Shown here: one piece after another, positions 1 through 64,000 of the stretch
How positions within the stretch are numbered: the stretch's first letter is position 1
How the letters are laid out: each line of letters opens with the position of its first letter
From: Patescibacteria group bacterium
GTDB taxonomy: Bacteria; Patescibacteriota; Patescibacteriia; XYB2-FULL-38-15
Reading direction: 5' to 3'
Assembly (NCBI GenBank): GCA_041653675.1
Contig: JBAZEY010000003.1
Coordinates: forward strand, 13,284-77,283
Length of the DNA stretch: 64,000 nt
The notes under the pieces: generated by a model
What the model was told of the DNA's origin: nothing
What the model saw: only the letters and a program-made list of their open reading frames with translations
The model's database searches: none
Made by a program: the position numbers and the translations under genes

Positions 1-650
1 TAATCACTCTTGTTTTTATATCTCTGGTCTCTTTATGGAGGGCGCCCATTAGTTTAGCCTTGATGAATTCTGAAAGCTATATTAATTGGATGGATTCCTT
101 AAATTTCGGGGGAGAAGAAACTTCTACCTCAACAAATTATAAATTTCAAGATACATTGGGGGAAATTGGAACAGGAAGAATTACAAGCACTAATTACGCC
201 GGATTGATAGGGTTTCGTCAAACTGAGTCAGACCCCAAAATGACTTTTACAATTTCTGGGAATACAATTGATTTTGGTACTTTAACCACAAGTGGTGTTT
301 CTTCTGACAGTATCACGATCACAACTACAACGAACGCAGTTGATGGTTACGTGACAACAATTTACGAAACGGAAAATTTAAAAACTTTGGGAAGTGCTGA
401 CATTGATGATGTGGCGGATGGAACCGTATCTGCCGGTTCAGAAGAATATGGAATTATAACTTCTGGTGCAGCCGGGCAGATGAATGGAGCTGACACAGCT
501 ATCACAACTTCGCCGCAGGCAGTAGCATTATATAGCAGCTGGGTGAACGGAAGCACGGTGACAATTACTTTTAAAGCGGCAATTTCATCAACGACAGGAG
601 CTGGTGCTTATTCACATGCCGTCACGTTGGTTTCCACTGGAAGATTTTAG
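1..650 (+). CDS. Secreted cell-surface protein, 5' end outside window (paralog of 681..1766)
   Basis: The frame stays open from nt 3, so the gene starts upstream of the window. The upstream translation ITLVFISLVSLWRAPISLA looks like a signal peptide. The C-terminal half aligns with 681..1766 (TFTISG...TTSTNAVGGY...AGSEE(Y/F)GI...STG(R/T)F end). It is Thr/Ser/Gly-rich. Confidence 0.6.
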   Translation, partial: ITLVFISLVSLWRAPISLALMNSESYINWMDSLNFGGEETSTSTNYKFQDTLGEIGTGRITSTNYAGLIGFRQTESDPKMTFTISGNTIDFGTLTTSGVSSDSITITTTTNAVDGYVTTIYETENLKTLGSADIDDVADGTVSAGSEEYGIITSGAAGQMNGADTAITTSPQAVALYSSWVNGSTVTITFKAAISSTTGAGAYSHAVTLVSTGRF

Positions 651-680
651 GATTACAATATATAAATAATTTTAAAAAAT

Positions 681-1766
681 ATGAAAAGGAAAATTTCAAA
701 CAAAAAAATTATTCAAATCACTGTCGTGAGTATGATTTTGTTTACGGTCTTTCCGCTTTTATCGGTTCATGCCGCGGCTTTGTCGAGCATCACGGACACG
801 CTAACTCGTTTAAAGGCCAGCACAGTTTCAAATCATACTATTAAGTTTGTCCAACTTACTGGCGTGGCTGCTGGACAAAAGGTAAAGGTAACTTTTCCGA
901 CGGGTTTTGCGATGGGTACAGTTGATTATACAGACGTTGATTTGGCTGAAGGCAGTACAAACAATTGTTCCTCGGCCGTCTTTACGGATAAAGTTTTAGC
1001 GGCAGCACCAACGGGCGCTACTTGGGGCGCGGTTGTTGCCGGACAAGTTTTAACTTTTACTTCTGATACGGACACAATTACTGCCGACAGGTGTGTTTTG
1101 GTTGAAGTGGGAACAAATGCGACGAGCGGCGGTGCAGGAGATCAACAGGTAACAAACTCTACTGCGGGAAATGATAAATTGATGGCCATAGCTACAACCA
1201 CGGCAGCTGACGCAGAGATTGATGCGGGCACTTTAGCTCTTTCAATTATTTCTGAAGATCAGGTAACGGTGACTGCCACTGTTAACGCGACTTTTACTTT
1301 TACTATTTCTTCAAGCTCTTGCGCTTTAGGGACGCTTTCAACTTCAAACGTCCAGACTTGTAGCGTAACCTTGACTACGAGTACTAATGCTGTCGGCGGC
1401 TATACCACTACAGTTGTGGGGACAGCTACTGGCGCTGAATTAGTGCACGCCAATTTAACGGACAATATTGATAATGCAACAGGAATTGAGGTTAATGCTG
1501 GGTCAGAAGAATTTGGAATAGGTACGAGTGATTCGGGGGTTGATATTGTAACGGAATCTGATTGCGCCGGAGCTGATGGGGGAGCTGCGGCTGATGCCGA
1601 ATCAATTGACACGGTTGGAGATAATACTGCCGCTTCAGTTGCCTCCGCGGCTGGTCCAGTTTCTGGTGATGCGACGACAGCTTGTTTTGCCGCTTCCATT
1701 GCCGGGTCAACCGTTGCCGGTTCTTACACCGCTACAACGACATTTATTTCTACTGGAACATTTTAA
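681..1766 (+). CDS. Secreted surface protein with an N-terminal SSITDTLTRLKAS domain shared with 2980..5247
   Basis: Signal peptide MKRKISNKKIIQITVVSMILFTVFPLLSVHAAA. The N-terminal domain is homologous to the N-terminus of 2980..5247, and the C-terminal half is homologous to 1..650. The C-terminus GSYTATTTFISTGTF may be WxL-like, which is speculative. Confidence 0.65.
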   Translation: MKRKISNKKIIQITVVSMILFTVFPLLSVHAAALSSITDTLTRLKASTVSNHTIKFVQLTGVAAGQKVKVTFPTGFAMGTVDYTDVDLAEGSTNNCSSAVFTDKVLAAAPTGATWGAVVAGQVLTFTSDTDTITADRCVLVEVGTNATSGGAGDQQVTNSTAGNDKLMAIATTTAADAEIDAGTLALSIISEDQVTVTATVNATFTFTISSSSCALGTLSTSNVQTCSVTLTTSTNAVGGYTTTVVGTATGAELVHANLTDNIDNATGIEVNAGSEEFGIGTSDSGVDIVTESDCAGADGGAAADAESIDTVGDNTAASVASAAGPVSGDATTACFAASIAGSTVAGSYTATTTFISTGTF

Positions 1767-1831
1767 TTTCTAAATTATTTTAAAATAACATACAGGCCGC
1801 GATATTTTTCACGACTTGTTAGGGGGAAGGT

Positions 1832-2821
1832 ATGAAAAATTTTTTTTTCGTGAGTACGCTCGCCGCTTTAATTTTTGCGCTAGCGCCGATTTCCGCATTT
1901 GCAATAACGGTTTCTCCGCCAATTATAGAATTTGATGCGCGGCCAGGAGACGTTATAGTGGATACTATAAAATTGTATAACGAAACAACAGAGGCCCAAA
2001 CTTTGAACGGGGCGGTGCAAACATTTAAAGCGTTAAATGAAACTGGCGCTCCCTCATTTCTTCCACCCGAGCAGTCGACTGATTTAGCGACTTGGCTAAA
2101 ACTCGATGAGTCCGCGGTTACCCTGAAGGCTGACGAGAGAAAAGATATTTTGTTTAGCATAAATGTTCCTGTTGATGCTGAACCGGGCGGCCATTATGCC
2201 GGAATTCTTTGGACGCCGGCTGGCACAACCACGCTTGAGGGCAGCGGGGTTGGTATCACCGTTAAAACTGGCACTTTGATTTTAGTCAGGGTCGCGGGTG
2301 ATATTACTGAAACAGGCCGGTTAATTAGTTTTACCGCCGACAAAACTTCTTACAATTATTTGCCCGCTAATTTTTCTGTCCGTTTTGAAAATTTAGGAAA
2401 CGTCCATTTGAAACCAGTTGGCACTATTGAAATCAGTAATTTATTGGGAAGAAAAGTTACCTCACTTCCGATCAACGGAGACCTGTCTAATGTCCTTCCA
2501 GATTCAATCAGAAAATTTGACGCGACTTGGCAAAAAACGGAAGAGCCTCTCGGCGCATCCGAATGGCAAAGAGAAAGAGAAAATTTTGCTTGGGGTAAAT
2601 ATACGGCGACTCTTAATTTAGATTACGGAGTGGAGGGGCAGAAAACTACGGCCTCACTTGTGTTTTGGGTTTTTCCGTGGCGCGTAACCCTTTTCTATCT
2701 CGCCATAGCTTTGGTCATAATTATTCTTATAATTATCGGTATCAAAAGTTACAATAAGTGGCTTATTAAAAAGTATAGCCAGGGAAATAGTCCGGTGGAT
2801 GATAAAAAGATTGAAGAATAG
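1832..2821 (+). CDS. Membrane-anchored cell-surface protein with DUF916/DUF3324-like architecture (N-terminal signal, C-terminal TM anchor)
   Basis: RBS GGGGGAAGG. Signal peptide, then ITVSPPIIEFDARPGD, and a C-terminal TM (FWVFPWRVTLFYLAIALVIIILIIIGI) followed by a basic tail. The size and topology match the CscA-type anchor proteins of WxL clusters. Family membership was not verified. Confidence 0.5.
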   Translation: MKNFFFVSTLAALIFALAPISAFAITVSPPIIEFDARPGDVIVDTIKLYNETTEAQTLNGAVQTFKALNETGAPSFLPPEQSTDLATWLKLDESAVTLKADERKDILFSINVPVDAEPGGHYAGILWTPAGTTTLEGSGVGITVKTGTLILVRVAGDITETGRLISFTADKTSYNYLPANFSVRFENLGNVHLKPVGTIEISNLLGRKVTSLPINGDLSNVLPDSIRKFDATWQKTEEPLGASEWQRERENFAWGKYTATLNLDYGVEGQKTTASLVFWVFPWRVTLFYLAIALVIIILIIIGIKSYNKWLIKKYSQGNSPVDDKKIEE

Positions 2822-2979
2822 TTCAATAATTTTATTGATGTCCTCTGATTTTTCGGAGGACAAAATAAGATCGTTGATGTTTCAAAAAACAAAAAACAAA
2901 AATCAAAAGTTATATTTTATTTTCTAGCTTCTCAAGCTTTTGACGTTTGTCTTTTGAGTTTTGAATTTATAGGAGGCGC

Positions 2980-5247
2980 ATGAAAAAATTAATCAAAAGA
3001 AAAGGCGTCGTAATCCTAATCGCGGTTTTTGTTTTGACTAGCCTTTTTACTATATATAATCAATCTGAAGCTAGTTCTCTTTCTTCGGTGAGTGATACTT
3101 TGAGCCGACAAAAGATTAGCGTGGCGGCTAATCACGAATTCGCTTTTACCTTGTCCTCGGGCACGACGGTCGTAGAAGATGAAACTATCACGGTAACATT
3201 TCCATCAACCTTTGCGTCGGGCCTGGATGGGATTGATTGCGGCGACATTGATTTATTAGAGGATTCTGTCCAAGAAAATTTAAATAATGAAGCCGGCGGT
3301 TGCGCGGCCACGGCGACGGAGTGGGGTGCGGCAGTCAGCGCGCGAATTTTGACTCTCACAGCGCCGTCTACGGCGGCAACCTATATGGATGCGAGTTCGG
3401 CCGTAATTATCCGGATTGGGGCAAACACTACGGAAGAAGGAGTGGGCGGAGAACAAATTATAAATCCTGCGAGTATTGGAAGCCACATAATTCATATAGG
3501 CGGAACATTTGGTGTTTCAAGTAATATTGCCATTGCCATTGTGACGGATGATCAAGTCGGTGTTGGCGCGAATATTAGCGCACCGACGGGCGGAGGCGCG
3601 CCTGGAACTGGTGTTACACCGCCGATTGTTTCAAATATAAGAGTTGAAAATATTCTTCAAACATCAGCAACTGTTCTTTGGGATACCAACGAACCCGCGA
3701 CTTCAGTTGTAAATTATGGCTTATCAAATAGTTATGGATCAAGCGCGACGGGTGATGTTGGCGGATTGGTAACGAGCCACAGAGTTGATTTGTCGGGGTT
3801 GACCGCCGATGCGATTTATCACTTTCAAATAGTAACAGCCGACGCGGGAGGAGCCGCGACAACCACGGGCGACGATGTCTTTGAAACTCTTTCCGGTCCG
3901 GATATAACTCCTCCGACGATTTCCGGTATTAGCGCGATCAATATAACACAAGTTGGAGCTACTGTTATTTGGACAACCAACGAACCAGCGAATTCAAAAG
4001 TAGAATACGGCTTAACTGACGCGTATGAGTTGGGAGAAGTAAGTGCCACAGATTTTGTCACGTCGCATAGTTTGGCGGTTTCAGGACTTTTGGAAAATAC
4101 AACTTATCATTTCCGCGTGACCTCGGCCGATGCTTCGGGCAATACGACGGTCTCGGGCGACAATACTTTTGTAACCTTGGCTCCGCCTGACGCGATTCCT
4201 CCGATTATTTCAAATATCAGAGTTATCAATATTACAGAAACATCGGCGACCGTAACTTGGGAAACAGATGAACGAACTACCTCCCGCGTGAGATTTGGGT
4301 TAACGGGTACTTATACCGCGGGTAATATTTTTTCCGCAGATTTGGTCACGACGCATAGCGTTAATTTAAGTTCCTTGACTCGGAGCACGCTCTATCATTT
4401 TGAAGTTTCTTCAGTTGATGGTTATGGCAATACTACGACTTCCGCGGATCAGATTTTTTCTACTTTACCCGACGCGATTCCTCCGGCCAACGTTACGGAT
4501 TTCACGGCAGTTCCAACGGCGGATTTAACAATACTTTTGAACTGGATAAATCCAGCCGATCCGGACTTCGCTGGGGTTTTGATAAAGAGAAGTTTTACGG
4601 ATTATCCGGCAAATCCCACAGAAGGCGAGATAGCCTTTGATGGCATGGCGACTTCATTTGAAGATACTAGTATTACACCCGCTAATTATAATCAGCCAAT
4701 TTATTACACAGCTTTTGCTTATGATGCGGCTGGAAATTTTGCTTCGGGCGCTATGGCAGAAGCGACAATCTCGGCTGAAATTACTTTGGAGGTTAAGGCT
4801 TGGCCAGAAAAAAGATGGCCGCGGAGCGGGAACTGGTCAACGGATGGTACGATTGAAATGCGGGAACCAGCAGATGGGACCGTTGTAGACGAGGGCACGG
4901 TTACAACTTCTGATCTTGGACAAGGCACGATTCGATTTGCTTCAACTCCCGTCGGAAACTATGATATCGGTTTTAAGGGTTTGTCTCATTTGCGAAAAAT
5001 TTTGCGCAATGTCCCGCTTGCGAGCGGCGTAAATTCTGTAGATTTTACTTTAGGAAATATTTTTTATCTTTTAGCCGGAGACGTGCATCGCTCGTCTGAC
5101 AATGTAGTAAACGCTTTGGATATTTCTACTTTGCTTGGTGCTCTTTCTACCAGTAATAATGTTGTTGACTTAAATAATGATACTGGGGTTAATTCTTTGG
5201 ATATAAATATCTTGTTGGCTAACCTAATGAAGGTTGGAGATAATTAA
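2980..5247 (+). CDS. Large secreted protein: shared N-terminal domain, four FN3/PKD-like repeats and a C-terminal dockerin-like module
   Basis: RBS AGGAGG. Signal/TM at the N-terminus. Four repeats of about 97 aa (PPI(V/I)SNIRV...T(V/A)xW(D/T)TNEP...YHF...) at nt 3616-4790. The C-terminus carries two Ca-binding-loop-like segments, DVHRSSDNVVNALDISTLL and a canonical DLNNDTGVNSLDINILL. Confidence 0.7.
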   Translation: MKKLIKRKGVVILIAVFVLTSLFTIYNQSEASSLSSVSDTLSRQKISVAANHEFAFTLSSGTTVVEDETITVTFPSTFASGLDGIDCGDIDLLEDSVQENLNNEAGGCAATATEWGAAVSARILTLTAPSTAATYMDASSAVIIRIGANTTEEGVGGEQIINPASIGSHIIHIGGTFGVSSNIAIAIVTDDQVGVGANISAPTGGGAPGTGVTPPIVSNIRVENILQTSATVLWDTNEPATSVVNYGLSNSYGSSATGDVGGLVTSHRVDLSGLTADAIYHFQIVTADAGGAATTTGDDVFETLSGPDITPPTISGISAINITQVGATVIWTTNEPANSKVEYGLTDAYELGEVSATDFVTSHSLAVSGLLENTTYHFRVTSADASGNTTVSGDNTFVTLAPPDAIPPIISNIRVINITETSATVTWETDERTTSRVRFGLTGTYTAGNIFSADLVTTHSVNLSSLTRSTLYHFEVSSVDGYGNTTTSADQIFSTLPDAIPPANVTDFTAVPTADLTILLNWINPADPDFAGVLIKRSFTDYPANPTEGEIAFDGMATSFEDTSITPANYNQPIYYTAFAYDAAGNFASGAMAEATISAEITLEVKAWPEKRWPRSGNWSTDGTIEMREPADGTVVDEGTVTTSDLGQGTIRFASTPVGNYDIGFKGLSHLRKILRNVPLASGVNSVDFTLGNIFYLLAGDVHRSSDNVVNALDISTLLGALSTSNNVVDLNNDTGVNSLDINILLANLMKVGDN
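3616..4790 (+). repeat. Four tandem FN3-like coding repeats (about 290 nt each)
   Basis: Near-identical nucleotide stretches (ccgccgattgtttcaaatataagagtt at about 3616 and cctccgattatttcaaatatcagagtt at about 4198) and the corresponding protein repeats. Confidence 0.7.
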
Positions 5248-5265
5248 TCATTAGATTTATATATT

Positions 5266-7905
5266 ATGAGGAGGATAATTTACACGATCGCCGCAGTTGG
5301 ATTTAGTTTTTTTCTTGGCCATGCCGTCTTGGCCGCTCGTTTTGAATTATCTCCGGCTACAACAGGATTTATTACTGGCTGTGATTCGGCAGTAAACATT
5401 GAAATTAATACCGAGGGAGAAACTTCTGATGCCGCAAATATTTTGATTCATTATAATCCCGCGCAAATTGAAATTGTTGATTCTAATCCCGCAGCGGGTG
5501 GAGTTCAAATAAGAAATGGCAATGCGTATGAAGCATATGCTGATAATATTGTTTTGCCGGCTGAAGGATTGATTCGCTTAACAGGATTTTCTTTTTTGGA
5601 ACAGCTTACCGGCCAGGCTACTTTGGGCACAATTATTTTCCGTCCGCGAGCGGGCGCGGCCGGTACGGACATCACGATAGAATATGTTGCTGGCAGCACG
5701 ACCGATAGTAATGTTGCTGAATATATAACAAGCGATGATCTTTTGACTGGCGTAACAAACGGTTCTTATACCTTCCGCGGCGGTTCTTGCGTGGCTGATG
5801 TCACGCCGCCGAATGTCACAAATCCCGATCCGACGCCAGATGAACATGATGTGCCGCTTGATTCAAATGTTACTTTTGACATTCACGACAGCCAATCAGG
5901 AGTTGATCTTGATACATTAACCATAAATGTTGACGGCGTCGTTTACACGCGAGACGGCGTAAATAGATTTTCTTTTGTCGGGACACCTGAATCGTATGCG
6001 GTAGCAATTAATCCAGATGCGGATTTTACTCCGGGTGCCACGGTTCTTGTAGAAATCAATGCAGCAGATTTATCAGGGAACGCGATGACGGCTTATCGTT
6101 ATATCTTTAATCAGCCGGCTGGACCTCCACTCATTCCGCCATCTTGTGAGGCTCTTGGTTGCGCCGCTCCCGCCGCTTGCACGGCCGAGCCGGTTCTTCC
6201 GGAAGACATTGCAGAGGAACCGACCGTTCCGGAATCACAAGCCCTAGATCTTGAAGATTTTTCTTTTTACGTGGCTGACGGCACCCTCAAAATTTATCCA
6301 ACAAGAAGCGGAGAACTTGTCACTTTATTAAATTCACCGCTTGTCTTTTCTATTTCTGAAAGTAAATTTCCACGTGAAGTAGAAAGGGTCGCTCTGACAA
6401 TGAACGGATTTTCTTACCTTTTGGGTTATAGTGATCAGGCTGACGCGCGGCAAACAACAATTCAAACGCCGCCCGGAGCTGGTCGCTTGGCATTTTCAAT
6501 TTTGATTGATTATATTGACGGAGCCCACGACAGAGTTGATGGGACGCTCAATCTTTTATCTAAAGGTTTTATTTGGCAAGGAACAACAGCCGGTAAATTA
6601 GCCGGAGCTAAAGTAACTCTTTATGAAGAGTACGCCAGCTTCCGCGTTTGGGATGCTGCTCCTTACCATCAAATCAATCCGCAAACAACTGATTCTTCTG
6701 GCCAATTTTCTTTCTTGGTTCCTCCTGGCCGTTATTATTTGCTTGTTCAAAAAGATGGATACCGCGATCAAGCTACTACGGTTTTTGAAATAGCCAACAA
6801 TGTTGTGAATCCTGGCGTGGAAATTCTTGTCGTTCCGCCGACGTTTGCCGAGGTCTGGGATCCGGCTGCGCCAGTCACGGAAAATATTCAGAATGTCGCC
6901 CAAAATATTGGTGAAAAAACAATTTATGCTACCGAAGTTATTCGTAAAGATGTTTTGGATAATCCCGAAGTAGAAAAAACAAATGAAAGCATTGCCGCGC
7001 CGGCCGTGGCCGCAGTGGCAATCGTAAGTTATGGGACAGCGATTTCTCTCGGTTCACTTTTGCCATTTTTACAATTACTTTTTACTCAACCCATCCTTCT
7101 CCTTTTTCCAAAAAGACGAAAAGGCTGGGGCATTGTTTTTCATTCTTTATCAAAAATGCCGGTGGATCTTGCGATTGTCCGGCTTTATGAAAAAGTTACC
7201 GGCCGACTCGTGCAGACTCGCGTTACCGACAAAGAAGGCCGCTTTGCTTTCTTTGTTCAGCCGGGCCAATATTTTATCAAAGTTGTTAAACCGAATTTTT
7301 CTTTCCCGACGGGATATTTAAAAAATAAAAAAGAGGATGTTAAATATTTAGATCTTTATCACGGCGAAGAGATTACAGTGACGGAAAAAAATACGCTTGT
7401 CACACCGAATATTCCGATTGATCCGGTGGAAGCGGAGCGCGGCAAACCGGATAGGAGAATTGTTCTCGCGCATTTTGGCAGAAAAGTTCAAAATGTTGCC
7501 GCCCTCTTGGGAGTTATCTTCGCTGCAATTTCAGTTTTAATTTCTCCAAAACTTTGGATGGTGGGAATTTTGATTGGCCATTGCTTGCTCTACATACTTT
7601 TCCGAAGGCTCGCTCGCAGCAGAAAACCAAAAAGCTGGGGCATTGTTTATGAAACGAAAACTAAAGCGCCGGTCGGCCTTACCGTGGCAAGAATTTTTGA
7701 AACCGAATATAACAAGTTGCTTGAAACTCAAGTTACCGATGGTCGAGGCCGTTACGCGTTCTTGGTTGGAAATAGTTCTTATTATGTGACTTTCAGCAAA
7801 CCGGGATTTTCGCCAAAACGGACGGAAACAATTGATCTCCGCGGAAGAAAAGAAGGAGCAGCAGTGGGATTGGACGTGGGGTTGGACTTAGAAAAAACAT
7901 CATAA
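5266..7905 (+). CDS. Membrane protein: N-terminal cohesin-like domain, Ig-like (Big) domain, three CarboxypepD_reg-like beta-sandwich domains and 2-3 TM segments
   Basis: Signal peptide. FELSPATTGFITGCDSAVNIEINTEGE...ILIHYNPAQIEIVDSNPAAGGVQIRNG follows the cohesin pattern (f.l.YDp..lE.v.v..G). The stretch VTPPNVTNPDPTPDEHDVPLD...TLTINVDG is Ig-like. CarboxypepD_reg-like domains are KVTLYEEYASFRVWD...SSGQFSFLVPPGRYYLLVQKDGY, and a duplicated unit KRRKGWGIVFHS...AIVRLYEKVTGRLVQTRVTDKEGRFAFFVQPGQYFIKVVKPNFSFP versus SRKPKSWGIVYET...TVARIFETEYNKLLETQVTDGRGRYAFLVGNSSYYVTFSKPGFSP. Each unit is preceded by a TM helix. Confidence 0.6.
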   Translation: MRRIIYTIAAVGFSFFLGHAVLAARFELSPATTGFITGCDSAVNIEINTEGETSDAANILIHYNPAQIEIVDSNPAAGGVQIRNGNAYEAYADNIVLPAEGLIRLTGFSFLEQLTGQATLGTIIFRPRAGAAGTDITIEYVAGSTTDSNVAEYITSDDLLTGVTNGSYTFRGGSCVADVTPPNVTNPDPTPDEHDVPLDSNVTFDIHDSQSGVDLDTLTINVDGVVYTRDGVNRFSFVGTPESYAVAINPDADFTPGATVLVEINAADLSGNAMTAYRYIFNQPAGPPLIPPSCEALGCAAPAACTAEPVLPEDIAEEPTVPESQALDLEDFSFYVADGTLKIYPTRSGELVTLLNSPLVFSISESKFPREVERVALTMNGFSYLLGYSDQADARQTTIQTPPGAGRLAFSILIDYIDGAHDRVDGTLNLLSKGFIWQGTTAGKLAGAKVTLYEEYASFRVWDAAPYHQINPQTTDSSGQFSFLVPPGRYYLLVQKDGYRDQATTVFEIANNVVNPGVEILVVPPTFAEVWDPAAPVTENIQNVAQNIGEKTIYATEVIRKDVLDNPEVEKTNESIAAPAVAAVAIVSYGTAISLGSLLPFLQLLFTQPILLLFPKRRKGWGIVFHSLSKMPVDLAIVRLYEKVTGRLVQTRVTDKEGRFAFFVQPGQYFIKVVKPNFSFPTGYLKNKKEDVKYLDLYHGEEITVTEKNTLVTPNIPIDPVEAERGKPDRRIVLAHFGRKVQNVAALLGVIFAAISVLISPKLWMVGILIGHCLLYILFRRLARSRKPKSWGIVYETKTKAPVGLTVARIFETEYNKLLETQVTDGRGRYAFLVGNSSYYVTFSKPGFSPKRTETIDLRGRKEGAAVGLDVGLDLEKTS

Positions 7906-7991
7906 AATTCAATACTTCATACAAAAAAATCAAAAAAGAAAAAATAAAAAAGTCGAAATAAAAAGCAAAAGCAAAAACAAAAAGTACCCAT

Positions 7992-10900
7992 ATGTTTAGT
8001 TCAGGAGGAGAAAAACCTAATATTAAATTACCATCCCAAAGCGGAACCAACTTAACTTTGTTGGTGTTTGCTTTGGGTATTTTGTCATTAGCAAGTATTG
8101 GAGTAATGACTCTTTCTGTTGTGAAACAACTTCGGCCGACAGCGTTCACGGCAATTAATAAACAGCTGAACTATCAAGGTAAATTACAAAACGCGGGAGG
8201 CATAACGCTCGCGGACGGAAATTACTCAATGAAGTTTTCCATTTACGACGATCCAACCGTCGGCTCGAGACTTTGGACAGAATGTGGCACAGTCGGTACG
8301 CCGACGGCTCGTACCGTCGCGGTTGCGAACGGGGTTTTCTCGGTGATGCTCGGAGATACAAATTCCAATTCTTGTCCCGGTGGAACGGATTCCAACGCCA
8401 TCACACTGGATTTTAATAGTGACAGTTATTATCTTGGTTTTACCGTGGAGTCCGATTCAGAAATGCTTCCGAGAAAACGATTGGGTGCTTCGGGTTACGC
8501 TTTCAACGCGGATTTATTAGACGGATTTAATACTTCAGCCGCCGGCGGTTCGGTCGCTTTCGTGCCGGTGACGGACGCAAGCGGACATTTAACTTTGACG
8601 CAAAATTTAATTTTGGGTGGAGTTTTAAAAAATGCAGACGGTACTGTCGGCGCGCCGAGCTATACCTTCACGAGCGACCTTGATACAGGACTTTATTATT
8701 CAGCGACACAAATAAATATTGGTGTCGGCGGAAGCACGGTGGCAAATGTAAGCGCTTCGGGTTTAGCCGTAGATACGGTCAAAACTTTAACCGCGACGAC
8801 TTTAACTTTAAAAGGCACGGTTGCCGACGGCGGAACAGCTGTTGGCGCGACGATTGGTTCCAACAGTACTCTTTCTACTACCGGCGCGAAACTTGCTTCC
8901 TTTGTAAACAACACTACTGAGAAAGCATATATAGATAAAGATGGTTATTGGAACGCCCCTAATGGTGCGGCTGGCACTCCTTCAATTACTTTTGCAAATG
9001 ATAAAGATAATGGATTTTTTTATTCTTCCGCTAATAATTGGCGGGCGGTTGCTAACGGAACTGCTATTTTAGAATTTGATGCAAGTGGCATTTATGTTGG
9101 TGGTTCAGGAAACATAGGGTCAGGTAATAATATTACTCTTACTCTTAAGAGTTTTCAGGTCGATGGTGCCGCAAATGTTGCAGTTGCTCAGGATACTTAT
9201 TATGCGTTTGTAACTGCTGGAGCTAAACTTTTTTCTTGGAAAAATCATCAAGTTGAAAAAGCATATGTTGATTATCTAGGCTCGTTCAACGCCGGAGCGG
9301 GGACAAATCTTTTACCAGCGTATTCGTTTGTTGGCGATCCAAATACTGGAATATATAATCCGAGTGCAGACCGTGTAGATTTAGTCGCAGGAGGAACCGT
9401 TCAACTCGCAATAACCTCTGGCACTATTTATTTTGATAATATGAGGGCTTTGAACTTGGTGAGTCTTGGATTAAGAGGGGCGATTGCCGACGGAGCAAGT
9501 GCGATCGGCACAAAAATGGGAAATGCTATAGCTCTTACCACTGCTGGAGCAAAGATTGTAAGTTTTTATAATGATGCTTGGGTAACTGAAAAAGCATATA
9601 TTGATAAAGACGGAAATTTTTATGGCCCCGGGGCAAATTTTTCCGGTCTCTCTGTCTCGTCGGCTGTTTATACCGACGCTTCAAAAAATTTAACTTCTAC
9701 AGCTCCGGCCACGGGCACGATTGGATATTGGTCCCGCGCCACGACAACTTTGTCTCCAGCTACAGCCAATGATATTGTCGCGGTCACCGGCAACTCCGGA
9801 GATCTTTTAACTTTAACTTCAACCGCAACCGGCGCTTCTAACAAAGCTTTAAGTATTGCCGCTTCCGGCGCAACAGTTGGCACAGATTACGGCGCATATA
9901 TTTCAAATACCGGCGCGGCCACAACAAATGTCGGTCTCTACACGACCGCCTCTGGCGCAACAAATAACTACGCTGCGATTTTTGACGCGGGGTATGTTGG
10001 TATTGGTAATACAACTCCAACAGCGTCTTTGACTTTAACTCAGGCTGCCGGCACGACTGGCACTCCCTCAGCTTTTATTATTACGGGGGGTGCTCACACC
10101 GGAATAACTGCGGCGACAGAAGATATTGGGGTGAATTTAAATTTTTCAGCGAATAAAACTTGGGCGGCCGGCGCCGGACCATTGGCCACTCAAAGGGAAG
10201 TCGTGGTTCAAGCCCCAACTTATATTGGTGATGTAGGCGGAGCATTGACCATGACTGATGCGGCGACATTCTATATCTCTGGTGCGCCTACGGCCGGGGC
10301 GAATATGACTATTAGTAATCCGTGGGCATTATGGATTGATGCCGGAAATGTTAGACTAGATGGAAATTTAAAAGTAGATTCACTTTCCGCTTCCTCCGCT
10401 GTTTATACTGACGCTTCCAAAAATTTAACTTCAACCCCGCCTGCTACGGGCGCGATCGGATATTGGTCTCGTACCGGCACGACTCTCTCTCCCGCGACGG
10501 CGAATGATGTGGTTAATGTCGATTCCAATACTGTGGGTGCAGCTATTAGTTCTACGGCGACGAATAGTGGCGCGGTTGCAAACTCTGGCGGTAATTTTTT
10601 GGCTGCCGGAACTAGCGGAGCAATGGGCGTTTATGGTGGCGCGAGCGGCGCTGGCACGGTTTACGGTGTTTATGGCCAAGCTTCTAATCCTGGGGCAGTA
10701 ACAAATTATGGTGTTTATGGAACGGCCGCCGGAGATACGGGCGTCGGTGTTTTTGGCTCTGCTACGGACACTGGCGCAGCTATAAACTACGGCGGTTACT
10801 TTACGGCCGCTGGAACGGGTGGCGCAGTTGGTATTTATAGTGAAGCGACTGGAACTGGCGGTGCGGCTGTTTCCGGTCTAGCTAGTGCTACTACCAGTGC

Positions 10901-13900
10901 TCTTAATTTTGGCGGATATTTTGAAGCAAGAGGTGACCATAGCTGGAGCTTCGGAGTTAAGGGATATCTTCCGAATAGTGTTGACGGTAAGGCAGTAGTC
11001 GGACATGCTGCGGAAACGACATCAACAAATTATGGCGGTTGGTTTCAATCAGATGGCGCAACGGGCATTGGAGTTTATGGTAAATCAACTTATACATCAA
11101 CGGCGACTGTTAATTATGGCGGTTGGTTTAGGGCAGACGGTCTGGCGGGTCGCGGCGTTTATGGCGAAACGACCACTGTGGGAGCAACCATTACTCACGG
11201 CGGCGATTTTTGGGCGGCGAGTACGGGGACAAGTACAAGTGGCGCGCGCGGCGTAGCAACTGGCGCTGGAACGGTTTATGGCGTTGAGGGTCTTGCTCAA
11301 AGTACCGGCGCGGTTACAAACTTCGGCGGCTATTTTACTGCTAGCGGTGAGACTGGCCGCGGCGTTTATGGCATGGCTGACAACACTGCCGTTGCGGCAA
11401 CCAACTATGGCGGTCACTTTACGGCCGCGGGTGCAGGTGCCAACACTACAGGCGTTTATGGTGAAGGCAGCAGCTCCGGCGCGGTTACAAATTATGGTGG
11501 TCGCTTTATCGCTGCAGGTGAAACAGGCATTGGCGCTTATGGCAATGCGACTTCAACTGGCGCGACAGTTAACTATGGCGGAAAATTTTATGCTGGAGGT
11601 TCGGGAGGAGCATACGGCGTCTATGGCGAAGCCAACAATGTTTCCGGAACAAACTATGGCGTCTATGGCAAGGTAACTTCTGGTTATGCTGTTTATGGTG
11701 ACCACGGAACAGTTTTTGGTTATTTGGCTGATAAAAATTATGGAGTTTATGGCCAATACAGCGCGACTCAGTTTGGCTATATAGGCGATTCAACTTATGG
11801 TGTTTATGCCCGTGGGACGATTGGCGTTTATGGAACAGACGGAACAAGATATGGACAATTGGGAACGGGAAGTAATGGTGTGTATGGTTATTATGACGCC
11901 ACGCATTATGGTTATATTGGCGGCGCAACCAATGGTGTGTATGGCACTGGCGGCACAGGCGAAGGCGTGCGCGGCGAAGCAACGACTGGTTATGGCGTTA
12001 TTGGTTTAGCTAGCGATACCGGCGCGGTCACAAATTATGGCGGATATTTTTCAGCGGCCGGCGATACTGGTCAAGGCGTTTATGGAACAGCTCCTGACGC
12101 TGGCGCGGTTATAAACTATGGCGGATATTTCTCTTCCGCCGGTACAGGCACCGGCGCGACCGGCGTCCTTGGCACAACTGCTGCCGCTGGTACGGTTTAT
12201 GGCGTTCAAGGAAAAGCGACGAACACGGGCGCTGTCACAAACTACGGCGGATATTTCTTGGCGTATGGCGACACGGGCCAAGGTATCTATGCCGGTGGCA
12301 TGGATACCGGCGCGGTCACAAATTATGGCGGTTATTTTGAAGCCGCTGGCACAACTGGCCGCGCGGTTTTTGGTGCGGCTCTGGCAACCGGAGCGTCAAC
12401 TGCGTATGGTGGATATTTTACATCGGCAAGTGATACTGGCCGCGGCGTTTATGGCGCAGCGACTGATACCGGCGCGGTTGTAAATTACGGCGGATATTTT
12501 TCTTCTGCCGGCACGGGCACTGGCGCAGCCGGCGTTTATGGCACAAGCGCTGCCACGGGAACGGTTTACGGAGTGCAAGGTTACGCTTCAAACACAGGCG
12601 CTTACGAAAATTATGGCGGTTATTTTGTCGCCAATGGCACAACTAGTCGCGGCGTTTATGGTCAGGCCAATACTTCTGGCGCGACTGTAAGTTACGGCGG
12701 TTATTTTTCATCTTCTAGTACTGGCGCAGGCACAGCTGGCGTTTACGGTATAGGCGCCGGCGCGGGTACGGTTTATGGCGTTACTGGTTTAGCTAGCAAT
12801 ACCGGCGCGGTTACAAATTATGGCGGCGTTTTTTCGGCCGCTGGCACAACTGGCCGCGCGGTGTATGGCGAAGCAAGTAGCTCGGGGGCGACAGCGAACT
12901 ATGGAGGTTACTTTACGGCAGCCGGAACAGGTGGCGCTCGAGGCGTCTTTGGTACTGCCAGCGGTGCGAGCGGCACCAATTACGGAATTTACGGCAGCGT
13001 AACTTCTGCAACAGGCTACGCAGGTTATTTCACCGGCGGTTACGGCGTCTACGCGAGTTTGGCGCATATTGCCGGAACCGGAGCGGGCGGAGAAGAGCTT
13101 GACGTGGAAGGACAAATCCAGTTTGATCTTGATGGTACAACCGATACATTAATTGGTGTTTGTAAAAGCGTGGCTGATGGGGCGGGCGTGGAAGCTGATG
13201 TAGAATTCCGTGATTGTACTTCAACGCCTTCCGATATTGCCGAATGGTATGATACAACTGGCACTGAGGCCGGGGATGTTGTTGCGGCAACCGACGACAC
13301 AGTTACTTTCCAAGGTGAAATGTATGATCCATTAACTGGCTTGCCGCTCGGCACACAAGAAACTATTACGGCAACAATTTTGACTCCCTCATCAGAGCCG
13401 TATCAAAAAACACTCCTTGGCGTAGTTTCTACAAACCCTTATGAATCTTTTGGTAAGGGCGTGATCGATGTTTCACATTTGCCAAATCCAATAGCTGTTG
13501 TTGGCCGTGTGCCAACTAAAGTTTCCACTGAAAACGGCGTCATCCGTCCGGGCGATCCGATTACTTCTTCATCAGTTACCGGCGTGGGCATGAAAGCAAC
13601 TAAACCAGGCATGATTATTGGTTACGCGGTTGATCACTATTCTGGCGCTGGCATTGGAACAGCTTTTGTTAACATTAATCCAGGCTGGCATTCTGGTTTT
13701 GCTATAAATACCGACGGAGTGATTTCTTTATTTGATGATGATTTTACTTTTAATACTTCCGGCATAGCTGATGGAATAATTCAGGGATATAATTCCAAAG
13801 GCTTGGCGTTCCGCGGATCTGGTTGGGACGGTGCCGCGGCGCAAAATATAGAAATGAAAATTGGTAACGTTGTTACGGACGCGTCAAATTATAAATTATC

Positions 13901-15230
13901 AGTTCTAAATAATGCGGGAACCGAAGTAGCTTATCTTGATCAGGCTGGAGCTCTTGGACTTTCTGGGAAATTTTATCCTGCCTCGCCGACTGGCGCGCAG
14001 ACCGACGCTTACATTTTTTATCGCAATAACCGCATTAGAACCAACGCCTCTGGGTGGGCGACCGGTTCATTTGATTTTGCGGAAATGTTTTTATCACGCG
14101 AATTATTAGAAGCCGGCGATGTTGTCATCTTGGATGAAACAACAAATGAGTATGTGAAAAAATCGACCGCGGCTTATGATAAGATGGCGCTCGGCATTGT
14201 TTCCACCGAACCAGGTTTTTTGGCCGGAACTAATGTTAATTTTGATGATCCTTCGGCAGATCAAGGTTATCCGATTGCTTTGGCTGGCCGTGTGCCGACA
14301 AAAGTTTCCGCGGAAAACGGACCAATCAGGCCTGGCGATTTTCTTACGACTTCAACTACTTCTGGCGCAGCCATGAAAGCTACGGAATCGGGCATAATCA
14401 TCGGCACGGCGCTTGAAAGTTTTGATGGCCCAGGAGTTGGTTTAATCAAAGTTTTTGTAAATCTTGCTTGGTACAACGTAACCGGAGACGTGACGCCGGT
14501 TAGTGAAATGTCACAGCTCACTCTTTCTGGTGATTTGAATATGAATGGTAATTACATTTTGAATGTTGGGAAAATTGTCGGACAAGATGAAAAATGGAGT
14601 ATTGATGAAAATGGAATTTTAAAAATTAAATTAATCGCGGAAGACGCGACAGAAAAAGAAATGTTTGGACTTTCTTCGGCCAAAGTGGAACTGACTTTGT
14701 CCGGAACCGACCGGCTGGAAAATGGGACCAAGATGATAGATCTCAGTTTAATTGATCCAGAATTTGTTAAAAATATTTCGGCCGAGACGCCGCTTAAAGT
14801 TGTGGTAACTTTAAACGAACAAGCTTATGGAGTCTACGTTGCTGAAAAAACTGCTTACAGTTTCCGCGTGGCGGAATTGAACGCCGGAACTTCCGACGCG
14901 GCTTTTGATTGGATTGTAATTGCGAGACGAAAAGGCTATGATGATCCGCCGCCGACCGAGGTTGCACCTCCAACCGAACCAGCTCCGGCTCCGAGTGAAC
15001 CGGCACCAGTAGAATCAACTCCGAGTGAGCCAGCGCCAAGCGAACCAGCACCGTCAGAGCCTGCACCTTCTGAACCAATTCCGACTGAACCAGCCCCCGC
15101 GCCAACCGAACCGGTACCAACTGAACCAGCCCCCGCCGAGCCGACTCCTGCGCCGACTGAACCAGCTCCAAGTGAACCCGCACCGGCGCCAACAGAACCT
15201 GCTCCAAGCGAACCGGCTCCGGCAATATAA
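7992..15230 (+). CDS. Giant (2412 aa) N-terminally anchored surface fiber-like protein
   Basis: N-terminal TM anchor (LTLLVFALGILSLASIGVMTL). A conserved domain (LNYQGKL...YYLGFTVESDSEMLPRKRLGASGYAFNADLLDG) is shared with 15415..17829. Two repeats of about 230 aa (SSAVYTDASKNLTST...GYVGIGNTTPTASLTL, tail-fibre-like motif). About 35 repeats of 20 aa (NYGGYF(T/S)AAGxTGxGVYG). A C-terminal module occurs twice (D(I/F)AE(W/M)...GDVV...LG(V/I)VST(N/E)P...AGRVPTKVSxENGxIRPGDxxTTS...AMKAT). Pro-rich PAPSE/PAPTE tail. Confidence 0.8.
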   Translation: MFSSGGEKPNIKLPSQSGTNLTLLVFALGILSLASIGVMTLSVVKQLRPTAFTAINKQLNYQGKLQNAGGITLADGNYSMKFSIYDDPTVGSRLWTECGTVGTPTARTVAVANGVFSVMLGDTNSNSCPGGTDSNAITLDFNSDSYYLGFTVESDSEMLPRKRLGASGYAFNADLLDGFNTSAAGGSVAFVPVTDASGHLTLTQNLILGGVLKNADGTVGAPSYTFTSDLDTGLYYSATQINIGVGGSTVANVSASGLAVDTVKTLTATTLTLKGTVADGGTAVGATIGSNSTLSTTGAKLASFVNNTTEKAYIDKDGYWNAPNGAAGTPSITFANDKDNGFFYSSANNWRAVANGTAILEFDASGIYVGGSGNIGSGNNITLTLKSFQVDGAANVAVAQDTYYAFVTAGAKLFSWKNHQVEKAYVDYLGSFNAGAGTNLLPAYSFVGDPNTGIYNPSADRVDLVAGGTVQLAITSGTIYFDNMRALNLVSLGLRGAIADGASAIGTKMGNAIALTTAGAKIVSFYNDAWVTEKAYIDKDGNFYGPGANFSGLSVSSAVYTDASKNLTSTAPATGTIGYWSRATTTLSPATANDIVAVTGNSGDLLTLTSTATGASNKALSIAASGATVGTDYGAYISNTGAATTNVGLYTTASGATNNYAAIFDAGYVGIGNTTPTASLTLTQAAGTTGTPSAFIITGGAHTGITAATEDIGVNLNFSANKTWAAGAGPLATQREVVVQAPTYIGDVGGALTMTDAATFYISGAPTAGANMTISNPWALWIDAGNVRLDGNLKVDSLSASSAVYTDASKNLTSTPPATGAIGYWSRTGTTLSPATANDVVNVDSNTVGAAISSTATNSGAVANSGGNFLAAGTSGAMGVYGGASGAGTVYGVYGQASNPGAVTNYGVYGTAAGDTGVGVFGSATDTGAAINYGGYFTAAGTGGAVGIYSEATGTGGAAVSGLASATTSALNFGGYFEARGDHSWSFGVKGYLPNSVDGKAVVGHAAETTSTNYGGWFQSDGATGIGVYGKSTYTSTATVNYGGWFRADGLAGRGVYGETTTVGATITHGGDFWAASTGTSTSGARGVATGAGTVYGVEGLAQSTGAVTNFGGYFTASGETGRGVYGMADNTAVAATNYGGHFTAAGAGANTTGVYGEGSSSGAVTNYGGRFIAAGETGIGAYGNATSTGATVNYGGKFYAGGSGGAYGVYGEANNVSGTNYGVYGKVTSGYAVYGDHGTVFGYLADKNYGVYGQYSATQFGYIGDSTYGVYARGTIGVYGTDGTRYGQLGTGSNGVYGYYDATHYGYIGGATNGVYGTGGTGEGVRGEATTGYGVIGLASDTGAVTNYGGYFSAAGDTGQGVYGTAPDAGAVINYGGYFSSAGTGTGATGVLGTTAAAGTVYGVQGKATNTGAVTNYGGYFLAYGDTGQGIYAGGMDTGAVTNYGGYFEAAGTTGRAVFGAALATGASTAYGGYFTSASDTGRGVYGAATDTGAVVNYGGYFSSAGTGTGAAGVYGTSAATGTVYGVQGYASNTGAYENYGGYFVANGTTSRGVYGQANTSGATVSYGGYFSSSSTGAGTAGVYGIGAGAGTVYGVTGLASNTGAVTNYGGVFSAAGTTGRAVYGEASSSGATANYGGYFTAAGTGGARGVFGTASGASGTNYGIYGSVTSATGYAGYFTGGYGVYASLAHIAGTGAGGEELDVEGQIQFDLDGTTDTLIGVCKSVADGAGVEADVEFRDCTSTPSDIAEWYDTTGTEAGDVVAATDDTVTFQGEMYDPLTGLPLGTQETITATILTPSSEPYQKTLLGVVSTNPYESFGKGVIDVSHLPNPIAVVGRVPTKVSTENGVIRPGDPITSSSVTGVGMKATKPGMIIGYAVDHYSGAGIGTAFVNINPGWHSGFAINTDGVISLFDDDFTFNTSGIADGIIQGYNSKGLAFRGSGWDGAAAQNIEMKIGNVVTDASNYKLSVLNNAGTEVAYLDQAGALGLSGKFYPASPTGAQTDAYIFYRNNRIRTNASGWATGSFDFAEMFLSRELLEAGDVVILDETTNEYVKKSTAAYDKMALGIVSTEPGFLAGTNVNFDDPSADQGYPIALAGRVPTKVSAENGPIRPGDFLTTSTTSGAAMKATESGIIIGTALESFDGPGVGLIKVFVNLAWYNVTGDVTPVSEMSQLTLSGDLNMNGNYILNVGKIVGQDEKWSIDENGILKIKLIAEDATEKEMFGLSSAKVELTLSGTDRLENGTKMIDLSLIDPEFVKNISAETPLKVVVTLNEQAYGVYVAEKTAYSFRVAELNAGTSDAAFDWIVIARRKGYDDPPPTEVAPPTEPAPAPSEPAPVESTPSEPAPSEPAPSEPAPSEPIPTEPAPAPTEPVPTEPAPAEPTPAPTEPAPSEPAPAPTEPAPSEPAPAI
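10590..13060 (+). repeat. About 35 tandem copies of a 60-nt / 20-aa Gly-Tyr repeat (NYGGYFxAAGxxGxGVYG) inside the giant gene
   Basis: Highly periodic nucleotide and protein repeat. It generates many spurious antisense ORFs in the six-frame track. Confidence 0.85.
14944..15227 (+). repeat. Pro-rich PAPSE/PAPTE low-complexity tandem repeat encoding the C-terminal tail
   Basis: gaaccagc(a/t)cc(g/a)(a/t)(g/c)(c/t)ga-type repeats encoding APSEPAPSEPAPTEPAPAP. Confidence 0.8.
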
Positions 15231-15282
15231 AAAGAATTGTAAGCGAGTTGTGCCTTCGGGTACGGGCCATAACTCGTATATA

Positions 15283-15316
15283 AGAGCAGCTCCCCACCGC
15301 AAGGTGAGGAGTTGTT
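15283..15316 (+). terminator. Rho-independent terminator after the giant gene
   Basis: Hairpin agctccccacc gcaa ggtgaggag followed by ttgttgtatt. Confidence 0.5.
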
Positions 15317-15401
15317 GTATTATGTTAGATAAAGGGGATCTCGGAAAAATTTAAAATTATATAGTGATACAAACTTGACTAAAGAATTTTTGAGTATTTT
15401 G

Positions 15402-15410
15402 TGGTATAAT
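15402..15410 (+). promoter_or_regulatory. Extended -10 element (TGgTATAAT) for the paralogous surface-protein gene
   Basis: tggtataat sits 4 nt before the track's GTG start at 15415. That start is therefore improbable, and the ATG at 15439 is more likely. Confidence 0.4.
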
Positions 15411-15438
15411 AAATGTGGATAATTTATTTAGTAATCTT

Positions 15439-17829
15439 CATATGTTTGATTACAAAGAAAAAAAGATTTCTCGGCAGCCAAAACGCAGAAAAACAAAATT
15501 GCGCCCTCTGGTTTTAATTTTAGGGATTTTTGCCGTGGCAAGTCTTGGTATTATTGCTATTGCCTTGTTGAAAAATTGGAGTTTTCCAGCTTCCGCAGCG
15601 CCAGGAATTTATAAGGTTTTAAATTACCAGGGAAAATTAGAAGATTCAGGCGGAGTTACGGTAGCTGATGGTGCATACAATATTAAATTTACAATTTACG
15701 ACGCAGCCGCGGCAGGAAATGTCCTTTGGTCTGCCCGAGAATCGGATGCTTGCGGCGCGGCTTTTAATCCTGCGGTAAAATCAGTCACAACTTCGCTTGG
15801 CGTATTCTCTACCCAACTTGGTGAGTCGGGTGATTGTCCGTTGAATTTAGATTTTAATAGTGATTCATATTATCTCGGCATAACCATTGGCGCTGATTCA
15901 GAAATGACTCCGAGAAAACGTATTGGCGCGGCCGGTTACGCTTTTAATGCGGATTTATTGGATGGTTTAACCACCTCTCTGGTCGGCGGCGCCTCTTCTT
16001 TTGTTCCCGCAACTGACGCTTCAGGAAATTTAGTTTTAACCGCCAATGTTACTTTTGACACACCCACTTTTTTTCTTGATTCTACTAATGATAATATTGG
16101 TATTGGTACCATTACACCAACCGCGACTCGTACCCTGGATTTAACGACGGCGAAAAAATATGGCATTTATGCCTCCTCAAGCGCGGCCATAAACCACATG
16201 GCGGTAATTTATGCCGAGGCAACGGACACAACAAACGTTGATCAGATGGGCGGATATTTTTCTTCAGCGAGTCCGAGCGGGAAGGGCGTTTATGGGGCAG
16301 CGGTTACAACGGGAAATCCGCTTGTCGCGAACCAGGGAGGATATTTTACCGCGGCTGGTGATTCGGGGCAGGGTGTTTATGGCGAAGGTTCAGCCTCTGG
16401 CGCTGTGACAAATTACGGGGGATATTTTGTGACACAAGGCGATACAGGATATGCAATTAGGGGCTTGGCTATGGCTACGGGTGGCGTAAACTATGGCGGA
16501 TATTTTAGAGCAAATGGTCCGGGCGGCTATGGAGTTTATGGCTACGCGGCGGATGCAAGTGCAGTGGCAAACTACGGCGGATATTTTACGGCAGCGGGTA
16601 CAGGCGCGGGAACAAGCGGTGTTTACGGTTTGGCATCGGGGGCTGGGGCAGTTTATGGTGTTAGAGGAGAAGTTTCAAACGCAACCGCAGTAACAAACTA
16701 TGGTGGATATTTTACCGCGGCTGGCAGTGGAGCTCTCGCGAGCGGTGTTTACGGAGAGGCTACTGCCGCCGGTTCAGTTATAGGTGTTAGGGGTTATGCG
16801 TCAGACCTTACTGCCGGAATTACAAATTATGGCGGATATTTTTCAGCTCAAGGCGGTACAGCCCGTGCCGTTTTTGGTGATGCCACCAATAATGGAGCAG
16901 AAATAAACTATGGAGGATATTTTACAGCGAGAGGAAGTGCTGTTGGCACCTCTGGAGTTTATGGGGAGGCGAGCGCGTCGGCTGCAGTCTACGGCGTTTA
17001 CGGAAAAGCTACTGACACTGGCGCGGTCGCGAATTATGGCGGATATTTTACTGCGGCTGGCGAGGACGGCGCTGCAGTTTATGGCGCAGCTACATCTGCG
17101 GCTGGCACGGCGAACAATGTAGGCGGATATTTTACGGCGGCGGGAGGTGGCGCAGATGCTTACGGCGTTTACGCTACTGTTACTGGGGGCGGCAACAACT
17201 TTGGTATTTATGCAAGTACGATATCAGCTACTGGCTGGGCTGGGTTTTTTAACGGTGGCAGGGGAATTTACGCTCTTCGTTTTTCAATTAATGACGGCAT
17301 CACCGTGGTTGATTATAATACCATTGGTCCGGCCCTTGCAGGTCACGTTGCGGCAGGAGAAATTACCGATCAGAACGATCTTTTCATTAATGGTAACTTG
17401 GAAGTTGACGGTGCCGTTTGGCTTGATGGTGGGCATACTGATTTGGCAGAAATGGTGGCGTATAGCGGAGAGGGTGAAGCCGGCGATGTTGTTGTGGTTG
17501 ATGAAAATAACGATAACTCGGCAAAGATTGCGGCCAAACCTTATGACCAAAGTATTCTTGGTATAATTTCTACCAAGCCGACATTGGTCATCACGGGTGA
17601 TATCACGGAAGGAAAATTAATGGCCGTAGCCGGCCGCGTCCCAACCAAGGTGACAAATATAAATGGAGCAATTCATCGTGGTGACCCGCTCACAACTTCT
17701 TCTTTGCCCGGTTACGCCATGAAGGCAACTGAAGCAGGGCCGATTGTTGGAAAATCTTTAGGTGAATGTGACCAACAAGAATGCGTCATTTGGGTTTTCT
17801 TAAATGTCAGTTGGTACGGAGGAATATAA
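15439..17829 (+). CDS. Paralogous anchored surface fiber-like protein (about 800 aa)
   Basis: N-terminal TM (LVLILGIFAVASLGIIAIALL). The same post-TM conserved domain (LNYQGKLEDSGG...YYLGITIGADSEMTPRKRIGAAGYAFNADLLDG), the NIGIGTITPTATRTLDL motif, about 15 NYGGYFTAAG repeats, and the shared C-terminal module (DLAEMV...LGIISTKP...AGRVPTKVTNINGAIHRGDPLTTS...AMKAT). Confidence 0.75.
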   Translation, partial: HMFDYKEKKISRQPKRRKTKLRPLVLILGIFAVASLGIIAIALLKNWSFPASAAPGIYKVLNYQGKLEDSGGVTVADGAYNIKFTIYDAAAAGNVLWSARESDACGAAFNPAVKSVTTSLGVFSTQLGESGDCPLNLDFNSDSYYLGITIGADSEMTPRKRIGAAGYAFNADLLDGLTTSLVGGASSFVPATDASGNLVLTANVTFDTPTFFLDSTNDNIGIGTITPTATRTLDLTTAKKYGIYASSSAAINHMAVIYAEATDTTNVDQMGGYFSSASPSGKGVYGAAVTTGNPLVANQGGYFTAAGDSGQGVYGEGSASGAVTNYGGYFVTQGDTGYAIRGLAMATGGVNYGGYFRANGPGGYGVYGYAADASAVANYGGYFTAAGTGAGTSGVYGLASGAGAVYGVRGEVSNATAVTNYGGYFTAAGSGALASGVYGEATAAGSVIGVRGYASDLTAGITNYGGYFSAQGGTARAVFGDATNNGAEINYGGYFTARGSAVGTSGVYGEASASAAVYGVYGKATDTGAVANYGGYFTAAGEDGAAVYGAATSAAGTANNVGGYFTAAGGGADAYGVYATVTGGGNNFGIYASTISATGWAGFFNGGRGIYALRFSINDGITVVDYNTIGPALAGHVAAGEITDQNDLFINGNLEVDGAVWLDGGHTDLAEMVAYSGEGEAGDVVVVDENNDNSAKIAAKPYDQSILGIISTKPTLVITGDITEGKLMAVAGRVPTKVTNINGAIHRGDPLTTSSLPGYAMKATEAGPIVGKSLGECDQQECVIWVFLNVSWYGGI
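16240..17260 (+). repeat. NYGGYF 20-aa tandem repeat region of the paralog
   Basis: Same period and consensus as 10590-13060. Confidence 0.8.
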
Positions 17830-17850
17830 AATTAAAAAATATTTTAGTAA

Positions 17851-17888
17851 AACTCCTCATCTTTTGGTGGGGAGTTTTTGTTTTTTGG
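17851..17888 (+). terminator. Rho-independent terminator
   Basis: aactcctcatcttttggtggggagtt followed by tttgtttttt. Confidence 0.55.
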
Positions 17889-17900
17889 TGTTTGACAAGG

Positions 17901-17929
17901 TTGACAAAATGTTAAAAATATGCTATTAT
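17901..17929 (+). promoter_or_regulatory. Sigma70-like promoter (TTGACA-17-TATTAT) upstream of the GC-rich lipoprotein gene
   Basis: ttgaca aaatgttaaaaatatgc tattat. An AT-rich host-type promoter that abuts the GC-rich gene. Confidence 0.5.
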
Positions 17930-18059
17930 TAATTGTAAAATTAGAGATGGAGATTAAGTGAAATTTGCTTTAAAATAAAGGATAAAGCCAATTTCAGGTG
18001 ACCTTCAACTTTTGGAGAACAACCGTTCCGCGAGAGGGCGGAACAAGGAGGATTTAGTG

Positions 18060-18665
18060 ATGAAGACGACGATGATCGCGATGGTGCTTGTTTCCGTGTT
18101 CGCGACTGGCTGCTGGGATAGCTACCAGAACTACGGCGAAGACACTTCGCCCCTCGCGACTTGCGAGGTCGAGGTGACGACGAACGTGGTCGAGGTGGTG
18201 ATCACGGTGGACGGCGTCGTGATCGGTGGCGTTGCGGAACTCGCGACGGGCATGCACACTTTCGCTGCTACGGCTCCCGGGTATTACCCGGCAAGCGTGG
18301 TTGCGGAAGTAACCGAAGCATGCGCTCCGGTCGAACTCCAGCTCTTCCCGGATCTCGCCGGTGACTACGATCTCGTGCTACACAATAGCATCTATGATCG
18401 GCTGCTGCTCCACCTCGACCAGGATGAGGAAGGCAACCTCGTCGGCTACGACTGGTACACTGATGATCCGGGACACAGCTTCCAGGATTTCACCGGCACT
18501 GTTTCGTTCGATGGAGAAGTTCATCTCCTCTCGGACGATTCGGTCCGGCTGAATCTCACTGGCCGCTGGACTCCTCCGGGAATTGGTGGCGTCAGCCGTA
18601 TCGTCGGCAACTGGACCTCCGCTGCGGGAGGCGACGGAGACTGGCTCGCCGAGTCGCGACCGTAG
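18060..18665 (+). CDS. GC-rich lipoprotein with a PEGA-like domain
   Basis: RBS AAGGAGG 10 nt upstream. Lipoprotein signal MKTTMIAMVLVSVFATGC. The segment VVITVDGVVIGGVAELATGMHTFAATAPGYYPAS fits the PEGA pattern. About 60% GC against a roughly 40% background. Confidence 0.6.
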   Translation: MKTTMIAMVLVSVFATGCWDSYQNYGEDTSPLATCEVEVTTNVVEVVITVDGVVIGGVAELATGMHTFAATAPGYYPASVVAEVTEACAPVELQLFPDLAGDYDLVLHNSIYDRLLLHLDQDEEGNLVGYDWYTDDPGHSFQDFTGTVSFDGEVHLLSDDSVRLNLTGRWTPPGIGGVSRIVGNWTSAAGGDGDWLAESRP

Positions 18666-18676
18666 GTTACGACTCG

Positions 18677-18736
18677 AACCGGCATCTGGCAGAAATCGTG
18701 AAGAACGATTCTGTCGGATGCCGGTGTTTTTATTTC
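18677..18736 (+). terminator. Long imperfect hairpin plus T-run; copy 1 of a duplicated 58-nt element
   Basis: ccggcatctggcagaaatcg tgaagaa cgattctgtcggatgccgg followed by tgtttttatttc. Near-identical to 20278-20336. Confidence 0.6.
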
Positions 18737-18834
18737 AGAAAATCTAAAGAAGCACGCCTTGACTTTTGAGACATAATATATATGATAACGGCATAGATGG
18801 TCGGCTAGAGGTAGCCGACACAAGGAGGAGAAAG

Positions 18835-20184
18835 ATGAAAAAGGGGAACGGAAGGATCAAGGGGCTCTTTTTGATCGTCATCGCGACGATCGCGATTCTC
18901 GCCTATGCCGCTTGTGGCGACGACGAGCAGTTGTGTCCCAGCGCAGGGGACTGCATGGGACGGGAGTGCGGGCCGGATCCGGTTTGCATGACATCGTGCG
19001 GTGCATGCTCAATCGGAGAAGCATGTTCGGCGGACGGGATATGTATGCCGGACTGCGTGTCCAACTGCGCCGGCCGCGAGTGCGGATGGGACCCGGTCTG
19101 CGGCAACATGTCTTGCGGGACATGCCCGGCGGATCGGCCCAACTGCAATGCCACTACGGGGACTTGTTCGACTGATGGCCCGGATTGTCCGGCAGACCGC
19201 GACTGCGCCGGCCGCGAGTGCGGCCTCGATCCAATCTGCAGCGTTTCCTGCGGGACGTGTTCGGGCGGTGAGACGTGCAGTTCATCAGGAAGATGTGTTT
19301 GCGCTCCCAACTGCTCCGGCCGCGAGTGTGGGCTTGACCCAGTTTGTAGCGTCTCCTGCGGGACGTGTTCAAGCCCAGAGACATGCACTCCATCTGGAAC
19401 GTGCAACTGTACCAGGAACTGCGCCGGCCGTGAATGTGGTCCCGATCCGATTTGTGGCGTTTCCTGCGGCTCGTGTTCAGCTGGCTCATGCACCACGACG
19501 GGCACGTGCACCACGTGTTCATCCGGCGCAACGGAGTCGTGCGCCAATCTTTGCGGTTCGGCTGGCACGCGGAGTTGTAGTGTTTCGGGCGAATGGGGGC
19601 GGTGTCAGGGTGGGACTGCTCTGGTTCCTGTGGCTCTTACGGATGACACCTACATCGACAACGACCCCCCAACTGTCAACCACGGAACCGAAGAATTCGT
19701 GATCATAGGAAAGGGCGTTGCCGCTGACCCACGTCGCCTAGCATTCTTCCGTTTTGATGCGGATTTGGATACGTGGCGGGCGGAGGGCGCCACGTCGATA
19801 ATTCAGGCCGACCTGAGCGTATACGTGAGTGACCGCTTAGGCAGTCAACTTGAACTCTATGGTCTCTCAAATACGACCGGTGGTACTTGCGTGTGGAATG
19901 AAGATACACTGACGTATTACACCCAAGTCACCGCAGGAAGCACGAACTGCTATCCGGACCCGCTTGGCTGGGTCTACCCCGACATTTCGATGATTGTGGA
20001 TTACTCGATGGGCTACGTGGATATCACGGCGTATGTCCAGTGGCTTTGGGACGGCGCGGAGAACGACGGCTTCATGTTGACGAACAATTCGGGGAGTTCC
20101 ACTCCGTTTGCACGGTTGATTATCAACAGCACCGAGAATTCCCGGGATCCACCGAGCGTTTTGGTGAGAGTATCCTGCGAATAG
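18835..20184 (+). CDS. GC-rich secreted/lipoprotein: about 7 Cys-rich repeats (C..GRECG.DP.C..SCG.CS) plus a C-terminal DNRLRE-like domain
   Basis: RBS AAGGAGGAG. Signal LFLIVIATIAILAYAAC. Repeats such as DCAGRECGLDPICSVSCGTCSGGETCSSSGRC. The C-terminal domain carries the DNRLRE-family landmarks (DDTYIDNDPPTVNHG..., RLAFFRFDADL, WNEDTLTYYT, VDITAYVQWLWDGAENDGFML, INSTENSRDPPSVLVRV). Confidence 0.6.
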   Translation: MKKGNGRIKGLFLIVIATIAILAYAACGDDEQLCPSAGDCMGRECGPDPVCMTSCGACSIGEACSADGICMPDCVSNCAGRECGWDPVCGNMSCGTCPADRPNCNATTGTCSTDGPDCPADRDCAGRECGLDPICSVSCGTCSGGETCSSSGRCVCAPNCSGRECGLDPVCSVSCGTCSSPETCTPSGTCNCTRNCAGRECGPDPICGVSCGSCSAGSCTTTGTCTTCSSGATESCANLCGSAGTRSCSVSGEWGRCQGGTALVPVALTDDTYIDNDPPTVNHGTEEFVIIGKGVAADPRRLAFFRFDADLDTWRAEGATSIIQADLSVYVSDRLGSQLELYGLSNTTGGTCVWNEDTLTYYTQVTAGSTNCYPDPLGWVYPDISMIVDYSMGYVDITAYVQWLWDGAENDGFMLTNNSGSSTPFARLIINSTENSRDPPSVLVRVSCE

Positions 20185-20277
20185 CAGGAGAGCGGGCCGT
20201 GGACGGATTGTCTTAGCCCTCAGTACATAGATCGACGGGTGGCTGAATCTGGGTAGCCGAGTCACGGACGTGACCTA

Positions 20278-20336
20278 AACCGGCATCTGGCAGAAATCGC
20301 GAAGAACGATTCTGTCAGGTGCCGGCATTTTTTATT
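20278..20336 (+). terminator. Copy 2 of the duplicated hairpin-terminator element
   Basis: ccggcatctggcagaaatcg cgaagaa cgattctgtcaggtgccgg followed by cattttttatt. Confidence 0.6.
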
Positions 20337-20435
20337 ATAGAATTTTTCTTGACTTGATTTTTATGCTATAATTACTTAATTAATTTAACCGCTTATCCCC
20401 TAAAGTGAGTCTTTTGGGGAAAGTAAAACTTAAAT

Positions 20436-22787
20436 ATGAACACAATCGCGAACATTTGTGACAAGCTAGTGAAAGTTTGCCTAGCTTTTTTAGTTTTTGT
20501 TTTGCCAGTATTTTTTCTGCCATGGACGTTTGAAACTCTGGATTTTAACAAACAAAATATGTTGATCATTCTTACTCTTTTGGCCGGTCTAGCCTGGCTT
20601 GGGAAGATGATCGCTTCAAGACAAGTAACCTTAAGGAGAAGTTTTTTAAATGTATTAATTTTGTTATACACTGCGATTTATACTTTAGCGACGATTTTTT
20701 CATTCGATAAAATAAGAAGCTTTATCGGCGCATCTGGGCTCGAAAAGGAAGGGCTTGTGACAGTTCTTTGTTTTGTTGTTTTATACTTTATTATTATTAA
20801 CAATTTCCGTGATATAAAGGCGATAAAAAATTTACTTTACGCCTACCTTCTAGGCGCGGGGCTTGTAACAATATGGACAACACTCGCTTTTTTTGGAGTG
20901 TTGCCATCAGTGTTAATTTCTAGCCAGGCTCTAAACACGGTCGGCACCCTTAACGCTTTAGGAATTTTTCTTGTAGCCGCGTTTGTTTTACTTTGCCCAC
21001 TATTTTTAGGAGCTGAAACGGAAAAGGGCAAGAGCAGTAAAAAAGATCTTATAATAAAAATTGTGATGGCTGTAGTCGCCGCTCTTATGCTTTTTATCTT
21101 GGCGACGATTGATAACTGGACCGTATGGGCAATTTTTGTCCCGGCTATCGCCTTGATTTTAGCTTTTGCCATTATCAGAGCCCATGAAATCAAAAATTTA
21201 GGATGGTTATCTTTGCCCATGGCAGCTTTTGTTATCGCAGTTCTTTTATTTTTTATTAATACTCCGATTCCTTCACGTTTGCCGGCGGAAATTATGCCCT
21301 CTTTTTCTGCGAGTAGCGGGATTGCGAGGCAGACCTTGAGGGAGTCGCCGCTTTTGGGTTCTGGGCCGAGCACATATGTTTTTGATTATGCCAAATACAA
21401 GCCAGAGGGAGTAAATGAAACGCAACTTTGGGATGTTAAATTTGATCGCTCCGCCTCACGAGTATTAACCATGCTTACGACCACCGGGCTTTTTGGGATT
21501 ATTTCATGGCTGTTTGTTGTAGTCTTTTTGGGAGTTTTGGTTATTATTAATTTGATCAAAGAAAAATCCGGAGCGCTGTGGCTCAACCAATTGGCTGTTG
21601 GCGGAGCTTGGTTTGCCTTGCTTCTCGCAAAATTTATCTATTCTTCAAATTTAACTTTGGAATTTTCTTTCTGGATTCTTACGGCAATTTTAGTGGTTAT
21701 GACCTCTCATAAATTTTGGGAAATTTCTTTGAGTGGCGCGCCACGCATTTCCTTGATTTTGTCTTTTGCTTTAGCCCTCGGGTTGATTTTAACAGTCTCG
21801 TCGTTTTATCTTGTCGGCGAGCGCTATGCGGCTGACGCGAAGTTTGTCCAGGCAATAACATCCTTTAATAAAGGAGAAGACTTAAGCAAGTCTACGGAAC
21901 TTTTGAATCAAGCTGCTTCATTAAACCAACACAACGATGTTTATCTCAGAAATTTAGCTCAAAGTTTGCAGGCTGAAATAAATCAGACGATGGCAGCCAA
22001 ACCTTCCGAGGATGTGGCTAAAAAAATTCAGGATTTGGTGGCGGCTGATGTCCAGGTGGCAAAGCGCGCAACCGAAATTTCTCCAAAAAATTCAGCTAAT
22101 TGGGCGACGCTAGCGTCAATTTATCAAACAATCATGTCTCTTATCTCTGGAGCCGATGAATGGGCAGTGAATTCTTGGCAGAAGGCGATTGAGCTTGAGC
22201 CGTCGAGCCCGTATCTTTACACAGAGTTGGGAAAAACTTACGCGGCAATGGCCGATATGCTCGCGCCAAGTCTTCAATCGAAAGACGATAAGGTAAAAGC
22301 TGACGCTGAGACTAAGGTCAAGGAATATTTAACTAAAGCCGAGGAACAACTTAATAAGGCGATTGAAATCAAGGCGGATTATGCGCCAGCACATTTTGAA
22401 TTGGCTTTAGTGTATGGCCGTCAGGGAAAAATAAATGAGGCAATTAGTAAATTGGAAACCATTCAAGATTCTTTGTCGAACGACGTCGGCGTTGCTTTTC
22501 AGCTCGGCTTACTCTATGCGCAAAATAAAGAACTGGACAAAGCTACAGCTGAATTGGAAAAGGCAGTTGAACTTGCGCCAAGCTTTGCTAACGCGCGGTG
22601 GTATTTAGCGGCAATTTATGAGGAGCAGGGCAAAAAAGATTTAGCGTTGGCGCAGCTGGAAGAAATTTTAAAGACCAATCCGGATAATGAGACTGTTAAG
22701 CAGAAGATCGAGTCTTTAAAAAATCCAGCAGCCGAAGAAACCACGCCTTTACCAAATCCAATCCCCGAAACGGTTCCGGCACAATAG
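20436..22787 (+). CDS. Polytopic membrane protein (O-antigen ligase/Wzy_C-like) fused to a C-terminal TPR domain
   Basis: About 12 TM helices, then RESPLLGSGPSTYVF (ligase-like loop), then 4-5 TPR units (e.g. ARWYLAAIYEEQGKKDLALAQLEEILKTNPDNE). Confidence 0.5.
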   Translation: MNTIANICDKLVKVCLAFLVFVLPVFFLPWTFETLDFNKQNMLIILTLLAGLAWLGKMIASRQVTLRRSFLNVLILLYTAIYTLATIFSFDKIRSFIGASGLEKEGLVTVLCFVVLYFIIINNFRDIKAIKNLLYAYLLGAGLVTIWTTLAFFGVLPSVLISSQALNTVGTLNALGIFLVAAFVLLCPLFLGAETEKGKSSKKDLIIKIVMAVVAALMLFILATIDNWTVWAIFVPAIALILAFAIIRAHEIKNLGWLSLPMAAFVIAVLLFFINTPIPSRLPAEIMPSFSASSGIARQTLRESPLLGSGPSTYVFDYAKYKPEGVNETQLWDVKFDRSASRVLTMLTTTGLFGIISWLFVVVFLGVLVIINLIKEKSGALWLNQLAVGGAWFALLLAKFIYSSNLTLEFSFWILTAILVVMTSHKFWEISLSGAPRISLILSFALALGLILTVSSFYLVGERYAADAKFVQAITSFNKGEDLSKSTELLNQAASLNQHNDVYLRNLAQSLQAEINQTMAAKPSEDVAKKIQDLVAADVQVAKRATEISPKNSANWATLASIYQTIMSLISGADEWAVNSWQKAIELEPSSPYLYTELGKTYAAMADMLAPSLQSKDDKVKADAETKVKEYLTKAEEQLNKAIEIKADYAPAHFELALVYGRQGKINEAISKLETIQDSLSNDVGVAFQLGLLYAQNKELDKATAELEKAVELAPSFANARWYLAAIYEEQGKKDLALAQLEEILKTNPDNETVKQKIESLKNPAAEETTPLPNPIPETVPAQ

Positions 22788-22852
22788 AAATTATTGACAA
22801 AATTATAACTTGTTGTAATCTAGGATAATCTCCCGCTCAGATTTTTGGACTT

Positions 22853-22926
22853 GGGCCTATAGTATAGTAGTAAAACGCCTCCATGGCATGGAGGAGTCGA
22901 GGGTGCGATTCCCTCTAGGTCCACCA
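22853..22926 (+). tRNA. tRNA-Ala (anticodon GGC), encoded CCA, atypical D-arm
   Basis: Acceptor GGGCCTA/TAGGTCC with G3:U70. Anticodon stem CCTCC/GGAGG with loop ATGGCAT. T-arm GAGGG TGCGATT CCCTC. Discriminator A plus CCA. The D-arm pairs poorly (GTAT...AAAC, and the loop has no GG). Confidence 0.55.
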
Positions 22927-22979
22927 GAAACTTGAGCGGGAGGTTTTGTCTAAAAATTTAAGAGGTAGATTATTAAATT

Positions 22980-24074
22980 ATGTCCTTCAAAGTCGGAATT
23001 GTTGGCCTGCCAAACGTTGGTAAATCAACCCTTTTTAAAGCGTTGACCAGAAAGCAAGTAGACATCGCCAACTATCCTTTTTGTACTATTGAACCAAATG
23101 TTGGTACGGTTGCCGTGCCCGATTTTCGACTGCAAAAATTGGCCGATTTATATAATTCCGCGAAAATTGTTCCGACTGTAATTGAATTTGTTGATATAGC
23201 CGGATTGGTAAAGGGTGCGCATGAAGGTCAGGGCTTGGGCAATAAATTTTTATCGCACATCAGAGAAGTTGATGCCATTTGCCAGGTAATCCGGGCGTTC
23301 GAAGATCCAAATGTTATTCACGTTGACGGAAAAATTAATCCAATTTCCGATTTAGAAGTTATAAATTTAGAATTAATTTTTGCCGACCAGGATTCAGTGA
23401 AAAAACGTTTGTCGAGTTTAGCCAGTGAGCTCAAAGGCTCGAAGGAAAAAATGCTGGTTAAAACAAATGAGACGGTTTTGAAAATTAAAGAAGGGCTGGA
23501 AAAAGGAATTATGGCCTCGAAGCTCGGCCTTAGTGAAGAAGAAAAATTTTTAGTTAAAGAATTGAATTTATTGACTCTGAAGCCGGCACTTTATGCCTTA
23601 AACGTGGCTGAGGCAGACACCAAGGCCGAGAAAAAGGAAATTTTAGAAAAATTTAAGTTGGCGCTCGATCCGGAAAAAGTGATTTTGGTTTCAGCAAAAA
23701 TTGAGTCAGAGGTAGCGGAATTGCCGCCCGAAGAAGCAAAAAATTATTTGAAAGAATTAGGGGTAGAGGAATCGGGTTTAGATAAATTAATTCGGGTGAG
23801 TTATCATGAATTAAATTTAATTACCTTTTTTACGGCTGGGCCGAAAGAAGCGCACGCTTGGACGATTATTCGGGAAACTTTGGCGCCGCAGGCTGCCGGA
23901 AAAATTCATTCTGACTTTGAGCGCGGTTTTATCGCGGCAGAAATAATTAATTGGAAAGATTTGCTGGACGTCGGAGGCGATGTGAAAGCCAAAGAAAAAG
24001 GATTGATTCGCCTGGAGGGTAAAGAATACGTGATGCAAGATGGCGATGTGGTTGAGTTTAGGTTTAGCGTATAA
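22980..24074 (+). CDS. ychF: Ribosome-binding ATPase YchF (Obg-family GTPase)
   Basis: GIVGLPNVGKSTLF P-loop, and a TGS-like C-terminus (VMQDGDVVEFRF). Confidence 0.9.
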   Translation: MSFKVGIVGLPNVGKSTLFKALTRKQVDIANYPFCTIEPNVGTVAVPDFRLQKLADLYNSAKIVPTVIEFVDIAGLVKGAHEGQGLGNKFLSHIREVDAICQVIRAFEDPNVIHVDGKINPISDLEVINLELIFADQDSVKKRLSSLASELKGSKEKMLVKTNETVLKIKEGLEKGIMASKLGLSEEEKFLVKELNLLTLKPALYALNVAEADTKAEKKEILEKFKLALDPEKVILVSAKIESEVAELPPEEAKNYLKELGVEESGLDKLIRVSYHELNLITFFTAGPKEAHAWTIIRETLAPQAAGKIHSDFERGFIAAEIINWKDLLDVGGDVKAKEKGLIRLEGKEYVMQDGDVVEFRFSV

Positions 24075-24079
24075 TAAAA

Positions 24080-24110
24080 AAATTCCTCGCTGTCTTGCGA
24101 GGAATTTTTA
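24080..24110. terminator. Bidirectional hairpin terminator between ychF and the methyltransferase gene
   Basis: attcctcgctgtcttgcgaggaat followed by ttttat. Confidence 0.5.
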
Positions 24111-24116
24111 TAATGA

Positions 24117-25358
24117 CTAGCCAGGGATAAAAAGTAAGATTTCTCGCCGAACGAACTGGTCTGGGCGGAAGTAGAGGATGGAGTTACGAGGCGTGGTTTT
24201 TAAAAATGAATATTTTCTTAATTCTTTTGGCAGAGGATCGGCAACAGTAAAGCCGATTTTTTTTATTTCATCTAAAATTGGTAAAAAGAAATCTTGTTTT
24301 TCTGTATGAAAAACAGGGAAGATAATAGAAATTTTTCCCTCTGGCCTTATAATTTTTTTGAATTCTTGAAAAGCAGCTAAATACAAATCGGAAAGCTCTT
24401 TCATAGTTTCTTTTATTTTTTCCAGCGGTTCATCTCCTTTAAGCGGCGGTCCGAGATATGGTTCGCTAATAATCGCGTCGATTGATTGAGGGGGAAATTT
24501 ATTGGAGAGGTGGTGTACATCGCACTCCAGTAATTGATAATCGGCAGTTGGCAGTTGATAATTTTTTTTCAGCCACTCCAAGTTTTCTCTTGCTCCTGAT
24601 AGAGTTTCGGTGTTGACGTCCGAGCCAATCAAATTTTTATATCCCCAAAGCAACGCCTCTTCCAAAATTGTTCCAAAACCGCAGAAAGGATCGAGGATTG
24701 TCTCGTCTTTTTCAACCTTCGCGAAGTTTATCATGGTTTTAGCGAGTTTCGGCGGCATGAGCCCAACCTTCATACTGCGAGCCGGCCGGCCGTAATCGCG
24801 AAAACTTAAGTCCTCAAATTCTTGGACAGCCAAAGTTTTGCCAAGATAAGTTTTTTCTTTACCTATCAAAAAAATTAATTCGGCACCGGCTTCAGTCAAT
24901 AATTTATTTTTCTTAACCACAACAGAACTTAAATTATTCTCTTTTGAGGTTACCCACCTAGCTTGGATTTTTACGTCTTTAAGCAAATCTTTAATCGCCA
25001 TAGCCAGATTTTTTATTTTCTGACTTTCTTTTTTAAGGCGCGCAGTGGAAACATCTTCTTCTAATTTATAGAAACTAAAGCCGAAATAAATTTTTTTTGC
25101 TGAATAATTTTTTAATATTTCAGCAATGTCTTCGGCGGCTAATTCATCCGGCATTTCAAGAATTTTTCCGAATTTAACCGTACCGCCAAGACGCGGCATA
25201 ACGTCGTTTGCGGAAAGTTCACCCTGAATGTCAACCAAAATAGCCTCGTCCGAGAGAGAAGAAAAGGTCGCTCGTTTGCCAAAAATAGCAGCGATTTCAG
25301 CGCTTGACAAAGCTGGATTTCTGCCTAAAATAAAAAAGTATTGCATATTGGTGGACAT
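24117..25358 (-). CDS. Putative RNA (guanine-N2) methyltransferase, THUMP/UPF0020 family
   Basis: SAM-binding motif ILDPFCGFGTILEEA, and RPARSMKVGLMPPKLAKTMINFA typical of Trm11/RlmL-type enzymes. Confidence 0.55.
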   Translation of the reverse strand: MSTNMQYFFILGRNPALSSAEIAAIFGKRATFSSLSDEAILVDIQGELSANDVMPRLGGTVKFGKILEMPDELAAEDIAEILKNYSAKKIYFGFSFYKLEEDVSTARLKKESQKIKNLAMAIKDLLKDVKIQARWVTSKENNLSSVVVKKNKLLTEAGAELIFLIGKEKTYLGKTLAVQEFEDLSFRDYGRPARSMKVGLMPPKLAKTMINFAKVEKDETILDPFCGFGTILEEALLWGYKNLIGSDVNTETLSGARENLEWLKKNYQLPTADYQLLECDVHHLSNKFPPQSIDAIISEPYLGPPLKGDEPLEKIKETMKELSDLYLAAFQEFKKIIRPEGKISIIFPVFHTEKQDFFLPILDEIKKIGFTVADPLPKELRKYSFLKTTPRNSILYFRPDQFVRREILLFIPG

Positions 25359-25445
25359 TGCCTTGGTTTGGCTTTATTATACCACATCTTGCGCAAATTT
25401 TAGTCCTGTGCTAAACTTTTAGAAACTTTAAATTTAAATAGTTTT

Positions 25446-25886
25446 ATGAAACACTACGAATTATTGTACATCATTCCGGGTAAATACACCGAGGAAGAGA
25501 TGGACGGGATCAGCGGAAAAATCAACGAGATTGTCAAAAAACATGGCGGAGAGATAACCTCGACCGACAATTTAGGTTCCAAAAAATTGGCCTACCCCAT
25601 TGCGAATACGCAGGTTGGAAATTATCTTGTGATTGAGTTTAACAGTGAACCGGAAAAAATTAAAGAGCTTGGGGGAGAATTAAAATTGACTCCTGAAATT
25701 TTGAGATTTGGTATCACTATTAAGAAACTTAAAACTCAGGCAGAGATAGACGCCGCAAAAGTCAGAAAAGAAAAAATGGCCCAAAAACAAAAAGCAGAAG
25801 AGGTAAAAGCTGAACCGGCGCCGAAAGTCAGCCTTGAAGAACTGGATAAAAAGCTTGGAGAAATTCTTGAAGGGGATATTATTTAA
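25446..25886 (+). CDS. rpsF: 30S ribosomal protein S6
   Basis: MKHYELLYII...LAYPI pattern, and position upstream of ssb-rpsR. Confidence 0.85.
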   Translation: MKHYELLYIIPGKYTEEEMDGISGKINEIVKKHGGEITSTDNLGSKKLAYPIANTQVGNYLVIEFNSEPEKIKELGGELKLTPEILRFGITIKKLKTQAEIDAAKVRKEKMAQKQKAEEVKAEPAPKVSLEELDKKLGEILEGDII

Positions 25887-25912
25887 AAATATAATCTCTA
25901 AATAGAAAATTT

Positions 25913-26356
25913 ATGAATCTGAATAAGGCAATGATTATTGGCAACGTGACCCGCGACCCAGAGGTAAAAACTACTCCTTCAGGGCAAAGCGTCACTTCTT
26001 TTTCCGTAGCGACAAACCGCGTTTGGACAAACGCGCAGGGGCAAAAACAAGAAGCAGTAGAATATCACAATATTGTTGCCTGGGGAAAGTTAGCGGAAAT
26101 TTGCGGCCAGTATTTGAATAAAGGGAAAAAGATTTATGTTGAAGGGAGACTCCAGACAAGAGATTGGCAAGGACAAGATGGTATAAAAAGATATAAAACA
26201 GAAATTGTCGCGGAAAATATGATTATGTTGGATCGGGGCGGCGCGCCGGGCGGCAGTTCGGGCAGAGAACCAGCGGCAAACCCACCGATGGAAGAACAGG
26301 CTCCTGCCGAAGAGCCGCAAGAAGAAGAAATTAAAGTCGAAAATATTCCTTTTTAA
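25913..26356 (+). CDS. ssb: Single-stranded DNA-binding protein
   Basis: OB-fold region (IIGNVTRDPEV...HNIVAWGKLAE), a Gly/Pro-rich linker and an acidic tail ending IPF. Confidence 0.9.
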   Translation: MNLNKAMIIGNVTRDPEVKTTPSGQSVTSFSVATNRVWTNAQGQKQEAVEYHNIVAWGKLAEICGQYLNKGKKIYVEGRLQTRDWQGQDGIKRYKTEIVAENMIMLDRGGAPGGSSGREPAANPPMEEQAPAEEPQEEEIKVENIPF

Positions 26357-26359
26357 ACT

Positions 26360-26599
26360 ATGATGAGACAACAAAATTCTAGCACAACAAGCACCGGGAA
26401 AAAGACCTGTTATTTCTGCGCTGACAACGTCAGAGAAATTGATTTTAAGGATGAAACAGTTCTCCGAAAATTTATTTCTTCTTACGGAAAAATTGTTCCA
26501 CGCCGAAGAAGTGGTGTTTGTTCAAAACATCAACGTAAATTGGCGTTGGCAATAAAGCGAGCGAGAATTGCCGGGATTTTACCCTTCACAAATAAGTAA
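26360..26599 (+). CDS. rpsR: 30S ribosomal protein S18
   Basis: CYFCADNVREIDFKD...KHQRKLALAIKRARIAGILPF. Confidence 0.9.
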   Translation: MMRQQNSSTTSTGKKTCYFCADNVREIDFKDETVLRKFISSYGKIVPRRRSGVCSKHQRKLALAIKRARIAGILPFTNK

Positions 26600-26676
26600 A
26601 CATGGCGATGTGATAAAATCCACTCTTTAAAATGAGTGGATTTTGTAATAAGAAGTATATCTAAAAGCGGAGTTCT

Positions 26677-27723
26677 ATGGTGCCCAAAAAGATGAGTTTA
26701 AAAAAAGAAAAAGGCAGACAAGAAAAATTTTTATTGAGGGCGAAAATTATTTCATTGATTAGAGATTTTTTTTGTAAAGAAAATTTTTTAGAGGTGGAGA
26801 CCCCGAGTCTTGTAAAATTTCCGGGGATGGAGCCGCACCTTGATCCTGTCAAAGTATCCTTGCCGATTTTGGACGGCCGGTGTGAAGTGTATCTTATAAC
26901 TTCGCCCGAGTACGCTATGAAGAAAATTTTAGCGGCGGGGTTTCGTAATATTTTTCAAATATGTAAAAGTTTTCGCGGGGGAGAGGCAATGGACGAGCTG
27001 CATAATCCGGAGTTCACTATTTTGGAGTGGTATAGAGCGCACGCCGACTACAAAGATATAATGAAGGACGTGGAACGGTTGATGGTCTATATTGCCCGTA
27101 ATTTGCAAAAAAAGACCGGGGATAATTTAAAATTGAAAATTGAATATCAAAACCAGGAAATCGATTTGACGCCGCCGTGGGAGAAATTAACAGTGAGGGA
27201 GGCTTTTCGAAAGTATGCTAAAATAGACTTAGATAAGGTATTGTCTCGGGAAACAATGGCGGCCGCGGCAGAGAAAAAGGGATACGTGATTTCAAAAGAT
27301 GATAGTTTTGACGATATATTTTTTAAAATATTTTTAAGCGAGATTGAGGCCCATCTGGGCAGAAAAAAGCCAACAATCCTTTATGATTGGCCGGCACAGA
27401 TGGCGGCATTATCTCGACTTAAGAGGACCGATCCGCGATATGCCGAAAGATTTGAAGTTTATGTTGGTGGATTGGAACTCGGCAATGCATTTTCGGAATT
27501 AGTTGATTCGGCCGAGCAGAGAAAGAGACTTGTCGCGGAAAGAAAATTAAGAAAAAAATTAGGTAAGGTAATTTATGGTCTTGATGAAGAGTTTTTAGAA
27601 GCACTCCGAGAAATGCCGCCGTCCGGAGGAATCGCTATGGGGATAGATAGAATTGTGATGCTTTTCACCGGTGCCAAAAGTATTAACGAAGTTTTATTTT
27701 TTCCAGCTAGTAAAATTTTTTAA
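26677..27723 (+). CDS. epmA: EF-P lysine ligase EpmA (class II aaRS-like, GenX/PoxA)
   Basis: About 330 aa catalytic-domain-only LysRS paralog (FRNIFQICKSFRGGE, ELGNAFSEL, GGIAMGIDRIVML). It lies directly upstream of efp. Confidence 0.7.
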   Translation: MVPKKMSLKKEKGRQEKFLLRAKIISLIRDFFCKENFLEVETPSLVKFPGMEPHLDPVKVSLPILDGRCEVYLITSPEYAMKKILAAGFRNIFQICKSFRGGEAMDELHNPEFTILEWYRAHADYKDIMKDVERLMVYIARNLQKKTGDNLKLKIEYQNQEIDLTPPWEKLTVREAFRKYAKIDLDKVLSRETMAAAAEKKGYVISKDDSFDDIFFKIFLSEIEAHLGRKKPTILYDWPAQMAALSRLKRTDPRYAERFEVYVGGLELGNAFSELVDSAEQRKRLVAERKLRKKLGKVIYGLDEEFLEALREMPPSGGIAMGIDRIVMLFTGAKSINEVLFFPASKIF

Positions 27724-27755
27724 TTATAATTTTATAAATTCTAACTTTTTAAATT

Positions 27756-28322
27756 ATGGCTTCAACGCAAGACATTAAAAGAGGTGTGGTAATTTCATGG
27801 AAAAATGATCCGCATCTCGTGACGGAATTTGAACATATTATGCCGGGCAAGGGTTCAGCTTTTGTACGTACAAAATTAAAAAACTTAAAGACGGGAAAAG
27901 TTTTAGAAAATACTTTTAAGGTTGGAGAAAAAATAGATTTGGTGGATTTAGAAAAAAGGAAAGTCCAGTATCTTTATGCAAGCGGTGATAAATTTGCGTT
28001 TATGGACAATGGCACTTATGAACAATTTGAATTAGGCGTTGAGGTTTTGGCGGGATTTGAAAAGTATTTGAAGGAAGGGTTGGAAGTAGTGTTGCTTTTT
28101 TCGGATGGAACCCCCATCACCGTAGAATTCCCCAAAAAAGTTTCTTACAAAGTTACAGAAGCTGAGCCGGGCGTAAAAGGAGATACTGCTTCTGGCCGGG
28201 TGACAAAAGAAGTTACCGCGGAAAATGGTTTAAAAATTCGTGCACCGCTTTTTATCAAAGAAGGGGATACAATTGTCGTTAATACGGAAACTGGAGAATA
28301 TGCAGAGAGAGCGGCAGAATAA
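27756..28322 (+). CDS. efp: Elongation factor P
   Basis: Loop PGKGSAFVRTKLKNLKTGK carries the conserved modified Lys. Three OB/KOW domains. Confidence 0.9.
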   Translation: MASTQDIKRGVVISWKNDPHLVTEFEHIMPGKGSAFVRTKLKNLKTGKVLENTFKVGEKIDLVDLEKRKVQYLYASGDKFAFMDNGTYEQFELGVEVLAGFEKYLKEGLEVVLLFSDGTPITVEFPKKVSYKVTEAEPGVKGDTASGRVTKEVTAENGLKIRAPLFIKEGDTIVVNTETGEYAERAAE

Positions 28323-28339
28323 TATTTTCAGGAAAAATT

Positions 28340-28376
28340 AAACCCCGCCTCTCACGAGAGGCGGGGTTATTTTATC
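28340..28376. terminator. Bidirectional terminator between efp and recA
   Basis: aaccccgcctctcacgagaggcggggtt followed by attttat. Confidence 0.7.
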
Positions 28377-28391
28377 TTCTATTTTATTCTT

Positions 28392-29435
28392 CTATTCCTC
28401 AGCAGGACCGTTTTCGGTATTTTCTGCGGCGGCCTCTGATGATTTTATGACTTTTGTTCTAATTTCCGCCATAAGTTTTGGATTTTCTTTCAAAAATCTT
28501 TTTGCCGTTTCCCGGCCAACACCGAGTTTCGTCTCGCCGTAATTGTAGGAGTTTCCACTTTTATTTATGACTTTAAAAACAACCGCGGTATCAAGAAGAT
28601 CTCCCGAGAGAGAAATTCCTTCATTGTACATGATATCAAATTCGCAAAATCTGAAAGGTGGAGCAACCTTATTTTTCACAATTTTTGCTTTGACGCGGTT
28701 ACCAATAATCTGATCGCCTTGTTTGATTTGGGCGGCTCGGCGCACCTCGATACGGACCGAGGAATAAAATTTTAGAGCCATTCCGCCAGTTGTCGTTTCC
28801 GGGTTCCCGAAAACAATGCCAATTTTATGTCTGATCTGGTTGATGAAAATGAGGGCAGTTTTGGTTTTAGAAATAACACCAGTCAGTTTGCGAAGAGCTT
28901 GAGACATCAATCTTGCCTGAAGGCCCATGTGTTGATCTCCCATTTCTCCCTCTATTTCTGCTTTTGGTACAAGCGCGGCGACCGAGTCCACGACTATGAC
29001 GTCAACGCCGCCCGAGCGAACTAATGTTTCTACAATTTCGAGCGCTTGCTCTCCTGTGTCTGGTTGAGAAATTAAGAGTTCCTCTATATTGACACCAATT
29101 TTTGAAGCGTATTCCGGGTCGAGCGCGTGCTCGGCATCAACAAAGGCCGCGATGCCGCCAGCTTTTTGGATTTCCGCCACAACATGCTGGGCTAAAGTTG
29201 TTTTACCGCTTGCTTCCGGGCCAAAAATTTCAATAATTCTTCCGCGAGGCATGCCGCCGATACCTAAAGCTAAATCCAAAGACAAACAACCAGAAGGAAT
29301 AGATTCAACTTCCATTCTCTTTGCCTCGCCGAGTTTCATAATTGAACCATCGCCGAATCTTTCTTTGATTTGATTAATTGCTTCCTCGGCCGCTTTGAAT
29401 TTTTCTGAGATTTTTTCTTTATTTTCTTTGGTCAT
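28392..29435 (-). CDS. recA: Recombinase RecA
   Basis: [11 protein letters not shown] Walker A. L1/L2 regions. Confidence 0.95.
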
Positions 29436-29444
29436 ATTTTTAAA

Positions 29445-30104
29445 TTATTTTAAAATAACTTGTCGATAAATAATATTTTCCCGGCTGCGTTTTTTGGCCG
29501 CAGAAACTTTAATTATATTTAAGCCGGTTTTGAGACTAAGAGTTTCACTAAAATTTCCCAGGGCGTCGATTTGAATTATCTGGTCGTTTATTTTAACATT
29601 AACTTCTTTTTCTGCATAGCCCGCCACGGTAATAGTTGGATTTTCGGTTGTTAGATTATCGTTTGGGCTTGTGAGAAAAAGATCGGGGGGTGAAAAAATA
29701 TTGTTTATTTCAAATCCGAGATAGGTAAGAAGGAGGATAATAAAAATAGCGGCAATGGAAAGTTCAATTAGACGAGGAGTAACGATAAAGTTTTTTGGAG
29801 AAATTTTTTGGAGAAAAGCCCCTCGTGGCGTCTTTCTTGTAGCCAAGCTTTCTTTTTCAAATTTTTTTTTCAAGCCCTCGAGATCTAAATTTAAAAAATT
29901 AGCGTAGGTTTCCAAAATTTTTTCAGAATAAACTCCGCCGGGCAGGTTTTCATAGTCTCCGGCCTCGAGGGCGATAAGGTGGTTCAGTCTCAAGTTAGTT
30001 TCTTCCACTACATCCTCGAGGGAAAGATTTTGTTCCCGGCGGGTTTCAGAAAGAATTTCACCAACAGTTTTATTTTTTATTTGGGTAACGGAAAATTTAT
30101 ACAT
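29445..30104 (-). CDS. RodZ-like cytoskeleton protein (HTH-XRE, TM, C-terminal domain)
   Basis: Probable start at MYKFSV. HTH (LSLEDVVEETNLRLNHLIALE), one TM segment, and a C-terminal beta-rich domain. Confidence 0.55.
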   Translation of the reverse strand: MYKFSVTQIKNKTVGEILSETRREQNLSLEDVVEETNLRLNHLIALEAGDYENLPGGVYSEKILETYANFLNLDLEGLKKKFEKESLATRKTPRGAFLQKISPKNFIVTPRLIELSIAAIFIILLLTYLGFEINNIFSPPDLFLTSPNDNLTTENPTITVAGYAEKEVNVKINDQIIQIDALGNFSETLSLKTGLNIIKVSAAKKRSRENIIYRQVILK

Positions 30105-32316
30105 TTTCTTCGGAGTTTTCTTCCTCCTCCAGAAGATTATCACTTTCAATTTCTCTAGGAGCGGCTACGGCGCCGGCGATCAAGAGATCACGCGGTTTGG
30201 CACCATCCGCTGGTCCGATTATACCCTGTTCTTCCATGAGATCAAGAAGTCGAGCAGCTCTGGCATAACCAACTTTAAGCCGCCGCTGAAGAAGCGAGGC
30301 AGAAGCTTTGCCAGCCTGGACTATAACTTCTTTAGCATCGGAAAGCAATTCATCGTCAGAATCATTTCCTAAATCTAAACCAGGAACAGAAATGCCGAAA
30401 GCGGGTTTTTGCGTAACCTCTTCTAAATAATCCGGTTCGTCTTCGTTTTTTAAATAATCAATAACTTTTTTAATTTCATGATCTCGGACGAGCGCTCCTT
30501 GCAAACGTTTTGGTTTGCCAAGATCTGAACAAGTGTAAAGCATATCGCCGCGTCCCAAAAGTTTTTCCGCGCCGGAAGTGTCCAAAATTGTTCGCGAGTC
30601 TGTACTAGAAGCTACGGCAAAAGCAATGCGCGTCGTGATGTTGGCTTTGATTAAACCAGTGATAATATTAACTGATGGTCTTTGTGTCGCCAAAATTAAA
30701 TGAATGCCGACGGCGCGAGCCATTTGAGCTAAACGAATAATGGCTGCTTCAACTTCTGCCGCGGCCACGGCCATTAAATCCGCTAACTCATCAATAATCA
30801 AAACAAGATAAGGCATTTTTTCGCCACTTTCTCGGTTGAAAGCGCCAATATCGCGCTTGCCGTGTTTGGAAAGCAATTCAAAACGTCGATCCATTTCTCC
30901 AATTACCCACTTTAGAGCATTTACTGTCTTTACCGTATCCGTGATGACCGGAGTTAAAAGATGGGGAATACCATTATAAACCGTAAATTCCACGCGTTTC
31001 GGATCGACCATAATTAAACGCAAATCATCTGGACTATTTTGATAAAGTAAACTTACAATCACAGTATTTAGGCAGACGCTTTTACCGGAGCCAGTCGAGC
31101 CGGCGACAAGCAAGTGCGGCATTTTTCCTAAATCCGCAACCCAAACTTTTCCCGAAACATCTTTGCCAAGAGCGACCGTAAGATTTGTTTTTCTTTGTTT
31201 AAATTCTTGCGCCCGTAAAATTTCTTTTAAATTTACCGCAGCAACTTTTTGGTTTGGAACTTCAATTCCGACAAGTGATTTTCCGGGGATTGGCGCTTCA
31301 ATTCTGATTGGGTGGGCCGCGAGAGCCAGAGCTAAATCATTGTGTAGGCTTGTAATTTTGGCGAGCTTTACGCCGTCGGCCGGTTTTAAAGTATATTGAG
31401 TCACTGTCGGTCCAACTGAGATATCACCCATTTCCACAACAATGCCAAAATTTTCCAAAGTTTTTTGGATGATATTCATTTGGGTTTTTATGTCGCCGCT
31501 AGTTGGTTTTTCTGATTGATCGTCTAAAAGATCAAGGGGTATGTCAATTTTTTTTCTTTCAGTCTTAACAACGATTGGACTTATTTCGGCGGGAGTAGCC
31601 TGGATTTCTGCTCCGGCCGGTATATCTTTTGTTTCAAAAGAGGGAGCACCCGCCGGTGTTGCCTCAGCTGGTTCCCGTTGGGGCTCATTTTCTTCAGTAA
31701 TTGTTTCTTTTCCGTTGCTGCTAAATTTCATGCCCAAAAATAAAAGTTTGATATTTTGATAAATTTTTTTCCAAAAATTTCCTTTTTCTGCGATGGTGTG
31801 GAGTGAAGTGTTGAACGTCAAAAGGATAGAAGAAATGAAAACGGCGAAAATAATTAAAACAGTTGCCACCTGCCCCAACGAAATTAAAAGAGGATAAGAA
31901 AGAATGAGTCCAAGATAACCACCACCGCTCGCGAGGCCAGTGAAAGAAAATGGATCGTCATAAGAAAATCCGAGGTGCAGGAGACTTTCAATTGAAAGAA
32001 CTAAAAAGAAAAGGCCAACATAATTTGAGGCCCCAAGTTCGTATTTTTCTCCATTTAAAATAATGTACCCCAATCCCAAAAGAACAATGGGGATAACGAA
32101 ACGGCCTAAACCAAAAAAAGAAGCGAGAGCGTTTTCTATGTGTTGTCCCGCCGTACCAGCTAAATTAAAAAGGCTCAGAATACTAATTCCAGCTAGTGCA
32201 AAAAGAAAAATAATAACAATGCCTCTTTTTGTGTCAGGATTAATTCGTCCGGCACTTCGGCGACCGCTTTTTCGACCTTCATTTTTTTCCTCTTTTGAAT
32301 ATTTGATTTTAGGCAT
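30097..32316 (-). CDS. ftsK: DNA translocase FtsK/SpoIIIE
   Basis: N-terminal TM helices, Walker A LVAGSTGSGKSVCLN, and a gamma-like C-terminus. Confidence 0.9.
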   Translation of the reverse strand: MPKIKYSKEEKNEGRKSGRRSAGRINPDTKRGIVIIFLFALAGISILSLFNLAGTAGQHIENALASFFGLGRFVIPIVLLGLGYIILNGEKYELGASNYVGLFFLVLSIESLLHLGFSYDDPFSFTGLASGGGYLGLILSYPLLISLGQVATVLIIFAVFISSILLTFNTSLHTIAEKGNFWKKIYQNIKLLFLGMKFSSNGKETITEENEPQREPAEATPAGAPSFETKDIPAGAEIQATPAEISPIVVKTERKKIDIPLDLLDDQSEKPTSGDIKTQMNIIQKTLENFGIVVEMGDISVGPTVTQYTLKPADGVKLAKITSLHNDLALALAAHPIRIEAPIPGKSLVGIEVPNQKVAAVNLKEILRAQEFKQRKTNLTVALGKDVSGKVWVADLGKMPHLLVAGSTGSGKSVCLNTVIVSLLYQNSPDDLRLIMVDPKRVEFTVYNGIPHLLTPVITDTVKTVNALKWVIGEMDRRFELLSKHGKRDIGAFNRESGEKMPYLVLIIDELADLMAVAAAEVEAAIIRLAQMARAVGIHLILATQRPSVNIITGLIKANITTRIAFAVASSTDSRTILDTSGAEKLLGRGDMLYTCSDLGKPKRLQGALVRDHEIKKVIDYLKNEDEPDYLEEVTQKPAFGISVPGLDLGNDSDDELLSDAKEVIVQAGKASASLLQRRLKVGYARAARLLDLMEEQGIIGPADGAKPRDLLIAGAVAAPREIESDNLLEEEENSEENV

Positions 32317-32699
32317 AAGCTGTTAATAGATGACATTTTATTTCTAAATTATACTATAATTATAGCTAAAAGTAAATATGGGATTATGGGTAAATTTCGT
32401 ACTATTGACAACAGCGGTTATTTTATTTTAATATAACAAAAACCCGCACTCAGAACGAAAATGCGGGACAAGATAGCAGAGAAAGAACTGGAGGCAGTGA
32501 GCATGACTTAGTCCCATCATTCGACGAGACGCCATGTTCGGGATTGGTTAAAGTGAAAAATTGAGTGTGCACCCGATTTTTACTATTCCAATCCTTTCCG
32601 ACCCCCATTTCTTCTTCTGCTATTTTGTTTAAGATTAGCGCTTTTTAGACACTAACAATAAAGTATATCATAAATTTGAAATTTTGTCAATAGTTATTG

Positions 32700-32730
32700 A
32701 CAAAACCGCCCAAAGAGGCGGTTTTAAGTT
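32700..32730. terminator. Bidirectional hairpin terminator
   Basis: aaaaccgcccaaagaggcggtttt. Confidence 0.5.
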
Positions 32731-32753
32731 TATATTCGATTTTTTATAAATTA

Positions 32754-34379
32754 TTACTTTTTCACTTTGTAGATCGATATTTCTTCGTTTTGATAAACAT
32801 TTTCTAAGTAGCTATCTCTATCAGGATTGAAATTACTCATTTTTTGTTCAGTTGGCCCGTAAAAGAGATAGTCAATTTTATTGATTTTCAAAAAAGCAGC
32901 TCGGGTCCTATCGCCGTATTTCTGAAAAAATAACTCCACTTGTTCGGTTTTTTTCCCGCTTAGAGCGGTGTTGCCATTTGAGCCGAGAAAAACCGGCTTC
33001 ACACCAAAGGCAGGAATGACATTTCCGCTATCATAACTCGAAAAGATAACACTTTCTTGAGGAGTATTATTTTTTAGCCAAACCATCGCGTCGACCATTT
33101 CTTTTTTTAAAAAAATAAAAGAATCGTGATCTAGGTATAATTTTATGTCGCGTACCAGAATATAGTAACTTGAAAAGAAAAACAATGATGAAAGTAACAA
33201 AATAATTGATAGCAATATTTTAGGGTGAGAGAAGGAAATCAGTTTTTTTCTTTCCAGGAAATTTTTTAAAAAATATAACCCCATAATAGCCATAAGTACC
33301 ATTACAAAATGTAGGCCTTCGATCATTTTACGCTGAAAATTTAAGAACGGCAGAAAGGGTAAAATTATTTGAGTGGGAAACCATGTTAGTAAAAAAAATT
33401 CTTTATCCAATTTTTCTTTTTTTAGGAGAAGAACAAAAAAACCAAGAATACCAAAGATAAAAAGAAAACCATAACTCAGTAAGAAGTTATAGAAGGGCGG
33501 AGTTGGCAGATTATTTTGCAGGGCAAATTGCTGTCTTGTCCAAAAAACATTCAGGGTCCAGAGGTGGTAGACGATGGCCGGAGAAGAAACGGCAATTAAA
33601 ATTATATAGTGTTTTATGAGATCCCACCTGATTGATGATTTTTTTATGCTTTGGATAATAATGTAAAGGCCGATTACGCCGAAAATAGTCGGCACATGAT
33701 ATGGATGGAAGAAAAAAAGAAATAGGGCGACTAAGCCGGCTAAAAAACTAAGGAGATAACTTTTTTTTTCGAAAGATCGTAGGGTAAGTAAAAAAATCAG
33801 TATGGTACAAAAAAGTGAGGCGATGAAGTGGGGTGAATGGTAAAGAGTATAAAAAGTTGAAGATTCTATACTCCACAAATCCAGTGGGGGCGGCCAAAAG
33901 TTGGAGGCGCCGATTTCTACAAGCGGCCACAGCAAGCCGCTTATCCCCGAAGAAAAAATAAGAAGAATAAAACAAAATTTTCTTGTCTTTGTCTCTTTAA
34001 AAAAATAAGAGATAAAAATATAGGCAATGGCTAGAAAAACGGGGATAAGGAATACCCTGGCGAGTTGATAGGCGGCAAAACCAGAAAGGGAAAACATTTT
34101 GGCGAAAAGGCCGACGCCGAGCCAAAAGGGATCAAAAATAAAACGAGGTTCTGTCTCGGAAGTATACAAATTTTTGAAAAGGAGATGGCCGTCTTTGGCT
34201 TGTTCAATCCAGGAATAATAAACGGGAGTGTCTCGAGAATTTGTTGTTTGCAAGCCCCAAAAGATGGTGTCTCTGGGGGCAGCAAAAATTCCTACCATGT
34301 TTGGCAAGAAAGTTATGATAATAATAAGTGCGCCCAGTATCGCGACAAATTTCCATTCCTTTGTACTAATTTCGGGCAT
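32754..34379 (-). CDS. Polytopic membrane glycosyltransferase-like protein (GT-C fold, ArnT/PMT-like)
   Basis: More than 10 TM helices in the N-terminal two-thirds, and a soluble C-terminal domain. Adjacent to a GT2 polyprenyl-phosphate sugar synthase. Confidence 0.45.
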   Translation of the reverse strand: MPEISTKEWKFVAILGALIIIITFLPNMVGIFAAPRDTIFWGLQTTNSRDTPVYYSWIEQAKDGHLLFKNLYTSETEPRFIFDPFWLGVGLFAKMFSLSGFAAYQLARVFLIPVFLAIAYIFISYFFKETKTRKFCFILLIFSSGISGLLWPLVEIGASNFWPPPLDLWSIESSTFYTLYHSPHFIASLFCTILIFLLTLRSFEKKSYLLSFLAGLVALFLFFFHPYHVPTIFGVIGLYIIIQSIKKSSIRWDLIKHYIILIAVSSPAIVYHLWTLNVFWTRQQFALQNNLPTPPFYNFLLSYGFLFIFGILGFFVLLLKKEKLDKEFFLLTWFPTQIILPFLPFLNFQRKMIEGLHFVMVLMAIMGLYFLKNFLERKKLISFSHPKILLSIILLLSSLFFFSSYYILVRDIKLYLDHDSFIFLKKEMVDAMVWLKNNTPQESVIFSSYDSGNVIPAFGVKPVFLGSNGNTALSGKKTEQVELFFQKYGDRTRAAFLKINKIDYLFYGPTEQKMSNFNPDRDSYLENVYQNEEISIYKVKK

Positions 34380-35085
34380 GGGTTTTTTTTAATCGCCAGA
34401 TTTCTTTTAAATATCCGAGAGAAACTTTTATAAAGCTTACCCGACTTTTACGGCCGATTTTTTTGTGTTCAGTCCAGACGACCGGTACTTCTTTGATGCG
34501 ATAATTATTTTTCTCTGCCAGAACTACCATCTCTGTATCAAAAAACCATTCATTATTTTTTATTTGCGGTAAAATGCTTTGAACAACGCGACGGTTTACA
34601 GCTTTAAAACCGCAAGGGGCATCTTTTATTTTCAGACCAAGTGCGAAATGGAGGGCAAGGCGGTAAACTCGAGAAATAAATTTTCTAAGCAGCGATCTAT
34701 TAACTCTAGAATTTTTATGAAAACGCGCGCCGGCAGCGAGATCAAAATTTTCCTGGCCAATCGCGGCGATTAGCGCGGGTAGGGAAGAAAGGTTGGTTGC
34801 TAAATCCGCGTCCATAAAAATATAGACATCAGCATCGTTCGTTTCCCAGGCGGCGCGGATGGCCCGGCCTTTTCCTTTTTTCGGGATATTTAAATATTTT
34901 ATTTTTTCTAGATTTTTCTCTAAGTTTTTTCCGACTTCGCTAGTTCGGTCACCTGAATTATTGTCAGCAATAATAACTTGCCATTCTTCGGCGATATTGT
35001 TTTTTAAAAAATCATAAATTTTTTTGACGTTTTCTGCCAAAATAGATTCTTCGTTATAGGCTGGAACAGCAATTAAAATTTTCAT
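34366..35085 (-). CDS. GT2 glycosyltransferase (dolichyl/polyprenyl-phosphate hexose synthase-like)
   Basis: VPAYNEE, IIADNNSGD and FMDADLA motifs of DPM1-like GT2. Confidence 0.8.
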   Translation of the reverse strand: MKILIAVPAYNEESILAENVKKIYDFLKNNIAEEWQVIIADNNSGDRTSEVGKNLEKNLEKIKYLNIPKKGKGRAIRAAWETNDADVYIFMDADLATNLSSLPALIAAIGQENFDLAAGARFHKNSRVNRSLLRKFISRVYRLALHFALGLKIKDAPCGFKAVNRRVVQSILPQIKNNEWFFDTEMVVLAEKNNYRIKEVPVVWTEHKKIGRKSRVSFIKVSLGYLKEIWRLKKTHARN

Positions 35086-36683
35086 TAGTATTTCCGAATC
35101 AATTTATAAATTTTTCCCTCATCATCTTTGTAAGCCATTTCAAAATTGCCATTACTTTTTAGATTATTTTCTAGGGCGATGTGGTCTTTATCCACAAAAA
35201 CATATTCGGAATGAAAATCATTTTTAACAATTTCGGAAATGTTTGGCCGTCGGCCGGTCGTAATATCAACCCAAACTTTGTGTAGGTCTTTATTATAATC
35301 ATACATAAAGGTTGGATCAAGGCCGGCGATATAATAATTATGAGTATTATAATAAAAAAGAGCAGGAAAATCGTCCCAATCATTATGGAAAACAATTGCC
35401 CCGGCGGGAGTATTATTTTTTAACCATTCGGCGACGTCCTGATATTTATAAATTGATCCGCCGGAAAGATAGAGCTGTTTTATTGACCAAATATTTCGTC
35501 CGGCGGTAAACGGCACCATAATTAAAATATAAAGAATAACTAGGCTTGAAAAAACTTTTCTCTTCTGCCGCCAAGCATTAATCGCGGGCAGATATTTTTT
35601 TATTAAAGAAAGGGGTTGATTTAAAACAAAAGCAGAGGCGAGCGTGGCGAAGGGAATGAAATATTCAACGTTGCGGCGGGAACGCAGAGTCAGCGCCAAG
35701 AAAAAAAGCGCAAGAAAAGTAAGAGTAATAATTCGAGTTTTATTTTTTGAATCTATTTTGGCAGGTTTTTCTTTACCAGCGAAATTTTTAAGAAAATTTA
35801 TAAAAAATACGGCAAAAGAGAGGATCAATAAAATAAAAATAAATGAAGAGTTGGCAATAAGATCTCCTAAACCATAAGGATACCACTCTGCTCCGACGCC
35901 GATTTTGTCCTGATAATTGATAACGGCGATTTTTATAATTTGTTGCCAATAAAAAAATAAATTTTTAGGAAAAAACGGGTTTAGTACAACGCCAGCGACG
36001 AGCCCCCCGAAGCAAGCTAAAAATAATTTAAAGTTTTCTTTAGAAAAAATATTTTTAAAGAAATTTTTTATCAGCAATCTTATATTCTGAAAGGAATGAG
36101 CGGTGTTTACGATAGCCTCGGCAAAAATATAAAATAATGTCAGAACTAAAATTAACGGCCAGCCGCCGTAAGTCCAGACATAAATAAATGATAGGACGAA
36201 AAGCGGCCAGAGTTTTCGATGAAAAATAAAATAAAGTCCAAAGAGCAAAATTATGAGTGAAAAAGACGACGCCTTGGCTAAATTAATTCTAAAAATAAAA
36301 GGACTAGAAGCTAAAAGAATCAAACAATAAAAAATCGCGCCCTTGATTTGAAATTTTTTTAAAAACCAATAAAAAATTAAAATCAAAAGCGCGGCAAAAA
36401 ATGCGGTGGCAAGTTTTATGCCGACCAGCGGATCTAAAAAGGTGACAAAAGGGACAAGTGCAACATGATATAAAAAATGGTGGTCGATGTAGTAATCTTT
36501 TAAAACAGTGAATTGCAGCCAAGGAAAGTCGGCGACAATTCCCTGGTCGCGGGTTAAAACCGCCATTTTGGCGTGGTAAAAAGAATCTGGATCGGGAAAG
36601 GTCGGAGAAATTTGAAAGTACGAAAAAAGAGAAAACGAAACGACGAAAAGTAAAAGGAATTTTAAGAGTTCGTTTTTTTTCAT
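35085..36683 (-). CDS. Second GT-C-type polytopic membrane glycosyltransferase-like protein
   Basis: N-terminal loop FPDPDSFYH, many TM helices, and a soluble C-terminal domain. It forms a GT-C / GT2 / GT-C operon. Confidence 0.45.
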   Translation of the reverse strand: MKKNELLKFLLLFVVSFSLFSYFQISPTFPDPDSFYHAKMAVLTRDQGIVADFPWLQFTVLKDYYIDHHFLYHVALVPFVTFLDPLVGIKLATAFFAALLILIFYWFLKKFQIKGAIFYCLILLASSPFIFRINLAKASSFSLIILLFGLYFIFHRKLWPLFVLSFIYVWTYGGWPLILVLTLFYIFAEAIVNTAHSFQNIRLLIKNFFKNIFSKENFKLFLACFGGLVAGVVLNPFFPKNLFFYWQQIIKIAVINYQDKIGVGAEWYPYGLGDLIANSSFIFILLILSFAVFFINFLKNFAGKEKPAKIDSKNKTRIITLTFLALFFLALTLRSRRNVEYFIPFATLASAFVLNQPLSLIKKYLPAINAWRQKRKVFSSLVILYILIMVPFTAGRNIWSIKQLYLSGGSIYKYQDVAEWLKNNTPAGAIVFHNDWDDFPALFYYNTHNYYIAGLDPTFMYDYNKDLHKVWVDITTGRRPNISEIVKNDFHSEYVFVDKDHIALENNLKSNGNFEMAYKDDEGKIYKLIRKY

Positions 36684-36716
36684 CGAGTAGCTTCCTCCTT
36701 TAAAATTTTTTGATAT

Positions 36717-37742
36717 TTAGCCAAGTTGTTTTTTGAAAAAATCAACCCAAGGAACGGGAGAGGGGTCAATATTGTAAATCATTGCGAGATAAAAACTTAA
36801 ATAGCTGCCGAGGGAAAGGATTTCGAAAGTTTGGAGAAGTTTATTTTTTTCCACCGGACGGTATTCAATAAAATTTATTTTATTTTTAGTGAGAACGGTT
36901 TTTAATATTTTATATCTTTTTTGATTTCGTGGGAGATAGAGGCCGGAATTTATAAGAATGAATTTTAGATTTTGTTTATTAGCCGCCGGATTTTTCAGCC
37001 CTTCCATCAAATGATGGTTTAATTCCGGTAGTTCAAAATAGGTAGCAAAATTTTTGGCATTCTCATTAATCTGATTTGCCATTATGTGGCCGTTGCCAGA
37101 TAAAAATTCTGAAGCAACAATAATTGGGATTTTATTTTTAAGTGCCGATGAGATTTTTTCTACCTGGCGAGGTTTGTGGTCGAGCACCGAAACAACGGTT
37201 TTTATTTCTTGGTCGCTAATTTTAAGTAAACTACACTTAGCAAGAAGCCCAAGCTGGCCTATGATCGAATATCCAAGTCCCATGCGCGGTTGGTTTGAGG
37301 GATTGGAAGTTGGTTTAAAAATATAGGCCGGGTAATTGTTGGCGCGTAAAAAGTTTGCCAATTTTCCGCCAGTCGCGAGACCCAAGATTTTTGCTTTTCT
37401 ATTTTTACCTTCGTGAGCTGCGGCTAAAGTTTCTTCAGTATTGCCAGAGTAGCTGGAAAGAATTAAAAGAGTTTTTGGGCCGACGTAAGCGGGGAGAGTA
37501 TAACCGCGGACGATTTCAATCGGCGTTTTTAATTTGTCGGCAAAAAGCGATTGAATCAAATGCCCTCCAAGCGCCGAGCCGCCCATTCCCGATATAACAA
37601 TATTTTCTACACTGCGATAGCTGGTTGGGATTTTTATTTCTTTAATATCCCGCCAGGCTTCAGCGCACTGTTTACCTAATAATTTAATAGATCCGAACAA
37701 GTTTGATTTGTCCAATTTTTTGATTTGTTGTGAGGTAATCAT
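36717..37742 (-). CDS. SIS-domain bifunctional phosphoglucose/phosphomannose isomerase-like
   Basis: Two SIS-like halves, and GMGGSALGG. Confidence 0.5.
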   Translation of the reverse strand: MITSQQIKKLDKSNLFGSIKLLGKQCAEAWRDIKEIKIPTSYRSVENIVISGMGGSALGGHLIQSLFADKLKTPIEIVRGYTLPAYVGPKTLLILSSYSGNTEETLAAAHEGKNRKAKILGLATGGKLANFLRANNYPAYIFKPTSNPSNQPRMGLGYSIIGQLGLLAKCSLLKISDQEIKTVVSVLDHKPRQVEKISSALKNKIPIIVASEFLSGNGHIMANQINENAKNFATYFELPELNHHLMEGLKNPAANKQNLKFILINSGLYLPRNQKRYKILKTVLTKNKINFIEYRPVEKNKLLQTFEILSLGSYLSFYLAMIYNIDPSPVPWVDFFKKQLG

Positions 37743-37836
37743 GATTATAATATCATTATTTTTATTTCTTTATTCTATCAAATTTACGATAAATAAAAAA
37801 GCCCGGCTCTCGGCCGGGTAAAAACGCGTAATTTTA

Positions 37837-39087
37837 TCATTTATTCAATAATTTTTTTCGGCGGAGAAGTTTATGGTAGCCAATGGCAAAACGGTGGGCT
37901 TCGTCTCGAATTTGGAGCAAAATATCTTTGTGCAGCTCGGCGACACGGACGAGTTCTAAATTTTTAGGGTCGGCGATTAGTCGGTCTTGTTTGCGGTCAA
38001 AGCCTTTGGCGATACCCAAGACTGGAATTTTAATTTTTTGTTCAGATAAAATTTCTCGAACCGCGTTTATTTGTCCCCAGCCGCCGTCAACTAAAATTAA
38101 ATTTGGCTGCGGCCACTCTTTGTGTGCCAGCCGCCGCGTCATTACTTCTCTTATCATACCAACATCATTTGGCGTATCTAATGTTTTTATTTTGAATTTC
38201 CGGTATTCATTTTTGTTTGGTTTTCCATCTTCAAAAATAACCATACTACCCGTGGCCGAAGTGCCGCTGATGTTTGAAATATCGTAACCTTCAATCCGGC
38301 CGAAAATATTGATGCCAGATTCCCGATTTTTAAATTTTGATTCTTCTTTGATAACAGCCACGTCCTGGATATGTTCTAGGGAAAAAATTTGATTACGAAG
38401 TCGCGCCGCTTTTTCAAAATCTTCTTCGCGGCTTGCGAGGGTCATTTCTTTATTTAAATTTTTTATAATTTTTTCTTTTTTACCTTCAAAAAATAAAATC
38501 AGATGGCGGATAAGGCGGCGATAATCTTTCGCGGAAATAAGATCGGCGCAGGGAGCTGGGCATTGTTTCAAATGGTAATGAAGGCAGGGGCGTTTTGGCA
38601 GAGTGGCACAATCGCGGAAGGGAAAAATTCGCCGGCGCAAAATGCCCAGCGCGGCACGGAGCGAGGAGGCGCTTGTGTATGGTCCAAAAAGTTTGGAAAT
38701 TTGTTTTTTTTCGCGCGGGGTCATCCGTTCCAATTCTAAACCTCGTAGTAAGATGATCCTTGGAAATTTTTCTTTGGTAAAAGCCACGTATAAAAATGAT
38801 CTATCGTCTTTTTCTTTAACATTATATTTTGGCAAATATTTTTTTATCAAATTAGCTTCTAGGATTAGAGCCTCAATCACGGTGGGCGTTTTTTTAAAAT
38901 TAATATCCGCGATTTCCCCAACTAATTTTTCAATCCTAATATCATGAGGCCGGTCAAAATAACTTCTGACGCGGTCATGGATAGAAGTAGCTTTCCCAAC
39001 ATAAATAATCTTGCCCGCGGCGTTTTTCATTAAGTATACGCCCGGAGTTTTGGGAAATTTTTGTATTTTATTTTTTAAGTCGCGCAT
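37837..39087 (-). CDS. uvrC: Short UvrC: GIY-YIG, UvrB-interacting and RNase H-like endonuclease domains, no C-terminal HhH
   Basis: GVYLMKNAAGKIIYVGKATSIHDRVRSYF (GIY-YIG), and IRDEAHRFAIGYHKLLRRKK at the C-terminus. At 416 aa it is far shorter than canonical UvrC (about 600). Confidence 0.7.
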   Translation of the reverse strand: MRDLKNKIQKFPKTPGVYLMKNAAGKIIYVGKATSIHDRVRSYFDRPHDIRIEKLVGEIADINFKKTPTVIEALILEANLIKKYLPKYNVKEKDDRSFLYVAFTKEKFPRIILLRGLELERMTPREKKQISKLFGPYTSASSLRAALGILRRRIFPFRDCATLPKRPCLHYHLKQCPAPCADLISAKDYRRLIRHLILFFEGKKEKIIKNLNKEMTLASREEDFEKAARLRNQIFSLEHIQDVAVIKEESKFKNRESGINIFGRIEGYDISNISGTSATGSMVIFEDGKPNKNEYRKFKIKTLDTPNDVGMIREVMTRRLAHKEWPQPNLILVDGGWGQINAVREILSEQKIKIPVLGIAKGFDRKQDRLIADPKNLELVRVAELHKDILLQIRDEAHRFAIGYHKLLRRKKLLNK

Positions 39088-39270
39088 GGAGGTTGCCCCG
39101 TTAGAAGTCCTTGGAAAAAATTTTAATTAAAATTTTTTCGGAAGCAACGAGGTGAAATAAAATTCTCGCCATCTATTTAAGTAAAGCGTCTCTTAAATAG
39201 AGACAGACTTCTAACGGGGTTGACTTTTTTATTTTTTTGTTTCAAGATAAAGTCGCGAAAGGAGGACGCA

Positions 39271-39543
39271 ATGATGATCGGTCACCTCAAGGAGGAACTG
39301 AACGGCCCCGGGAGATATGTCTTTGGAATCTGGGATGGCACTGCCGGTTGTTACATCGGCGGAGCCGAGTGGATTGCTATCGTAACAGACGATCGTCAAA
39401 AGATGGCTGTGCGGCTTCAGGGAACGATTGACTTTTTTTCGTCGCAGGGATGTGACGGCGTGTCGAGTGACGTGCAGCGGATTATGACGCGCTACGGCGT
39501 CTCTCTATCGGAGAAGCTGAAGGTCTATCGGACCGCGAAGTGA
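39271..39543 (+). CDS. GC-rich orphan small protein (90 aa), unknown function
   Basis: RBS AAAGGAGGAcgcaATG. Composition is about 58% GC, in the spacer between uvrC and uvrA. Followed by a hairpin terminator. Confidence 0.5.
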   Translation: MMIGHLKEELNGPGRYVFGIWDGTAGCYIGGAEWIAIVTDDRQKMAVRLQGTIDFFSSQGCDGVSSDVQRIMTRYGVSLSEKLKVYRTAK

Positions 39544-39572
39544 GCCTTGGCAAACTTGCCCAGGCTCTTTTT
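39541..39572. terminator. Bidirectional terminator (serves the GC-rich gene on + and uvrA on -)
   Basis: agccttggcaaacttgcccaggct followed by ctttttttatttttt. Confidence 0.6.
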
Positions 39573-42167
39573 TTATTTTTTACTCAAGACTTTTTTCAAA
39601 TATTGTCCGGTGTATGATTTTGGATTTTTTGCCAATTCTTCCGGCGTGCCGACTGCGATAAGTTGTCCGCCGGCGTCGCCGCCATCAGGCCCTAAATCAA
39701 TAACCCAATCTGCTGTTTTAATAAAATCCAAATTGTGCTCGATAACGATAACTGTATTGCCCAAACTAACCAAGCGATGTAAAACTTCCAGCAATTTTTC
39801 CACGTCAGCATAATGCAAGCCAACAGTCGGTTCATCCAAAATATAAATTGTTCGGCCGGTAGAACGCCGGGCGAGTTCAGCGCCAAGTTTAATTCTCTGA
39901 GCTTCGCCGCCGGATAAAGTCGTCGCGGCTTGTCCAAGCGTTAAATATTGCAAACCAACTTCGCGGAGAATTTTTAGCCGATCATAAACCGGAGGGATAT
40001 TTCGGAAAAATCCTTCAGCCTCTTCAATTGTCATTTGCAAAATGTCGTGGATATTTTTTTCTTTATATTTTATGGCTAAAGTTTCCCGATCAAAACGAGT
40101 TCCCTTGCAAACTGGACAGGTAACATAAACTGCCGGCAGAAAATGCATTTCAATTTTAATTAAACCGGCGCCTTCGCAATTTTCGCAGCGTCCGCCCGGC
40201 ACGTTAAAACTAAATCGTCCCGGTTGGTAGCCGCGGGCGCGGGATTCGGGCAATGCGGTGAAAAGTTCACGAATGTGCGTCCAGGCACCGGTATAAGTTA
40301 CCGGGTTGGAGCGCGGCGTGCGGCCGATAGGAGATTGATCAATCACAATAACTTTATCTAAATAATCTAATCCTTCAATCCGGGCATGTTTTCCGATTTT
40401 CCAATTGGTATGATTTAGTTTATTGGAAAGCTCTTTATAAAGAATGTCATTTACGAGTGTGCTTTTTCCAGAGCCAGAAACGCCCGTCACGCAAACAAAT
40501 CTTTTGAGCGGAATTCTAACATCAATATTTTTTAAATTATTTTCCGTCGCCCCGACAATTTTTAATTGGCCGGAAGAAAAATATTTATTTTTTTCGTCAA
40601 CGTGTCGGCGTTTTTCCGGAATTTTTATAAATTTATCACCGCGCAAATACGCCGCGGTCAGAGAATTTTTGTCTTGTAAAACATCGGGCATCGGGCCAGC
40701 AGCGACAATTTCTCCGCCGTGCGTTCCGGCGCCGGGGCCGAGGTCAACTAAATAATCAGCCATCCAAATTGTTTCCGGATCGTGTTCCACGACAATCACC
40801 GTATTACCGATGTCGCGCAAATTCGCGAGGGTCGCCAATAATTTTTCATTATCTTTGGGATGGAGACCAATGGTCGGTTCGTCCAAAATATAGAGCGCGC
40901 CAACTAAGCGCGAGCCAACTTGCGAAGCGAGACGAATGCGTTGGGCTTCACCGCCGGAAAGAGTGCCGGCCGTGCGGCCAAGCGTTAAATATCCCAAGCC
41001 AACATTTAACATAAATTCCAGCCGGTTCATTATTTCTTTTAAAACAGTTTCCGCAATTTCAAGCTCGGTGTCATTTAATTTTTGCGTGGCCGTTTTTGAT
41101 TTTTCTTTGCCAGCCAAGGCGGTAAAAAAATCGCGCGCCTCTTCAATAGACATTTTTGTCACTTCAACAATATTTTTTTTGCCAACCAAAACATGCAAAC
41201 TTTCTTTTCTTAGTCTGTCTCCGCCGCAATCAGGACAGGGTTTTTCTGAAAATAAAGATTCAATACCAAGCCCATGGCATGTTGGGCAGGCGCCATAAGG
41301 ACTGTTGAACGAAAAAAGTCGCGGTTCAATTTCCGGAAAAGAAAAACCATCATCCGGACAAGAATATTTGGAAGACATTACAATTTCGTCGCCATTATCT
41401 AAAATAACTGTCGCGACTCCCTCCCCATGCTTTAAGGCTGTTTCCATGGCTTCGGCCAAACGCGCGCGCAGACCTTTATTATTTTCGAGCGGCCAGCCGA
41501 GCGTGATTTTGTCCACGACTAAATCAATGTTGTGCTGCTTGTAGCGGGCAAGAACAATTTTATTTCTAAGTTCTCTAAATTTTCCATTGACGCGCACTTC
41601 AGAAAATCCATCGTTATATAGATTGTATAGCAATTGATAATATTCGCCCTTTCGGCCGCGAACAACCGGCGCAAGAATCGTAAGGTGGTCGCTAAATTTT
41701 GTCGTAGGATTTTTATCCTGTTCATGAATTTCCGAAGTTTTTTTCAAAATCAAATCAACCATTTCCTCAACAGTCATTTTTTTAATTTCTTTTCCGCAGA
41801 CTGGACAATATGGTTTGCCGACGCGCGCGAAAAGCACGCGGAGGTAATCGTAAATTTCCGTGATGGTCGCGACCGTGGAGCGGGGATTGGCGCTGTGGGC
41901 TTTTTGGTCAATAGAAATGGCCGGCGACAATCCTTCAATTTCATCAACATCGGGTTTATCCATCTGACCCAAAAATTGCCGGGCGTAAGCCGAGAGTGAT
42001 TCCACATAACGCCGTTGGCCTTCGGCAAAAATGGTATCAAAAGCCAGGCTGGATTTTCCTGAACCGGAAAGTCCGGTGAAGACCGTTAATTTGTTTCGCG
42101 GAATTTCGAGAGAAACATTTTTTAGGTTATGTTCTCGCGCGCCTTTTATAATTATTTTATCTTGCAT
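39573..42167 (-). CDS. uvrA: Excinuclease ABC subunit A
   Basis: Two ABC ATPase modules ([29 protein letters not shown]), Zn fingers and LSGGE signatures. Confidence 0.95.
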
Positions 42168-42173
42168 ATATTG

Positions 42174-42202
42174 TTGACATTTTTTAATTTATTTGGAATA
42201 AT
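42174..42202 (+). promoter_or_regulatory. Sigma70-like promoter (TTGACA-17-AATAAT) driving the GC-rich element between uvrA and uvrB
   Basis: ttgaca ttttttaatttatttgg aataat. Confidence 0.45.
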
Positions 42203-42475
42203 TTTGTTATACGGTTTTGGTTTGCCACTTCGGCGAACCACCGTCCGAGGAAAGAAGGAGGTGGGAAGAACGGAGATGGAGAAGCGGTTCTCGCGGTTCG
42301 GCCTGCTGGACAAGGGCCAAGCGACGGCGCAGTCGGCGTGATGCGGTGATCCCGCTGGAGGTGAATGTCGGGGCACCCCTGACACGGGACGGAATTTCGT
42401 CGGTCAGCGGCTAACGGCCGCAACAGAAATGTGAGCCGGCGGGAAATTCTGGCAGCTCCGCAAGTCAAACCTTTC

Positions 42476-44500
42476 CTATGGCCCCGGGACGTGCTTCGGC
42501 GCGTTTCGGGGTTTTTTTAATTCTTTAATTTCATCCCGTAGTAATGCCGCCAGTTCGAATTCAAGCGCTTGCGCCGCGGCCTTCATTTGTCCTTCCTTCT
42601 CTTTTATAATTTCTTCAATATTTTTTCCTTTTTCGCCGATAACATCCAGATCCAAAATATTTTTAACTTTTTCTTTTGAAATTTCTTCGCCGACAATATC
42701 TTTTATTTTCTTTTGGATCGTCTTCGGAGTGATGCCGTGTTTTTTGTTATATTCCGTTTGTCTTTTTCTTCGGCGTTCGGTTTCGTTGATGGCGCGTTCC
42801 ATTGAGCCAGTCATTTGATCGGCATAAAGGATAACTTGGCCGCGAACATTGCGGGCTGCTCGCCCGATTGTCTGGATGAGTGAAGTTTCACTTCGCAAAA
42901 ATCCTTCTTTATCCGCGTCTAAAATTGCGACAAGCGTCACTTCCGGTAAATCCAGTCCTTCGCGCAATAAATTCACACCAACTAAAATATCAAATTTTCC
43001 TCGGCGGAATTCAGTCAAAATTTTTATCCGGTCCAATGTTTGCACTTCGCTATGAATATAATTAACTTTGAATTTTTTCTCCGCGAGATATTCGCTTAAA
43101 TCCTCGGCCATTTTTTTGGTTAGAGTTGTGACAAGGACGCGTTCGTTTCGTTTCACGCGATCGGCGATTCGTTCCATCAAATCATCAACCTGGGATTTTT
43201 CATCTTTGTTTTTTGGTGTGATAGGTTTAACAATAATTTCCGGGTCAATAAGGCCGGTTGGCCGGATTATTTGCTCAACGATTTGTCCACTTTTAGTTAA
43301 TTCATAATCAGCCGGCGTGGCTGAAGTATAAATTGTCTGTGGCACTCTTTTTTCAAATTCACTAAATTTCAGCGGCCGGTTGTCGGCGGCGGAAGGCAGG
43401 CGAAAACCAAAATCAACCAACGCCCGTTTCCGCGAAGCATCGCCTTCGTACATTCCGGAAAGCTGCGGCACGGTGACGTGTGATTCATCAATTACCATTA
43501 ACCAATCCTTATTTTTTCCAAAATAATCGAGCAAAGTTTCTGGCGGTTCGCCCGCGGCGCGGCCAGAAAGATGCCGTGAGTAATTTTCAATTCCGTGGCA
43601 GTAGCCGACCTCTTTAATCATTTCCAAATCATAATTTGTCCGACGTTCCAATCTTTCCGCTTCAAGCAATTTTCCATTTTTATTAAAATATTCCAAGCGG
43701 TCTTTTAATTCCGCTTTGATAGTTTTGAAAGCTCGTTCGCGTTCCGGGCCGAGGGTGACAAAATGTTTGGCTGGAAAAATCCAGACGTCGGTCGGTTCAT
43801 CTTTTATTTTTCTTGTCACCGGATCAATAGCAAAAATTTTCACGATTTTTTGTGCGCTTGATTCCACTCGATAAATAATTTCTTGGTTCACGGGCATTAT
43901 TTCTAAAGTTTCGCCACGCAAACGAAACTCGCCACGCTTTAAATCGGAATTTGTCCGATTGAATTGCATGGTGATGAGTTGGCTTAACAAATCAGTGCGG
44001 GTGATAACTTGATCTTTGGCCAAATGTAAAACTATTTTTTGATAAGTTTCCGGAGCACCCAAGCCGTAAATGCAAGAAACCGAAGCGACAATAATCACGT
44101 CGCGTCGTGTTAAAAGCGCCTGGGTCGCGGCGTGGCGGAGGCGATCGATCTCATCATTGATCATCGCTTCTTTTTCAATATAAGTGTCGGTCCGCGGCAA
44201 GTATGCTTCGGGCTGGTAGTAATCATAATAAGAAACAAAATATTCCACGGCATTGTCCGGAAAAAATTCGCGGAATTCATTGCAAAGTTGCGCCGCCAAA
44301 GTTTTGTTGTGAGCAATAACGAGCGTGGGTTTATTGATTTTCGCGATAACATTCGCCACGGTAAAAGTTTTTCCTGAACCAGTGACACCCAAAAGTGTTT
44401 GATGGGCGTGATTTTTTTTCAAACCATTAACAAGTTCGGCGATTGCTTTGGGCTGATCGCCGGCGGGTTTAAATTTTGATTTTAATTTGAATTTGTCCAT
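42476..44500 (-). CDS. uvrB: Excinuclease ABC subunit B
   Basis: Helicase motifs (GVTGSGKT, DESH), beta-hairpin and a C-terminal UVR domain. Confidence 0.95.
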   Translation of the reverse strand: MDKFKLKSKFKPAGDQPKAIAELVNGLKKNHAHQTLLGVTGSGKTFTVANVIAKINKPTLVIAHNKTLAAQLCNEFREFFPDNAVEYFVSYYDYYQPEAYLPRTDTYIEKEAMINDEIDRLRHAATQALLTRRDVIIVASVSCIYGLGAPETYQKIVLHLAKDQVITRTDLLSQLITMQFNRTNSDLKRGEFRLRGETLEIMPVNQEIIYRVESSAQKIVKIFAIDPVTRKIKDEPTDVWIFPAKHFVTLGPERERAFKTIKAELKDRLEYFNKNGKLLEAERLERRTNYDLEMIKEVGYCHGIENYSRHLSGRAAGEPPETLLDYFGKNKDWLMVIDESHVTVPQLSGMYEGDASRKRALVDFGFRLPSAADNRPLKFSEFEKRVPQTIYTSATPADYELTKSGQIVEQIIRPTGLIDPEIIVKPITPKNKDEKSQVDDLMERIADRVKRNERVLVTTLTKKMAEDLSEYLAEKKFKVNYIHSEVQTLDRIKILTEFRRGKFDILVGVNLLREGLDLPEVTLVAILDADKEGFLRSETSLIQTIGRAARNVRGQVILYADQMTGSMERAINETERRRKRQTEYNKKHGITPKTIQKKIKDIVGEEISKEKVKNILDLDVIGEKGKNIEEIIKEKEGQMKAAAQALEFELAALLRDEIKELKKPRNAPKHVPGP
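42482..42518 (+). terminator. Rho-independent terminator ending the GC-rich transcript (overlaps the last uvrB codons on the opposite strand)
   Basis: ccccgggacgtgcttcggcgcgtttcgggg followed by ttttttt. Confidence 0.55.
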
Positions 44501-44630
44501 ATACGCAAAAAATCCCCCAAGATTCCTCCTCGCTGGGAGGAGTGGGGCGCGTCTGTAAAGAAACGGCTGTCTAGCCGTTTGTTATTGTGAAGCCATCATA
44601 ACATGGACTGAGCCTATTGTCAACTCGTAC

Positions 44631-44659
44631 TTGACAAATGATATTTTCTGGCCTAAGAT
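44631..44659 (+). promoter_or_regulatory. Promoter (TTGACA-17-TAAGAT) for the GC-rich cNMP-binding gene
   Basis: ttgaca aatgatattttctggcc taagat. Confidence 0.45.
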
Positions 44660-44700
44660 GGGTAATCACGAACAAAAAGGGAGGGAAGGGAGGACTGATC

Positions 44701-45555
44701 GTGAGTGAAGAAACGAATGGTTGCCAGGGTAGTGAGCCCGTGGTCGAGGACAGATCTGAAAATTGCGTCCCTGGCGTCGAAGAAGACGGGGGAAGCAGCG
44801 AAAGGCAGTGCGATACTCTTGAGGGTTTGACGCAGTCGAAGGCGCTTGCCGCTTTTCTCGGGCAGCTCAAGATTGTGGAGATCCCTCCGGGCGGACGCCT
44901 TTACCAAGAAGGCGACCTCATCTCGCAAGTCTGCTACATCGTGAGCGGCAGGGTCGAAGTCAAGGCGACCGGTGAATTGATCGCCACAGTAGAAAAGGGC
45001 GAGCTGCTTGGGCTGGAAGAATTTCGTTACCGCAAGGAGAGCCCGAAATATACCCAAGAAGCGGTAGCTGTTCTGCCAACCTCGGTTGTCTGGCTGGATA
45101 ACGAAGGCCTAAGGACAGTCTTGGACTTGAACGCGGATTGTTTGGCGGCCTACGTTCGGCTACAGGCCAGAGTGAAGAGGGCGATCGAAAAGAAGCTCGG
45201 CCAGCTCAAGATAGACAAGAGCAAGCTGGAGGTTAGGGTTGCCCGACTGGGGGTAGCTTTGGGAGCAACCCAGGAGCAGCTCGTCAAGCTGCAAAAGCCG
45301 CCGCAGCCGCCTCCACCGCCGCGCAAACCTCTTCCATCAACAGCACTTCTTGGAAAGTTGGATGAAGCGCGTCGGGTTATTCGCGAGATGGGCCAGCTTT
45401 TCGTCGCGAGGGCCACAAACCTCAAGAAACTGCTCGTGGCTTTGCACGAGTTCGCCACGAAACATCCAGACTGGGCCAAACAGGAGGATTTCGTCGCGTT
45501 CAAGAAGAGCTTCGAAGGGCTTGTAGAACGTGATTCTCAATTCAAGGTGCCGTGA
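44701..45555 (+). CDS. GC-rich cyclic-nucleotide-binding domain protein with coiled-coil and Pro-rich segment
   Basis: GTG start with RBS AGGGAGGA. cNMP-binding fold (YQEGDLISQVCYIVSGRVEVKATGELIATVEKGELLGLEEF...). PPQPPPPPRKP linker. Confidence 0.6.
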   Translation: MSEETNGCQGSEPVVEDRSENCVPGVEEDGGSSERQCDTLEGLTQSKALAAFLGQLKIVEIPPGGRLYQEGDLISQVCYIVSGRVEVKATGELIATVEKGELLGLEEFRYRKESPKYTQEAVAVLPTSVVWLDNEGLRTVLDLNADCLAAYVRLQARVKRAIEKKLGQLKIDKSKLEVRVARLGVALGATQEQLVKLQKPPQPPPPPRKPLPSTALLGKLDEARRVIREMGQLFVARATNLKKLLVALHEFATKHPDWAKQEDFVAFKKSFEGLVERDSQFKVP

Positions 45556-45600
45556 AGCGGCACGAGCCGGACACTTTCAAGAGGTGTCCGGCATTTTATT
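45548..45600. terminator. Double hairpin bidirectional terminator
   Basis: gtgccgtgaagcggcac plus gccggacactttcaagaggtgtccggc followed by attttatttt. Confidence 0.6.
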
Positions 45601-45693
45601 TTATAACTTAATTATTAAATTTTTATAAAAAAATTCTGCCGCGGCTTGTGGCTTTGGCAGAATGGTGAAAACGATGGCGGCTGCTCGAGTTCG

Positions 45694-46449
45694 TTACCCG
45701 CAGCCGATTGGCGGGCACTTCACGGCAGTCCAGATTCCGAGGTTGTCGCCACTTGGCGAAACGATCGCTTCGCCCGTGACGTGCGTCTCGTCCGTAAAAT
45801 GGCCGACGTAACTTGTGCTGCCCGACGAGAAATTGATTTGCCGGCCATGGATCGTTGGCTCGTAGTAACTCGAGATGGCAGTAATGTCTCGGCCAGTTTG
45901 GCTGGCGTAGACGGCGACCGGAAAGGGGAAAGTTGCCCCGCTTAGTTCCCAGGCGCCTTCAGCGTTGATGACACTTTTCACGATGTGCGGCGCACTGCAG
46001 ACTTCCGGTTGGCAATCAACACAGCCTGCATCAATCGCCTCGCAGTCGTTCGTCACGCAAGCTGTGACAGTAGCCTCTGGTTCTGTATCACCGCCGAGGT
46101 CAAGAATGTCAGCCGTGGTTTGGACGAGCGTCATGGCTTCTCGCCGCGTTTCGATTGACGCTTCAATGGGTGCGAGACTCACAAGCGACGAATCGGAAAC
46201 GCGCCACTCCACGTCCTTGATCAGGATTCCATCGGAATTGTAGACGTAGGCGTGGAGTTTGTAGGCGTCGGCGTTCGTGGTGTCGCCGGTTGGCACGGGA
46301 GAAACGTTGGCTTCCGTGCTCGGAGTGCAATCCGAGACGATCGCCACAGCCATGGCGACACTCGAGTCGTTGGGACAGCGTTCGATGAACTCGTTCCGGC
46401 AGCCGAGCGCCATCACGAAAAGAACCGCAATCATCATCTTCGTTTTCAT
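45694..46449 (-). CDS. GC-rich lipoprotein, possibly Ig-like (Big_2-like) fold
   Basis: RBS TAAGGAGGA with promoter TTGAAA-16-TAAAAT on the minus strand. Lipoprotein signal MKTKMMIAVLFVMALGC. Multiple Cys pairs. Confidence 0.5.
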   Translation of the reverse strand: MKTKMMIAVLFVMALGCRNEFIERCPNDSSVAMAVAIVSDCTPSTEANVSPVPTGDTTNADAYKLHAYVYNSDGILIKDVEWRVSDSSLVSLAPIEASIETRREAMTLVQTTADILDLGGDTEPEATVTACVTNDCEAIDAGCVDCQPEVCSAPHIVKSVINAEGAWELSGATFPFPVAVYASQTGRDITAISSYYEPTIHGRQINFSSGSTSYVGHFTDETHVTGEAIVSPSGDNLGIWTAVKCPPIGCG

Positions 46450-46516
46450 CTGTATCCTCCTTACTGATTTTATTTTAACAAACTAAAAATAAATTTCAAA
46501 ATTTATAAAATAAAAA

Positions 46517-46560
46517 AAGGGGCTTCCGCGCGGCGTTACGAAACACCTTGCGGAAGCCCT
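46517..46560 (-). terminator. Strong Rho-independent terminator (minus strand)
   Basis: gggcttccgcaaggtgtttcgtaacgccgcgcggaagcccc followed by tttttttatttt on the minus strand. Confidence 0.7.
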
Positions 46561-47140
46561 TGGTCCCTTGGGAGTTATCCTCCAGATTTCTCCTTTGAAT
46601 CTCTCCCGGGAGTCCTTGGTCAGGCGCCCTTGCCCAACCTCATCGGGGAGTTAACCCCGTCTGGTAGCCCGTTTTTTCCCATCGGGCTCGGGGCGGCATT
46701 TTTAGACCGGAGTGACTGACATGCTAGCCAGCACGCGATCTTAACGAGGTAACCGCCGCTTTTCACTGCGTTTACGGCGCCGCGCTTGTGACGGCGATTG
46801 CAGCACCCCGACGGGTCTGCTGATTCTGGTCTTGGGGCGCATTCCATTTTGTCCCCAAAACTCTGGTTGCCCGTCCACCAGGGATCAGACGATTTATATT
46901 GCCGCGCCGTCTGCCAGGGCGCTTTAACCCTCCGCTCTGATCTCCTTCCCTTGGTAGCGAAGATGTGGAGCCGCCGGTTATCTACCTCAATCGAAGCACG
47001 GCTCCGATCGCGCCGTTTTGCGGGCACTGGTTATCTCCGAGCTCAAACCAATCCCGCCCCCGGGTAGACGAATTTATGTCCGCGCCAGCCTACCTTTGGC
47101 GCTCTGCCGATACATCCCCGTGCCACCACCTCCTTCTGTG
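46561..47140 (-). other. About 600-nt GC-rich non-coding block ending at the terminator
   Basis: No ORF with protein-like composition in any frame (only Arg-rich artefactual ORFs). Many local hairpins. It is contiguous with the GC-rich island and could be a structured RNA or a decayed coding remnant. Confidence 0.3.
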
Positions 47141-47473
47141 AAGAAAAACAAATTATTTATTTATCTTCATAGAAGGAAATAGGCGCAGAGAATTTTTAAG
47201 GTTAGTATAGATCTATTTTTTTGTCAAGAGTTTCGGAAAAAACAAAGAAAGGCCACTTGGCCCTCCTTGTTAATATATTTTAATATTAACTTTAAGAACA
47301 GCAGGAACAGCCTTTTAATCTCTTCGTGTGCTTCCGCAATTCTTTGCCCTTTTTGGTATTTTTAAGAGCGTGTTTTGTTCTGGCTTTCGCCGCGCTATTT
47401 TGTCCCATATTATTTAACTATTAATGATTTAATGAATTAATTTTGTCATATTGTCGGTAAGTCGTCAACTCCA

Positions 47474-47502
47474 TTGATTTTTTACGCTAAATTTTGTATA
47501 AT
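47474..47502 (+). promoter_or_regulatory. Promoter TTGATT-17-TGtTATAAT for the SPFH gene
   Basis: ttgatt ttttacgctaaattttg tataat. Confidence 0.5.
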
Positions 47503-47532
47503 TAAAGACAAACTAATTAATAAATTTAAACT

Positions 47533-48297
47533 ATGGAAAACGCTTTAATTACGATAGGCATAATCGTGGTGGCGATTATTTTAGCTTCCATCCGCCAGGT
47601 CAACCAATACCAGCGGGGAGTGAAGTTCACGATGGGGCGATATTCTGGAATTATGGCGCCGGGTTGGCGTTTGGTGATTCCCGTTTTTCAAACCGCTAGA
47701 AAAGTTGATATGAGAATCAAAGCGGTTGATGTTCCGGATCAAGAAGCGATTACTAAAGACAACATTTCTGTTCGCGTGAACGCCGTGATTTATTACAAAG
47801 TCCGCGACGCGAATCAAGTAATTATTGAAGTAGAAGATTTTGGTTATGCCACTTCTCAACTTGCCCAGACGACGATGAGAAACGTGGTCGGCGAAGTAAA
47901 TCTCGATGAGTTACTTTCAAGCCGCGAAGCCATTGCCGAGAAAATTAGAGAAATTGTTGATAAGGCCACAGACGCCTGGGGTATCGAAGTTCATTCCGTG
48001 GAATTGAAAGACGTGACTTTGCCGGAAGAAATGAAACGGGTCATTGGCAAACAGGCCGAGGCAGAAAGAGAAAAGAGATCAGTAATTATTAAGGCTGAAG
48101 GCGAAGTAATTGCCGCGGAAAATTTGGCCAAAGCCGCGAATACTCTAGCAACTTCCGACGGTGCGTTGCATCTTCGAACCTTAAGCACGATCAATGATGT
48201 AAGTTCTGACCAATCCAACACAATTGTTTTTGCTATACCGCTTGAAATTTTGAGAGCGTTTGAGAGGATAGGAAAAAAAGATAAAGATCAGGCGTAA
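47533..48297 (+). CDS. SPFH/band-7 (stomatin/prohibitin-like) membrane protein
   Basis: N-terminal TM, SPFH core (YQRGVKFTMGRYSGIMAPGWRLVIPVF...) and a coiled-coil C-terminus. Confidence 0.85.
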   Translation: MENALITIGIIVVAIILASIRQVNQYQRGVKFTMGRYSGIMAPGWRLVIPVFQTARKVDMRIKAVDVPDQEAITKDNISVRVNAVIYYKVRDANQVIIEVEDFGYATSQLAQTTMRNVVGEVNLDELLSSREAIAEKIREIVDKATDAWGIEVHSVELKDVTLPEEMKRVIGKQAEAEREKRSVIIKAEGEVIAAENLAKAANTLATSDGALHLRTLSTINDVSSDQSNTIVFAIPLEILRAFERIGKKDKDQA

Positions 48298-48390
48298 AAA
48301 TTTTTAGAAATAAAAGGTAGCCCCACGAAGGCTGCTTTTTATTTTGCAAAAGATATTGACAAAAAGAGTCGGAGGTGTTAAAACAAAAAC

Positions 48391-48550
48391 GGTGAGGCGA
48401 CTGTGTCCTTGGCTTACTACGTAAGACCGGGGCGGTCGAGGACCAAGCCGCGCGCGGCTAACTCACGAGGGCGGATCGGATGTGGTCCCGCGACTCCTCC
48501 ACGACGGGGTGTGCAGTTCTAGACAACCTGCCCCCCGTCACTTTTTTTTA
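48391..48550 (+). ncRNA. Candidate small RNA (about 160 nt, GC-rich) with its own promoter and terminator; class unknown
   Basis: Promoter TTGACA(48356)-17-TAAAAC. Nested hairpins. Terminator gacggggtgtgcag...ctgccccccgtc plus T8. No plausible ORF or RBS. Confidence 0.35.
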
Positions 48551-48595
48551 TCAAAAAAACGCTCCGATCACCTCGGGGCGTTTTTGTTTAAAAAT

Positions 48596-49039
48596 TTATT
48601 TTATTCCGCGTTCGTTAAAAAAATCAGTGTAGTGTTTGTCTAGAGAAATGACGTGGCGCAAAAGCCAGTCTATGGCAAAATCGGAAAGATCGTGGGCGAT
48701 TTTTTTTACGTCCGCGTTCGGACTTTGCGCTTTGGCTAAAAATTCTTTTATTGTTTCACGATAGCGATTATGTTCGGCAACGTGAAGTTCTTGCTCGGGA
48801 AATTTATATGCTTCAAAATAAGTTTCTTCAGAGGAAAAGTGGAGTGAGGCGTAATTGCTAAACTCAATTAAGCTCATTAAGATTTTTTCCTGACTGACCC
48901 CGTCCTGAATAGAGAGGACATCAATCTGATTTGCGAGATCGATATAACGTTTGTGTTGGTCGTCAAAAGTTTTTACGCCGACGCTGTAATTTTCGTTCCA
49001 AATAAAAGGCATATTTTTAAAATAAAGTTTTATTATCAA
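48596..49039 (-). CDS. Bacteriohemerythrin-like protein
   Basis: FxWxxxYSVGxxxFDDQHKRYI, HFSSEE, HxxxH and a C-terminal HV motif consistent with hemerythrin metal ligands. Confidence 0.65.
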   Translation of the reverse strand: MIIKLYFKNMPFIWNENYSVGVKTFDDQHKRYIDLANQIDVLSIQDGVSQEKILMSLIEFSNYASLHFSSEETYFEAYKFPEQELHVAEHNRYRETIKEFLAKAQSPNADVKKIAHDLSDFAIDWLLRHVISLDKHYTDFFNERGIK

Positions 49040-49109
49040 GCGAGCGATGATAACATGAAGTATTGATTAAAATTTATCACTTTATATATTTTTTGTAAAT
49101 AAAAAAACC

Positions 49110-49138
49110 TTGACAAATTTTTAGAAAAATATTATTGT
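49110..49138 (+). promoter_or_regulatory. Canonical promoter TTGACA-17-TATTGT
   Basis: ttgaca aatttttagaaaaatat tattgt. Confidence 0.5.
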
Positions 49139-49192
49139 TTATAGTCCGAATTGGTTTTGGCACGCAACCCATTCCTGGAGAAGGAGGAGAGG

Positions 49193-49465
49193 ATGGACAA
49201 GAGGTTCACGGATCTGACGCGCGAGGGAAGGATTCGACTGAGGGACTTCCTCCTGGCGCACGCCGAGAAGGGCGAGGAGGTCGTCGCGATCAAGGAGGTA
49301 CCGGTCGAAGGGAGGGCGCGTGTGGCCTTCGAGGAAGGCGAGCTCATCTGCGTTTCCCCCGTCTTCGTGGTCGAGGCGACCAAGAAGGAGATCTGGGTGT
49401 GCCACGCGTGGGACACCGAAGGGATTGTCCTCTGCCCCGATTACCCCTGCATCGTGCGGGTGTAG
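49193..49465 (+). CDS. GC-rich orphan small protein (90 aa), unknown function
   Basis: RBS GGAGAAGGAGGAGAGG then ATG. About 62% GC. Terminator ggccacctgaaacatggtggcc plus T-run at 49478-49515. Confidence 0.5.
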   Translation: MDKRFTDLTREGRIRLRDFLLAHAEKGEEVVAIKEVPVEGRARVAFEEGELICVSPVFVVEATKKEIWVCHAWDTEGIVLCPDYPCIVRV

Positions 49466-49534
49466 CGCCCGCGAACAGCACAACCAATCTGGCTCCTGGC
49501 CACCTGAAACATGGTGGCCTTATTTTTTTATAAT

Positions 49535-49729
49535 TTATTTATCAAACGAAAACAGGTCGTCAATTTTAACGCGCAGAACTTTCGCTACGTCGTGAGCCAA
49601 GCCGAGCGAGGGATTGTATTTTCCTTGTTCCAAAAAGACGATCGTTTCTCGCCGGACGCCAACTAATTTCGCGAGATCTTCCTGCGTGAGGTTGTGTTTT
49701 ATTCTTAATTCTTTAATTTTATTTTGCAC
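49535..49729 (-). CDS. XRE-family HTH transcriptional regulator
   Basis: [29 protein letters not shown]. Confidence 0.85.
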
Positions 49730-50096
49730 GTTGGTAATACTTAAAAATAAAACTATAAAGAAGCATCAAGCCGCAAACGGCATAAGCCAGAGTTGAACCA
49801 ACCAGTTCAAAATCGGGCCTGTCTTTTTTTAGAGCGAACAAAACTAAAATTATTACGCAGGAAATGGCGGAGAAAATAGTCATCGCGTATCTCGCGGCGT
49901 TTCCGGCAATTTTATAATCTCTCTCATCGGCCAAGACTTCGTTAACTTTTTTCCGCATAAGTAGGAGAAAAATTAGGGCCGTGATTACGGCCGCGATTGG
50001 CACGAGGTAATTGCCGGCCGCGACAAAAGAAGAAACTACGCCGGCCAGCAGCATAACTACTATCAGGCGATAAACCAGGAATTTTTTTGCAGTCAT
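49719..50096 (-). CDS. Small 4-TM membrane protein (DUF2178-like partner of the XRE regulator)
   Basis: Four hydrophobic helices. Translationally coupled with the downstream HTH gene. Confidence 0.5.
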
Positions 50097-50274
50097 AAGT
50101 TTTATTTAATATTTAACCTCTAATTCTATGTTACATATTTCTAACATACTTGTCAAGTGGATAAAATTTATTATAACCATTTTAAAATAAAACAAAAACG
50201 CCTCCGATTTACTGGAGACATTTCAAATTATTTTTTTAGCCAGCGTTTTACATTTAACAATTAAAATTCAACAG

Positions 50275-51024
50275 TTAGTAAATAACCACGGCTTTTTTAT
50301 CAAGCAGCTCCCAGTTTTTTAAAAAATCTTTTACCGTTAATCTTATCTCGCCGTAAATAGGATCTAAAAGGATCATTAATTTTGGATTGTCCGAGTTGCC
50401 GGTAAAACCAATTAATGTCCGAGCATGTTCATCCAGCTGGGCATTAATAATTTTTCCTTCGGGAGTTGTCCAAGATATATCTTTGGTTCTGCCAACTATT
50501 TTTCCCCAAACTACGATCGGATTATTATTTGTTAATTCTGTTATCAAATCATTCAGCGTTCCGTTGGCAATAATTTTTGCCGATCGGTATTTTGAAGCTA
50601 GATCATAAATCGGTTGTTCGTAAACGCCATAGCCGGTATTTGGCATTGCACCGTCGATGTTGCCGACAAAACCTAAATTAGGATCGCCCCAGATATTATT
50701 TTGATGGCGCGGCTCCGGATCGGAAATAGGCAACTGCTGAATTAATTCGCTTTCCGTAACTTTTATTCCTTTGTAGTTTAAGGCCATCAGCAAGGAAGCA
50801 ATTTCACAAGAGAGCGCATGTTCCTGGCGGTGGTAGGGGACAGCTAGATCAACCGCCGGTTTAATTGGTATAATAACGCGTTCAATCTGGTAGTAAATTT
50901 TTTTGACAACACTTACTTTCCCCTTAACACTATCTATCGTCAGCTCAAACACCAACCAGGCAATCAATAAAACAACTATCACCAGTAATAGCAAAAGACG
51001 TATTTTTTTTATTTTTTTAAACAT
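50275..51024 (-). CDS. Secreted peptidase C39-like (papain-fold) domain protein
   Basis: Signal anchor. YHRQEHALSCEIASLLMALNY matches the C39-like catalytic Cys context. Confidence 0.45.
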   Translation of the reverse strand: MFKKIKKIRLLLLLVIVVLLIAWLVFELTIDSVKGKVSVVKKIYYQIERVIIPIKPAVDLAVPYHRQEHALSCEIASLLMALNYKGIKVTESELIQQLPISDPEPRHQNNIWGDPNLGFVGNIDGAMPNTGYGVYEQPIYDLASKYRSAKIIANGTLNDLITELTNNNPIVVWGKIVGRTKDISWTTPEGKIINAQLDEHARTLIGFTGNSDNPKLMILLDPIYGEIRLTVKDFLKNWELLDKKAVVIY

Positions 51025-51029
51025 AGTGG

Positions 51030-51521
51030 TTAGATGTTATAAAAATCAAAATCTTGAGGTACAGATAAGGCGTCCATGTTCATTTTATTGTTTTTCTCAA
51101 AATTACATTCCATTATGATATTACAGGCTTTTCTAAAATCATCATATAAATCTTCAGCCACCAGTATAAGTTGGCCATTAACTATTTTGAGGTGATAATT
51201 GCCGTATCTTTTTGCTTCTTCTCTGTGTGTTAGACCGATATTGTGTTTGGGTAATAATGCATGGGTCATGCCATTTCGAAGAGAGTCACATAGATTAAAT
51301 TGGCTATTAAACGGAATGTATTTTGGCATGAGCTCATTTATGGCCATGTTGAAGTGAATTGCGGAAAAGCCGCTCTGCTGCCAAGATCTATTTTCGTCTA
51401 AACATTTACCGAGAAATTCTATTCCGATTCCAATTAAAACAAAAGACAAATAAGGATATTTATAAGAAATTTGTCTGTATTGTTCTAGAAAAGTGATTCT
51501 GATAAATTCTTTTGGCAACAT
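51030..51521 (-). CDS. Hypothetical protein
   Basis: ORF only. Confidence 0.3.
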   Translation of the reverse strand: MLPKEFIRITFLEQYRQISYKYPYLSFVLIGIGIEFLGKCLDENRSWQQSGFSAIHFNMAINELMPKYIPFNSQFNLCDSLRNGMTHALLPKHNIGLTHREEAKRYGNYHLKIVNGQLILVAEDLYDDFRKACNIIMECNFEKNNKMNMDALSVPQDFDFYNI

Positions 51522-51585
51522 AAGATTTTTTTATAATTTCGTCTGGCTGGTTTATTATACGAACTAGTATATTTTAATTATACTC

Positions 51586-51650
51586 TATTTCCCAAAACCA
51601 AAACACCTCCAGCAAAGGAGATGTTTTAGTGGGGTCGCGTAGTGGAGGTT
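51586..51650 (-). terminator. Copy 1 of a duplicated terminator element (conserved flanks, compensatory stem changes)
   Basis: tatttcccaaaaccaaaacacctcc...tagtggggt is shared with 52087-52133. The stem is acatctcctttgctggaggtgt here versus acacctctctaaaaggaggtgt in copy 2. Confidence 0.5.
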
Positions 51651-51781
51651 GTTAGAACTTTTTTCGGGGATAAGCAATTTTCCATTCCTTGCTTGGAGGA
51701 ATATCTTGACAGAAAAATTTTTGTATGTTAATTTAACCTGTCCATCCGAAATTAAGGTCGGTTGAGGATAAGGAGGGCAAC

Positions 51782-52036
51782 ATGAGGCTCCGTGAAGTGC
51801 GAATCGGGATGCGGGTGAAAGTGACGCGGCTCGGAAGCACGGAAGGCATGGCCGTTAAGCCAAAATATCTGCAGGCACGCCGACTTGGCGCTCGCGGCAA
51901 GATCATGAACTACATCGCCGGCCACGGTGGCGATTGTTGGTGGATCCGGCATGACGACGGAACGATCGGCGGCTACGGCTACATGGAATTCCAGCGCGTC
52001 CGGTCAAAGCGTCGGACCGGGGAGCGGACCAAGTAG
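51782..52036 (+). CDS. GC-rich small protein (84 aa), SH3/KOW-like and possibly DUF1918-like
   Basis: RBS TAAGGAGGG. Motifs IGMRVKVTRLG...GKIMNYIAGHGGDCWWIRHDDGTIGGY. About 62% GC. Terminator at 52055-52090. Confidence 0.5.
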   Translation: MRLREVRIGMRVKVTRLGSTEGMAVKPKYLQARRLGARGKIMNYIAGHGGDCWWIRHDDGTIGGYGYMEFQRVRSKRRTGERTK

Positions 52037-52129
52037 CCGCATACTTCACGCAGTTAGACCTCTGCAGAACAAAAGGTCTTTTTTTTATTTCCCAAAACCA
52101 AAACACCTCCTTTTAGAGAGGTGTTCTAG

Positions 52130-52204
52130 TGGGGTGGCTACTGGGAGTTGAACCCAGGCTAGCGGGACCACAACCCGCTGTTCTACCGTTAAACTATAGC
52201 CACC
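52130..52204 (-). tRNA. tRNA-His (GTG) with encoded G-1 and CCA
   Basis: G-1 pairs with C73. Acceptor GTGGCTA/TAGCCAC. Anticodon loop TTGTGGT. T-arm CTGGG TTCAACT CCCAG. Confidence 0.85.
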
Positions 52205-52213
52205 ATTAAATTC

Positions 52214-52288
52214 TGGTGACCCCAGCAGGAATCGAACCTACATCTTCACCTTAGAAGGGTGTTGCTCTGTCCATTGAGCTATGGGGCC
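52214..52288 (-). tRNA. tRNA-Arg (TCT) with encoded CCA
   Basis: Acceptor GGCCCCA/TGGGGTC. D-loop with GG. Anticodon loop CTTCTAA. T-loop TTCGATT. Confidence 0.8.
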
Positions 52289-52346
52289 GTAATGCGAAAA
52301 AAGTATTTTTTATTTTAACAGAAATTTTTGCCGCTGTCAAGAATCT

Positions 52347-53264
52347 TTATTTGCCGCGTTGGCGGCCGTGAAAACTTTTATGGACGTCACGGAGTTGTTG
52401 ATTTGTAATATGCGTATAAATTTGAGTTGTTGTAATAGATGAATGGCCGAGCATGGCTTGGACCGAACGGATGTCGGCGCCATTCATTAATAGATCAGTG
52501 GCATAAGAATGACGCATAGTGTGCGGCGTAACTTTTTTTGTGATGCCGGCAATCTTGGAATATTTTTTCACAAGCCGTTCCACGCTCCGGGGAGTGAGAG
52601 CTCCTTCACTCTCGTGCGCTCGGTCATGGGAAACAAACAAAAATGGTGAAACATCTTGGCGTCCCTCTAAATATTGTTTGATCCAGAATTTCGCCTGGTT
52701 TGATAAAAAGACTATGCGCGGTTTGTCGCCCTTGCCGCGAACCGTGAATTCTTCTTTTTTCAAATTGACTTGTTCCTTTTTTAAATTTGCCAACTCGGAA
52801 ACGCGGAGTCCCGTAGAAAAAAGCATTTCCACAATGGCCTTATCTCTTTTTTTGATAATTTCTGGCGACTCGGTCAAGGTCGGCGCTTCAAGAATTCGTT
52901 CCAAATCAGATCCTTCCAAAAAATCCACCACACGTTCGGGCATTTTTCCCAATTCAATTTTTTCCGCCGACATTGTTTTGATGTCGCGCTTGGCCAGATA
53001 TTTCAGAAAAGCTCGGAGAGCGATCAGATGGTAATTTTGAGTATTTTTTTTCAGGGTGCGGCCGTGCTCGTCGGCAAAACGATTTAGCCAAAGCCGGTAT
53101 TGCCGGACTTTTTCCTGGGTAATGCCGGAAGGGGAAGTGTCTCCCGCCCATTCGTTAAATCTTTTCAAATAAAAATCATAATTCCGCACAGTTTTGGATG
53201 AACGGTTTTTTTCTATTTCCAGATATTCAAGAAATTGGGTTATTAGATTGTTGAGGTTGGCCAT
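52347..53264 (-). CDS. Tyrosine recombinase XerC/XerD family
   Basis: N-terminal SAM-like core-binding domain. Catalytic HTMRHSYATDLL...LGHSSITTTQIYTH. Confidence 0.85.
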   Translation of the reverse strand: MANLNNLITQFLEYLEIEKNRSSKTVRNYDFYLKRFNEWAGDTSPSGITQEKVRQYRLWLNRFADEHGRTLKKNTQNYHLIALRAFLKYLAKRDIKTMSAEKIELGKMPERVVDFLEGSDLERILEAPTLTESPEIIKKRDKAIVEMLFSTGLRVSELANLKKEQVNLKKEEFTVRGKGDKPRIVFLSNQAKFWIKQYLEGRQDVSPFLFVSHDRAHESEGALTPRSVERLVKKYSKIAGITKKVTPHTMRHSYATDLLMNGADIRSVQAMLGHSSITTTQIYTHITNQQLRDVHKSFHGRQRGK

Positions 53265-53401
53265 AACGGATTTTAGTGTCGTACAATCTTATTATAGCGC
53301 AGCCTTGCCAAATAAAAAAGGCTATGATAATATGATTAAGTAAATTATTAATGACGGTTCGCTGGGCCAGGGATGGGTGGACTCGGCAACCCGTGACAAA
53401 A

Positions 53402-53662
53402 ATGTTAGAAAAAAAAGCAAAAGACAAAATTATTGAAAAGTTTCGGATCCACGAAACTGACACAGGTTCTCCGCAGGTGCAAGTCGCCATTTTGACATCA
53501 GAGATTAAGGAATTGGTGGAGCACTTGAAAGAGCACAAAAAAGATTTCTCTTCCCGCCGCGGCCTTTTAAAGAAAGTCGGTGAACGGCGCAGGCTCTTGA
53601 AATATTTAGAAAGGGAAGACACAAAAGGCCACGCTGAATTGATGGAGAAATTAAAATTATAA
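53402..53662 (+). CDS. rpsO: 30S ribosomal protein S15
   Basis: [49 protein letters not shown]. Confidence 0.9.
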
Positions 53663-53717
53663 AAAATTTTTAGACCCCTCCTTTATCGGAGGGGTTTTAC
53701 ACTTAAGGAGGAAAATT

Positions 53718-54239
53718 ATGGTAACTTATAAAGAACAGCGCGTCGGAGTTTTTATCGACGTGCAGAACATGTATTATTCGGCGAAGAATCTTTACAATGC
53801 GAAAGTTAATTTTGGCAATATTTTAGAAACAGCGGTAGGAAATAGAAAATTAATCCGCGCCATTGCTTATGTTGTAAAAACAAAAACCGGCGAGGAAAAA
53901 GTATTTTTTGAAGCGTTAGAAAAATTGGGTCTTGAAACTCGTGAGAAAGAATTGATGGTTTATGACGGCGCGAAAAAAGCCGATTGGGACGTCGGAATTT
54001 GTATTGACTCAATCGCTTTGGCTGATCGGCTGGACGTGATCGTTGTGGTTTCCGGCGACGGAGATTTTATCCCGCTCGTGCAATATTTAAAAATGAATAA
54101 AGGTTGTCGGGTGGAGTCAATTGCTTTCCGGGAAACAACTTCCACAAAACTCGTGGAGACAGTTGACAATTTTGTAGATTTGAGCCAAGATAAAAGGCGC
54201 TACTTAATTAGCGGTCGGACAAAAAGAACGATAATTTAA
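53718..54239 (+). CDS. NYN-domain (LabA/DUF88-like, PIN-fold) ribonuclease-like protein
   Basis: VGVFIDVQNMYYS...VVVSGDGDFIPLV acidic signature. RBS AAGGAGG. Confidence 0.75.
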   Translation: MVTYKEQRVGVFIDVQNMYYSAKNLYNAKVNFGNILETAVGNRKLIRAIAYVVKTKTGEEKVFFEALEKLGLETREKELMVYDGAKKADWDVGICIDSIALADRLDVIVVVSGDGDFIPLVQYLKMNKGCRVESIAFRETTSTKLVETVDNFVDLSQDKRRYLISGRTKRTII

Positions 54240-54340
54240 TTAAAAAAATAATAATTAAGAATTAATTTTTTGATCGCCAGACAAGTAGGCTTCTTCTGGA
54301 TAACCAGAAGTCTAAAGTTTGGCGGTCAAACGAGAATTTT

Positions 54341-56518
54341 ATGGTAAAAAAGTTTGAGTTGGAGTGGGGAGGGAAGAATCTAATTATTGAAACTGGAAAA
54401 TTCGCCGGACAAGCAAACGGCAGCTGCACGGTGCGTTACGGCGATACGTTAGTTTTGGCCACGGCGGTAATATCGGGAAATCAAAGAGAAGGCATTGATT
54501 ATTTCCCGCTCATGGTTGAGTACGAAGAAAAACTTTACGCGGCTGGAAAAATTAAGGGCTCACGTTTTATAAAACGCGAAGGCCGCCCGACTGACGAAGC
54601 AATTTTAACATCGCGGCTGGTTGATCGTGCAATCAGGCCGTTTTTTGATGACCGAATGAGAAACGATATTCAGGTTGTTGCTTCAACCTTGTCTTGGGAT
54701 CAGGAAAATGATTCCGATATCCCGGCATTAATCGGCGCTTCAATTGCCCTTTCCATTTCCGATATTCCTTGGAACGGGCCGATTGCCGCGGTACGCGTTG
54801 GCCGGGTAAACGGAGAATGGGTTTTGAACCCAACTTACGAAGCGCGGAGCAAAAGCGCCATTGATATTGTTGTCGCCGGTACGGAAGAAAAAGTTTGCAT
54901 GCTTGAAGCCGGAGCCAGTGAAGTTTTAGAAACAGATGTTTTAGAAGGAATAAAATTCGGCCAAAAGCATTTGAAAAAAGTTATTGAATTGATTGAAAAT
55001 ATCCGCGAAGAAATTGGCAAAACAAAAATTTCAATTGTGGAAGAAGATTTGGAAGCGGCTTCGGAAAAAGAAGGATTAAAAAATAAAGTTAAAGAGTTTG
55101 TCCATAAGGAATTAGCCGCTAAATTTTTTGACAGCAAAAAAGAGAATAAGGCTTCGCGCCAGGAAGTTTTGAACAAATTAGAAAACGACCTTGGAGAATA
55201 TCTAAAGACAGAGGGAATCGGTAAGGATAAAAGAAAAGACGCGATGGGTTTTTTCTATGTTTGTATTGAAGAAGAAGTTAGCCGGGCGATTTTGGAAAGA
55301 GATGCGCGCGTGGATGGGCGGGCCCTGACTGAAATCAGGCCGCTTGCTTCCGAGATTGCGCTCTTGCCTCGCACTCATGGTTCGGGATATTTTACTCGCG
55401 GCGATACGCATGTTTTATCCGCAGTGACTTTGGGTTCGCCTGCTGAAGAGCAGACTTTAGACGGCATGGAGGTTTCCGGCAAAAAAAGATTTATGCATCA
55501 TTATAATTTTCCTCCATTTTCAGTTGGAGAGGCTTCGCCTATGCGCGGACCCGGCCGGCGGGAAATTGGCCATGGTGCTTTAGCTGAACGCGCTCTTCTT
55601 CCGGTTTTGCCGAAGACGGAAATCTTTCCTTATACCATTCGCGTTGTCTCTGAAGTTTTGAGTTCTAATGGTTCATCTTCCATGGCTTCAACTTGCGCCT
55701 CAACCTTGGCTTTGATGGACGCTGGCGTACCGATTAAATCTCCTGTCGCGGGCATTGCCATGGGTCTCGCATCGGACGAAAAAGGAAATTTTAAAATTTT
55801 AACTGACCTTCAAGATTTAGAAGATAGCAAGGGCGGTATGGATTTTAAAATCGCGGGGACGAGAACGGGTGTGACCGCTATTCAGATGGATACAAAAACT
55901 TTGGGGTTAACGATGGAAATGGTGGAGAAAACTTTGACGCAGGGCCGGGAAGCAAGAATGGAAATTTTGGATGTAATAGAGAGCGCGATTGCCGCGCCGC
56001 GTCCGGAGCTTTCCCAATATGCTCCGAGAATTATCACCTTTAAAATCAATCCGGATAGAATCCGCGATGTTATTGGTCCGGGCGGAAAGATTATTAATGA
56101 AATTATTGACGCGACCGGCGTATCAATTGATATTGAAAATGATGGGACGGTAGTTGTCTGTTCATCTCAACCGCCAGCGCTTGATAAAGCCGTGGCTTGG
56201 GTGAAAAGTTTGACGCAGGAAGCTGAGGTTGGAGAAATTTATCAAGGTCCGGTGACGCGCATTTTGGACTTCGGCGCGTTTGTGGAAATTTTTCCGCATA
56301 AAGACGGGCTAGTCCATATTTCTGAACTTGCGCCATATCGCGTAGATAAAGTTACCGACATTGTAAAAATCGGCGATGTTGTCCGCGTAAAAGTTATAAA
56401 AGTTGATGAACAGGGGAGAGTTGATCTCTCCATCAAACGGCTGCAGGAAAATGGAGATAAAAATGGCGGACGCGACCAAGACAATACGCGACCGAGAAAC
56501 GATCGTCCGAGAAGGTAA
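54341..56518 (+). CDS. pnp: Polynucleotide phosphorylase
   Basis: Two RNase PH domains, KH and S1. Confidence 0.95.
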
Positions 56519-56537
56519 TAAATTGGGAGGCATAATA

Positions 56538-57659
56538 ATGTTTTTTGAATTCTTCAAAAAATTTAAAACAAAAACCTTGCTATTTGCGGCAGGGTTTTTG
56601 GTTCTCGCGGGACTAATCAGCCTTTCACTTTGGTTTTATTTTAGTTTTTTAAAAAGTGATGGGTTGTTTTTAGAAGTTGTCCCGGCCAAATCATCAGTCT
56701 ATTGGCAAAGCGATTTTAGCAGGGGAGCTGACGATGTTTGGCTTTGGGCAACCACAAGAGCGATTCTCCCGGGGGAAGCGGCAAATCAGGCGAGGTTTTT
56801 GGAAGAATCTATTGCGCCAGAGGCAAGCAAGATTGGTTTTGCTATTTTGCCAGATTCCACAGATTTTATTTTCTTCGCCAAAATCGACGCCGGGGAATTT
56901 AATTTACAAAAAAGCAAGCTTGAAGAATTAAATTACCATTATATTTTTGAAGAAAATAATAGACTAATAATTTCAAACAGCAGGTCTGGTCTTGAAGCGG
57001 CGGTTGCGGTCTTAAGCCAAGAAGAAAAATCTTTTGCCGACGATAAAATGAAATTAATTTCTTTTAATGGGGCGAAACGACATTCTTCGGCACAAATTTA
57101 TTTTGAAAAAAACTTTAAAGTAGATACTTTTCTCCCCCTACCGTGGTCTTCTGATTTTTGGTCAAGCAATAAGTTGATCATAGCGATGAAAAGAGGAGTA
57201 AAAGATGAATACAATATCGCCGATTTTTATTTTTTGGCCGTTTCGGATGACAAATATCTTAAAAATAATATGGAGAATGTTTTAAAAGATGATTTGGCTG
57301 TTCTTCTTCCCGAAATCAGAGAGAAGATTTTACCCGATAATACGGTAGTTAAAGAACTTTTGGCCAATCCTGACGCTTTTAAATTCCAAGAGAAGAAAAT
57401 CGGCGGCTTTCCGGCCAGTTATCTTCCCGTGCCTGCCTTGAACCAAGAATTTTTTCTCGGGAAAGAGCGGCAAAAGACGATATTTGGAAATTCAGAAGAA
57501 ATGATTCTTGATTTTTGGGCCAATTCGGGGCACAAACCAGATTATTACGGTAAAAATTTGATAGAAGCACTTTTAGACGGACTAAAATGGCTGACAGCTG
57601 ATTTCGGAGGGGTTATTTTTGAGGTAAATGCGAGCAACGTACAAAATAAAGGTGATTGA
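56538..57659 (+). CDS. Membrane-anchored hypothetical protein
   Basis: RBS GGGAGG. N-terminal TM (LLFAAGFLVLAGLISLSLWFYF). The start was chosen downstream of the pnp stop. Confidence 0.5.
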   Translation: MFFEFFKKFKTKTLLFAAGFLVLAGLISLSLWFYFSFLKSDGLFLEVVPAKSSVYWQSDFSRGADDVWLWATTRAILPGEAANQARFLEESIAPEASKIGFAILPDSTDFIFFAKIDAGEFNLQKSKLEELNYHYIFEENNRLIISNSRSGLEAAVAVLSQEEKSFADDKMKLISFNGAKRHSSAQIYFEKNFKVDTFLPLPWSSDFWSSNKLIIAMKRGVKDEYNIADFYFLAVSDDKYLKNNMENVLKDDLAVLLPEIREKILPDNTVVKELLANPDAFKFQEKKIGGFPASYLPVPALNQEFFLGKERQKTIFGNSEEMILDFWANSGHKPDYYGKNLIEALLDGLKWLTADFGGVIFEVNASNVQNKGD

Positions 57660-57834
57660 TGTGATGAATGGCCAAAAATATTTTATGGCATTGCTCTGCT
57701 GGGTATGCCAACGAGCTTAAATTTTGTATGTTGTGGATAACTTGTGAACAAGAATCTTGTTCTCTTGGGGATAAGTAGCTTCTTATTTTGGGCTTAGAAA
57801 TGTTTTTTGTTTTAAATAAGCCAAAGTTTGAGGA

Positions 57835-57864
57835 TTGACAAGAACGCTATTTTCGTGGTATAAT
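57835..57864 (+). promoter_or_regulatory. Strong promoter TTGACA-18-TGgTATAAT
   Basis: ttgaca agaacgctattttcgtgg tataat. Confidence 0.55.
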
Positions 57865-57871
57865 ATTTATA

Positions 57872-58190
57872 GAACATTAAAACCAGAGACGTTTGGCTGA
57901 GAGTCAGCCACATTTCTCTCTTCTCTACTCTTCGTCAGAGGTCTTCTGCTGGCAAGACCTGACCCTAAAACAAAAACAAAAATTACTTTTTTGGTGAGTT
58001 CCCCTCTGGAGTTCACCACAAGAATGGTAGAGGAGTTTCTCGCTTTGAAGTCAGCAAAAAGCGTTCCTTCCCCCAAGACCGGTATCTCTTTAATCCTCTC
58101 CGGAGGACAAAAGGGTGTGTCGAGGGGGCAACAAGGGCGCAACGGCCAATTATTAATTATATTATTAAGGGCGCAGTTGCGCCCTTTTAA
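57872..58190 (+). ncRNA. Candidate structured RNA of about 310 nt (promoter, hairpins, terminator, no credible ORF); class unknown
   Basis: Hairpins ggctgagagtcagcc, gtcagaggtctt...aagacctgac and cctctccggagg. Terminator aagggcgcagttgcgccctt plus T. The 76-aa ORF inside has no RBS. Confidence 0.35.
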
Positions 58191-58276
58191 AGTTGAAATG
58201 CTAAGTAGGATTAATACTTGAAAAAAATAACCTCTTCATATATACTTAATTTAAATAAGATAATATTAAAAAATTA

Positions 58277-58681
58277 GTGTCGCTAATCTCCAAATTTATG
58301 GCAGTACAAAATAATCTTGATAAGGAATTTTTAAAGAAAATCGAAGATCAACTTTTGGCGGAAAAAGCTCGTTTGGAAAAGGAGCTATCCCAATTCACTC
58401 AAAAGAACCCACACAACGCGTCTGATTACGACGCTGATTTTCCAACAATTGGCGATGCGGAAGATGAAAATGCCGCCGAAGTTGCGGTTTATGGCGATAA
58501 CTTGACCTTGGAGAGAACACTAGAGTCGGCTTTGCGCGACGTAAATGGCGCCTTAAAGCGGATTGAAGATGGAACTTATGGAGTTTGTCGTTATTGTGGC
58601 AAGCCAATTGATCCAAAAAGATTAGAGGCCCGTCCGGCGTCATCTGCCTGTATGGAATGTAAATCAAAGTTTAGTAAATAA
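58277..58681 (+). CDS. DksA/TraR-family C4 zinc-finger protein
   Basis: N-terminal coiled-coil, and CRYCGKPIDPKRLEARPASSACMEC. Confidence 0.8.
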   Translation: MSLISKFMAVQNNLDKEFLKKIEDQLLAEKARLEKELSQFTQKNPHNASDYDADFPTIGDAEDENAAEVAVYGDNLTLERTLESALRDVNGALKRIEDGTYGVCRYCGKPIDPKRLEARPASSACMECKSKFSK

Positions 58682-58691
58682 GGTTTTTAGA

Positions 58692-59159
58692 ATGCCATTT
58701 TTTCGTAAAATAATGCTTATCAATTTTTTGGTAAGCATTTTGTTTTTTCTTGATCGTTTGACTAAGTGGTTTGCCTTGAAGATTCCCGAGGGGGGAGTTT
58801 TTTTGTTTTCGAAAAAGTTTATAGGATTTAATTTATACAAAAATTTTAATTTAATTTTTAATATTGTTCTTCCGGAATGGCTGATGTATAGCCTGATAGT
58901 TTTGATTTTAGCAGCTCTCGTTTGGCTTTTATTTAAAAATTACGCGCGGCAAAATATTTTCTTAATTTTTTCTTTGAGCTTAATTGTTGCCGGTGCGATG
59001 AGCAATTTGTTAGATCGGCTGTATTTTGGATTTGTGGTAGATTTCTTAAGTTTTTTTGATTATTCCATTTTTAATTTATCAGATGTTTATATTTTTAGCG
59101 GTGTTGGTTTAATTTTTATTGCAGAGTTTATTTTAAAGAGAGAAAAGATTAATAGTTGA
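58692..59159 (+). CDS. lspA: Lipoprotein signal peptidase II
   Basis: Four TM helices. SNLLDRL and FNLSDVYI motifs. Confidence 0.8.
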   Translation: MPFFRKIMLINFLVSILFFLDRLTKWFALKIPEGGVFLFSKKFIGFNLYKNFNLIFNIVLPEWLMYSLIVLILAALVWLLFKNYARQNIFLIFSLSLIVAGAMSNLLDRLYFGFVVDFLSFFDYSIFNLSDVYIFSGVGLIFIAEFILKREKINS

Positions 59160-59173
59160 AAAAATAAGGAGGT

Positions 59174-60214
59174 ATGTCTTCAAAAATTTTATCTGCGGCG
59201 ATTGTTGGATTAGACGCGGAACTTGTGGAGGTGGAGGCCGACATTTCGCCGGGACTTAGTCATTTTACGATAGTTGGTTTGCCGGATATGGCCGTGCAGG
59301 AGTCGCGTGAGCGGGTAAGGGCGGCTATTAAAAATAGTGAATTGCCGTTTCCCCGGACGCGCGTCACGGTTAATTTGGCTCCGGCCGATTTAAAAAAGGA
59401 AGGGCCGTCTTATGATTTGCCCATTGCCATTGCCATTCTTCTGGCTTCGAAATTTTTAAGATTACCGGCGGCGGCGAGTGCAAGAGAAACAGCCGGGGAA
59501 AATCTTGAACTTTTGCCGAGCACGAAAGCTGTGGCAAATCTCTTTTGTCCCCAATCTCTTTTTGTTGGCGAGTTGGCGCTGGATGGAATTTTGCGGCCGG
59601 TGAATGGAATACTGGCCATTGCTTCCGCCGCTCGGGCGAGGGGAATTAAAACTTTGTATGTTCCGGAAACTAACGCCCGAGAAGCAAGTTTGATCGAAAA
59701 TTTGGAAATTTTTTCCGTAAAAAACATTTTTCAGTTGGTAGAACATTTGGCGGGAAAAAATTTAATTGCGCCGTTTTCTCGTGAGGAACCTTTTAATTTT
59801 AACGAGCCAGTCGGAAGTGATGAAGAAAATTTTGATATGGCATATGTGCGCGGACAAGAGTATGCAAAGCGAGCTCTGGAAATTGTCGCCGCCGGTGGCC
59901 ACAACCTCCTGATGTCCGGGCCGCCTGGTTCCGGGAAAACACTGCTTTCAAAAACATTGCCGTCAATTTTGCCGGCGCTTACGATTGATGAGGCGCTTGA
60001 AGTAACAAGAATCTATTCCGTCGCCGGACTTTTACCGCCGGATTTGCCACTTATGACGCGACGGCCGTTTAGAAATCCGCATCACACGGCATCAAATGTC
60101 TCGCTCGTGGGCGGTGGAACTTGGCCGCGGCCGGGAGAAGTAAGTTTGTCTCATCGCGGAGTTTTATTTTTAAGAATCGTCCCGCAATTTATGCAAACAG
60201 TAGTATACTCATAA
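59174..60214 (+). pseudogene. comM: comM/yifB (Mg-chelatase-like AAA+ ATPase) truncated after the sensor-1 region by an insertion
   Basis: Lon-like N-domain plus AAA+ (LLMSGPPGSGKTLL). It reads GVLFL and then diverges (RIVPQFMQTVVYS stop) where LDELPEF and about 170 more residues are expected. Confidence 0.7.
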
Positions 60215-60306
60215 AACTACCAATACTCTCTGAAACCGATAGGAGACGGGAGGTTTTGGCCGTAAATCTGGGAATGCACGGCGCAAAAAGGACTTAGTGA
60301 AATTCT

Positions 60307-60348
60307 ACAAAATTCGACAAAATTCGACAAAATCCGACAAAATCCGAC
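60307..60348. repeat. Four tandem copies of ACAAAATYCG
   Basis: acaaaattcg acaaaattcg acaaaatccg acaaaatccg. Confidence 0.8.
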
Positions 60349-60388
60349 TAATTAGGGTAAAATATTTTGGGTTTTAGGAACTAAAATC

Positions 60389-60414
60389 AGACAAAAGCAG
60401 ACAAAAGCAGACAC
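60389..60414. repeat. About 2.6 tandem copies of CAGACAAAAG
   Basis: cagacaaaag cagacaaaag cagaca. Confidence 0.8.
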
Positions 60415-60504
60415 TTTTAGGGATAAATGTTGGGAATTTTACAAGTTTAGTATGGGACAGAACGTAACACCTTTATTAAAATCTAATTTTGCGGTAAAGT
60501 TAAA

Positions 60505-62190
60505 TTGATTTTAAGAACAACTATGGCTCGCAAAATAAACTATGACAACTGGTCAAAGGAAGAATTAGCCAAAGAATTACGCCGTATTAAGGAAACAAAA
60601 TACGGGCTTGTTTGGCATAGGGATTTGCCGGAAGAAAAAATTGACACGCTCATCAATCCTGACGCGCGCACGCCGAACGAAATGTTTCCGAATGAAATGG
60701 CCGGCAGGCCGTTTCCGATTTTGAAAGAAACCAAAGGCAAAGAGATAAACGGCGATAAAGGCAAGCCAGTAAATTTGCTTATTGAGGGCGACAATTATCA
60801 CTCGCTAGCGGTTTTAAATTTCACGCACCAAGAAGCGATTGATTTGATATATATCGATCCGCCCTATAACACAGGAGAAAATGACTTTATATACAATGAT
60901 AAAATGGTTGATAAGGAAGACCCCTTTAGACACAGCAAGTGGCTCTCTTTTATGGAAAAAAGATTAAAACTTGCTAAAAACCTTCTTAAATCTGACGGAG
61001 TACTTTTTGTGAGTATAGATGATAACGAACAAGCACCACTCAAATTATTATGCGATGAGATTTTTGACGACGGTCACTTTCTTGGAACTTTAACCTGGAT
61101 TAATAAAACGAAACCAGTTAATTCGGGTAAGGCGAAATATCAAATACAGCAGAATACGGAATATATTTTTGCCTATTCAAAAACAAAAAGAGAAGATTTT
61201 CTCGGCTTTGATTTAACAAAACAAGGGGAAAGAAAGTATGCTCTCTCGGACCAAGGAGGCGACTACAGACTAATAGACATCGAGGATTCTGATCGCGGGA
61301 GAAAAAAACGGGACACAATGAAATTTGAAATTTTGGGAATTAAGCCGGGAACCGGCAAGCGTTGGAAAATTGGACAATTGGAAATAAACAACCTGATAAA
61401 GACGGGTAGAATTGTTAAAGTAGAAGGAAAAATAAAAAGGAAGATATATAGTTATGAGGAATCAGGATTTGTTGAAAATCCTTTTTGGTCACATCTTGAA
61501 GCCGTTGGTACTGCCGAAGATGGCAAAAAAGAGCTCTCGGATATTATTGGGCAGGATCATGGCTTTGATACTGTAAAGCCCGTAAATTTGATAGAAAGTT
61601 TACTGCAGCATTTTACGAAAAATGTATGCGTCCTTGATTTTTTTGCTGGTTCGGGGTCGACAGGTCAAGCAGTTCTTGATTTGAATAAAGAAGGGGGCAA
61701 TCGGCGATTTATTCTTTGCACTAACAACGATAACAATATCTGCTTGGATGTCTGCTACCCTCGCTTAAAAAAAGTCATCAAGGGCTATAAAAATACCAAG
61801 GGCGAAAATATCGCCGGACTTGGCGGTAATTTAAAATATTATACTTGCGATTTTGTTGAGGCCGAACCGACTGACCAAAACAAACGAAAACTTGTGAGCG
61901 AATCAACGGAAATGCTTTGCATCCGCGAAAACGCTTTCGATCTAGTACAAGACGAAAGCGATTTTAAGATTTTTAAGAACGAAAAAAAATATCTTGGAAT
62001 TGTTTTTTACGAAGAAGCGATTGGCGATTTTAAAAAAGCGATTAAAAAGATTAAAGGTCATTTTAACACGTACGTTTTCTCGCTCGGCGACGAGCCGCAC
62101 GAAAAACAGTTTACTGATGTAAAAAGAAAAGTCACGCTCTGCGCCATCCCGGAAGTGATTTTGAAAGTTTATAGGGAGATTTTTAAATAA
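60505..62190 (+). CDS. Beta-class N6-adenine DNA methyltransferase (type III Mod-like), no Res partner
   Basis: Motif IV IYIDPPYNTGENDFIYND lies before motif I VLDFFAGSGSTGQAV. Also WLSFMEKRLKLAKNLLKSDGVLFVSIDDNE and TEYIFAYSK. Confidence 0.8.
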   Translation: MILRTTMARKINYDNWSKEELAKELRRIKETKYGLVWHRDLPEEKIDTLINPDARTPNEMFPNEMAGRPFPILKETKGKEINGDKGKPVNLLIEGDNYHSLAVLNFTHQEAIDLIYIDPPYNTGENDFIYNDKMVDKEDPFRHSKWLSFMEKRLKLAKNLLKSDGVLFVSIDDNEQAPLKLLCDEIFDDGHFLGTLTWINKTKPVNSGKAKYQIQQNTEYIFAYSKTKREDFLGFDLTKQGERKYALSDQGGDYRLIDIEDSDRGRKKRDTMKFEILGIKPGTGKRWKIGQLEINNLIKTGRIVKVEGKIKRKIYSYEESGFVENPFWSHLEAVGTAEDGKKELSDIIGQDHGFDTVKPVNLIESLLQHFTKNVCVLDFFAGSGSTGQAVLDLNKEGGNRRFILCTNNDNNICLDVCYPRLKKVIKGYKNTKGENIAGLGGNLKYYTCDFVEAEPTDQNKRKLVSESTEMLCIRENAFDLVQDESDFKIFKNEKKYLGIVFYEEAIGDFKKAIKKIKGHFNTYVFSLGDEPHEKQFTDVKRKVTLCAIPEVILKVYREIFK

Positions 62191-62202
62191 AAAATCGAAA
62201 AT

Positions 62203-62388
62203 ATGAGCAGACAACAAACAAATTCTGGACAAATAAGGAAAAAAAGAGAGGACACCCTAATCAAGAATATCGAGAAAAAGTATAATGTTGATTTTGGTGT
62301 ACGCGATGATATGAAATTAGGCACTTACTTAAGGGAAAAAGGACTGCCGTCGCTTTCCAAAGCTATAGAAAAGGTAACAAAGGAATGA
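62203..62388 (+). CDS. Small hypothetical protein (61 aa)
   Basis: ORF only. Basic N-terminus. Confidence 0.3.
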   Translation: MSRQQTNSGQIRKKREDTLIKNIEKKYNVDFGVRDDMKLGTYLREKGLPSLSKAIEKVTKE

Positions 62389-62391
62389 TAT

Positions 62392-62904
62392 ATGATATCA
62401 GAAGCTTTTAAGAGAAATGTTTTATGGAATCTTGAACAAGTTGCTGTTCAGGTTGGCCATGCCGAAAAAGTTAGGACTAGAGCTAGAAGCGGATATTATA
62501 AAGCTGCTATAATTTTAGCCGCTGCTATCGTCGAAGCACTTGTGTATAAAATTTTAGAACAAAATAATACCCTGAAGATGCCGCTGGAAGATTGGCGATG
62601 TATTCGTTCAAATTTTTTGTCTCAGCGGTATAAAAGCGACAAAGGAGAGAGACTAAGTGTCTGTGAAAGAATAAGACCACAGTTTGAATTAAATAAACAA
62701 ACGGATTTTAAAAAAGTTAATGAAGTATGTCTTGCTTTAAAGATATTTCCAAAAAAAATTTTTAAGAAAATAGAAAAAATTAGAACATTGAGAAATAAAA
62801 TCCATATTCAGGGGCTAGATAATATAGATAGGAGTTATACAAAACATGAGCTGGAATTTATTTCGTCCGTAATGGATGAGTTACTTAGTAAAATAAAAGC
62901 ATAG
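62392..62904 (+). CDS. Hypothetical protein, possible HEPN-like (C-terminal R-x6-H)
   Basis: RTLRNKIH near the C-terminus, in an alpha-helical context. Weak. Confidence 0.3.
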   Translation: MISEAFKRNVLWNLEQVAVQVGHAEKVRTRARSGYYKAAIILAAAIVEALVYKILEQNNTLKMPLEDWRCIRSNFLSQRYKSDKGERLSVCERIRPQFELNKQTDFKKVNEVCLALKIFPKKIFKKIEKIRTLRNKIHIQGLDNIDRSYTKHELEFISSVMDELLSKIKA

Positions 62905-62981
62905 GCATTTAACATGAGGCATGGAAAAAACAATTAAACTATGTTGATTTAATTTAAAGATTATTTTTAAAAATAGCTTAT

Positions 62982-63950
62982 ATGAAAGAACCAATAAAAG
63001 AATTAGCTAATGTAGAGAATATAAAAGAAGATTTGATTAAAGAATTTGAGCGATCGTTAAATGAATTTAAGAAAAAAGTTGATTGTTTTATTTACCCGCT
63101 AATTATCCCGCCGCTTAATAGCATAGACGAAGATGTACTTTTCGAAGTTTTTCCTGATTTGAAGAAAATAGGAAAACAAAAACGTTTACACGTGCTTTTG
63201 TATTCATATGGAGGTGATGCCCACACAGCATTTCATATAGGTCGCCTTTTGCAAGATTATGCTACAGAGGAGTTATATATTTATATTCTGAGAGAAGCTA
63301 AGAGTGCAGCAACACTGTTAGCGAGTTCAGCTGACAAGATTATTTTTTCTGAAATTTCAGAATTGGGGCCGATGGATCCTCAGATTAAAGATTCCGAGGG
63401 AGGAGAAAGATTTAGTCCGCTTGCCATAAAACATGTTATGGATTTTTTGTCCGATGAAAGCAGAAAAGGACATTCAGAGCTAGTCAAGACACTGGCCGCG
63501 AAGTTACCAACGACGCTTCAATTAGGAGAACATTTGAAATCCCTAGAAACTGGAAAAGATTATCTTTTCAAACTTCTTAAGACTAGAATGTTTAAAGAAG
63601 ATAGCGATGAAATTGTGCAAAAAATTGCAGAAAAGTTAGTGACGGGATACCCGGATCACGGTTATTGTATTGATTTTAAAGAAGCGTTAGAGATTGGCTT
63701 AAAAGTTGAAAAAGTTGATCCAAAAATAGAAAATGAACTTTTTTCGGTTATGGAGAATTATAAAAAAGTTTGGGATACATTTGAAAAATTGATACGAGAC
63801 GCAAAAAATAGAGATGATCAAAAAATTAAGGATGCAATGAAATTATTGAAAGGGATTAGAACCGTTGCGACTAATATTATAGAAGGTGAAATTAAAGAAA
63901 ATCTGGAACCAAAAAATCAAGGCAGCACTGAGTTAATAGAACAAAGATAA
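62982..63950 (+). CDS. ClpP/crotonase-fold serine-protease-like protein
   Basis: LHVLLYSYGGDAHTAFHIGRLLQDY...KSAATLLASSADKIIFSEISELGPMDPQI follows the ClpP/SppA fold pattern. Confidence 0.5.
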   Translation: MKEPIKELANVENIKEDLIKEFERSLNEFKKKVDCFIYPLIIPPLNSIDEDVLFEVFPDLKKIGKQKRLHVLLYSYGGDAHTAFHIGRLLQDYATEELYIYILREAKSAATLLASSADKIIFSEISELGPMDPQIKDSEGGERFSPLAIKHVMDFLSDESRKGHSELVKTLAAKLPTTLQLGEHLKSLETGKDYLFKLLKTRMFKEDSDEIVQKIAEKLVTGYPDHGYCIDFKEALEIGLKVEKVDPKIENELFSVMENYKKVWDTFEKLIRDAKNRDDQKIKDAMKLLKGIRTVATNIIEGEIKENLEPKNQGSTELIEQR

Positions 63951-64000
63951 ATTTATGTGGGTTGAATTTAAAGATTATCAAGAAAAAGCCATTGTAAAGT

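Follow-up and report, generated by a model that had tools for sequence, protein, structure and literature searches.

The window, a stretch of 64,000 nucleotides with an overall GC content of 43%, contains two neighbouring GC-rich genes that encode putative exported proteins, each accompanied by its own promoter, structured leader, and hairpin (Table 1). With GC contents of 0.60 and 0.59 and GC3 values of 0.72 and 0.65, respectively, the coding sequences of gene 1 and gene 2 differ from all remaining ORFs of the window (GC3 0.25-0.45) apart from those of a second island at 44.6-47.1 kb, in agreement with an earlier note on this DNA that had described a GC-rich two-gene island. Proteins with fn3 and CarboxypepD_reg domains and two giant NYGGYF-repeat proteins are encoded upstream, and a TPR membrane protein is encoded downstream.

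Table 1 Features of the two-gene locus and of the second GC-rich island, given in window positions
Feature	Position	Strand	Description and basis
Promoter and leader of cassette 1	17830-18019		GC 0.27
Cassette 1 promoter	17901..17929	+	TTGACA-17-TATTAT, upstream TG; consensus scan 11/12
Gene 1 structured 5' leader	17934..18052	+	Predicted long helix, then short GC-rich hairpin (about 18023-18044); SD AAGGAGG 18045-18051
Gene 1, conserved anchor of the locus	18060..18665	+	201-aa predicted lipoprotein; predicted PEGA beta-sandwich aa 34-93 and 8-stranded avidin/lipocalin-like beta-barrel aa 100-200
Terminator hairpin T1 (predicted)	18677..18731	+	Conserved 55-nt element, 19 bp plus interior loop, then T-run
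Inter-cassette promoter spacer	18732-18795		GC 0.31
Cassette 2 promoter	18759..18786	+	TTGACT-16-TATGAT, 31% GC spacer; scan 10/12
Cassette 2 leader	18800..18828	+	Stem-loop GTCGGCTA/TAGCCGAC 18800-18819; SD AAGGAGG 18822-18828; read from sequence
Gene 2, variable cassette	18835..20184	+	449-aa probable lipoprotein; five 8-Cys repeats, Cys-rich linker, CBM96/DNRLRE domain
Gene 2 plus 93-nt 3'UTR			GC 0.59
Non-coding 3'UTR of gene 2	20185..20277	+	GC-rich, 0.59; composition
Terminator hairpin T2 (predicted)	20278..20332	+	Second copy of the 55-nt element; closes the GC-rich block
Spacer beyond the island	20333-20435		GC 0.25
Second GC-rich island	44638..47150	.	Same compositional class, GC3 0.63-0.67
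cNMP-binding protein, second island	44638-45555	+	Pfam
251-aa lipoprotein, second island	45694-46449	-	Starts MKTKMMIAVLFVMALGC, with SD; translation
GC-rich region, second island	46500-47150		About 650 nt, no convincing ORF

The product of gene 1 begins with MKTTMIAMVLVSVFATGC, a lipoprotein-type signal peptide, and carries the lipobox ...VFATG-C18, in which G17 and C18 are invariant across 21 homologues. Signal peptide, lipobox, and invariant cysteine together predict a bacterial lipoprotein. The 21 homologues were retrieved from 5.8 billion proteins, and all named ones belong to Patescibacteria or Falkowbacteria; no homologue outside the clade was found among these or among a further 1.84 billion proteins. 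The PEGA domain that had been ascribed to gene 1 was not recovered by Pfam, as no family, PEGA (PF08308) included, matched the window protein at E<=0.1, and the orthologue P0137 has only a weak precomputed PEGA match. However, a profile of the 21 homologues matches, via positions 34-97 (E = 2e-30 to 1e-7), multi-PEGA proteins, which themselves score up to 464 bits on PF08308, and the distant full-length homologues P0192 (38.7 bits) and P0218 (28.3 bits) pass the PF08308 threshold (cut-off 20.8). In the AF2 model, the segment forms a PEGA beta-sandwich at pLDDT above 90. The assignment is thus supported by the family profile and the modelled fold rather than by a direct match of the window protein.

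Gene 2 encodes a protein starting with MKKGNGRIKGLFLIVIATIAILAYAAC, likewise a lipoprotein-type signal peptide, with the lipobox ...LAYAA-C27 and with C27 invariant in nine sequences. Because the residue at position -3 (Tyr) is atypical, we regard the product as a probable lipoprotein. The proposal that both proteins are exported is accordingly well matched by their signal peptides. The mature part contains five copies of a C..C.GRECG.DP.C..SCG.C module (nt 18940-19510, spacing 108-138 nt), followed by a domain that matches PF24517 (aa 266-444, nt 19630-20166; 41.9 bits, cut-off 26) and NF033679 (43.4 bits, cut-off 34), so that the Cys-rich repeats and the DNRLRE-type domain named in the earlier note are both present. 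The Myxococcus cysteine-rich repeat TIGR02232 is absent from the NCBIfam matches of gene 2 at E<=0.1, and by its sequence the repeat is a distinct, uncatalogued Cys-rich module. CBM96 domains are beta-sandwiches with a basic groove that bind polysaccharides, and the founding member binds alginate (PMC9971899). The AF2 model of gene 2 is poor (pLDDT 58 overall, <50 across most of the CBM96/DNRLRE domain), and a PDB sequence search yielded no match. The lipoboxes, the CBM96 domain, and the modelled PEGA and avidin-like barrel folds suggest that both products may be exported binding proteins.

Outside the clade, the nearest relatives of the Cys-rich repeats are proteins of Myxococcota/Deltaproteobacteria, with a best identity of only ~52% that is restricted to the repeats. 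The two best of these relatives lie on contigs of uniformly 62-65% GC, and the GC3 of the Myxococcota-type repeat contigs (0.63-0.80) agrees with that of the island; the outside matches are fused to FGE-sulfatase, PEGA, or CarboxypepD_reg domains. This points to at least the repeat module having been taken from GC-rich Myxococcota-like bacteria. The earlier statement that the repeat is typical of high-GC bacteria therefore holds for its nearest outside relatives, but does not extend to gene 1, whose homologues are confined to Patescibacteria and Falkowbacteria.

Both genes are preceded by the Shine-Dalgarno (SD) sequence AAGGAGG, whereas a 5-mer SD core between -4 and -20 is present in only 9 of the 43 ORFs of the window, which confirms the contrast with native genes noted before. 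Conserved across the clade, the cassette 1 promoter is AT-rich, and its -35 and extended -10 elements are invariant in seven related loci. For the leader of gene 1, RNAalifold on eight distinct copies predicted 28 pairs, nine of them with compensatory changes; 95.5% of cells were paired compared to at most 53% in slid controls, and the covariation score was reached by none of 500 shuffles. The stem-loop that precedes the SD in cassette 2 is laid out like the second hairpin in the leader of gene 1, and the cassette 2 spacer, promoter, and leader recur before two cassettes of the related locus L019.

The two 55-nt hairpins are 91% identical to each other. In related loci, we found 15 distinct copies, all of which are paired (-33 kcal/mol) and followed by T5-7, and 14 of them share an identical 5' arm, the remaining one differing by a T-to-C change. 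The G-U pairs favour the RNA of the plus strand. These features match a predicted intrinsic (Rho-independent) terminator, although a simple terminator scan missed the element owing to its interior loop and RNAalifold was used instead. A pattern scan retrieved the hairpin from the clade only (two GTDB genomes and four JGI contigs) and not once from viral contigs, and Rfam at permissive thresholds returned nothing credible for either the leader or the hairpin.

The island looks compositionally foreign at every codon position, with a K/(K+R) of 0.17 compared to 0.56-0.80 in housekeeping genes. The island is a mosaic rather than a single uniform stretch, with GC transitions that match promoter and terminator boundaries (Table 1). 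As the 3'UTR of gene 2 is also GC-rich, the GC excess reaches beyond codons. An amino-acid-driven GC peak was rejected as an explanation of the island because of its high GC3. Peaks of that kind do exist in the window: at 10-13 kb and at 14.85-15.3 kb, they stem from Gly/Ala/Pro-rich protein sequence while GC3 stays at a native 0.38, and they represent a different phenomenon. For the second island, PADLOC revealed a domain-level resemblance of the cNMP protein to Pycsar components only, and no credible Rfam match was obtained for the region at 46.5-47.15 kb, even at permissive thresholds. No defence-system link of the island genes was reported by PADLOC.

We identified the cassette locus in eight further distinct related loci (L005, L008, L009, L011, L013, L016, L019, and L022); L006 is 100% identical to L005 and was not counted as an independent variant. 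Where both sides are readable, the gene order is giant protein, ~800-aa protein, gene 1, zero to two cassettes, 783-aa TPR gene, and YchF. Gene 1 is syntenic in all six further related genomes with a readable gene 1 neighbourhood, with a GC3 of 0.76-0.79 compared to 0.35-0.51 in the flanks. Across the related loci, every cassette is GC-rich (GC 0.57-0.63; gene 1 orthologues GC3 0.72-0.79) and is followed by the 55-nt hairpin, while the cargo differs (metzincin, Lcl_C, and others) and the gene 2 cassette is missing from several relatives. Best hits in close relatives of the same GC had been named as an outcome that would refute import, and for gene 1 this is in part what we observed: its matches are related Patescibacteria, with GC-rich genes in AT-rich flanks. 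Neither in the window nor in the related loci read did we find an integrase or recombinase gene at a distance of up to 10 kb, and the island borders showed no mobility genes, flanking tRNA, or direct repeats; the nearest tRNA lies at 22853, past the TPR gene. A prophage or mobile element was dismissed on account of the absent mobility genes and the conserved synteny.

The conserved frames around the coding bodies are evident from comparisons between loci. Cassettes of the window, L016, and L019 have a common promoter, leader, and MKKGN..AYAACGDDE signal peptide with 83% nucleotide identity. In L019, hairpin, promoter, leader, and this signal peptide are present twice with different mature domains, and the window sequence aligns with L019 at 81% identity as far as the last Cys repeat, after which no alignment is possible. 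L008 and L009 share 95% identity in their TPR and YchF proteins, whereas gene 1 reaches just 53%; at the nucleotide level, identity is 87% in the leader, 67% in the gene 1 region, and 91% in the TPR gene. By these sequences, the alleles of gene 1 do not follow the relationships of their flanks, and the loss of identity is restricted to the coding sequence.

The pattern of substitutions bears on how the GC-rich state persists. Polarised synonymous changes on independent terminal branches (S>W 51/434, W>S 32/84) give an equilibrium GC3 of ~0.76 for gene 1, compared to 0.38 for the neighbouring TPR gene (S>W 138/602, W>S 171/1215), with Fisher p values of 3e-6 and 2e-7; the counts are small and were polarised by parsimony at dS 0.5-1.1, the known bias of parsimony opposing this result. 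At flank rates, an S>W:W>S ratio of 99:12 would be expected in gene 1, while 51:32 was observed (p = 3e-11). The GC-richness thus appears to be maintained and not to decay toward 0.4. In line with this, gene 1 homologues at only 26-31% identity are still GC-rich (GC3 0.66-0.68) in flanks of 30-39% GC. The GC-rich state of the locus looks old and equilibrium-like, unlike a fading recent import. Biased gene conversion, mRNA selection, or an unsampled GC-rich reservoir may be its cause. To our knowledge, GC-biased gene conversion of this size (+35 points GC3) is undocumented in bacteria, and the AT-rich promoter spacers within the recombining unit show no GC enrichment. If the alleles diversified in a GC-rich reservoir, the substitutions would reflect conditions there rather than maintenance in place.

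Weighing these data, we lean towards the view that the region is a lineage-specific variable surface-lipoprotein cassette locus of a Falkowbacteria-like Patescibacteria clade, in which coding bodies are swapped by means of conserved frames and which has reached an old GC-rich equilibrium. Gene 1, with its putative PEGA and beta-barrel domains, would be the conserved anchor, followed by zero to two more cassettes. Each cassette would be transcribed as a unit of its own: an AT-rich promoter of the sigma-70 type and a leader whose stem-loop ends just ahead of a strong SD would precede the lipoprotein signal peptide and a variable ectodomain, and the nearly invariant 55-nt hairpin terminator would follow. 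Hairpin, promoter/leader, and signal peptide could act as homology anchors that allow coding bodies to be duplicated, and to be swapped and replaced among lineages; identity profiles from a handful of genomes suggest such exchange. Swapping might diversify an adhesin and glycan-binding repertoire, plausibly for attachment to host cells or polysaccharides. Most likely, the GC content is upheld locally, whether through GC-biased repair or gene conversion at this recombination hot spot, through selection for GC-rich, hairpin-capped stable mRNAs, or through both.

More tentatively, and at somewhat less than even chances, the clade might maintain two compositional "dialects" within one small genome, with dispersed exported-lipoprotein genes kept at ~60% GC (equilibrium GC3 ~0.76) in a 42% GC chromosome by a local process. 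Genes of this class would all combine a GC-rich body with a strong SD, a stem-loop on the 5' side, and a conserved terminator based on CCGGC. Rather than repeated import, the local process would be gene conversion with a GC bias at recombination hot spots, or else selection favouring mRNAs of very high stability. If true, surface-protein modules taken up from other bacteria could be slotted into the conserved frames, which would form a natural plug-in system.

A host bacterium, plasmid, or virus might act as an unsampled GC-rich reservoir that carries the same frames and continually resupplies cassettes. With replacement outpacing amelioration, the cassettes would look foreign at all times, and the incongruence of gene 1 alleles with their flanks would also be accounted for. 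GC-rich lipoprotein genes do come and go at other loci between close relatives; for instance, L009 and L013 have a 194-aa gene after YchF that is missing from L008 and from the window. SD, MKT-type lipoprotein signal peptides, and CCGGC...GCCGG-based terminators form the common "dialect" of these genes. However, neither the hairpin nor gene 1 occurred in a GC-rich or viral context in 596 Gb of GTDB genomes, IMG/VR, JGI metagenomes, and two protein libraries, phage and plasmid collections contained no DNA match, and all recovered contexts have AT-rich flanks. We consider such a reservoir unlikely.

The earlier note had proposed a horizontal acquisition from a high-GC donor, plausibly a host, so that a recently imported two-gene block would not yet have ameliorated. 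The foreign-like composition, the strong SDs that are unusual among native genes, the Myxococcota relatives of the repeats with their matching GC3, and the patchy presence of the gene 2 cassette are what such an event would leave behind. Sporadic presence together with distant homologues fits the gene 2 cassette and its repeat module, but not gene 1, which lies GC-rich at the same site in every related locus with a readable neighbourhood. Being clade-restricted, syntenic, and at a GC-rich equilibrium, gene 1 does not qualify as a recent strain-specific import. Promoters and leaders are AT-rich, native-like, and conserved, and outside identity is limited to the repeats. Among the features expected of a horizontal island, atypical composition is present, whereas mobility genes, border features, and amelioration toward the host are not. 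What stands of the proposal is thus the composition and the origin suggested for the repeats, and recent import of the whole block is, in our assessment, improbable.

Integron arrays resemble the locus in their single-ORF units in tandem, each closed by a conserved imperfect hairpin, and the G-U wobbles of the 55-nt element would provide the strand-specific structure of an attC-type recombination site. We nevertheless rejected a site-specific system of this type as very improbable, since an integrase and attC core sites are lacking (the hairpin flanks CTCGAAC/CCTAAAC and GTTTTTA/ATTTTTT do not fit RYYYAAC/GTTRRRY), each unit has its own promoter and SD instead of a common Pc promoter, the T-run resembles that of an intrinsic terminator, and conserved homology runs past the hairpin into promoter and signal peptide. 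The joining of reads of a GC-rich organism into a CPR contig, for which the sharp GC transitions are the sole argument, can practically be disregarded, as these transitions sit at promoter/terminator boundaries, related species in JGI, NCBI, and ENA data have the same architecture, and the junctions recur, with 99.95-100% identity, in three further assemblies built from different runs (Logan contig SRR18595300, identical to window 17692-21097 and spanning both; SRR6484325, identical to 16606-19980; and an ENA MEGAHIT contig at 99.95% over 21 kb).

Patescibacteria are thought to live attached to host cells, and both their attachment proteins and their hosts are mostly unknown. The variable cassette locus that we favour supplies a defined, variable set of candidate adhesins, namely PEGA-barrel, CBM96, Lcl_C, and metzincin lipoproteins, and the 55-nt hairpin together with the leader provides a DNA signature by which more of them could be located. 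Its repeat module points to genetic contact with Myxococcota-like bacteria. More generally, "atypical GC" need not imply recent transfer, as the anomaly is common to species whose neighbouring genes are synonymously saturated and is apparently at equilibrium. The locus may therefore offer a compact natural setting in which GC-biased gene conversion in bacteria could be weighed against selection on the composition of synonymous sites and mRNAs.

Several known systems share parts of this organisation. Multi-domain secreted proteins of Myxococcota/"Deltaproteobacteria" (P0002, P0004, P0006, P0007, and others) contain the same 8-Cys repeat of ~36 aa (C.GRECG.DP.CG.SCG.C) at ~50% identity and in several tandem copies; they are secreted or lipoproteins, and some contain Lcl_C, like one cassette of L022. 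They differ in their partners (FGE-sulfatase, CarboxypepD_reg, PEGA, and Lcl_C), stem from genomes of uniformly 62-72% GC, and none has the CPR frames or the hairpin. The O-antigen and capsule loci of Enterobacteria are persistently atypical in GC and recombine through their flanks. They resemble the locus in long-persisting atypical GC, allelic replacement via conserved flanks, and a cell-surface function, but are AT-rich in GC-neutral genomes, encode biosynthetic enzymes, and have no repeated terminator element.

The vsp, vlp, and vpma loci of Mycoplasma (locus descriptions in PMC3365025 and PMC2824730) are variable surface-lipoprotein loci in a reduced-genome, host-dependent bacterium. There too, lipoprotein genes are arranged in tandem, with conserved 5' non-coding and signal peptide sequences and variable, repeat-containing mature parts. 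However, each cassette described here has its own promoter, and the Mycoplasma loci are not GC-deviant in such a way. Since all cassettes have a promoter, variation would occur between lineages, in gene content and alleles, and apparently not by phase variation; we detected no recombinase gene nearby, no homopolymer tract in either promoter spacer, and no invertase.

Further parallels are flexible ("metagenomic") genomic islands for cell-surface proteins, such as the cell-wall-associated island of Haloquadratum walsbyi (PMC4535781), and the hypervariable surface-protein regions of a Gracilibacterium (PMC6851277). There as well, a fixed locus between conserved genes is of deviant composition and varies in exported or surface content among co-occurring lineages. 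In contrast to these islands, the locus is built from small standard expression cassettes with a common promoter, leader, and signal peptide and a sequence-conserved terminator, keeps one anchor gene everywhere, and appears to hold its compositional deviation at equilibrium.

In a 300-nt sliding profile, the island formed by gene 1 (a lipoprotein gene) and gene 2 (Cys-repeat and CBM96/DNRLRE protein) has a GC content of 0.51–0.65, or of 0.56–0.65 when the AT-rich spacer is left out, compared to 0.33–0.45 immediately outside. The excess is seated in codon choice, as seen in the codon-position analysis (GC3, see the table); all remaining ORFs of the window, the second GC-rich island at 44.6–47.1 kb excepted, have a GC3 of 0.25–0.45. 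Profile and GC3 thus bear out the earlier note, which had described a block of about 60% GC with high-GC codon choice between AT-richer flanks. Its further observation that both genes have a strong Shine-Dalgarno (SD) sequence, scarce elsewhere, also holds: AAGGAGG precedes both, and an SD core is found in 9 of 43 ORFs. Both proteins are predicted to be exported, as had been proposed, judging from lipoprotein-type signal peptides at their N-termini. The island is a mosaic in GC rather than a single uniform stretch. Amino-acid usage is shifted too, with a K/(K+R) of 0.17 versus 0.56–0.80 in housekeeping genes, and gene 2 has a non-coding 3'UTR of 59% GC; together, these two features indicate a force that acts on the region or transcript, beyond codons alone. 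Two other GC peaks in the window lie within a giant Gly/Ala/Pro-rich protein of native GC3 (0.38) and are driven by amino-acid content. The second of these, reaching 60% GC, corresponds to the Pro-rich (PAPSEPAP) C-terminal tail of the 2412-aa protein.

Features of the island, its surroundings and related loci (window positions unless a related locus is named)
Feature	Position	Strand	GC	GC3
Giant surface protein, 2412 aa	7992-15230			0.38
GC peak 1	10-13 kb			
GC peak 2	14.85-15.3 kb		60%	
Giant surface protein, 804 aa	15415-17829			
Cluster of assembly differences, 61 nt	15963-16023			
Island	~18.0-20.25 kb		0.51-0.65	
Promoter and leader of gene 1 (leader ~119 nt)	17934-18052 (leader)		0.27	
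Gene 1, 201 aa	18060-18665	+	0.60	0.72
Promoter spacer			0.31	
Gene 2 (GC including 3'UTR)	18835-20184	+	0.59	0.65
Downstream spacer			0.25	
Second GC-rich island	44638-47150			0.63-0.67
Region of ~650 nt in second island	46500-47150	-	58%	
Strong terminator of this region	~46500-46560			
Promoter-like site, TTGACA-N17-TACTAA	near 47200			
132-aa TTG ORF (GC1 0.78)	49135-49533			0.39
~195-aa lipoprotein gene, L009	8286-8870			0.72-0.73
~195-aa lipoprotein gene, L013	9341-9928			0.72-0.73
255-aa gene, L011	8908-9675			0.69

The neighbourhood is a cell-surface region, in which fn3/purple-acid-phosphatase-N and CarboxypepD_reg proteins and the giant NYGGYF-repeat proteins (2412 and 804 aa) are followed by the island and the gene of a 783-aa TPR membrane protein; beyond it lie YchF, S6-SSB-S18, a class II aminoacyl-tRNA synthetase (PF00152), EF-P and RecA. 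Both giant proteins contain dozens of 'NYGGYF...G.YG' repeats and share a conserved C-terminal module, 'GRVPTKV...G.I..GD.LT.S'; no Pfam family was found on the 804-aa protein, and none is listed for the 2412-aa protein in its precomputed record. In NCBI, an identical gene 1 protein has the source name 'Patescibacteria group bacterium', and among named relatives a Candidatus Falkowbacteria MAG is the closest.

We compared the locus with eight further distinct related loci, judging gene order where both sides were present. There, the order is constant and gene 1 is always directly upstream of the TPR gene, and the cassettes that follow gene 1 differ in number and identity: four loci (L008, L009, L011 and L013) have none, L005 encodes a metzincin-like 220-aa protein and a 509-aa Cys-repeat protein, L022 an Lcl_C-type 386-aa protein, and L019 two Cys-repeat proteins of 466 and 243 aa. 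L016 has a 383-aa Cys-repeat protein beside the TPR gene on a contig that stops short of the gene 1 position. All cassette genes of these loci are GC-rich (0.57–0.63), and an SD precedes each of them apart from those in L008 and L013 whose starts were mis-called too far upstream. An additional 255-aa gene with SD, a faint PEGA signal and a terminator of another type (CCCGTGAA...TTCACGGG) lies upstream of gene 1 in L011, which indicates that cassettes can be added on that side too.

The cassettes share conserved non-coding frames. At the end of every GC-rich cassette gene stands a common 55-nt element (15-bp lower stem, interior loop, 4-bp upper stem and T-run; -33 kcal/mol), which is predicted to be an intrinsic terminator by design and whose G-U pairs restrict the fold to the strand of the gene. 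All pairs are kept in 15 of 15 distinct copies, 14 have an unchanged 5' arm (the other differs by one T-to-C change), and the element is conserved between genomes whose neighbouring genes are synonymously saturated (dS 1.4–2.3). Such sequence conservation far exceeds the need of termination alone. A pattern scan recovered the hairpin in this clade only (two GTDB genomes and four JGI contigs), with no match in viral contigs. At the 5' end, gene 1 has a conserved promoter (TTGACA-17-TATTAT) and a leader of two helices backed by covariation, in which 9 of 28 pairs show compensatory changes and 95.5% of cells are paired versus at most 53% in slid controls; no Rfam family matches it. The same leader also precedes the metzincin cassette of L005. 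In the gene 1 leader, a CUUC segment closes the long helix with an upstream GGAG and has the downstream GAAG or the SD as potential alternative partners, which suggests a possible translational switch. In the frame of the downstream cassettes, the hairpin is followed by a promoter (TTGACT...TATGAT), a short stem-loop, the SD and a signal peptide of the form MKKGN..AYAACGDDE. L019 contains this frame twice, each time with a different mature domain, and the alignment of the window with L019 (81%) reaches as far as the Cys repeats extend and stops there.

Gene 1 itself is rare, with only 21 homologues in a 5.8-billion-protein set; an exhaustive profile search added just two distant full-length relatives, which have a GC3 of 0.66–0.68, flanks of 30–39% GC, an SD and a terminator of analogous build, CCGGC...GCCGG. 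The PEGA assignment of the earlier note was not recovered by a direct Pfam search of the gene 1 protein, and was supported by the family profile, which matches PEGA-repeat proteins via residues 34–97; the distant full-length homologues exceed the Pfam PEGA threshold. The domains assigned to gene 2 were found as described: an 8-Cys repeat, about 36 aa long and present five times, and a CBM96/DNRLRE domain scoring above curated thresholds. L008 and L009 share 95% identity in the TPR and YchF proteins and 53% in the gene 1 protein (nucleotides: leader 87%, gene 1 region 67%, TPR 91%), and between L009 and L013 the values are 81% for TPR and 82% for gene 1. In these alignments, gene 1 alleles are incongruent with their flanks, which points to allelic replacement within borders set by the conserved frames.

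Elsewhere, a ~195-aa lipoprotein gene with an AACCGGC...GCCGGTG-T-run terminator lies between YchF and a methyltransferase gene in L009 and L013; the window, L005, L008 and L011 lack it there. Its presence in L009 and absence from L008, with flanking proteins 95% identical, implies that GC-rich lipoprotein genes come and go at other sites as well. The second GC-rich island of the window, from which the 55-nt hairpin is absent, encodes a 305-aa cNMP-binding protein (plus strand) with its own terminator (GCCGGACAC...GTGTCCGGC) and a 251-aa lipoprotein (minus strand) whose gene has an SD and whose signal peptide, MKTKMMIAVLFVMALGC, is similar to that of gene 1. Its ~650-nt region between the promoter-like site and the strong terminator folds better than shuffles (z = -3.8, both strands) and contains an internal repeat, GGCGCGG.CA.ATAAAT.CGTCT. 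The sole ORF there, an unconvincing 135-aa GTG ORF, has no Pfam or NCBIfam match, and Rfam gave nothing credible; the region could be a structured RNA of a new type or a decayed gene. The 132-aa TTG ORF, without a Pfam match, is either a strongly biased native protein (Gly/Ala/Val/Asp/Glu-type) or no real gene.

In order to assess the state of the composition, synonymous third-position changes were polarised on terminal branches with two relatives as reference, counting independent branches. GC-to-AT changes affected 51 of 434 and AT-to-GC changes 32 of 84 sites in gene 1, compared to 138 of 602 and 171 of 1215 in TPR (Fisher p = 3e-6 and 2e-7). The implied equilibrium GC3 is 0.76 for gene 1, which equals its current GC3, 0.38 for TPR and 0.36 for YchF. 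Under flank rates, a ratio of about 99:12 would be expected in gene 1 instead of the observed 51:32 (p = 3e-11), and the parsimony bias, which over-counts common-to-rare changes, works against this result; the numbers of changes are small, and dS lies in a high range (0.5–1.1). This is strong but not final evidence that gene 1 is at a GC-rich equilibrium and is not fading. A long-lived GC-rich composition is the best-supported reading.

Three causes are candidates for this persistence. A recombination hot spot might keep the cassettes GC-rich through GC-biased gene conversion, although in bacteria such conversion is documented as a weak effect only (PMC4450053); selection might favour GC-rich mRNAs with hairpin caps at their 5' and 3' ends; or the cassettes might be replaced from an unsampled GC-rich reservoir. 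Because very large searches (protein sets, GTDB, viral, JGI, and phage and plasmid DNA) found no such reservoir, we favour maintenance in place.

The horizontal acquisition from a high-GC donor proposed in the earlier note survives in part. The gene 2 repeats, about half of the protein, share ~50% identity with proteins named Myxococcota or Deltaproteobacteria, where they are combined with FGE-sulfatase, CarboxypepD_reg, PEGA or Lcl_C domains. The two best matches lie on contigs of uniformly 62–65% GC (gene GC3 0.63 and 0.80), and one named Myxococcota contig has 72% GC, which makes capture of the Cys-repeat module from a GC-rich lineage plausible. Full-length relatives with the same frames all fall inside the Patescibacteria clade (the proteins P0003 and P0009, and L016 and L019). 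A simple recent transfer fits, weakly, the variable cassette only. An integron is rejected: no integrase was found within 10 kb in the window or the related loci, the hairpin flanks do not match the core sites, and every cassette is equipped with a promoter. A chimeric assembly, the concern raised for the junctions, is excluded, since the identical proteins and the junctions recur on other assemblies at 99.95–100% identity: a Logan contig of SRR18595300 matches 17692–21097 at 100% and spans both, a contig of SRR6484325 matches 16606–19980 at 100%, and an ENA MEGAHIT contig agrees over 21 kb at 99.95% identity with 11 differences, none inside the island. Ten of these are grouped within 61 nt of the gene for the 804-aa repeat protein, a pattern suggestive of a short gene-conversion tract, either between repeats or between strains.

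Overall, the locus is best read as a clade-specific, variable surface-lipoprotein cassette locus, whose standardised frames would permit homologous recombination to duplicate, exchange and replace coding bodies. Its closest known counterparts are flexible genomic islands of the cell surface (PMC4535781, PMC6851277), the variable lipoprotein loci of Mycoplasma, and O-antigen and capsule loci, which resemble it in their persistent deviant GC. The standardised cassettes of the present locus, its sequence-conserved terminator and demonstrable compositional equilibrium set it apart from all three.

Follow-up and report, generated by a model that had tools for sequence, protein, structure and literature searches.

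Nine GC-rich transcription units in a Patescibacteria genome are probably explained by ordinary gene transfer and recombination

Described systems closest to the GC-rich units

Horizontally acquired genomic islets reportedly have an atypical composition that ameliorates over time, and their contrast is usually the opposite of GC-rich DNA in an AT-rich genome. The units described here, from a 64,000-nucleotide stretch of DNA (the window) in a MAG of an ultra-small CPR/Patescibacteria bacterium, resemble such islets in their atypical GC3 and codon usage, patchy presence in relatives, drift toward the recipient's composition and, for one unit, a position by a tRNA gene with a duplicated end. They differ in being GC-rich in an AT-rich genome, in being single genes with their own promoter, Shine-Dalgarno sequence (SD) and terminator, and in being mostly clade-old, yet far from core composition. 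Replacement-type flexible genomic islands, such as O-antigen, pilin and surface-protein loci, are hypervariable loci with conserved flanks. The likeness here lies in loci shared by every relative, with alleles (those of cNMP and LIPO) far more diverged than the core, and in mosaic alleles, recent recombination tracts and surface-exposed products; however, the variable parts here are single small genes, not multi-gene clusters, and have a base composition unlike that of their flanks.

Integron gene cassettes are likewise small, mostly single-ORF units with an imperfect hairpin at the end, and in one slot the same 3′ element recurs along a tandem array. In contrast, no IntI, integron integrase, attI, attC site or attC core was found at the cassettes in the window, every unit carries a separate promoter, and the units lie dispersed between core genes. 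T-runs follow the hairpins, which are therefore intrinsic terminators, unlike those of integron cassettes. Remnants of prophages and integrative elements are found at tRNA genes, and phage "moron" genes carry a promoter and a terminator of their own. One of the nine units, C6, shares these features, being flanked by a duplicated tRNA-His 3′ end and belonging to a phage early-region family; yet the remnant is only about 445 bp and holds no integrase or other phage gene. Finally, GC-rich islands are said to mark structured RNA genes in AT-rich genomes. Unit E47, and probably E42 too, is of this kind, being GC-rich, with their own promoter and terminator, no conserved ORF, and conserved helices with compensatory changes. 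They differ in having no Rfam match, and E47 in having a short and a long form and in its variable presence among close relatives.

Composition and expression signals

Sliding GC is 0.55–0.63 at 18.0–20.3, 39.2–39.6, 42.2–42.5, 44.6–47.1, 49.2–49.5 and 51.7–52.1 kb and about 0.40 in the rest of the window, with sharp steps at the segment edges. A sequence-only reading had described six GC-rich cassettes. The six segments are real, and their GC3 and SD contrasts statistically strong, but they hold nine units: two genes in the 18 kb segment, two genes and an RNA at 44.6–47.1 kb, and seven protein and two RNA units in all, each monocistronic. The proteins comprise three secreted lipoproteins, one cNMP-binding protein and three proteins of 84–90 aa; no protein ORF is conserved in the units at 42.2 kb (E42) and 46.5–47.2 kb (E47), which look like structured RNAs. 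Placement is strictly intergenic, as had been claimed, with one exception: the opposite strand of the E42 terminator codes for the final ~12 residues' worth of uvrB codons. Two further GC-rich stretches, at 10.4–13.4 and 16.2–17.4 kb, were considered and rejected; they are native Gly/Ala-rich repeat genes (GC3 0.37–0.38), correctly left out of the earlier count.

GC3 is 0.64–0.87 in the seven cassette ORFs and 0.25–0.50 in 34 native genes, without overlap (Mann-Whitney p=9e-8). High GC begins at the transcript, not the promoter: the 5′ and 3′ UTRs have a GC of 0.49–0.65, the promoters 0.11–0.31. An SD of at least 5 nt, of type AAGGAGG in the cassettes, precedes all seven cassette ORFs but only 5 of the 34 native genes (Fisher p=3.5e-5). 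With high GC in UTRs and codons, and SDs in a genome mostly without them, the units are compositionally foreign, as proposed. Native genes appear to use AU-rich, SD-independent initiation, and strong SDs may have been retained because such initiation is unusable for a GC-rich 5′ region. Every unit has a sigma-70-like promoter (TTGACA-17-TAnnnT type), as do uvrB, Band7 and the tRNA operon, and all nine end in a hairpin and T-run, which bears out the claim of a promoter and terminator for each cassette. The promoters may be native-type because units whose promoter did not work in this cell would be neither expressed nor kept.

Sharp composition steps could also result from an assembly or binning chimera, with GC-rich reads of other organisms spliced into a CPR contig. 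This is extremely unlikely: over 39059–52168, which takes in five segments and their junctions, the sequence agrees at 99.9% with L001, an ENA assembly made independently; the promoters and terminators at the junctions are coherent; and at least eight related genomes, obtained from different samples, carry orthologues of these units in matching slots. Cassette proteins are also found in Logan, JGI and NCBI assemblies, and relatives of this Patescibacteria lineage include a MAG named Candidatus Falkowbacteria.

Slots, alleles and possible sources

LIPO, cNMP, C1a/C1b, C2, C5, E42 and E47 are slot-conserved in relatives, and the cassette families there are GC-rich and SD-led throughout. The units are therefore not six independent recent captures. 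We consider it somewhat probable that they belong to a flexible gene pool, GC-rich by ancestry and exchanged laterally, alongside RNA genes. The protein units would derive from genomes richer in GC, or from mobile elements of such genomes, and would have arrived on separate occasions, for the most part before the sampled relatives split. Thereafter they would have occupied fixed intergenic slots, with exchange, replacement, duplication and loss between relatives by homologous recombination, the conserved flanks (core genes, promoter/leader modules, terminator modules) serving as homology arms. They change far more quickly than the core genes beside them and slowly lose GC. The two RNA units need no donor for their GC, since helices in an AT-rich genome are GC-rich, and a donor explanation thus does not extend to all units.

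The 18 kb segment contains:

17901–17929, plus strand: C1a promoter, TTGACA-17-TATTAT (11/12 match; GC 0.17)
17932–18059, plus: C1a leader, distally AT-rich, then proximally GC-rich with SD
18060–18665, plus: C1a, lipoprotein of 201 aa, lipobox FATGC, GC3 0.72
18677–18731, plus: T* terminator, copy 1, 17-bp imperfect hairpin and T-run
18759–18786, plus: C1b promoter, TTGACT-16-TATGAT (orthologous sequence in L104)
18835–20184, plus: C1b, lipoprotein of 449 aa, five Cys-rich repeats and a CBM96/DNRLRE domain, GC3 0.65
20238–20332, plus: degenerate copy of the C1a 3′ end and T* copy 2 (91% identity to copy 1)

In relative L104, the C1a ortholog is 80% identical (dS 0.63 versus 1.2–1.8 in flanking core genes), and a C1b homolog in the same slot 42% identical. 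Promoter/leader and terminator modules are repeated around different lipoprotein genes (three units in L104, two in the window): one copy of the leader motif ATTGTAAAATTA.AG.TGGAGATTA.G lies in the window and two lie in L104, upstream of two different lipoprotein genes, and three T* copies in L104 each lie 3′ of one of three lipoprotein genes. T* direct repeats (55 nt, 91%) containing the terminator hairpin bracket C1b. Neither T* nor the C1a leader was found outside its own slot. The N-terminal half of C1b is ~50% identical to Myxococcota/Deltaproteobacteria MAG proteins; C1a and C2 match no Pfam, NCBIfam or PHROG family and nothing in viral or phage collections.

The uvr slots contain:

39221–39249, plus: C2 promoter, TTGACT-17-CAAGAT (sequence reading; GC 0.17)
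39271–39543, plus: C2, 90 aa, GC3 0.65, uvrC/uvrA slot
39542–39578, plus: C2 terminator, hairpin GAGCCTGG..CCAGGCTC and T-run
42174–42202, plus: E42 promoter, TTGACA-17-AATAAT, TG-extended (11/12)
42212–42520, plus: E42, GC-rich transcript of ~300 nt, antisense to uvrB-uvrA

C2 homologs occupy the corresponding slot in L004/L005, L006 and L097, and an 88-aa type, different or very divergent, in L002, L007 and L101. Only L002 and L007 have a 308-aa gene in the uvrC/pgi slot, inserted inside the uvrC terminator; within this gene, a ~840-bp tract is 98–100% identical between the two genomes (dS 0.009 versus 0.89 in the core). E42 occupies the uvrB/uvrA slot of the window, L094 and L006; L002 and L004 have an empty slot of 4 bp. 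The layout of E42 is an invariant leader, a variable ORF of 16–24 codons (42276–42341), a conserved 3′ region of ~110 nt and the terminator (42480–42520), with a folding z of −2.2.

The 44.6–47.2 kb region contains:

44631–44659, plus: cNMP promoter, TTGACA-17-TAAGAT, back-to-back with the uvrB promoter
44701–45555, plus: cNMP, 284 aa, cyclic-nucleotide-binding domain (PF00027), GC3 0.64, hypervariable body
45566–45602, plus: cNMP terminator, 12-bp stem
45625–45662, minus: LIPO terminator, hairpin TTCTGCC..GGCAGAA and T-run
45694–46449, minus: LIPO, lipoprotein of 251 aa, Ig-like domain and 8-stranded beta-barrel, GC3 0.67
46472–46499, minus: LIPO promoter, TTGAAA-16-TAAAAT
46505–47190, minus: E47, structured RNA of ~650 nt; 5′ hairpin pairs the AGAAGGAGGUGG box; terminator 46512–46560
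47195–47227, minus: E47 promoter region, −35 TTGACA at 47227–47222, −10 uncertain

cNMP occupies the same slot in eight genomes (GC3 0.60–0.71 in all), most pairs being only 21–37% identical in amino acids. Conserved flanks (76–82% at 44400–44750 in all relatives; 87–96% in the spacer 45588–45674) enclose a body (44750–45590) without a blastn alignment to any relative. LIPO alleles are mosaic and 35–75% identical. Most cNMP pairs have a dN of 0.7–1.2 and LIPO 0.18–0.75, versus 0.03–0.09 for the core. The Band7/LIPO slot contains E47, a 72–78-aa gene or a YfbR-like gene. The ~330-nt core of E47 (folding z −4.66) is conserved in seven genomes, with compensatory changes in 15 of 83 predicted pairs; TTGACAAAAAA in its promoter region is kept in 7/7 homologs, and its short ORF is not conserved.

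The remaining segments contain:

49110–49138, plus: C5 promoter, TTGACA-17-TATTGT
49193–49465, plus: C5, 90 aa, GC3 0.87
49498–49530, plus: C5 terminator
51586–51638, plus: left direct repeat, pseudo-copy of the tRNA-His 3′ end and terminator (83% identity to 52086–52138)
51706–51734, plus: C6 promoter, TTGACA-17-TAATTT (sequence reading; GC 0.17)
51782–52036, plus: C6, 84 aa, GC3 0.74
52056–52088, plus: C6 terminator, hairpin AGACC..GGTCT and T-run
52086–52138, plus: right direct repeat, true tRNA-His 3′ end (gene 52130–52203, minus) and terminator
52347–53264, minus: XerC/D-type tyrosine recombinase, adjoining the tRNA-Arg/His pair, 260 bp from C6

C5 has six homolog clusters only, and those with context show the same neighbourhood in relatives; its dS is 0.43–0.49 versus 0.75–1.0 for core genes. 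C6 is found within the clade in this genome only. Its 430 homolog clusters include two with long context, both phage-like early regions of GC 0.52–0.61, and the direct repeats that bracket it (53–66 nt, about 80–83% identity, with the terminator hairpin inside) form an att-like duplication.

The repeats raise the possibility of a dedicated capture system, as the earlier suggestion of cassette capture had it, in which circular cassettes are inserted at hairpin sites doubling as terminators, in integron-like fashion or by Xer-mediated recombination on folded hairpins. The terminator-hairpin repeats around C1b and C6, the T*-punctuated three-gene array of L104, the 308-aa unit inside the uvrC terminator and the recombinase close to C6 would fit. 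We nevertheless regard such a system as very improbable, and both of its forms as disfavoured. The proposed shared acquisition mechanism is not supported: the search for a common flanking motif across the nine boundaries yielded only TTGAC(A), AAGGAGG and T-runs, which are signals of gene expression in general. T* and the leader are restricted to their slot, T* reads as lacking the R''/R' attC core, each family is found in one slot only, and the units are scattered with a promoter each. The recombinase, probably outside the cassettes, is of the ordinary XerC/D type (252/247 bits on the XerC/XerD models, under the curated cut-offs of 335/330; 127 bits on the integron-integrase model, cut-off 265), and its position is conserved in L004, L006 and L007, all without C6.

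It is also conceivable, though improbable, that the units come by ongoing direct transfer from a GC-rich host cell of an episymbiont, as DNA or reverse-transcribed host mRNA, which would be why the GC-rich stretch runs from leader/SD to terminator while the promoters are AT-rich. Host RNA uptake, and GC-rich hosts with complementary codon usage, have been reported for Patescibacteria (bioRxiv 10.64898/2026.06.21.733656). L006 and L007 have DGR-type reverse transcriptases close to this region, and a Magasanikbacteria MAG has a comparable lone gene that is GC-rich and SD-led. However, the window contains no reverse transcriptase, C6 indicates phage rather than a host chromosome, most families are old residents of fixed slots without known relatives in any GC-rich genome, and the closest relatives outside the clade reach only about 50% identity.

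As to the flexible gene pool, outside relatives are known for C1b and C6, both in GC-richer sources, and no unit has a donor at high identity. For C1a, C2, cNMP, LIPO and C5, composition is the basis for suggesting foreign ancestry; LIPO and C5, the two of these that were searched against 5.8 billion proteins, had no homolog outside the clade. One point against this explanation is the origin of perfect native-type promoters; in slot replacements each cargo brings its own. Another is that clade-old families (core dS up to 1.5) still have a GC3 of 0.60–0.76.

GC drift and GC maintenance

Instead of being a fading trace of transfer, the GC-rich state might be kept up actively, by GC-biased gene conversion or by selection on mRNA (stability, structure, GC-ending two-fold codons); the SD would then be a co-adapted requirement. 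This is a less likely possibility. These loci recombine far more than the core, so gene conversion may hold a high-GC equilibrium, and recombination is directly evidenced within cassette genes. All cNMP and LIPO alleles keep a GC3 of 0.60–0.76 despite saturated synonymous divergence, and the onset of high GC at the transcript, UTRs included, also fits. The apparent stationary GC3 of the cassettes is 0.62–0.67, not 0.43, and their per-site AT-to-GC change 0.31 versus 0.16 in the core (about 2-fold); both would fit a state that GC-biased gene conversion or selection keeps up in part, or else a parsimony artefact. C1a, C2 and C5 have a dS below that of flanking core genes, which recent lateral exchange explains equally well.

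Against maintenance, C1b and C6 have GC-rich relatives outside the clade, and a GC3 excess of 0.25 to 0.45 with step-like edges is far above what has reportedly been described for biased gene conversion in bacteria. Moreover, synonymous changes in the cassettes show a net loss of GC, with 215 from GC to AT and 114 from AT to GC (p=3e-8), versus 822 and 962 for the core (Fisher p=1.5e-10); four-fold sites alone give 114:53, near the core-rate prediction of about 114:39.

Composition and expression signals of the GC-rich units

The GC-rich segments of the window are best read as the flexible gene pool of its clade: fast-evolving, largely surface-directed single-gene units of probable GC-rich ancestry, together with a prophage remnant, one structured RNA gene and a second, RNA-like unit. 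The units sit in fixed slots and are probably traded among relatives by recombination. The sequence-only reading, which described six insulated cassettes and proposed a new capture mechanism for them, was right in what it observed but not in the mechanism; no new mobile-element mechanism is revealed. Its count also changes, since the six segments hold nine transcription units, two of which look like RNA rather than protein genes:

C1a and C1b, 18.0–20.3 kb: two lipoprotein genes with a promoter each; C1a has 201 aa, and C1b, at 449 aa, combines five Cys-rich repeats with a CBM96/DNRLRE domain
C2, 39.3 kb: gene for a 90-aa protein, between uvrC and uvrA
E42, 42212–42520, plus strand: leader, small ORF, 3′ region and terminator
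cNMP and LIPO, 44.6–46.5 kb: convergent genes for a cNMP-binding-domain protein and a 251-aa lipoprotein
E47, 46505–47190, minus strand: structured RNA, upstream of LIPO on the same strand
C5, 49.2 kb: gene for a 90-aa protein
C6, 51.8 kb: gene for an 84-aa protein

By Pfam, the surroundings are an ordinary chromosome, with uvrC, uvrA, uvrB, ftsK, ychF, pnp, pgi, an Xer-type recombinase, a Band7 protein and giant repeat surface proteins; three tRNA genes are present. Locus tags are WC348_01575 and following, and ten of the encoded proteins, looked up as exact matches, recur in independent JGI, ENA and Logan assemblies. Assembly or binning chimerism, a possibility raised with the original claim, is excluded for practical purposes because an independent assembly (L001) is 99.9% identical over 39059–52168.

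Sliding GC reaches 0.55–0.63 at exactly the six places first named, compared with about 0.40 elsewhere in the window. GC at third codon positions (GC3) is 0.64–0.87 in the seven cassette ORFs versus 0.25–0.50 in 34 native genes, with no overlap of the ranges (p=9e-8). Codon preference is reversed: AAG accounts for 78% of Lys codons in the cassettes versus 15% in native genes, and ATC for 67% versus 21% of Ile codons. In both composition and codon usage, then, the cassettes are unlike the recipient, as expected of horizontally acquired islets. The claimed contrast in Shine-Dalgarno (SD) sites holds as well, with sites of at least 5 nt at 7/7 cassette ORFs versus 5/34 native genes (p=3.5e-5). 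Further GC-rich stretches at 10–13 and 16–17 kb are native Gly/Ala-rich repeat genes with GC3 of 0.37–0.38. The giant surface proteins encoded at 7992–15230 (2412 aa) and 15415–17829 (804 aa) consist of Gly/Ala/Tyr-rich repeats of ~27 aa (NYGGYF...GVYG) followed by a Pro-rich tail; their GC-richness comes from the first and second codon positions only.

Every unit is served by a promoter of its own, TTGACA-16/17-TAnnnT, the type also found at uvrB, Band7 and the tRNA operon, and a hairpin with a T-run closes all nine 3′ ends, just as described from the sequence alone. The promoters have a GC content of 0.11–0.31, whereas the untranslated 5′ and 3′ parts reach 0.49–0.65. This implies that composition steps up at the transcript start and goes beyond codons alone, so that codon-level selection was rejected as the sole cause of GC-richness. 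The simplest account of the strong SD would be that GC-rich 5′ regions need one in a cell where native genes initiate translation on AU-rich leaders, and native-type promoters may be a condition for expression. One detail of the original description does not hold: the units are not strictly intergenic, as the final codons of uvrB lie within E42.

Between the divergent uvrC and C2 lies a perfect 14-nt inverted repeat, CCCCGTTAGAAGTC / GACTTCTAACGGGG (39096–39109 and 39206–39219), with arms 96 nt apart, one inside the uvrC leader and the other abutting the C2 −35 box. It may act as an operator or form a long-range stem.

Fixed slots and changing contents

The gene order pgi-uvrC-uvrA-uvrB-...-Band7 is kept in the related-genome contigs L002, L004–L009, L011 and L094–L104, with UvrA 88–94% identical; one source genome is named Candidatus Falkowbacteria. 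These contigs bear GC-rich, SD-led genes in the same slots as the window. Among 10 related loci compared, cNMP is found in 8 and LIPO in 7–8 (one copy is fragmentary), and the slots of C1a/C1b, C2, C5, E42 and E47 are common to several relatives. Because the same families occupy the same slots, the units do not represent six recent independent captures.

The contents of the slots change from genome to genome. L002 and L004 have a uvrB/uvrA spacer of just 4 bp; E42 occupies this slot in the window, L006 and L094, and an AT-rich 98-aa gene does so in L007 and L011. The uvrC/pgi slot, empty in the window, carries a gene for 308 aa (GC3 0.78) in L002 and L007, inserted within the uvrC terminator. 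Between Band7 and LIPO we find E47, an oppositely oriented 72–78-aa gene or a YfbR-like nucleotidase gene, each with its own promoter and lying between conserved AT-rich flanks. The C1 slot of L104 (6092–9800) contains a tandem array of three GC-rich lipoprotein genes, namely a C1a ortholog, an M10-like peptidase (weak match) and a C1b homolog. Each gene is followed by T*, a 55-nt hairpin-plus-T-run terminator, and the same promoter and leader precede two of them. The window has two such units: T* lies 3′ of both C1a and C1b (copies 91% identical), and the second T* follows a degenerate duplicate of the 3′ end of C1a. Recombination from one T* to another would lengthen or shorten the array by exactly one unit.

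Rates of divergence point to exchange at individual loci. Core genes of relatives differ by dS of 0.75–1.5 and dN of 0.03–0.09. Alleles of cNMP, the most divergent family in the clade, are 21–37% identical for most pairs, and those of LIPO 35–75%. The cNMP promoter, 5′ UTR and first ~15 codons (44400–44750) and the convergent terminator spacer (45588–45674) are 76–96% conserved; when the gene body was aligned with relatives, none aligned. LIPO is a mosaic, separate halves of which match separate relatives. Both genes behave as replacement flexible islands do, occupying the same locus in relatives between conserved flanks with alleles far more diverged than the core. Other units show less synonymous divergence than their flanks: dS is 0.63 for C1a versus 1.2–1.8, 0.45 for C5 versus 0.75–1.0, and 0.33 for C2 versus 0.88 (L002 vs L007). 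For the 308-aa gene, dS between L002 and L007 is 0.009 versus 0.89 in the core, with dN (0.029) exceeding dS within the gene, and a tract of ~840 bp (L002 14533–15372 vs L007) that is 98–100% identical ends inside it. Very old alleles combined with very recent tracts indicate locus-specific lateral exchange among relatives via homologous recombination.

A shared acquisition mechanism finds no counterpart at the unit boundaries, which have in common only TTGAC(A), AAGGAGG and T-runs. T* and its leader do not occur outside their own slot, and mobility between slots was rejected, as clustering all GC-rich ORFs of the 10 related loci gave no family in two slots. Integron cassettes lack promoters and form a single tandem array transcribed from Pc; here, in contrast, the units have their own TTGACA-type promoters and are scattered over 34 kb on both strands. 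Such an array also has IntI, with its extra domain, beside it, whereas the window's sole recombinase (52347–53264) scores 126.7 bits on the integron-integrase model TIGR02249 (cut-off 265). Its highest matches are the XerC and XerD models (252 and 247 bits; cut-offs 335 and 330). It is thus of XerC/D type and not an integron integrase, and this enzyme adjoins C6 and is conserved in relatives that lack the C6 insertion. Reading the nine 3′ ends for attC, R″(RYYYAAC)...R′(GTTRRRY), revealed no shared core, and T* lacks GTTRRRY. With no IntI, no attC core and no common boundary motif, integron-like capture was rejected.

RNA-like units and the tRNA-His element

E47 has a core of ~330 nt conserved in seven genomes (the window, L009, L011, L094, L095, L097 and L099), and occurs in a short form of ~400 nt and a long form of ~650 nt, with its own promoter and terminator. 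It folds far more stably than shuffled sequences (z=-4.66). Among these seven sequences, both sides are altered in 15/83 predicted pairs, in several helices, as in the change UA to CG in helix GGAGUUGU/ACAACUCC; the 5′ hairpin pairs the AGAAGGAGGUGG box. No conserved ORF was found in E47, the initial short ORF having 3, 13, 14 or 50 codons depending on the genome. Conserved structure, compensatory changes and the lack of a conserved ORF together mark E47 as a structured noncoding RNA, and a candidate new family.

E42 is present in three genomes, with an invariant leader, a variable ORF of 16–24 codons with in-frame indels, a conserved 3′ region of 110 nt and a terminator. The leader and 3′ region are better conserved than the small ORF. 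Both sides are changed in 4/92 pairs, counted over three sequences only, and the folding z is -2.2. E42 is RNA-like, either an RNA or a small-protein gene. Known RNA families were rejected for both units: a search with Rfam 15 placed only three tRNAs above the gathering threshold in the window and gave nothing credible at E<=10 over 42000–47400.

The last ~12 codons of uvrB (42476–42512, minus strand) are the antisense of the E42 terminator. In relatives where this slot is empty, uvrB ends 4 bp before uvrA, which argues that insertion of E42 replaced the C-terminal codons of uvrB and put an antisense unit between two genes that otherwise form a tight pair. Near E47, at 47292–47408 on the minus strand, is a conserved, very basic 38-aa ORF (MGQNSAAKARTKHALKNTKKGKELRKHTKRLKGCSCCS) of native composition with its own terminator. 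It lies upstream of Band7 in all relatives and is called, as a 32-aa gene, only in L009.

C6 is bracketed by a direct repeat of 53–66 nt (~80–83% identical); over 51586–51638 and 52086–52138 the copies are 83% identical. The right copy comprises the tRNA-His 3′ end and the terminator of that gene, so that the tRNA 3′ end is duplicated. Such a pair is typical of elements that have integrated at a tRNA gene, in this case reduced to ~445 bp. Between the repeats there is only C6, and no element-encoded integrase. C6 has 430 homolog clusters, two of which lie on long contigs, with GC of 0.61 and 0.52. There the C6 homologs (49–53% identity) have neighbors that encode a repressor, a DNA methyltransferase, NinB, an Erf-like annealing protein, an HNH endonuclease and a baseplate-hub/lysozyme protein, which identifies phage early regions. 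C6 is a prophage remnant, related to mobile-element genes through these contexts, yet it has no match among cultured phages, plasmids or PHROG families.

Carriage by phage or plasmid was rejected for the proteins searched. IMG/VR gave no relatives of LIPO, C1a, C5 or C6, the cultured-phage collection none of C6, C5 or C2, and the plasmid collection none of C6; no PHROG family matched any cassette protein. Defence-system membership was rejected as well, the only PADLOC matches of the cassette proteins being weak, domain-level ones between the cNMP-binding domain and Pycsar proteins (E=1e-7), without a cyclase or effector domain. The cNMP protein (44701–45555) has an acidic N-terminal region, one cNMP-binding domain, a Pro-rich linker and a coiled-coil-like C-terminus of ~140 aa; no DNA-binding or effector domain was found in it.

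In relatives, a DGR-type reverse transcriptase and its bAvd accessory gene adjoin the Xer/tRNA region (L006 1538–2999; L007 1–79); they are not in the window. Beside them in L006 and L007 are very GC-rich genes of 155 aa (GC3 0.95) and 189 aa (GC3 0.90).

Ancestry and persistence of GC-richness

The data support transfer from GC-rich organisms for two units and make it plausible for the others. The closest relatives lie in another lineage for C1b, whose Cys-rich half shares ~50% identity with proteins from MAGs of Myxococcota and Deltaproteobacteria, and for C6, with its phage-like contigs. All 32 homologs of LIPO and all 6 of C5, among 5.8 billion proteins, appear to be internal to the clade, and every context read was syntenic.

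If the units are GC-rich imports, their composition should drift toward that of the recipient. Synonymous third-position changes were polarised by parsimony with nearest-neighbor triplets. Core genes are near equilibrium (GC-to-AT 822 vs AT-to-GC 962; stationary GC3 0.43), whereas the cassettes lose GC (215 vs 114; binomial p=3e-8; Fisher vs core p=1.5e-10). Such change toward the composition of the recipient is consistent with GC-rich imports undergoing amelioration, but its apparent plateau (GC3 0.62–0.67) lies above the core value, because AT-to-GC change per AT site is twice that of the core. Pure neutral amelioration was rejected because the counts at all synonymous sites are off equilibrium and off the core per-site prediction, although the departure is not clear at four-fold sites, where 114:53 is near the core-rate prediction of ~114:39. 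The present counts do not distinguish among parsimony bias, selection on two-fold codons and GC-biased gene conversion.

An alternative reading, which we consider improbable, is that the clade keeps a second, deliberately host-like gene class that is maintained rather than decaying, with GC-rich codons, strong SD sites and transcripts GC-rich from 5′ end to terminator. Such a class would be maintained by continual renewal from imported nucleic acids of GC-rich host cells. Or its products and transcripts (surface lipoproteins, the cNMP-binding protein, the nucleotidase of relatives, structured RNAs) would be adapted to the host, either acting on it or being expressed within it. GC-rich hosts and RNA uptake have been reported in the Patescibacteria phylum (bioRxiv 10.64898/2026.06.21.733656, 2026 preprint). 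Horizontal transfer and islands in Patescibacteria, mostly between Patescibacteria, have also been described, in work that does not report the GC-rich, SD-led cassette pattern (PMC12455944). A full-text literature search found no paper describing such cassettes in CPR genomes.

The flexible gene pool described here may be of practical use. CPR bacteria (Patescibacteria) have tiny genomes and live in obligate partnership with other microbes; to our knowledge, the ways in which they acquire and diversify host-facing genes are little known. In one clade, the variable, fast-evolving and largely surface-directed genes are recognizable from sequence by GC3 above 0.6 and an SD, in a genome with GC3 of ~0.4 and few SDs. 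In such genomes, GC-rich islands point to new structured RNAs as well, such as the ~330–650-nt RNA with covariation that is absent from Rfam. These features allow inexpensive selection of candidate host-interaction genes and RNA genes from CPR MAGs, and raise the testable question of why the GC-rich class does not blend into the genome.

More distant CPR loci were taken via a UvrB search of GTDB genomes, in which the best match was 67% identical and the close clade was not recovered. In a rough check of 12 such loci, most of 11 showed no strong GC3 outlier. The other, L014, from a Candidatus Magasanikbacteria MAG, has an isolated 200-aa gene at 3475–4300 with GC3 of 0.82 and the SD AGGGGAGG, in a locus of median GC3 0.29. 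Single GC-rich, SD-led islets thus also occur in a more distant CPR lineage.

Follow-up and report, generated by a model that had tools for sequence, protein, structure and literature searches.

Tandem arrays of surface genes are known from the vlp, vsp and vsa loci of Mycoplasma, in which near-identical promoter, 5'UTR and signal-peptide modules are joined to divergent mature parts. These loci belong to reduced-genome, host-associated bacteria, and their content depends on the strain. The Correia elements of Neisseria and the REP and BIME sequences of enterobacteria are instead short palindromic repeats, which are possible terminators or stabilisers of mRNA 3' ends.

The locus described here lies in a window of 64,000 nucleotides (the whole stretch of DNA that was analysed) from a bacterium of the Patescibacteria group, where a hairpin-forming repeat follows two GC-rich genes, named A and B (Table 1). 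According to the reading that we favour, with a probability of about 0.75 judged from sequence comparison, the hairpin is a Rho-independent terminator and the conserved 3' module of exchangeable, GC-rich secreted-protein cassettes at one hypervariable locus of Falkowbacteria-like genomes.

Table 1. Parts of the array and of its conserved borders, in window positions.
Feature	Position	Strand	Details
Surface protein, 804 aa, repeat-rich; conserved upstream flank of the array	15415..17829	+	Own terminator at 17849-17878
P1 promoter-like site, cassette A	17901..17929	+	TTGACA, 17 nt, TGnTATTAT extended -10; 11/12 matches, TG present
P1 5' leader, about 130 nt	17930..18059	+	Conserved long-range helix; stem 18025-18044 just 5' of Shine-Dalgarno 18045-18051
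Gene A, 201-aa lipoprotein-like	18060..18665	+	Signal peptide and FATGC lipobox, PEGA-like N-terminal domain; GC 0.60, GC3 0.72
Hairpin copy 1	18677..18734	+	5' arm 18679-18698, loop 18699-18705, 3' arm 18706-18724, T-run 18727-18731
P2 promoter-like site, cassette B	18759..18786	+	TTGACT, 16 nt including TA-repeat tract, TATGAT
P2 5'UTR	18800..18834	+	Stem-loop 18800-18819, Shine-Dalgarno 18822-18828, spacer to ATG at 18835
Gene B, 449-aa secreted protein	18835..20184	+	Signal peptide, C-terminal CBM96/DNRLRE domain; GC 0.59, GC3 0.65
Gene-A 3'-end relic, non-coding	20244..20277	+	'IWVAESRT*' at 20247-20273; L018/L022/L020 allele type
Hairpin copy 2	20278..20335	+	5' arm 20280-20299, loop 20300-20306, 3' arm 20307-20325, T-run 20328-20333
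P3, putative promoter region and leader of TPR gene	20349..20435	+	TTGACT 20349-20354; extended -10 TGCTATAAT at 20364-20372
TPR membrane protein, 783 aa; conserved downstream flank of the array	20436..22787	+	Shared by relatives

The repeat is real: the consensus given in the initial annotation agrees with the sequence, and both copies and their T-runs are present. A repeat search of the window (family D9) finds it as a direct repeat of 55 nt with 91% identity, at 18677-18731 and 20278-20332, with a spacing of 1601 nt. With up to 3 mismatches allowed, searches of the window still find precisely two occurrences of the conserved 20-mer and two of the 3' arm, where shuffles lead one to expect about none. 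With filters off, a covariance model scores the two copies at 80.3 and 79.7 bits and finds no third copy in the window, the next best match being a generic terminator at 20.8 bits. Folding of both copies, proposed earlier as a check, yields strong plus-strand hairpins of 19-20 bp (-35.9 kcal/mol for copy 1 and -31.4 kcal/mol for copy 2, z -6.9 and -6.1), and none of 200 shuffles folds as well as either. The minus strand folds more weakly in both cases (-25.5 and -26.0 kcal/mol), and the window hairpin scores 32 bits with the covariance model on this strand versus 80 bits on the plus strand. The stem exceeds the length typical of intrinsic terminators.

Each copy had been described as sitting right after a stop codon. 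This holds for copy 1, which starts 11 nt past the stop of gene A (18663-18665), but copy 2 starts 93 nt past the true stop of gene B (20182-20184). A TGA is indeed present just upstream of copy 2 (20271-20273), but it is part of a non-coding relic that resembles the 3' end of gene A.

Further copies were collected from relatives with blastn-short and the covariance model. All of them are located at one syntenic locus, between the genes for the large surface protein and the TPR membrane protein; the 64-kb window has 2 and a contig of 151 kb has 3, none of them outside the array. The window arrangement is found again with 0 mismatches in an independent assembly (L028). In 185,579 reference genomes, a 20-mer scan found 5 matches, of which 4 arose by chance and have no hairpin (Ensifer, an Acidobacteria MAG, a Spartobacteria MAG and an unclassified MAG). 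Two of the nine metagenome loci, L008 and L013 from JGI contigs, were likewise chance matches. The same kind of scan gave 0 matches in IMG/VR, and the complete island had no BLAST matches in phage and plasmid collections. Long hairpins with the same CCGGC...GCCGG ends and weak similarity to the element stand behind other GC-rich lipoprotein genes at a second site, in L018 and L023. Nothing relevant was found in the literature on Falkowbacteria lipoproteins, on horizontal transfer and surface proteins in Patescibacteria, or on repeated terminators associated with cassettes.

Pairing within the hairpin is conserved among relatives in a strand-specific manner. An alignment of the 18 distinct copies that come from 12 related lineages shows 98.9% of its 350 stem cells (20 pairs) to be paired, a value that drops to 29-46% when the 3' partners are moved by 1-3 columns. 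The non-Watson-Crick cells comprise 33 G.U and 1 A.C, so that pairing on the opposite strand would be only 89.7%. Likewise, the covariance model gives about 80-90 bits on the coding strand versus about 22-44 bits on the other. A T-run of 5-7, beginning 1-2 nt past the stem, is present in 18 of the 18 copies, while all 19 of the 19 copies placed relative to genes sit on the coding strand 3' of them, and each precedes one of the promoter-like modules P1, P2 and P3. The most diverged relative, L025, has a long hairpin and a T-run of different sequence at the equivalent place. Double-sided stem changes affect 2 pairs only, and the covariation score is matched by 139 of 500 shuffles, so the statistics are barely above shuffled; the structural case therefore rests on the near-complete pairing, the slide controls and the asymmetry between G.U and A.C. 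Rfam gives no match for the hairpin or the leaders, either over the whole window at gathering threshold or over 17800-20500 at E<=1. The sole match is a sub-threshold L10-leader on the upstream terminator. The anatomy of the element, predicted to form in RNA a hairpin of 19-20 bp whose base is GC-rich and whose loop has 7 nt, with a tract of 5-7 U behind it, suggests that transcription terminates there.

The 5' parts of the cassettes are also modular. The P1 module is found upstream of the A and C cassettes of relatives, which have its leader in common, and 9 of the 23 pairs predicted in an alignment of 13 leaders show compensatory changes. The P2 module and the signal peptide MKKGN...AYAACGDDE are common to B, B' and, more loosely, D. 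The P2 site is kept after hairpins in L010 (twice), L014 and L015, and its stem covaries across cassettes (GTCGGCT/AGCCGAC, GCCGGCT/AGCTGG and GCCGACT/AGTCGG). The (TA)n tract makes a 16-nt spacer in the window and in L010, and one that is 4 nt longer in L015. On its downstream side the array has a fixed border, P3, kept after the last hairpin in L002, L007/L015, L009, L010 and L012. From their sequences, P1, P2 and P3 probably act as promoters.

Between these modules, the array holds one to three GC-rich genes per locus, whose bodies are unrelated: a PEGA-like lipoprotein (A), a Cys-rich protein with CBM96 (B), an M10 metalloprotease (C) and a DUF1566-like protein (D). Across the 12 lineages the contents are A; C; A,B; A,D; A,C,B; A,B,B'; C,A; and E,A. 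The apparent fourth type of L016, gene X (323 aa), was a wrong-frame call; L016 equals L015 over 1,800 nt. The earlier proposal of separate cassettes with a common 3' element is borne out, as the hairpin lies behind at least four unrelated genes in variable number and order.

Similarity breaks at the leader and at the hairpin. L002 and L018 are 80-98% identical in the flanks and 83% in the hairpin, versus 50-70% in the body of A, and similarity of the TPR gene is incongruent with that of gene A (92% vs 64% for L002/L018; 90% vs 67% for L020/L022). L002 carries gene A, one hairpin and then P3, without gene B, and its hairpin is copy-1-like in its 5' part and copy-2-like in its 3' part. Hairpins differ at 4.0 positions on average within genomes versus 8.3 between genomes, and 0 of 20,000 permutations gave a value as low. 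In the window, homogenisation is not evident, because its two copies are not mutual nearest relatives: they differ at 7 positions, and the copy nearest to each is that of L002. Assemblies made independently from the strain of the window do not differ, and there is no invertase close to the array. Homologous recombination through the conserved modules has probably varied the arrays.

The cassette genes stand apart in composition, with a GC3 of 0.65-0.81 versus 0.25-0.45 in host genes. Gene A has 21 homologues among 5.8 billion clusters, and the named taxa (6 of 21) are all Patescibacteria or Falkowbacteria. When 1.8 billion representative proteins were searched without a profile, no outside donor of this gene came to light; among the same proteins, its C-terminal domain recurs as repeats within giant proteins. 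Gene B contains five Cys-rich GRECGxDPxCGxSCGxC repeats, seen at the DNA level as families D5 and D6, and this region has 373 homologues below E 0.001. Among the 120 listed, most are unnamed, and the named taxa are mostly MAGs of Myxococcota or Deltaproteobacteria. Two of the closest homologues outside the locus lie on contigs of uniformly 62-65% GC, without the hairpin. The gene bodies therefore appear to be foreign and Myxococcota-like in origin.

In the proposed mechanism, each cassette would consist, in this order, of a promoter, a structured leader, a signal peptide, a variable gene body and the terminator. Cassettes would stand in tandem, with each terminator shielding its cassette from the promoter of the next one. 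Because unrelated gene bodies are flanked by common modules, the shared terminator and promoter-leader modules could serve as homology for RecA-type recombination, by which cassettes would be added, deleted, reordered and swapped between lineages. Such module-mediated exchange would explain why the same hairpin is found behind both GC-rich genes of the window. Copy 2 would descend from the terminator of a second gene-A allele, now almost wholly deleted.

Three other origins of the repeat were weighed and rejected. A mobile MITE-, REP- or Correia-like repeat that carries a terminator and was inserted behind the array genes, as the initial annotation had considered, would account for the hairpin behind unrelated genes and for the weakly similar hairpins at the second site. 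It is very improbable, given that the copies known, 2 from the 64-kb window and 3 from the 151-kb contig, are confined to one locus, always in a single orientation and gene-relative position, and that the repeat is absent from viral contigs, phages, plasmids and all but one of the reference genomes. No target-site duplications, flanking direct repeats or element-like ends were seen, and similarity fades upstream into coding relics of gene A and downstream into variable spacer. Capture in the sense of an integron, with the hairpins as attC-like or other site-specific sites that fold in single-stranded DNA and are the substrates of a tyrosine recombinase, is an even poorer candidate, although each cassette ends in an inverted repeat that is imperfect and about 50 nt long, cassette number and order differ between genomes, and a tyrosine recombinase is encoded in the window at 52347-53264. 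This enzyme, the only one of its kind in the window, lies 32 kb off and is of the Xer type (252 bits for XerC; 127 for the integron integrase model, with a cut-off of 265), and the array flanks are in every relative surface proteins, the TPR protein and YchF, without an adjacent IntI. The RYYYAAC and GTTRRRY ends are not conserved (5' flanks ctcgAAC, cctaAAC, gttgAAC and tgaagAAC; 3' flanks TGTTTTT, CATTTTT, TCTTTTT, AATTTTT and GCTTTTT), there is no unpaired central spacer, and pairing is selected on the mRNA-sense strand rather than on the bottom strand. Each cassette moreover has a conserved promoter-like module of its own (P1 or P2) in front of it, and the junctions hold coding relics of variable length instead of precise site-to-site joints. 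Least probable of the three is a recent simple tandem duplication of the 3' end of gene A with its terminator in the window genome, without wider significance. Upstream similarity does extend about 30 nt from copy 2 and resembles the last codons of gene A, but of an allele other than the one beside copy 1: in local alignment, the relic scores 36-39 against the L018, L022 and L020 alleles and just 21 against gene A of the window itself, which is within the range of shuffles (15.5 +/- 2.4). The greater closeness of each copy to that of L002, and the same hairpin behind non-homologous genes in 11 other lineages, also speak against such a duplication, which the initial annotation had named, together with the existence of two copies only, as the outcome that would overturn its proposal.

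A further explanation adds to termination rather than excluding it: the hairpin may have a sequence-specific RNA role, either in processing or stability by RNase III or as a site for a protein that handles secreted-protein mRNAs. This would explain the conserved sequence, loop and G.U positions. Between lineages the hairpin is about 85-98% identical, versus 70-92% for the flanking coding genes and 57-85% for gene A, although the conservation of the 5' arm is inflated because some copies were collected by a 5'-arm pattern. With so few double-sided changes, more than a structure-only constraint may act. The loop sequence, TGAAGAA, hardly varies, 11-12 of the 18 copies have the wobble pairs at columns 9-45 and 13-41, and the size range of RNase III substrates covers a 20-bp stem with a single bulge. 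However, L025 retains the architecture and not the sequence, AT-biased mutation with selection for pairing would by itself enrich G.U, and no candidate partner is known; this additional role is therefore considered rather unlikely.

Taken as a terminator, the hairpin alone is ordinary; the interchangeable promoter-gene-terminator modules are moderately interesting. It marks a compact hypervariable locus in uncultured, Falkowbacteria-like groundwater Patescibacteria, in which unrelated and compositionally foreign secreted-protein genes are placed in the same native modules. Close relatives differ in how many of these genes they carry, in their order and in their alleles. If exchange runs through the modules, this would be a simple, recombinase-independent way of surface diversification in ultra-small symbiotic bacteria, and searches with the hairpin or the leaders would give a handle on the host-interaction genes lying between them. 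For a group without genetic tools, the locus is also predicted to be a natural source of portable promoters and terminators. A puzzle is the cassette GC3 of 0.65-0.8, which persists in genomes with a GC3 of about 0.35. More tentatively, the locus might be an integrase-free 'plug-and-play' platform, in which standard modules around foreign, Myxococcota-type surface-protein genes (adhesin-like, lectin-like, protease) act as portable homology by which lineages exchange, stack and lose cassettes. The effect of such a platform would be to diversify the surface with which an episymbiont meets its host, and the high GC3 despite long residence in AT-rich genomes would then reflect continual re-import or a recombination-associated GC bias.

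Compared with known systems, the element resembles Rho-independent terminators in its GC-based stem-loop followed by a U-run, its place 3' of a stop codon on the coding strand, and its G.U-tolerant conservation of pairing. Unlike typical ones, it has in the window a stem of 19-20 bp with one bulge, its sequence persists between genomes that share no more than 70-80% identity in their core genes, and one hairpin is reused behind unrelated neighbouring genes. Like the Correia, REP and BIME repeats, it is a repeated short palindrome, here putatively able to terminate; unlike them, it is not dispersed but found at one locus in one orientation, with no signs of transposition. Integron cassettes are similar in being independent genes that each end in an imperfect inverted repeat of similar size, in variable number and order, whereas the array lacks the R'/R'' core motifs and an adjacent intI, and shows own putative promoters, selection on the sense RNA and imprecise, relic-bearing junctions. 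With flexible genomic islands it shares the fixed position between conserved genes, the strain-specific atypical content and alleles incongruent with the flanks; the homology seemingly used here, in contrast, consists of short regulatory modules between every array gene and not just of the bordering core genes. As in the vlp, vsp and vsa loci, array members share promoter, 5'UTR and signal-peptide modules, and their mature parts diverge. The bodies, however, are unrelated families of foreign GC and not repeat variants of one family, the array has no invertase or demonstrated phase-variable tract, with only the (TA)n of P2 varying between genomes, and a conserved terminator belongs to the array unit.

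The repeated hairpin and consensus of the initial annotation are borne out by the sequence. The window contains a direct repeat (18677-18731 and 20278-20332) of 55 nt with 91% identity and a spacing of 1601 nt (repeat family D9). Its 5'-arm 20-mer and its 3' arm occur twice each in the 64 kb at up to three mismatches (about zero in shuffles). A covariance model built from 18 homologous copies and run with filters off matches only these two in the window (80.3 and 79.7 bits), the next matches, at 21 bits or less, being generic hairpin-plus-T-run terminators of other genes. On the + strand, both copies form a hairpin with a 7-nt loop on a stem of 19-20 bp that has a single bulged base (-35.9 kcal/mol for copy 1 and -31.4 for copy 2; z -6.9 and -6.1), and the reverse-strand fold is weaker by about 10 and 5 kcal/mol, respectively. 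The proposed position right after a stop codon is correct for copy 1, 11 nt past the stop of gene A, and not for copy 2, which lies 93 nt past that of gene B (20182-20184).

Genes A and B are compositionally foreign, as their GC3 (0.72 and 0.65) is far above that of 36 other genes in the window (0.25-0.45). In both, a small stem-loop stands directly 5' of a strong Shine-Dalgarno sequence. Copy 2 is followed by P3, the promoter region of a conserved 783-aa TPR membrane protein. A Pfam search with gene A gave no match. The wider context, with YchF, ribosomal protein S6, SSB, RecA, tRNAs and giant surface proteins rich in repeats, corresponds to that of a Patescibacteria/CPR chromosome.

Features of the window around the hairpin copies and at other sites
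Feature	Position	Strand	Remarks
Two very large repeat-rich surface proteins	7992-17829		directly upstream of array; 2412 aa and 804 aa; the latter with about nine degenerate 'NYGGYFxA…GVYG' repeats (families D2-D4, D7, D8), no match in Pfam or NCBIfam
P1 promoter-like site	17901-17929		gene A
P1 leader	17930-18059		
Gene A	18060-18665		201 aa, lipoprotein-type signal peptide
Hairpin copy 1	18677-18734		
P2 promoter-like site	18759-18786		gene B
Region with the P2 -35/-10 spacer	18765-18786		(TA)n tract
Gene B	18835-20184		449 aa, signal peptide, five Cys-rich GRECGxDPxCGxSCGxC repeats, C-terminal CBM96/DNRLRE domain
Tandem repeats in gene B	18940-19510		~108 nt (36 aa), Cys-rich, 62-80% DNA identity (families D5, D6)
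Relic of an A 3' end	20247-20273		non-coding, IWVAESRT-stop
Hairpin copy 2	20278-20335		
Second GC-rich island	44638-47140		GC3 0.63-0.67
cNMP-binding protein	44638-45555	+	own CCGG-based hairpin terminator, 45565-45601
Lipoprotein	45694-46449	-	N-terminus MKTKMMIAVLFVMALGC resembles signal peptide of gene A
GC-rich stretch	46560-47140	-	~580 nt; ends in terminator 46509-46562; contains 135-aa ORF
tRNA-Arg, tRNA-His	52130-52288	-	
Xer-type tyrosine recombinase	52347-53264	-	directly beside the tRNAs

Further copies exist elsewhere, in reference genomes, JGI metagenome contigs and contigs with gene A homologues; in total, 19 copies of at least 70 bits are counted in 12 lineages. A 20-mer scan of 185,579 reference genomes (one per species) yields one true match, in L002, a MAG of Candidatus Falkowbacteria. 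Its synteny is that of the window, but the array consists of gene A alone with one hairpin, followed by P3 and the TPR gene; four other 20-mer matches arose by chance and have no hairpin. Seven true loci come from a structure-tolerant 22-mer scan of the JGI contigs, with three copies on a 2,970-bp contig (L010) and three also on a 151-kb contig. In 5.8 billion protein clusters, the gene A family is represented by no more than 21 members, of which the six with a taxon name are all labelled Patescibacteria or Falkowbacteria, and contigs encoding its homologues lead to six further lineages. In a thirteenth, most diverged lineage (L025), the architecture is kept and a hairpin of different sequence occupies the same place. 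Searches of viral contigs, phages and plasmids gave no copy, and the hairpin has no match in Rfam.

Throughout the lineages, a shared ~800-aa surface protein and a shared TPR gene bound the copies, and the genes between these flanks vary. Gene A stands alone in L002, L012, L018, L022 and L025, and gene C, an M10/metzincin-type lipoprotein, in L009. The window has A,B (0 mismatches in the independent assembly L028), L014 has A,D (D with a DUF1566-like end), L015 and the identical L016 have A,C,B, L010 has A,B,B', L024 has C,A, L023 has C and A fused as an operon, and L020 has E,A. GC3 is 0.59-0.81 across the array genes C, D, B and B'. A and C are preceded by the P1 module, a promoter with a ~130-nt structured leader, and B, B' and D by P2, in which a promoter and a 5'UTR stem that covaries are followed by a Shine-Dalgarno sequence and the signal peptide; the latter is identical in B and B'. 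The hairpin stands behind almost every array gene. Since all three modules recur, the hairpin appears to be one part of a repeated terminator-then-promoter junction between self-contained expression units. The suggestion of separate cassettes with a common 3' element is supported by the same hairpin behind differing genes.

Several side features accompany these modules. The P1 leader (~110-160 nt; also L002 ~745-845, L015 ~9870-10000 and ~10730-10859, and others), conserved across 13 loci, combines a long-range helix with a stem adjoining the Shine-Dalgarno sequence, and shows compensatory double changes in 9 of 23 predicted pairs; it has no Rfam match and may represent a cis-regulatory RNA, as yet undescribed, of the clade's secreted-protein genes. 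Directly 3' of the hairpin, a short inverted repeat (…atcaagcgagcgagaaaaatgaaat…atttcatttccgagcgagcg…), absent from the window, is found at L009:1200-1250, L014:10575-10625, L020:8715-8770 and in L023 (after 3760). Homologues of gene B in relatives differ in repeat number and C-terminal domains, forming a mosaic structure.

The hairpin itself is best read, from its alignment, as an intrinsic terminator acting in RNA. Across 18 distinct copies, standard pairs occupy 98.9% of the 350 stem cells, compared with 29-46% when partners are moved by 1-3 columns. Ten pairs are invariant, seven vary on one side (G-C to G.U, U-A to U.G) and two have changed on both. The non-Watson-Crick cells comprise 33 G.U against one A.C, and therefore the opposite-strand helix would be only 89.7% paired. 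All copies carry a run of 5-7 T from 1-2 nt past the stem, the stem base is CCGG/CCGG, and the hairpin always lies 3' of a gene on the coding strand, shortly before the next promoter. Because the hairpin sequence is itself highly conserved, this alignment gives only weak formal covariation statistics. This conservation, about 85-98% and above that of neighbouring coding genes, together with the fairly constant loop and wobble positions, would suit an additional sequence-specific RNA role on top of termination, a role that we consider improbable. An attC/integron origin is rejected, as core motifs, an adjacent integrase and promoterless cassettes are all lacking and selection for pairing acts on the sense strand. 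A MITE/REP-like repeat, and with it the small mobile terminator repeat that had been suggested, is not supported: the copies found are confined to one locus and one orientation, without element ends. Elsewhere in the window, the only model whose cut-off is reached by the tyrosine recombinase beside the tRNAs is of the archaeal XerA type (244 bits; cut-off 220).

Simple tandem duplication, the alternative named at the outset, is contradicted by the sequence before the two hairpins. Their similarity reaches about 30 nt further upstream, into the end of gene A (…DWLAESRP-stop) for copy 1 and into the relic for copy 2. Alignment of the relic scores 36-39 against the 3' ends of the A alleles in L018, L022 and L020 (shuffles 15.5 +/- 2.4, maximum 26), and a non-significant 21 against the window's own gene A. 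Copy 2 is thus the terminator left behind by another, distinct A allele after loss of its body, and not a fresh local duplicate of copy 1. Moreover, the copies differ at seven positions and each is nearest to that of L002. Comparable relics stand before the last hairpin of both L010 and L014.

Alleles also disagree with their surroundings. L002 and L018 share 80-98% identity in the flanks and 92% in the TPR genes, but only 64% in gene A, similarity falling at the P1 leader and returning at the hairpin; L020 and L022 show a like pattern (TPR 90%, A 67%). Copies differ on average by 4.0 within and 8.3 between genomes (0 of 20,000 label permutations as low), an effect most marked in L015 and L010. 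Allele incongruence and copy homogeneity point to exchange between lineages. The single hairpin of L002, with a 5' part like copy 1 and a 3' part like copy 2, fits a crossover between two copies, although its handful of informative sites is no proof. Together, these results indicate that cassettes are gained, lost, reordered and replaced allele by allele, presumably through homologous recombination at the shared modules; the window also encodes RecA. As a tentative extension, with a probability of roughly 0.3, episymbiotic bacteria may diversify their surface by means of an integrase-free cassette platform.

As for the gene bodies, the Cys-rich region of B has 373 homologues at E < 0.001. Among the 120 listed, most have no taxon name and the named ones are mostly Myxococcota or 'Deltaproteobacteria' MAGs, where the region is fused to FGE-sulfatase, CarboxypepD_reg, PEGA or DUF1566 domains. 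Two of the closest homologues outside the locus, the two for which contigs were examined, are encoded on contigs of uniformly 62-65% GC that lack the hairpin and AT-rich flanks. On this basis, import of B and D from GC-rich bacteria is plausible. Gene A has only remote matches, to PEGA-like repeats and to a domain recurring in giant proteins. The GC3 of the cassette genes is still 0.65-0.8 even where the core genes of the lineages are down to 70-80% identity.

GC-rich secreted-protein modules occupy more than one hot spot, since L018 (8286-8929) and L023 (7772-8238) carry extra lipoprotein genes (GC3 0.72) at a second site between YchF and a methyltransferase. Both genes come with a P1-like promoter, and their long hairpin terminators score about 24 bits on the covariance model, with the ends AACCGGC...GCCGGTG in L018 and not in L023. 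In the second island of the window, the stretch at 46560-47140, with no Pfam match for its ORF and no convincing Rfam match, could represent either a protein gene or a structured RNA that has gone unrecognised.

Regarding known systems, the (TA)n tract of P2 varies in length between genomes (the spacer holding it is 16 nt in the window and L010, 4 nt longer in L015:11620-11650) and resembles the dinucleotide-repeat phase variation of surface-protein promoters, with no within-population variation seen. Intrinsic terminators are a well-known kind of element; what is less familiar here is their use as the standard 3' module of interchangeable cassettes, in a hypervariable CPR locus where terminator and promoter-leader modules frame interchangeable surface-protein genes of foreign composition.
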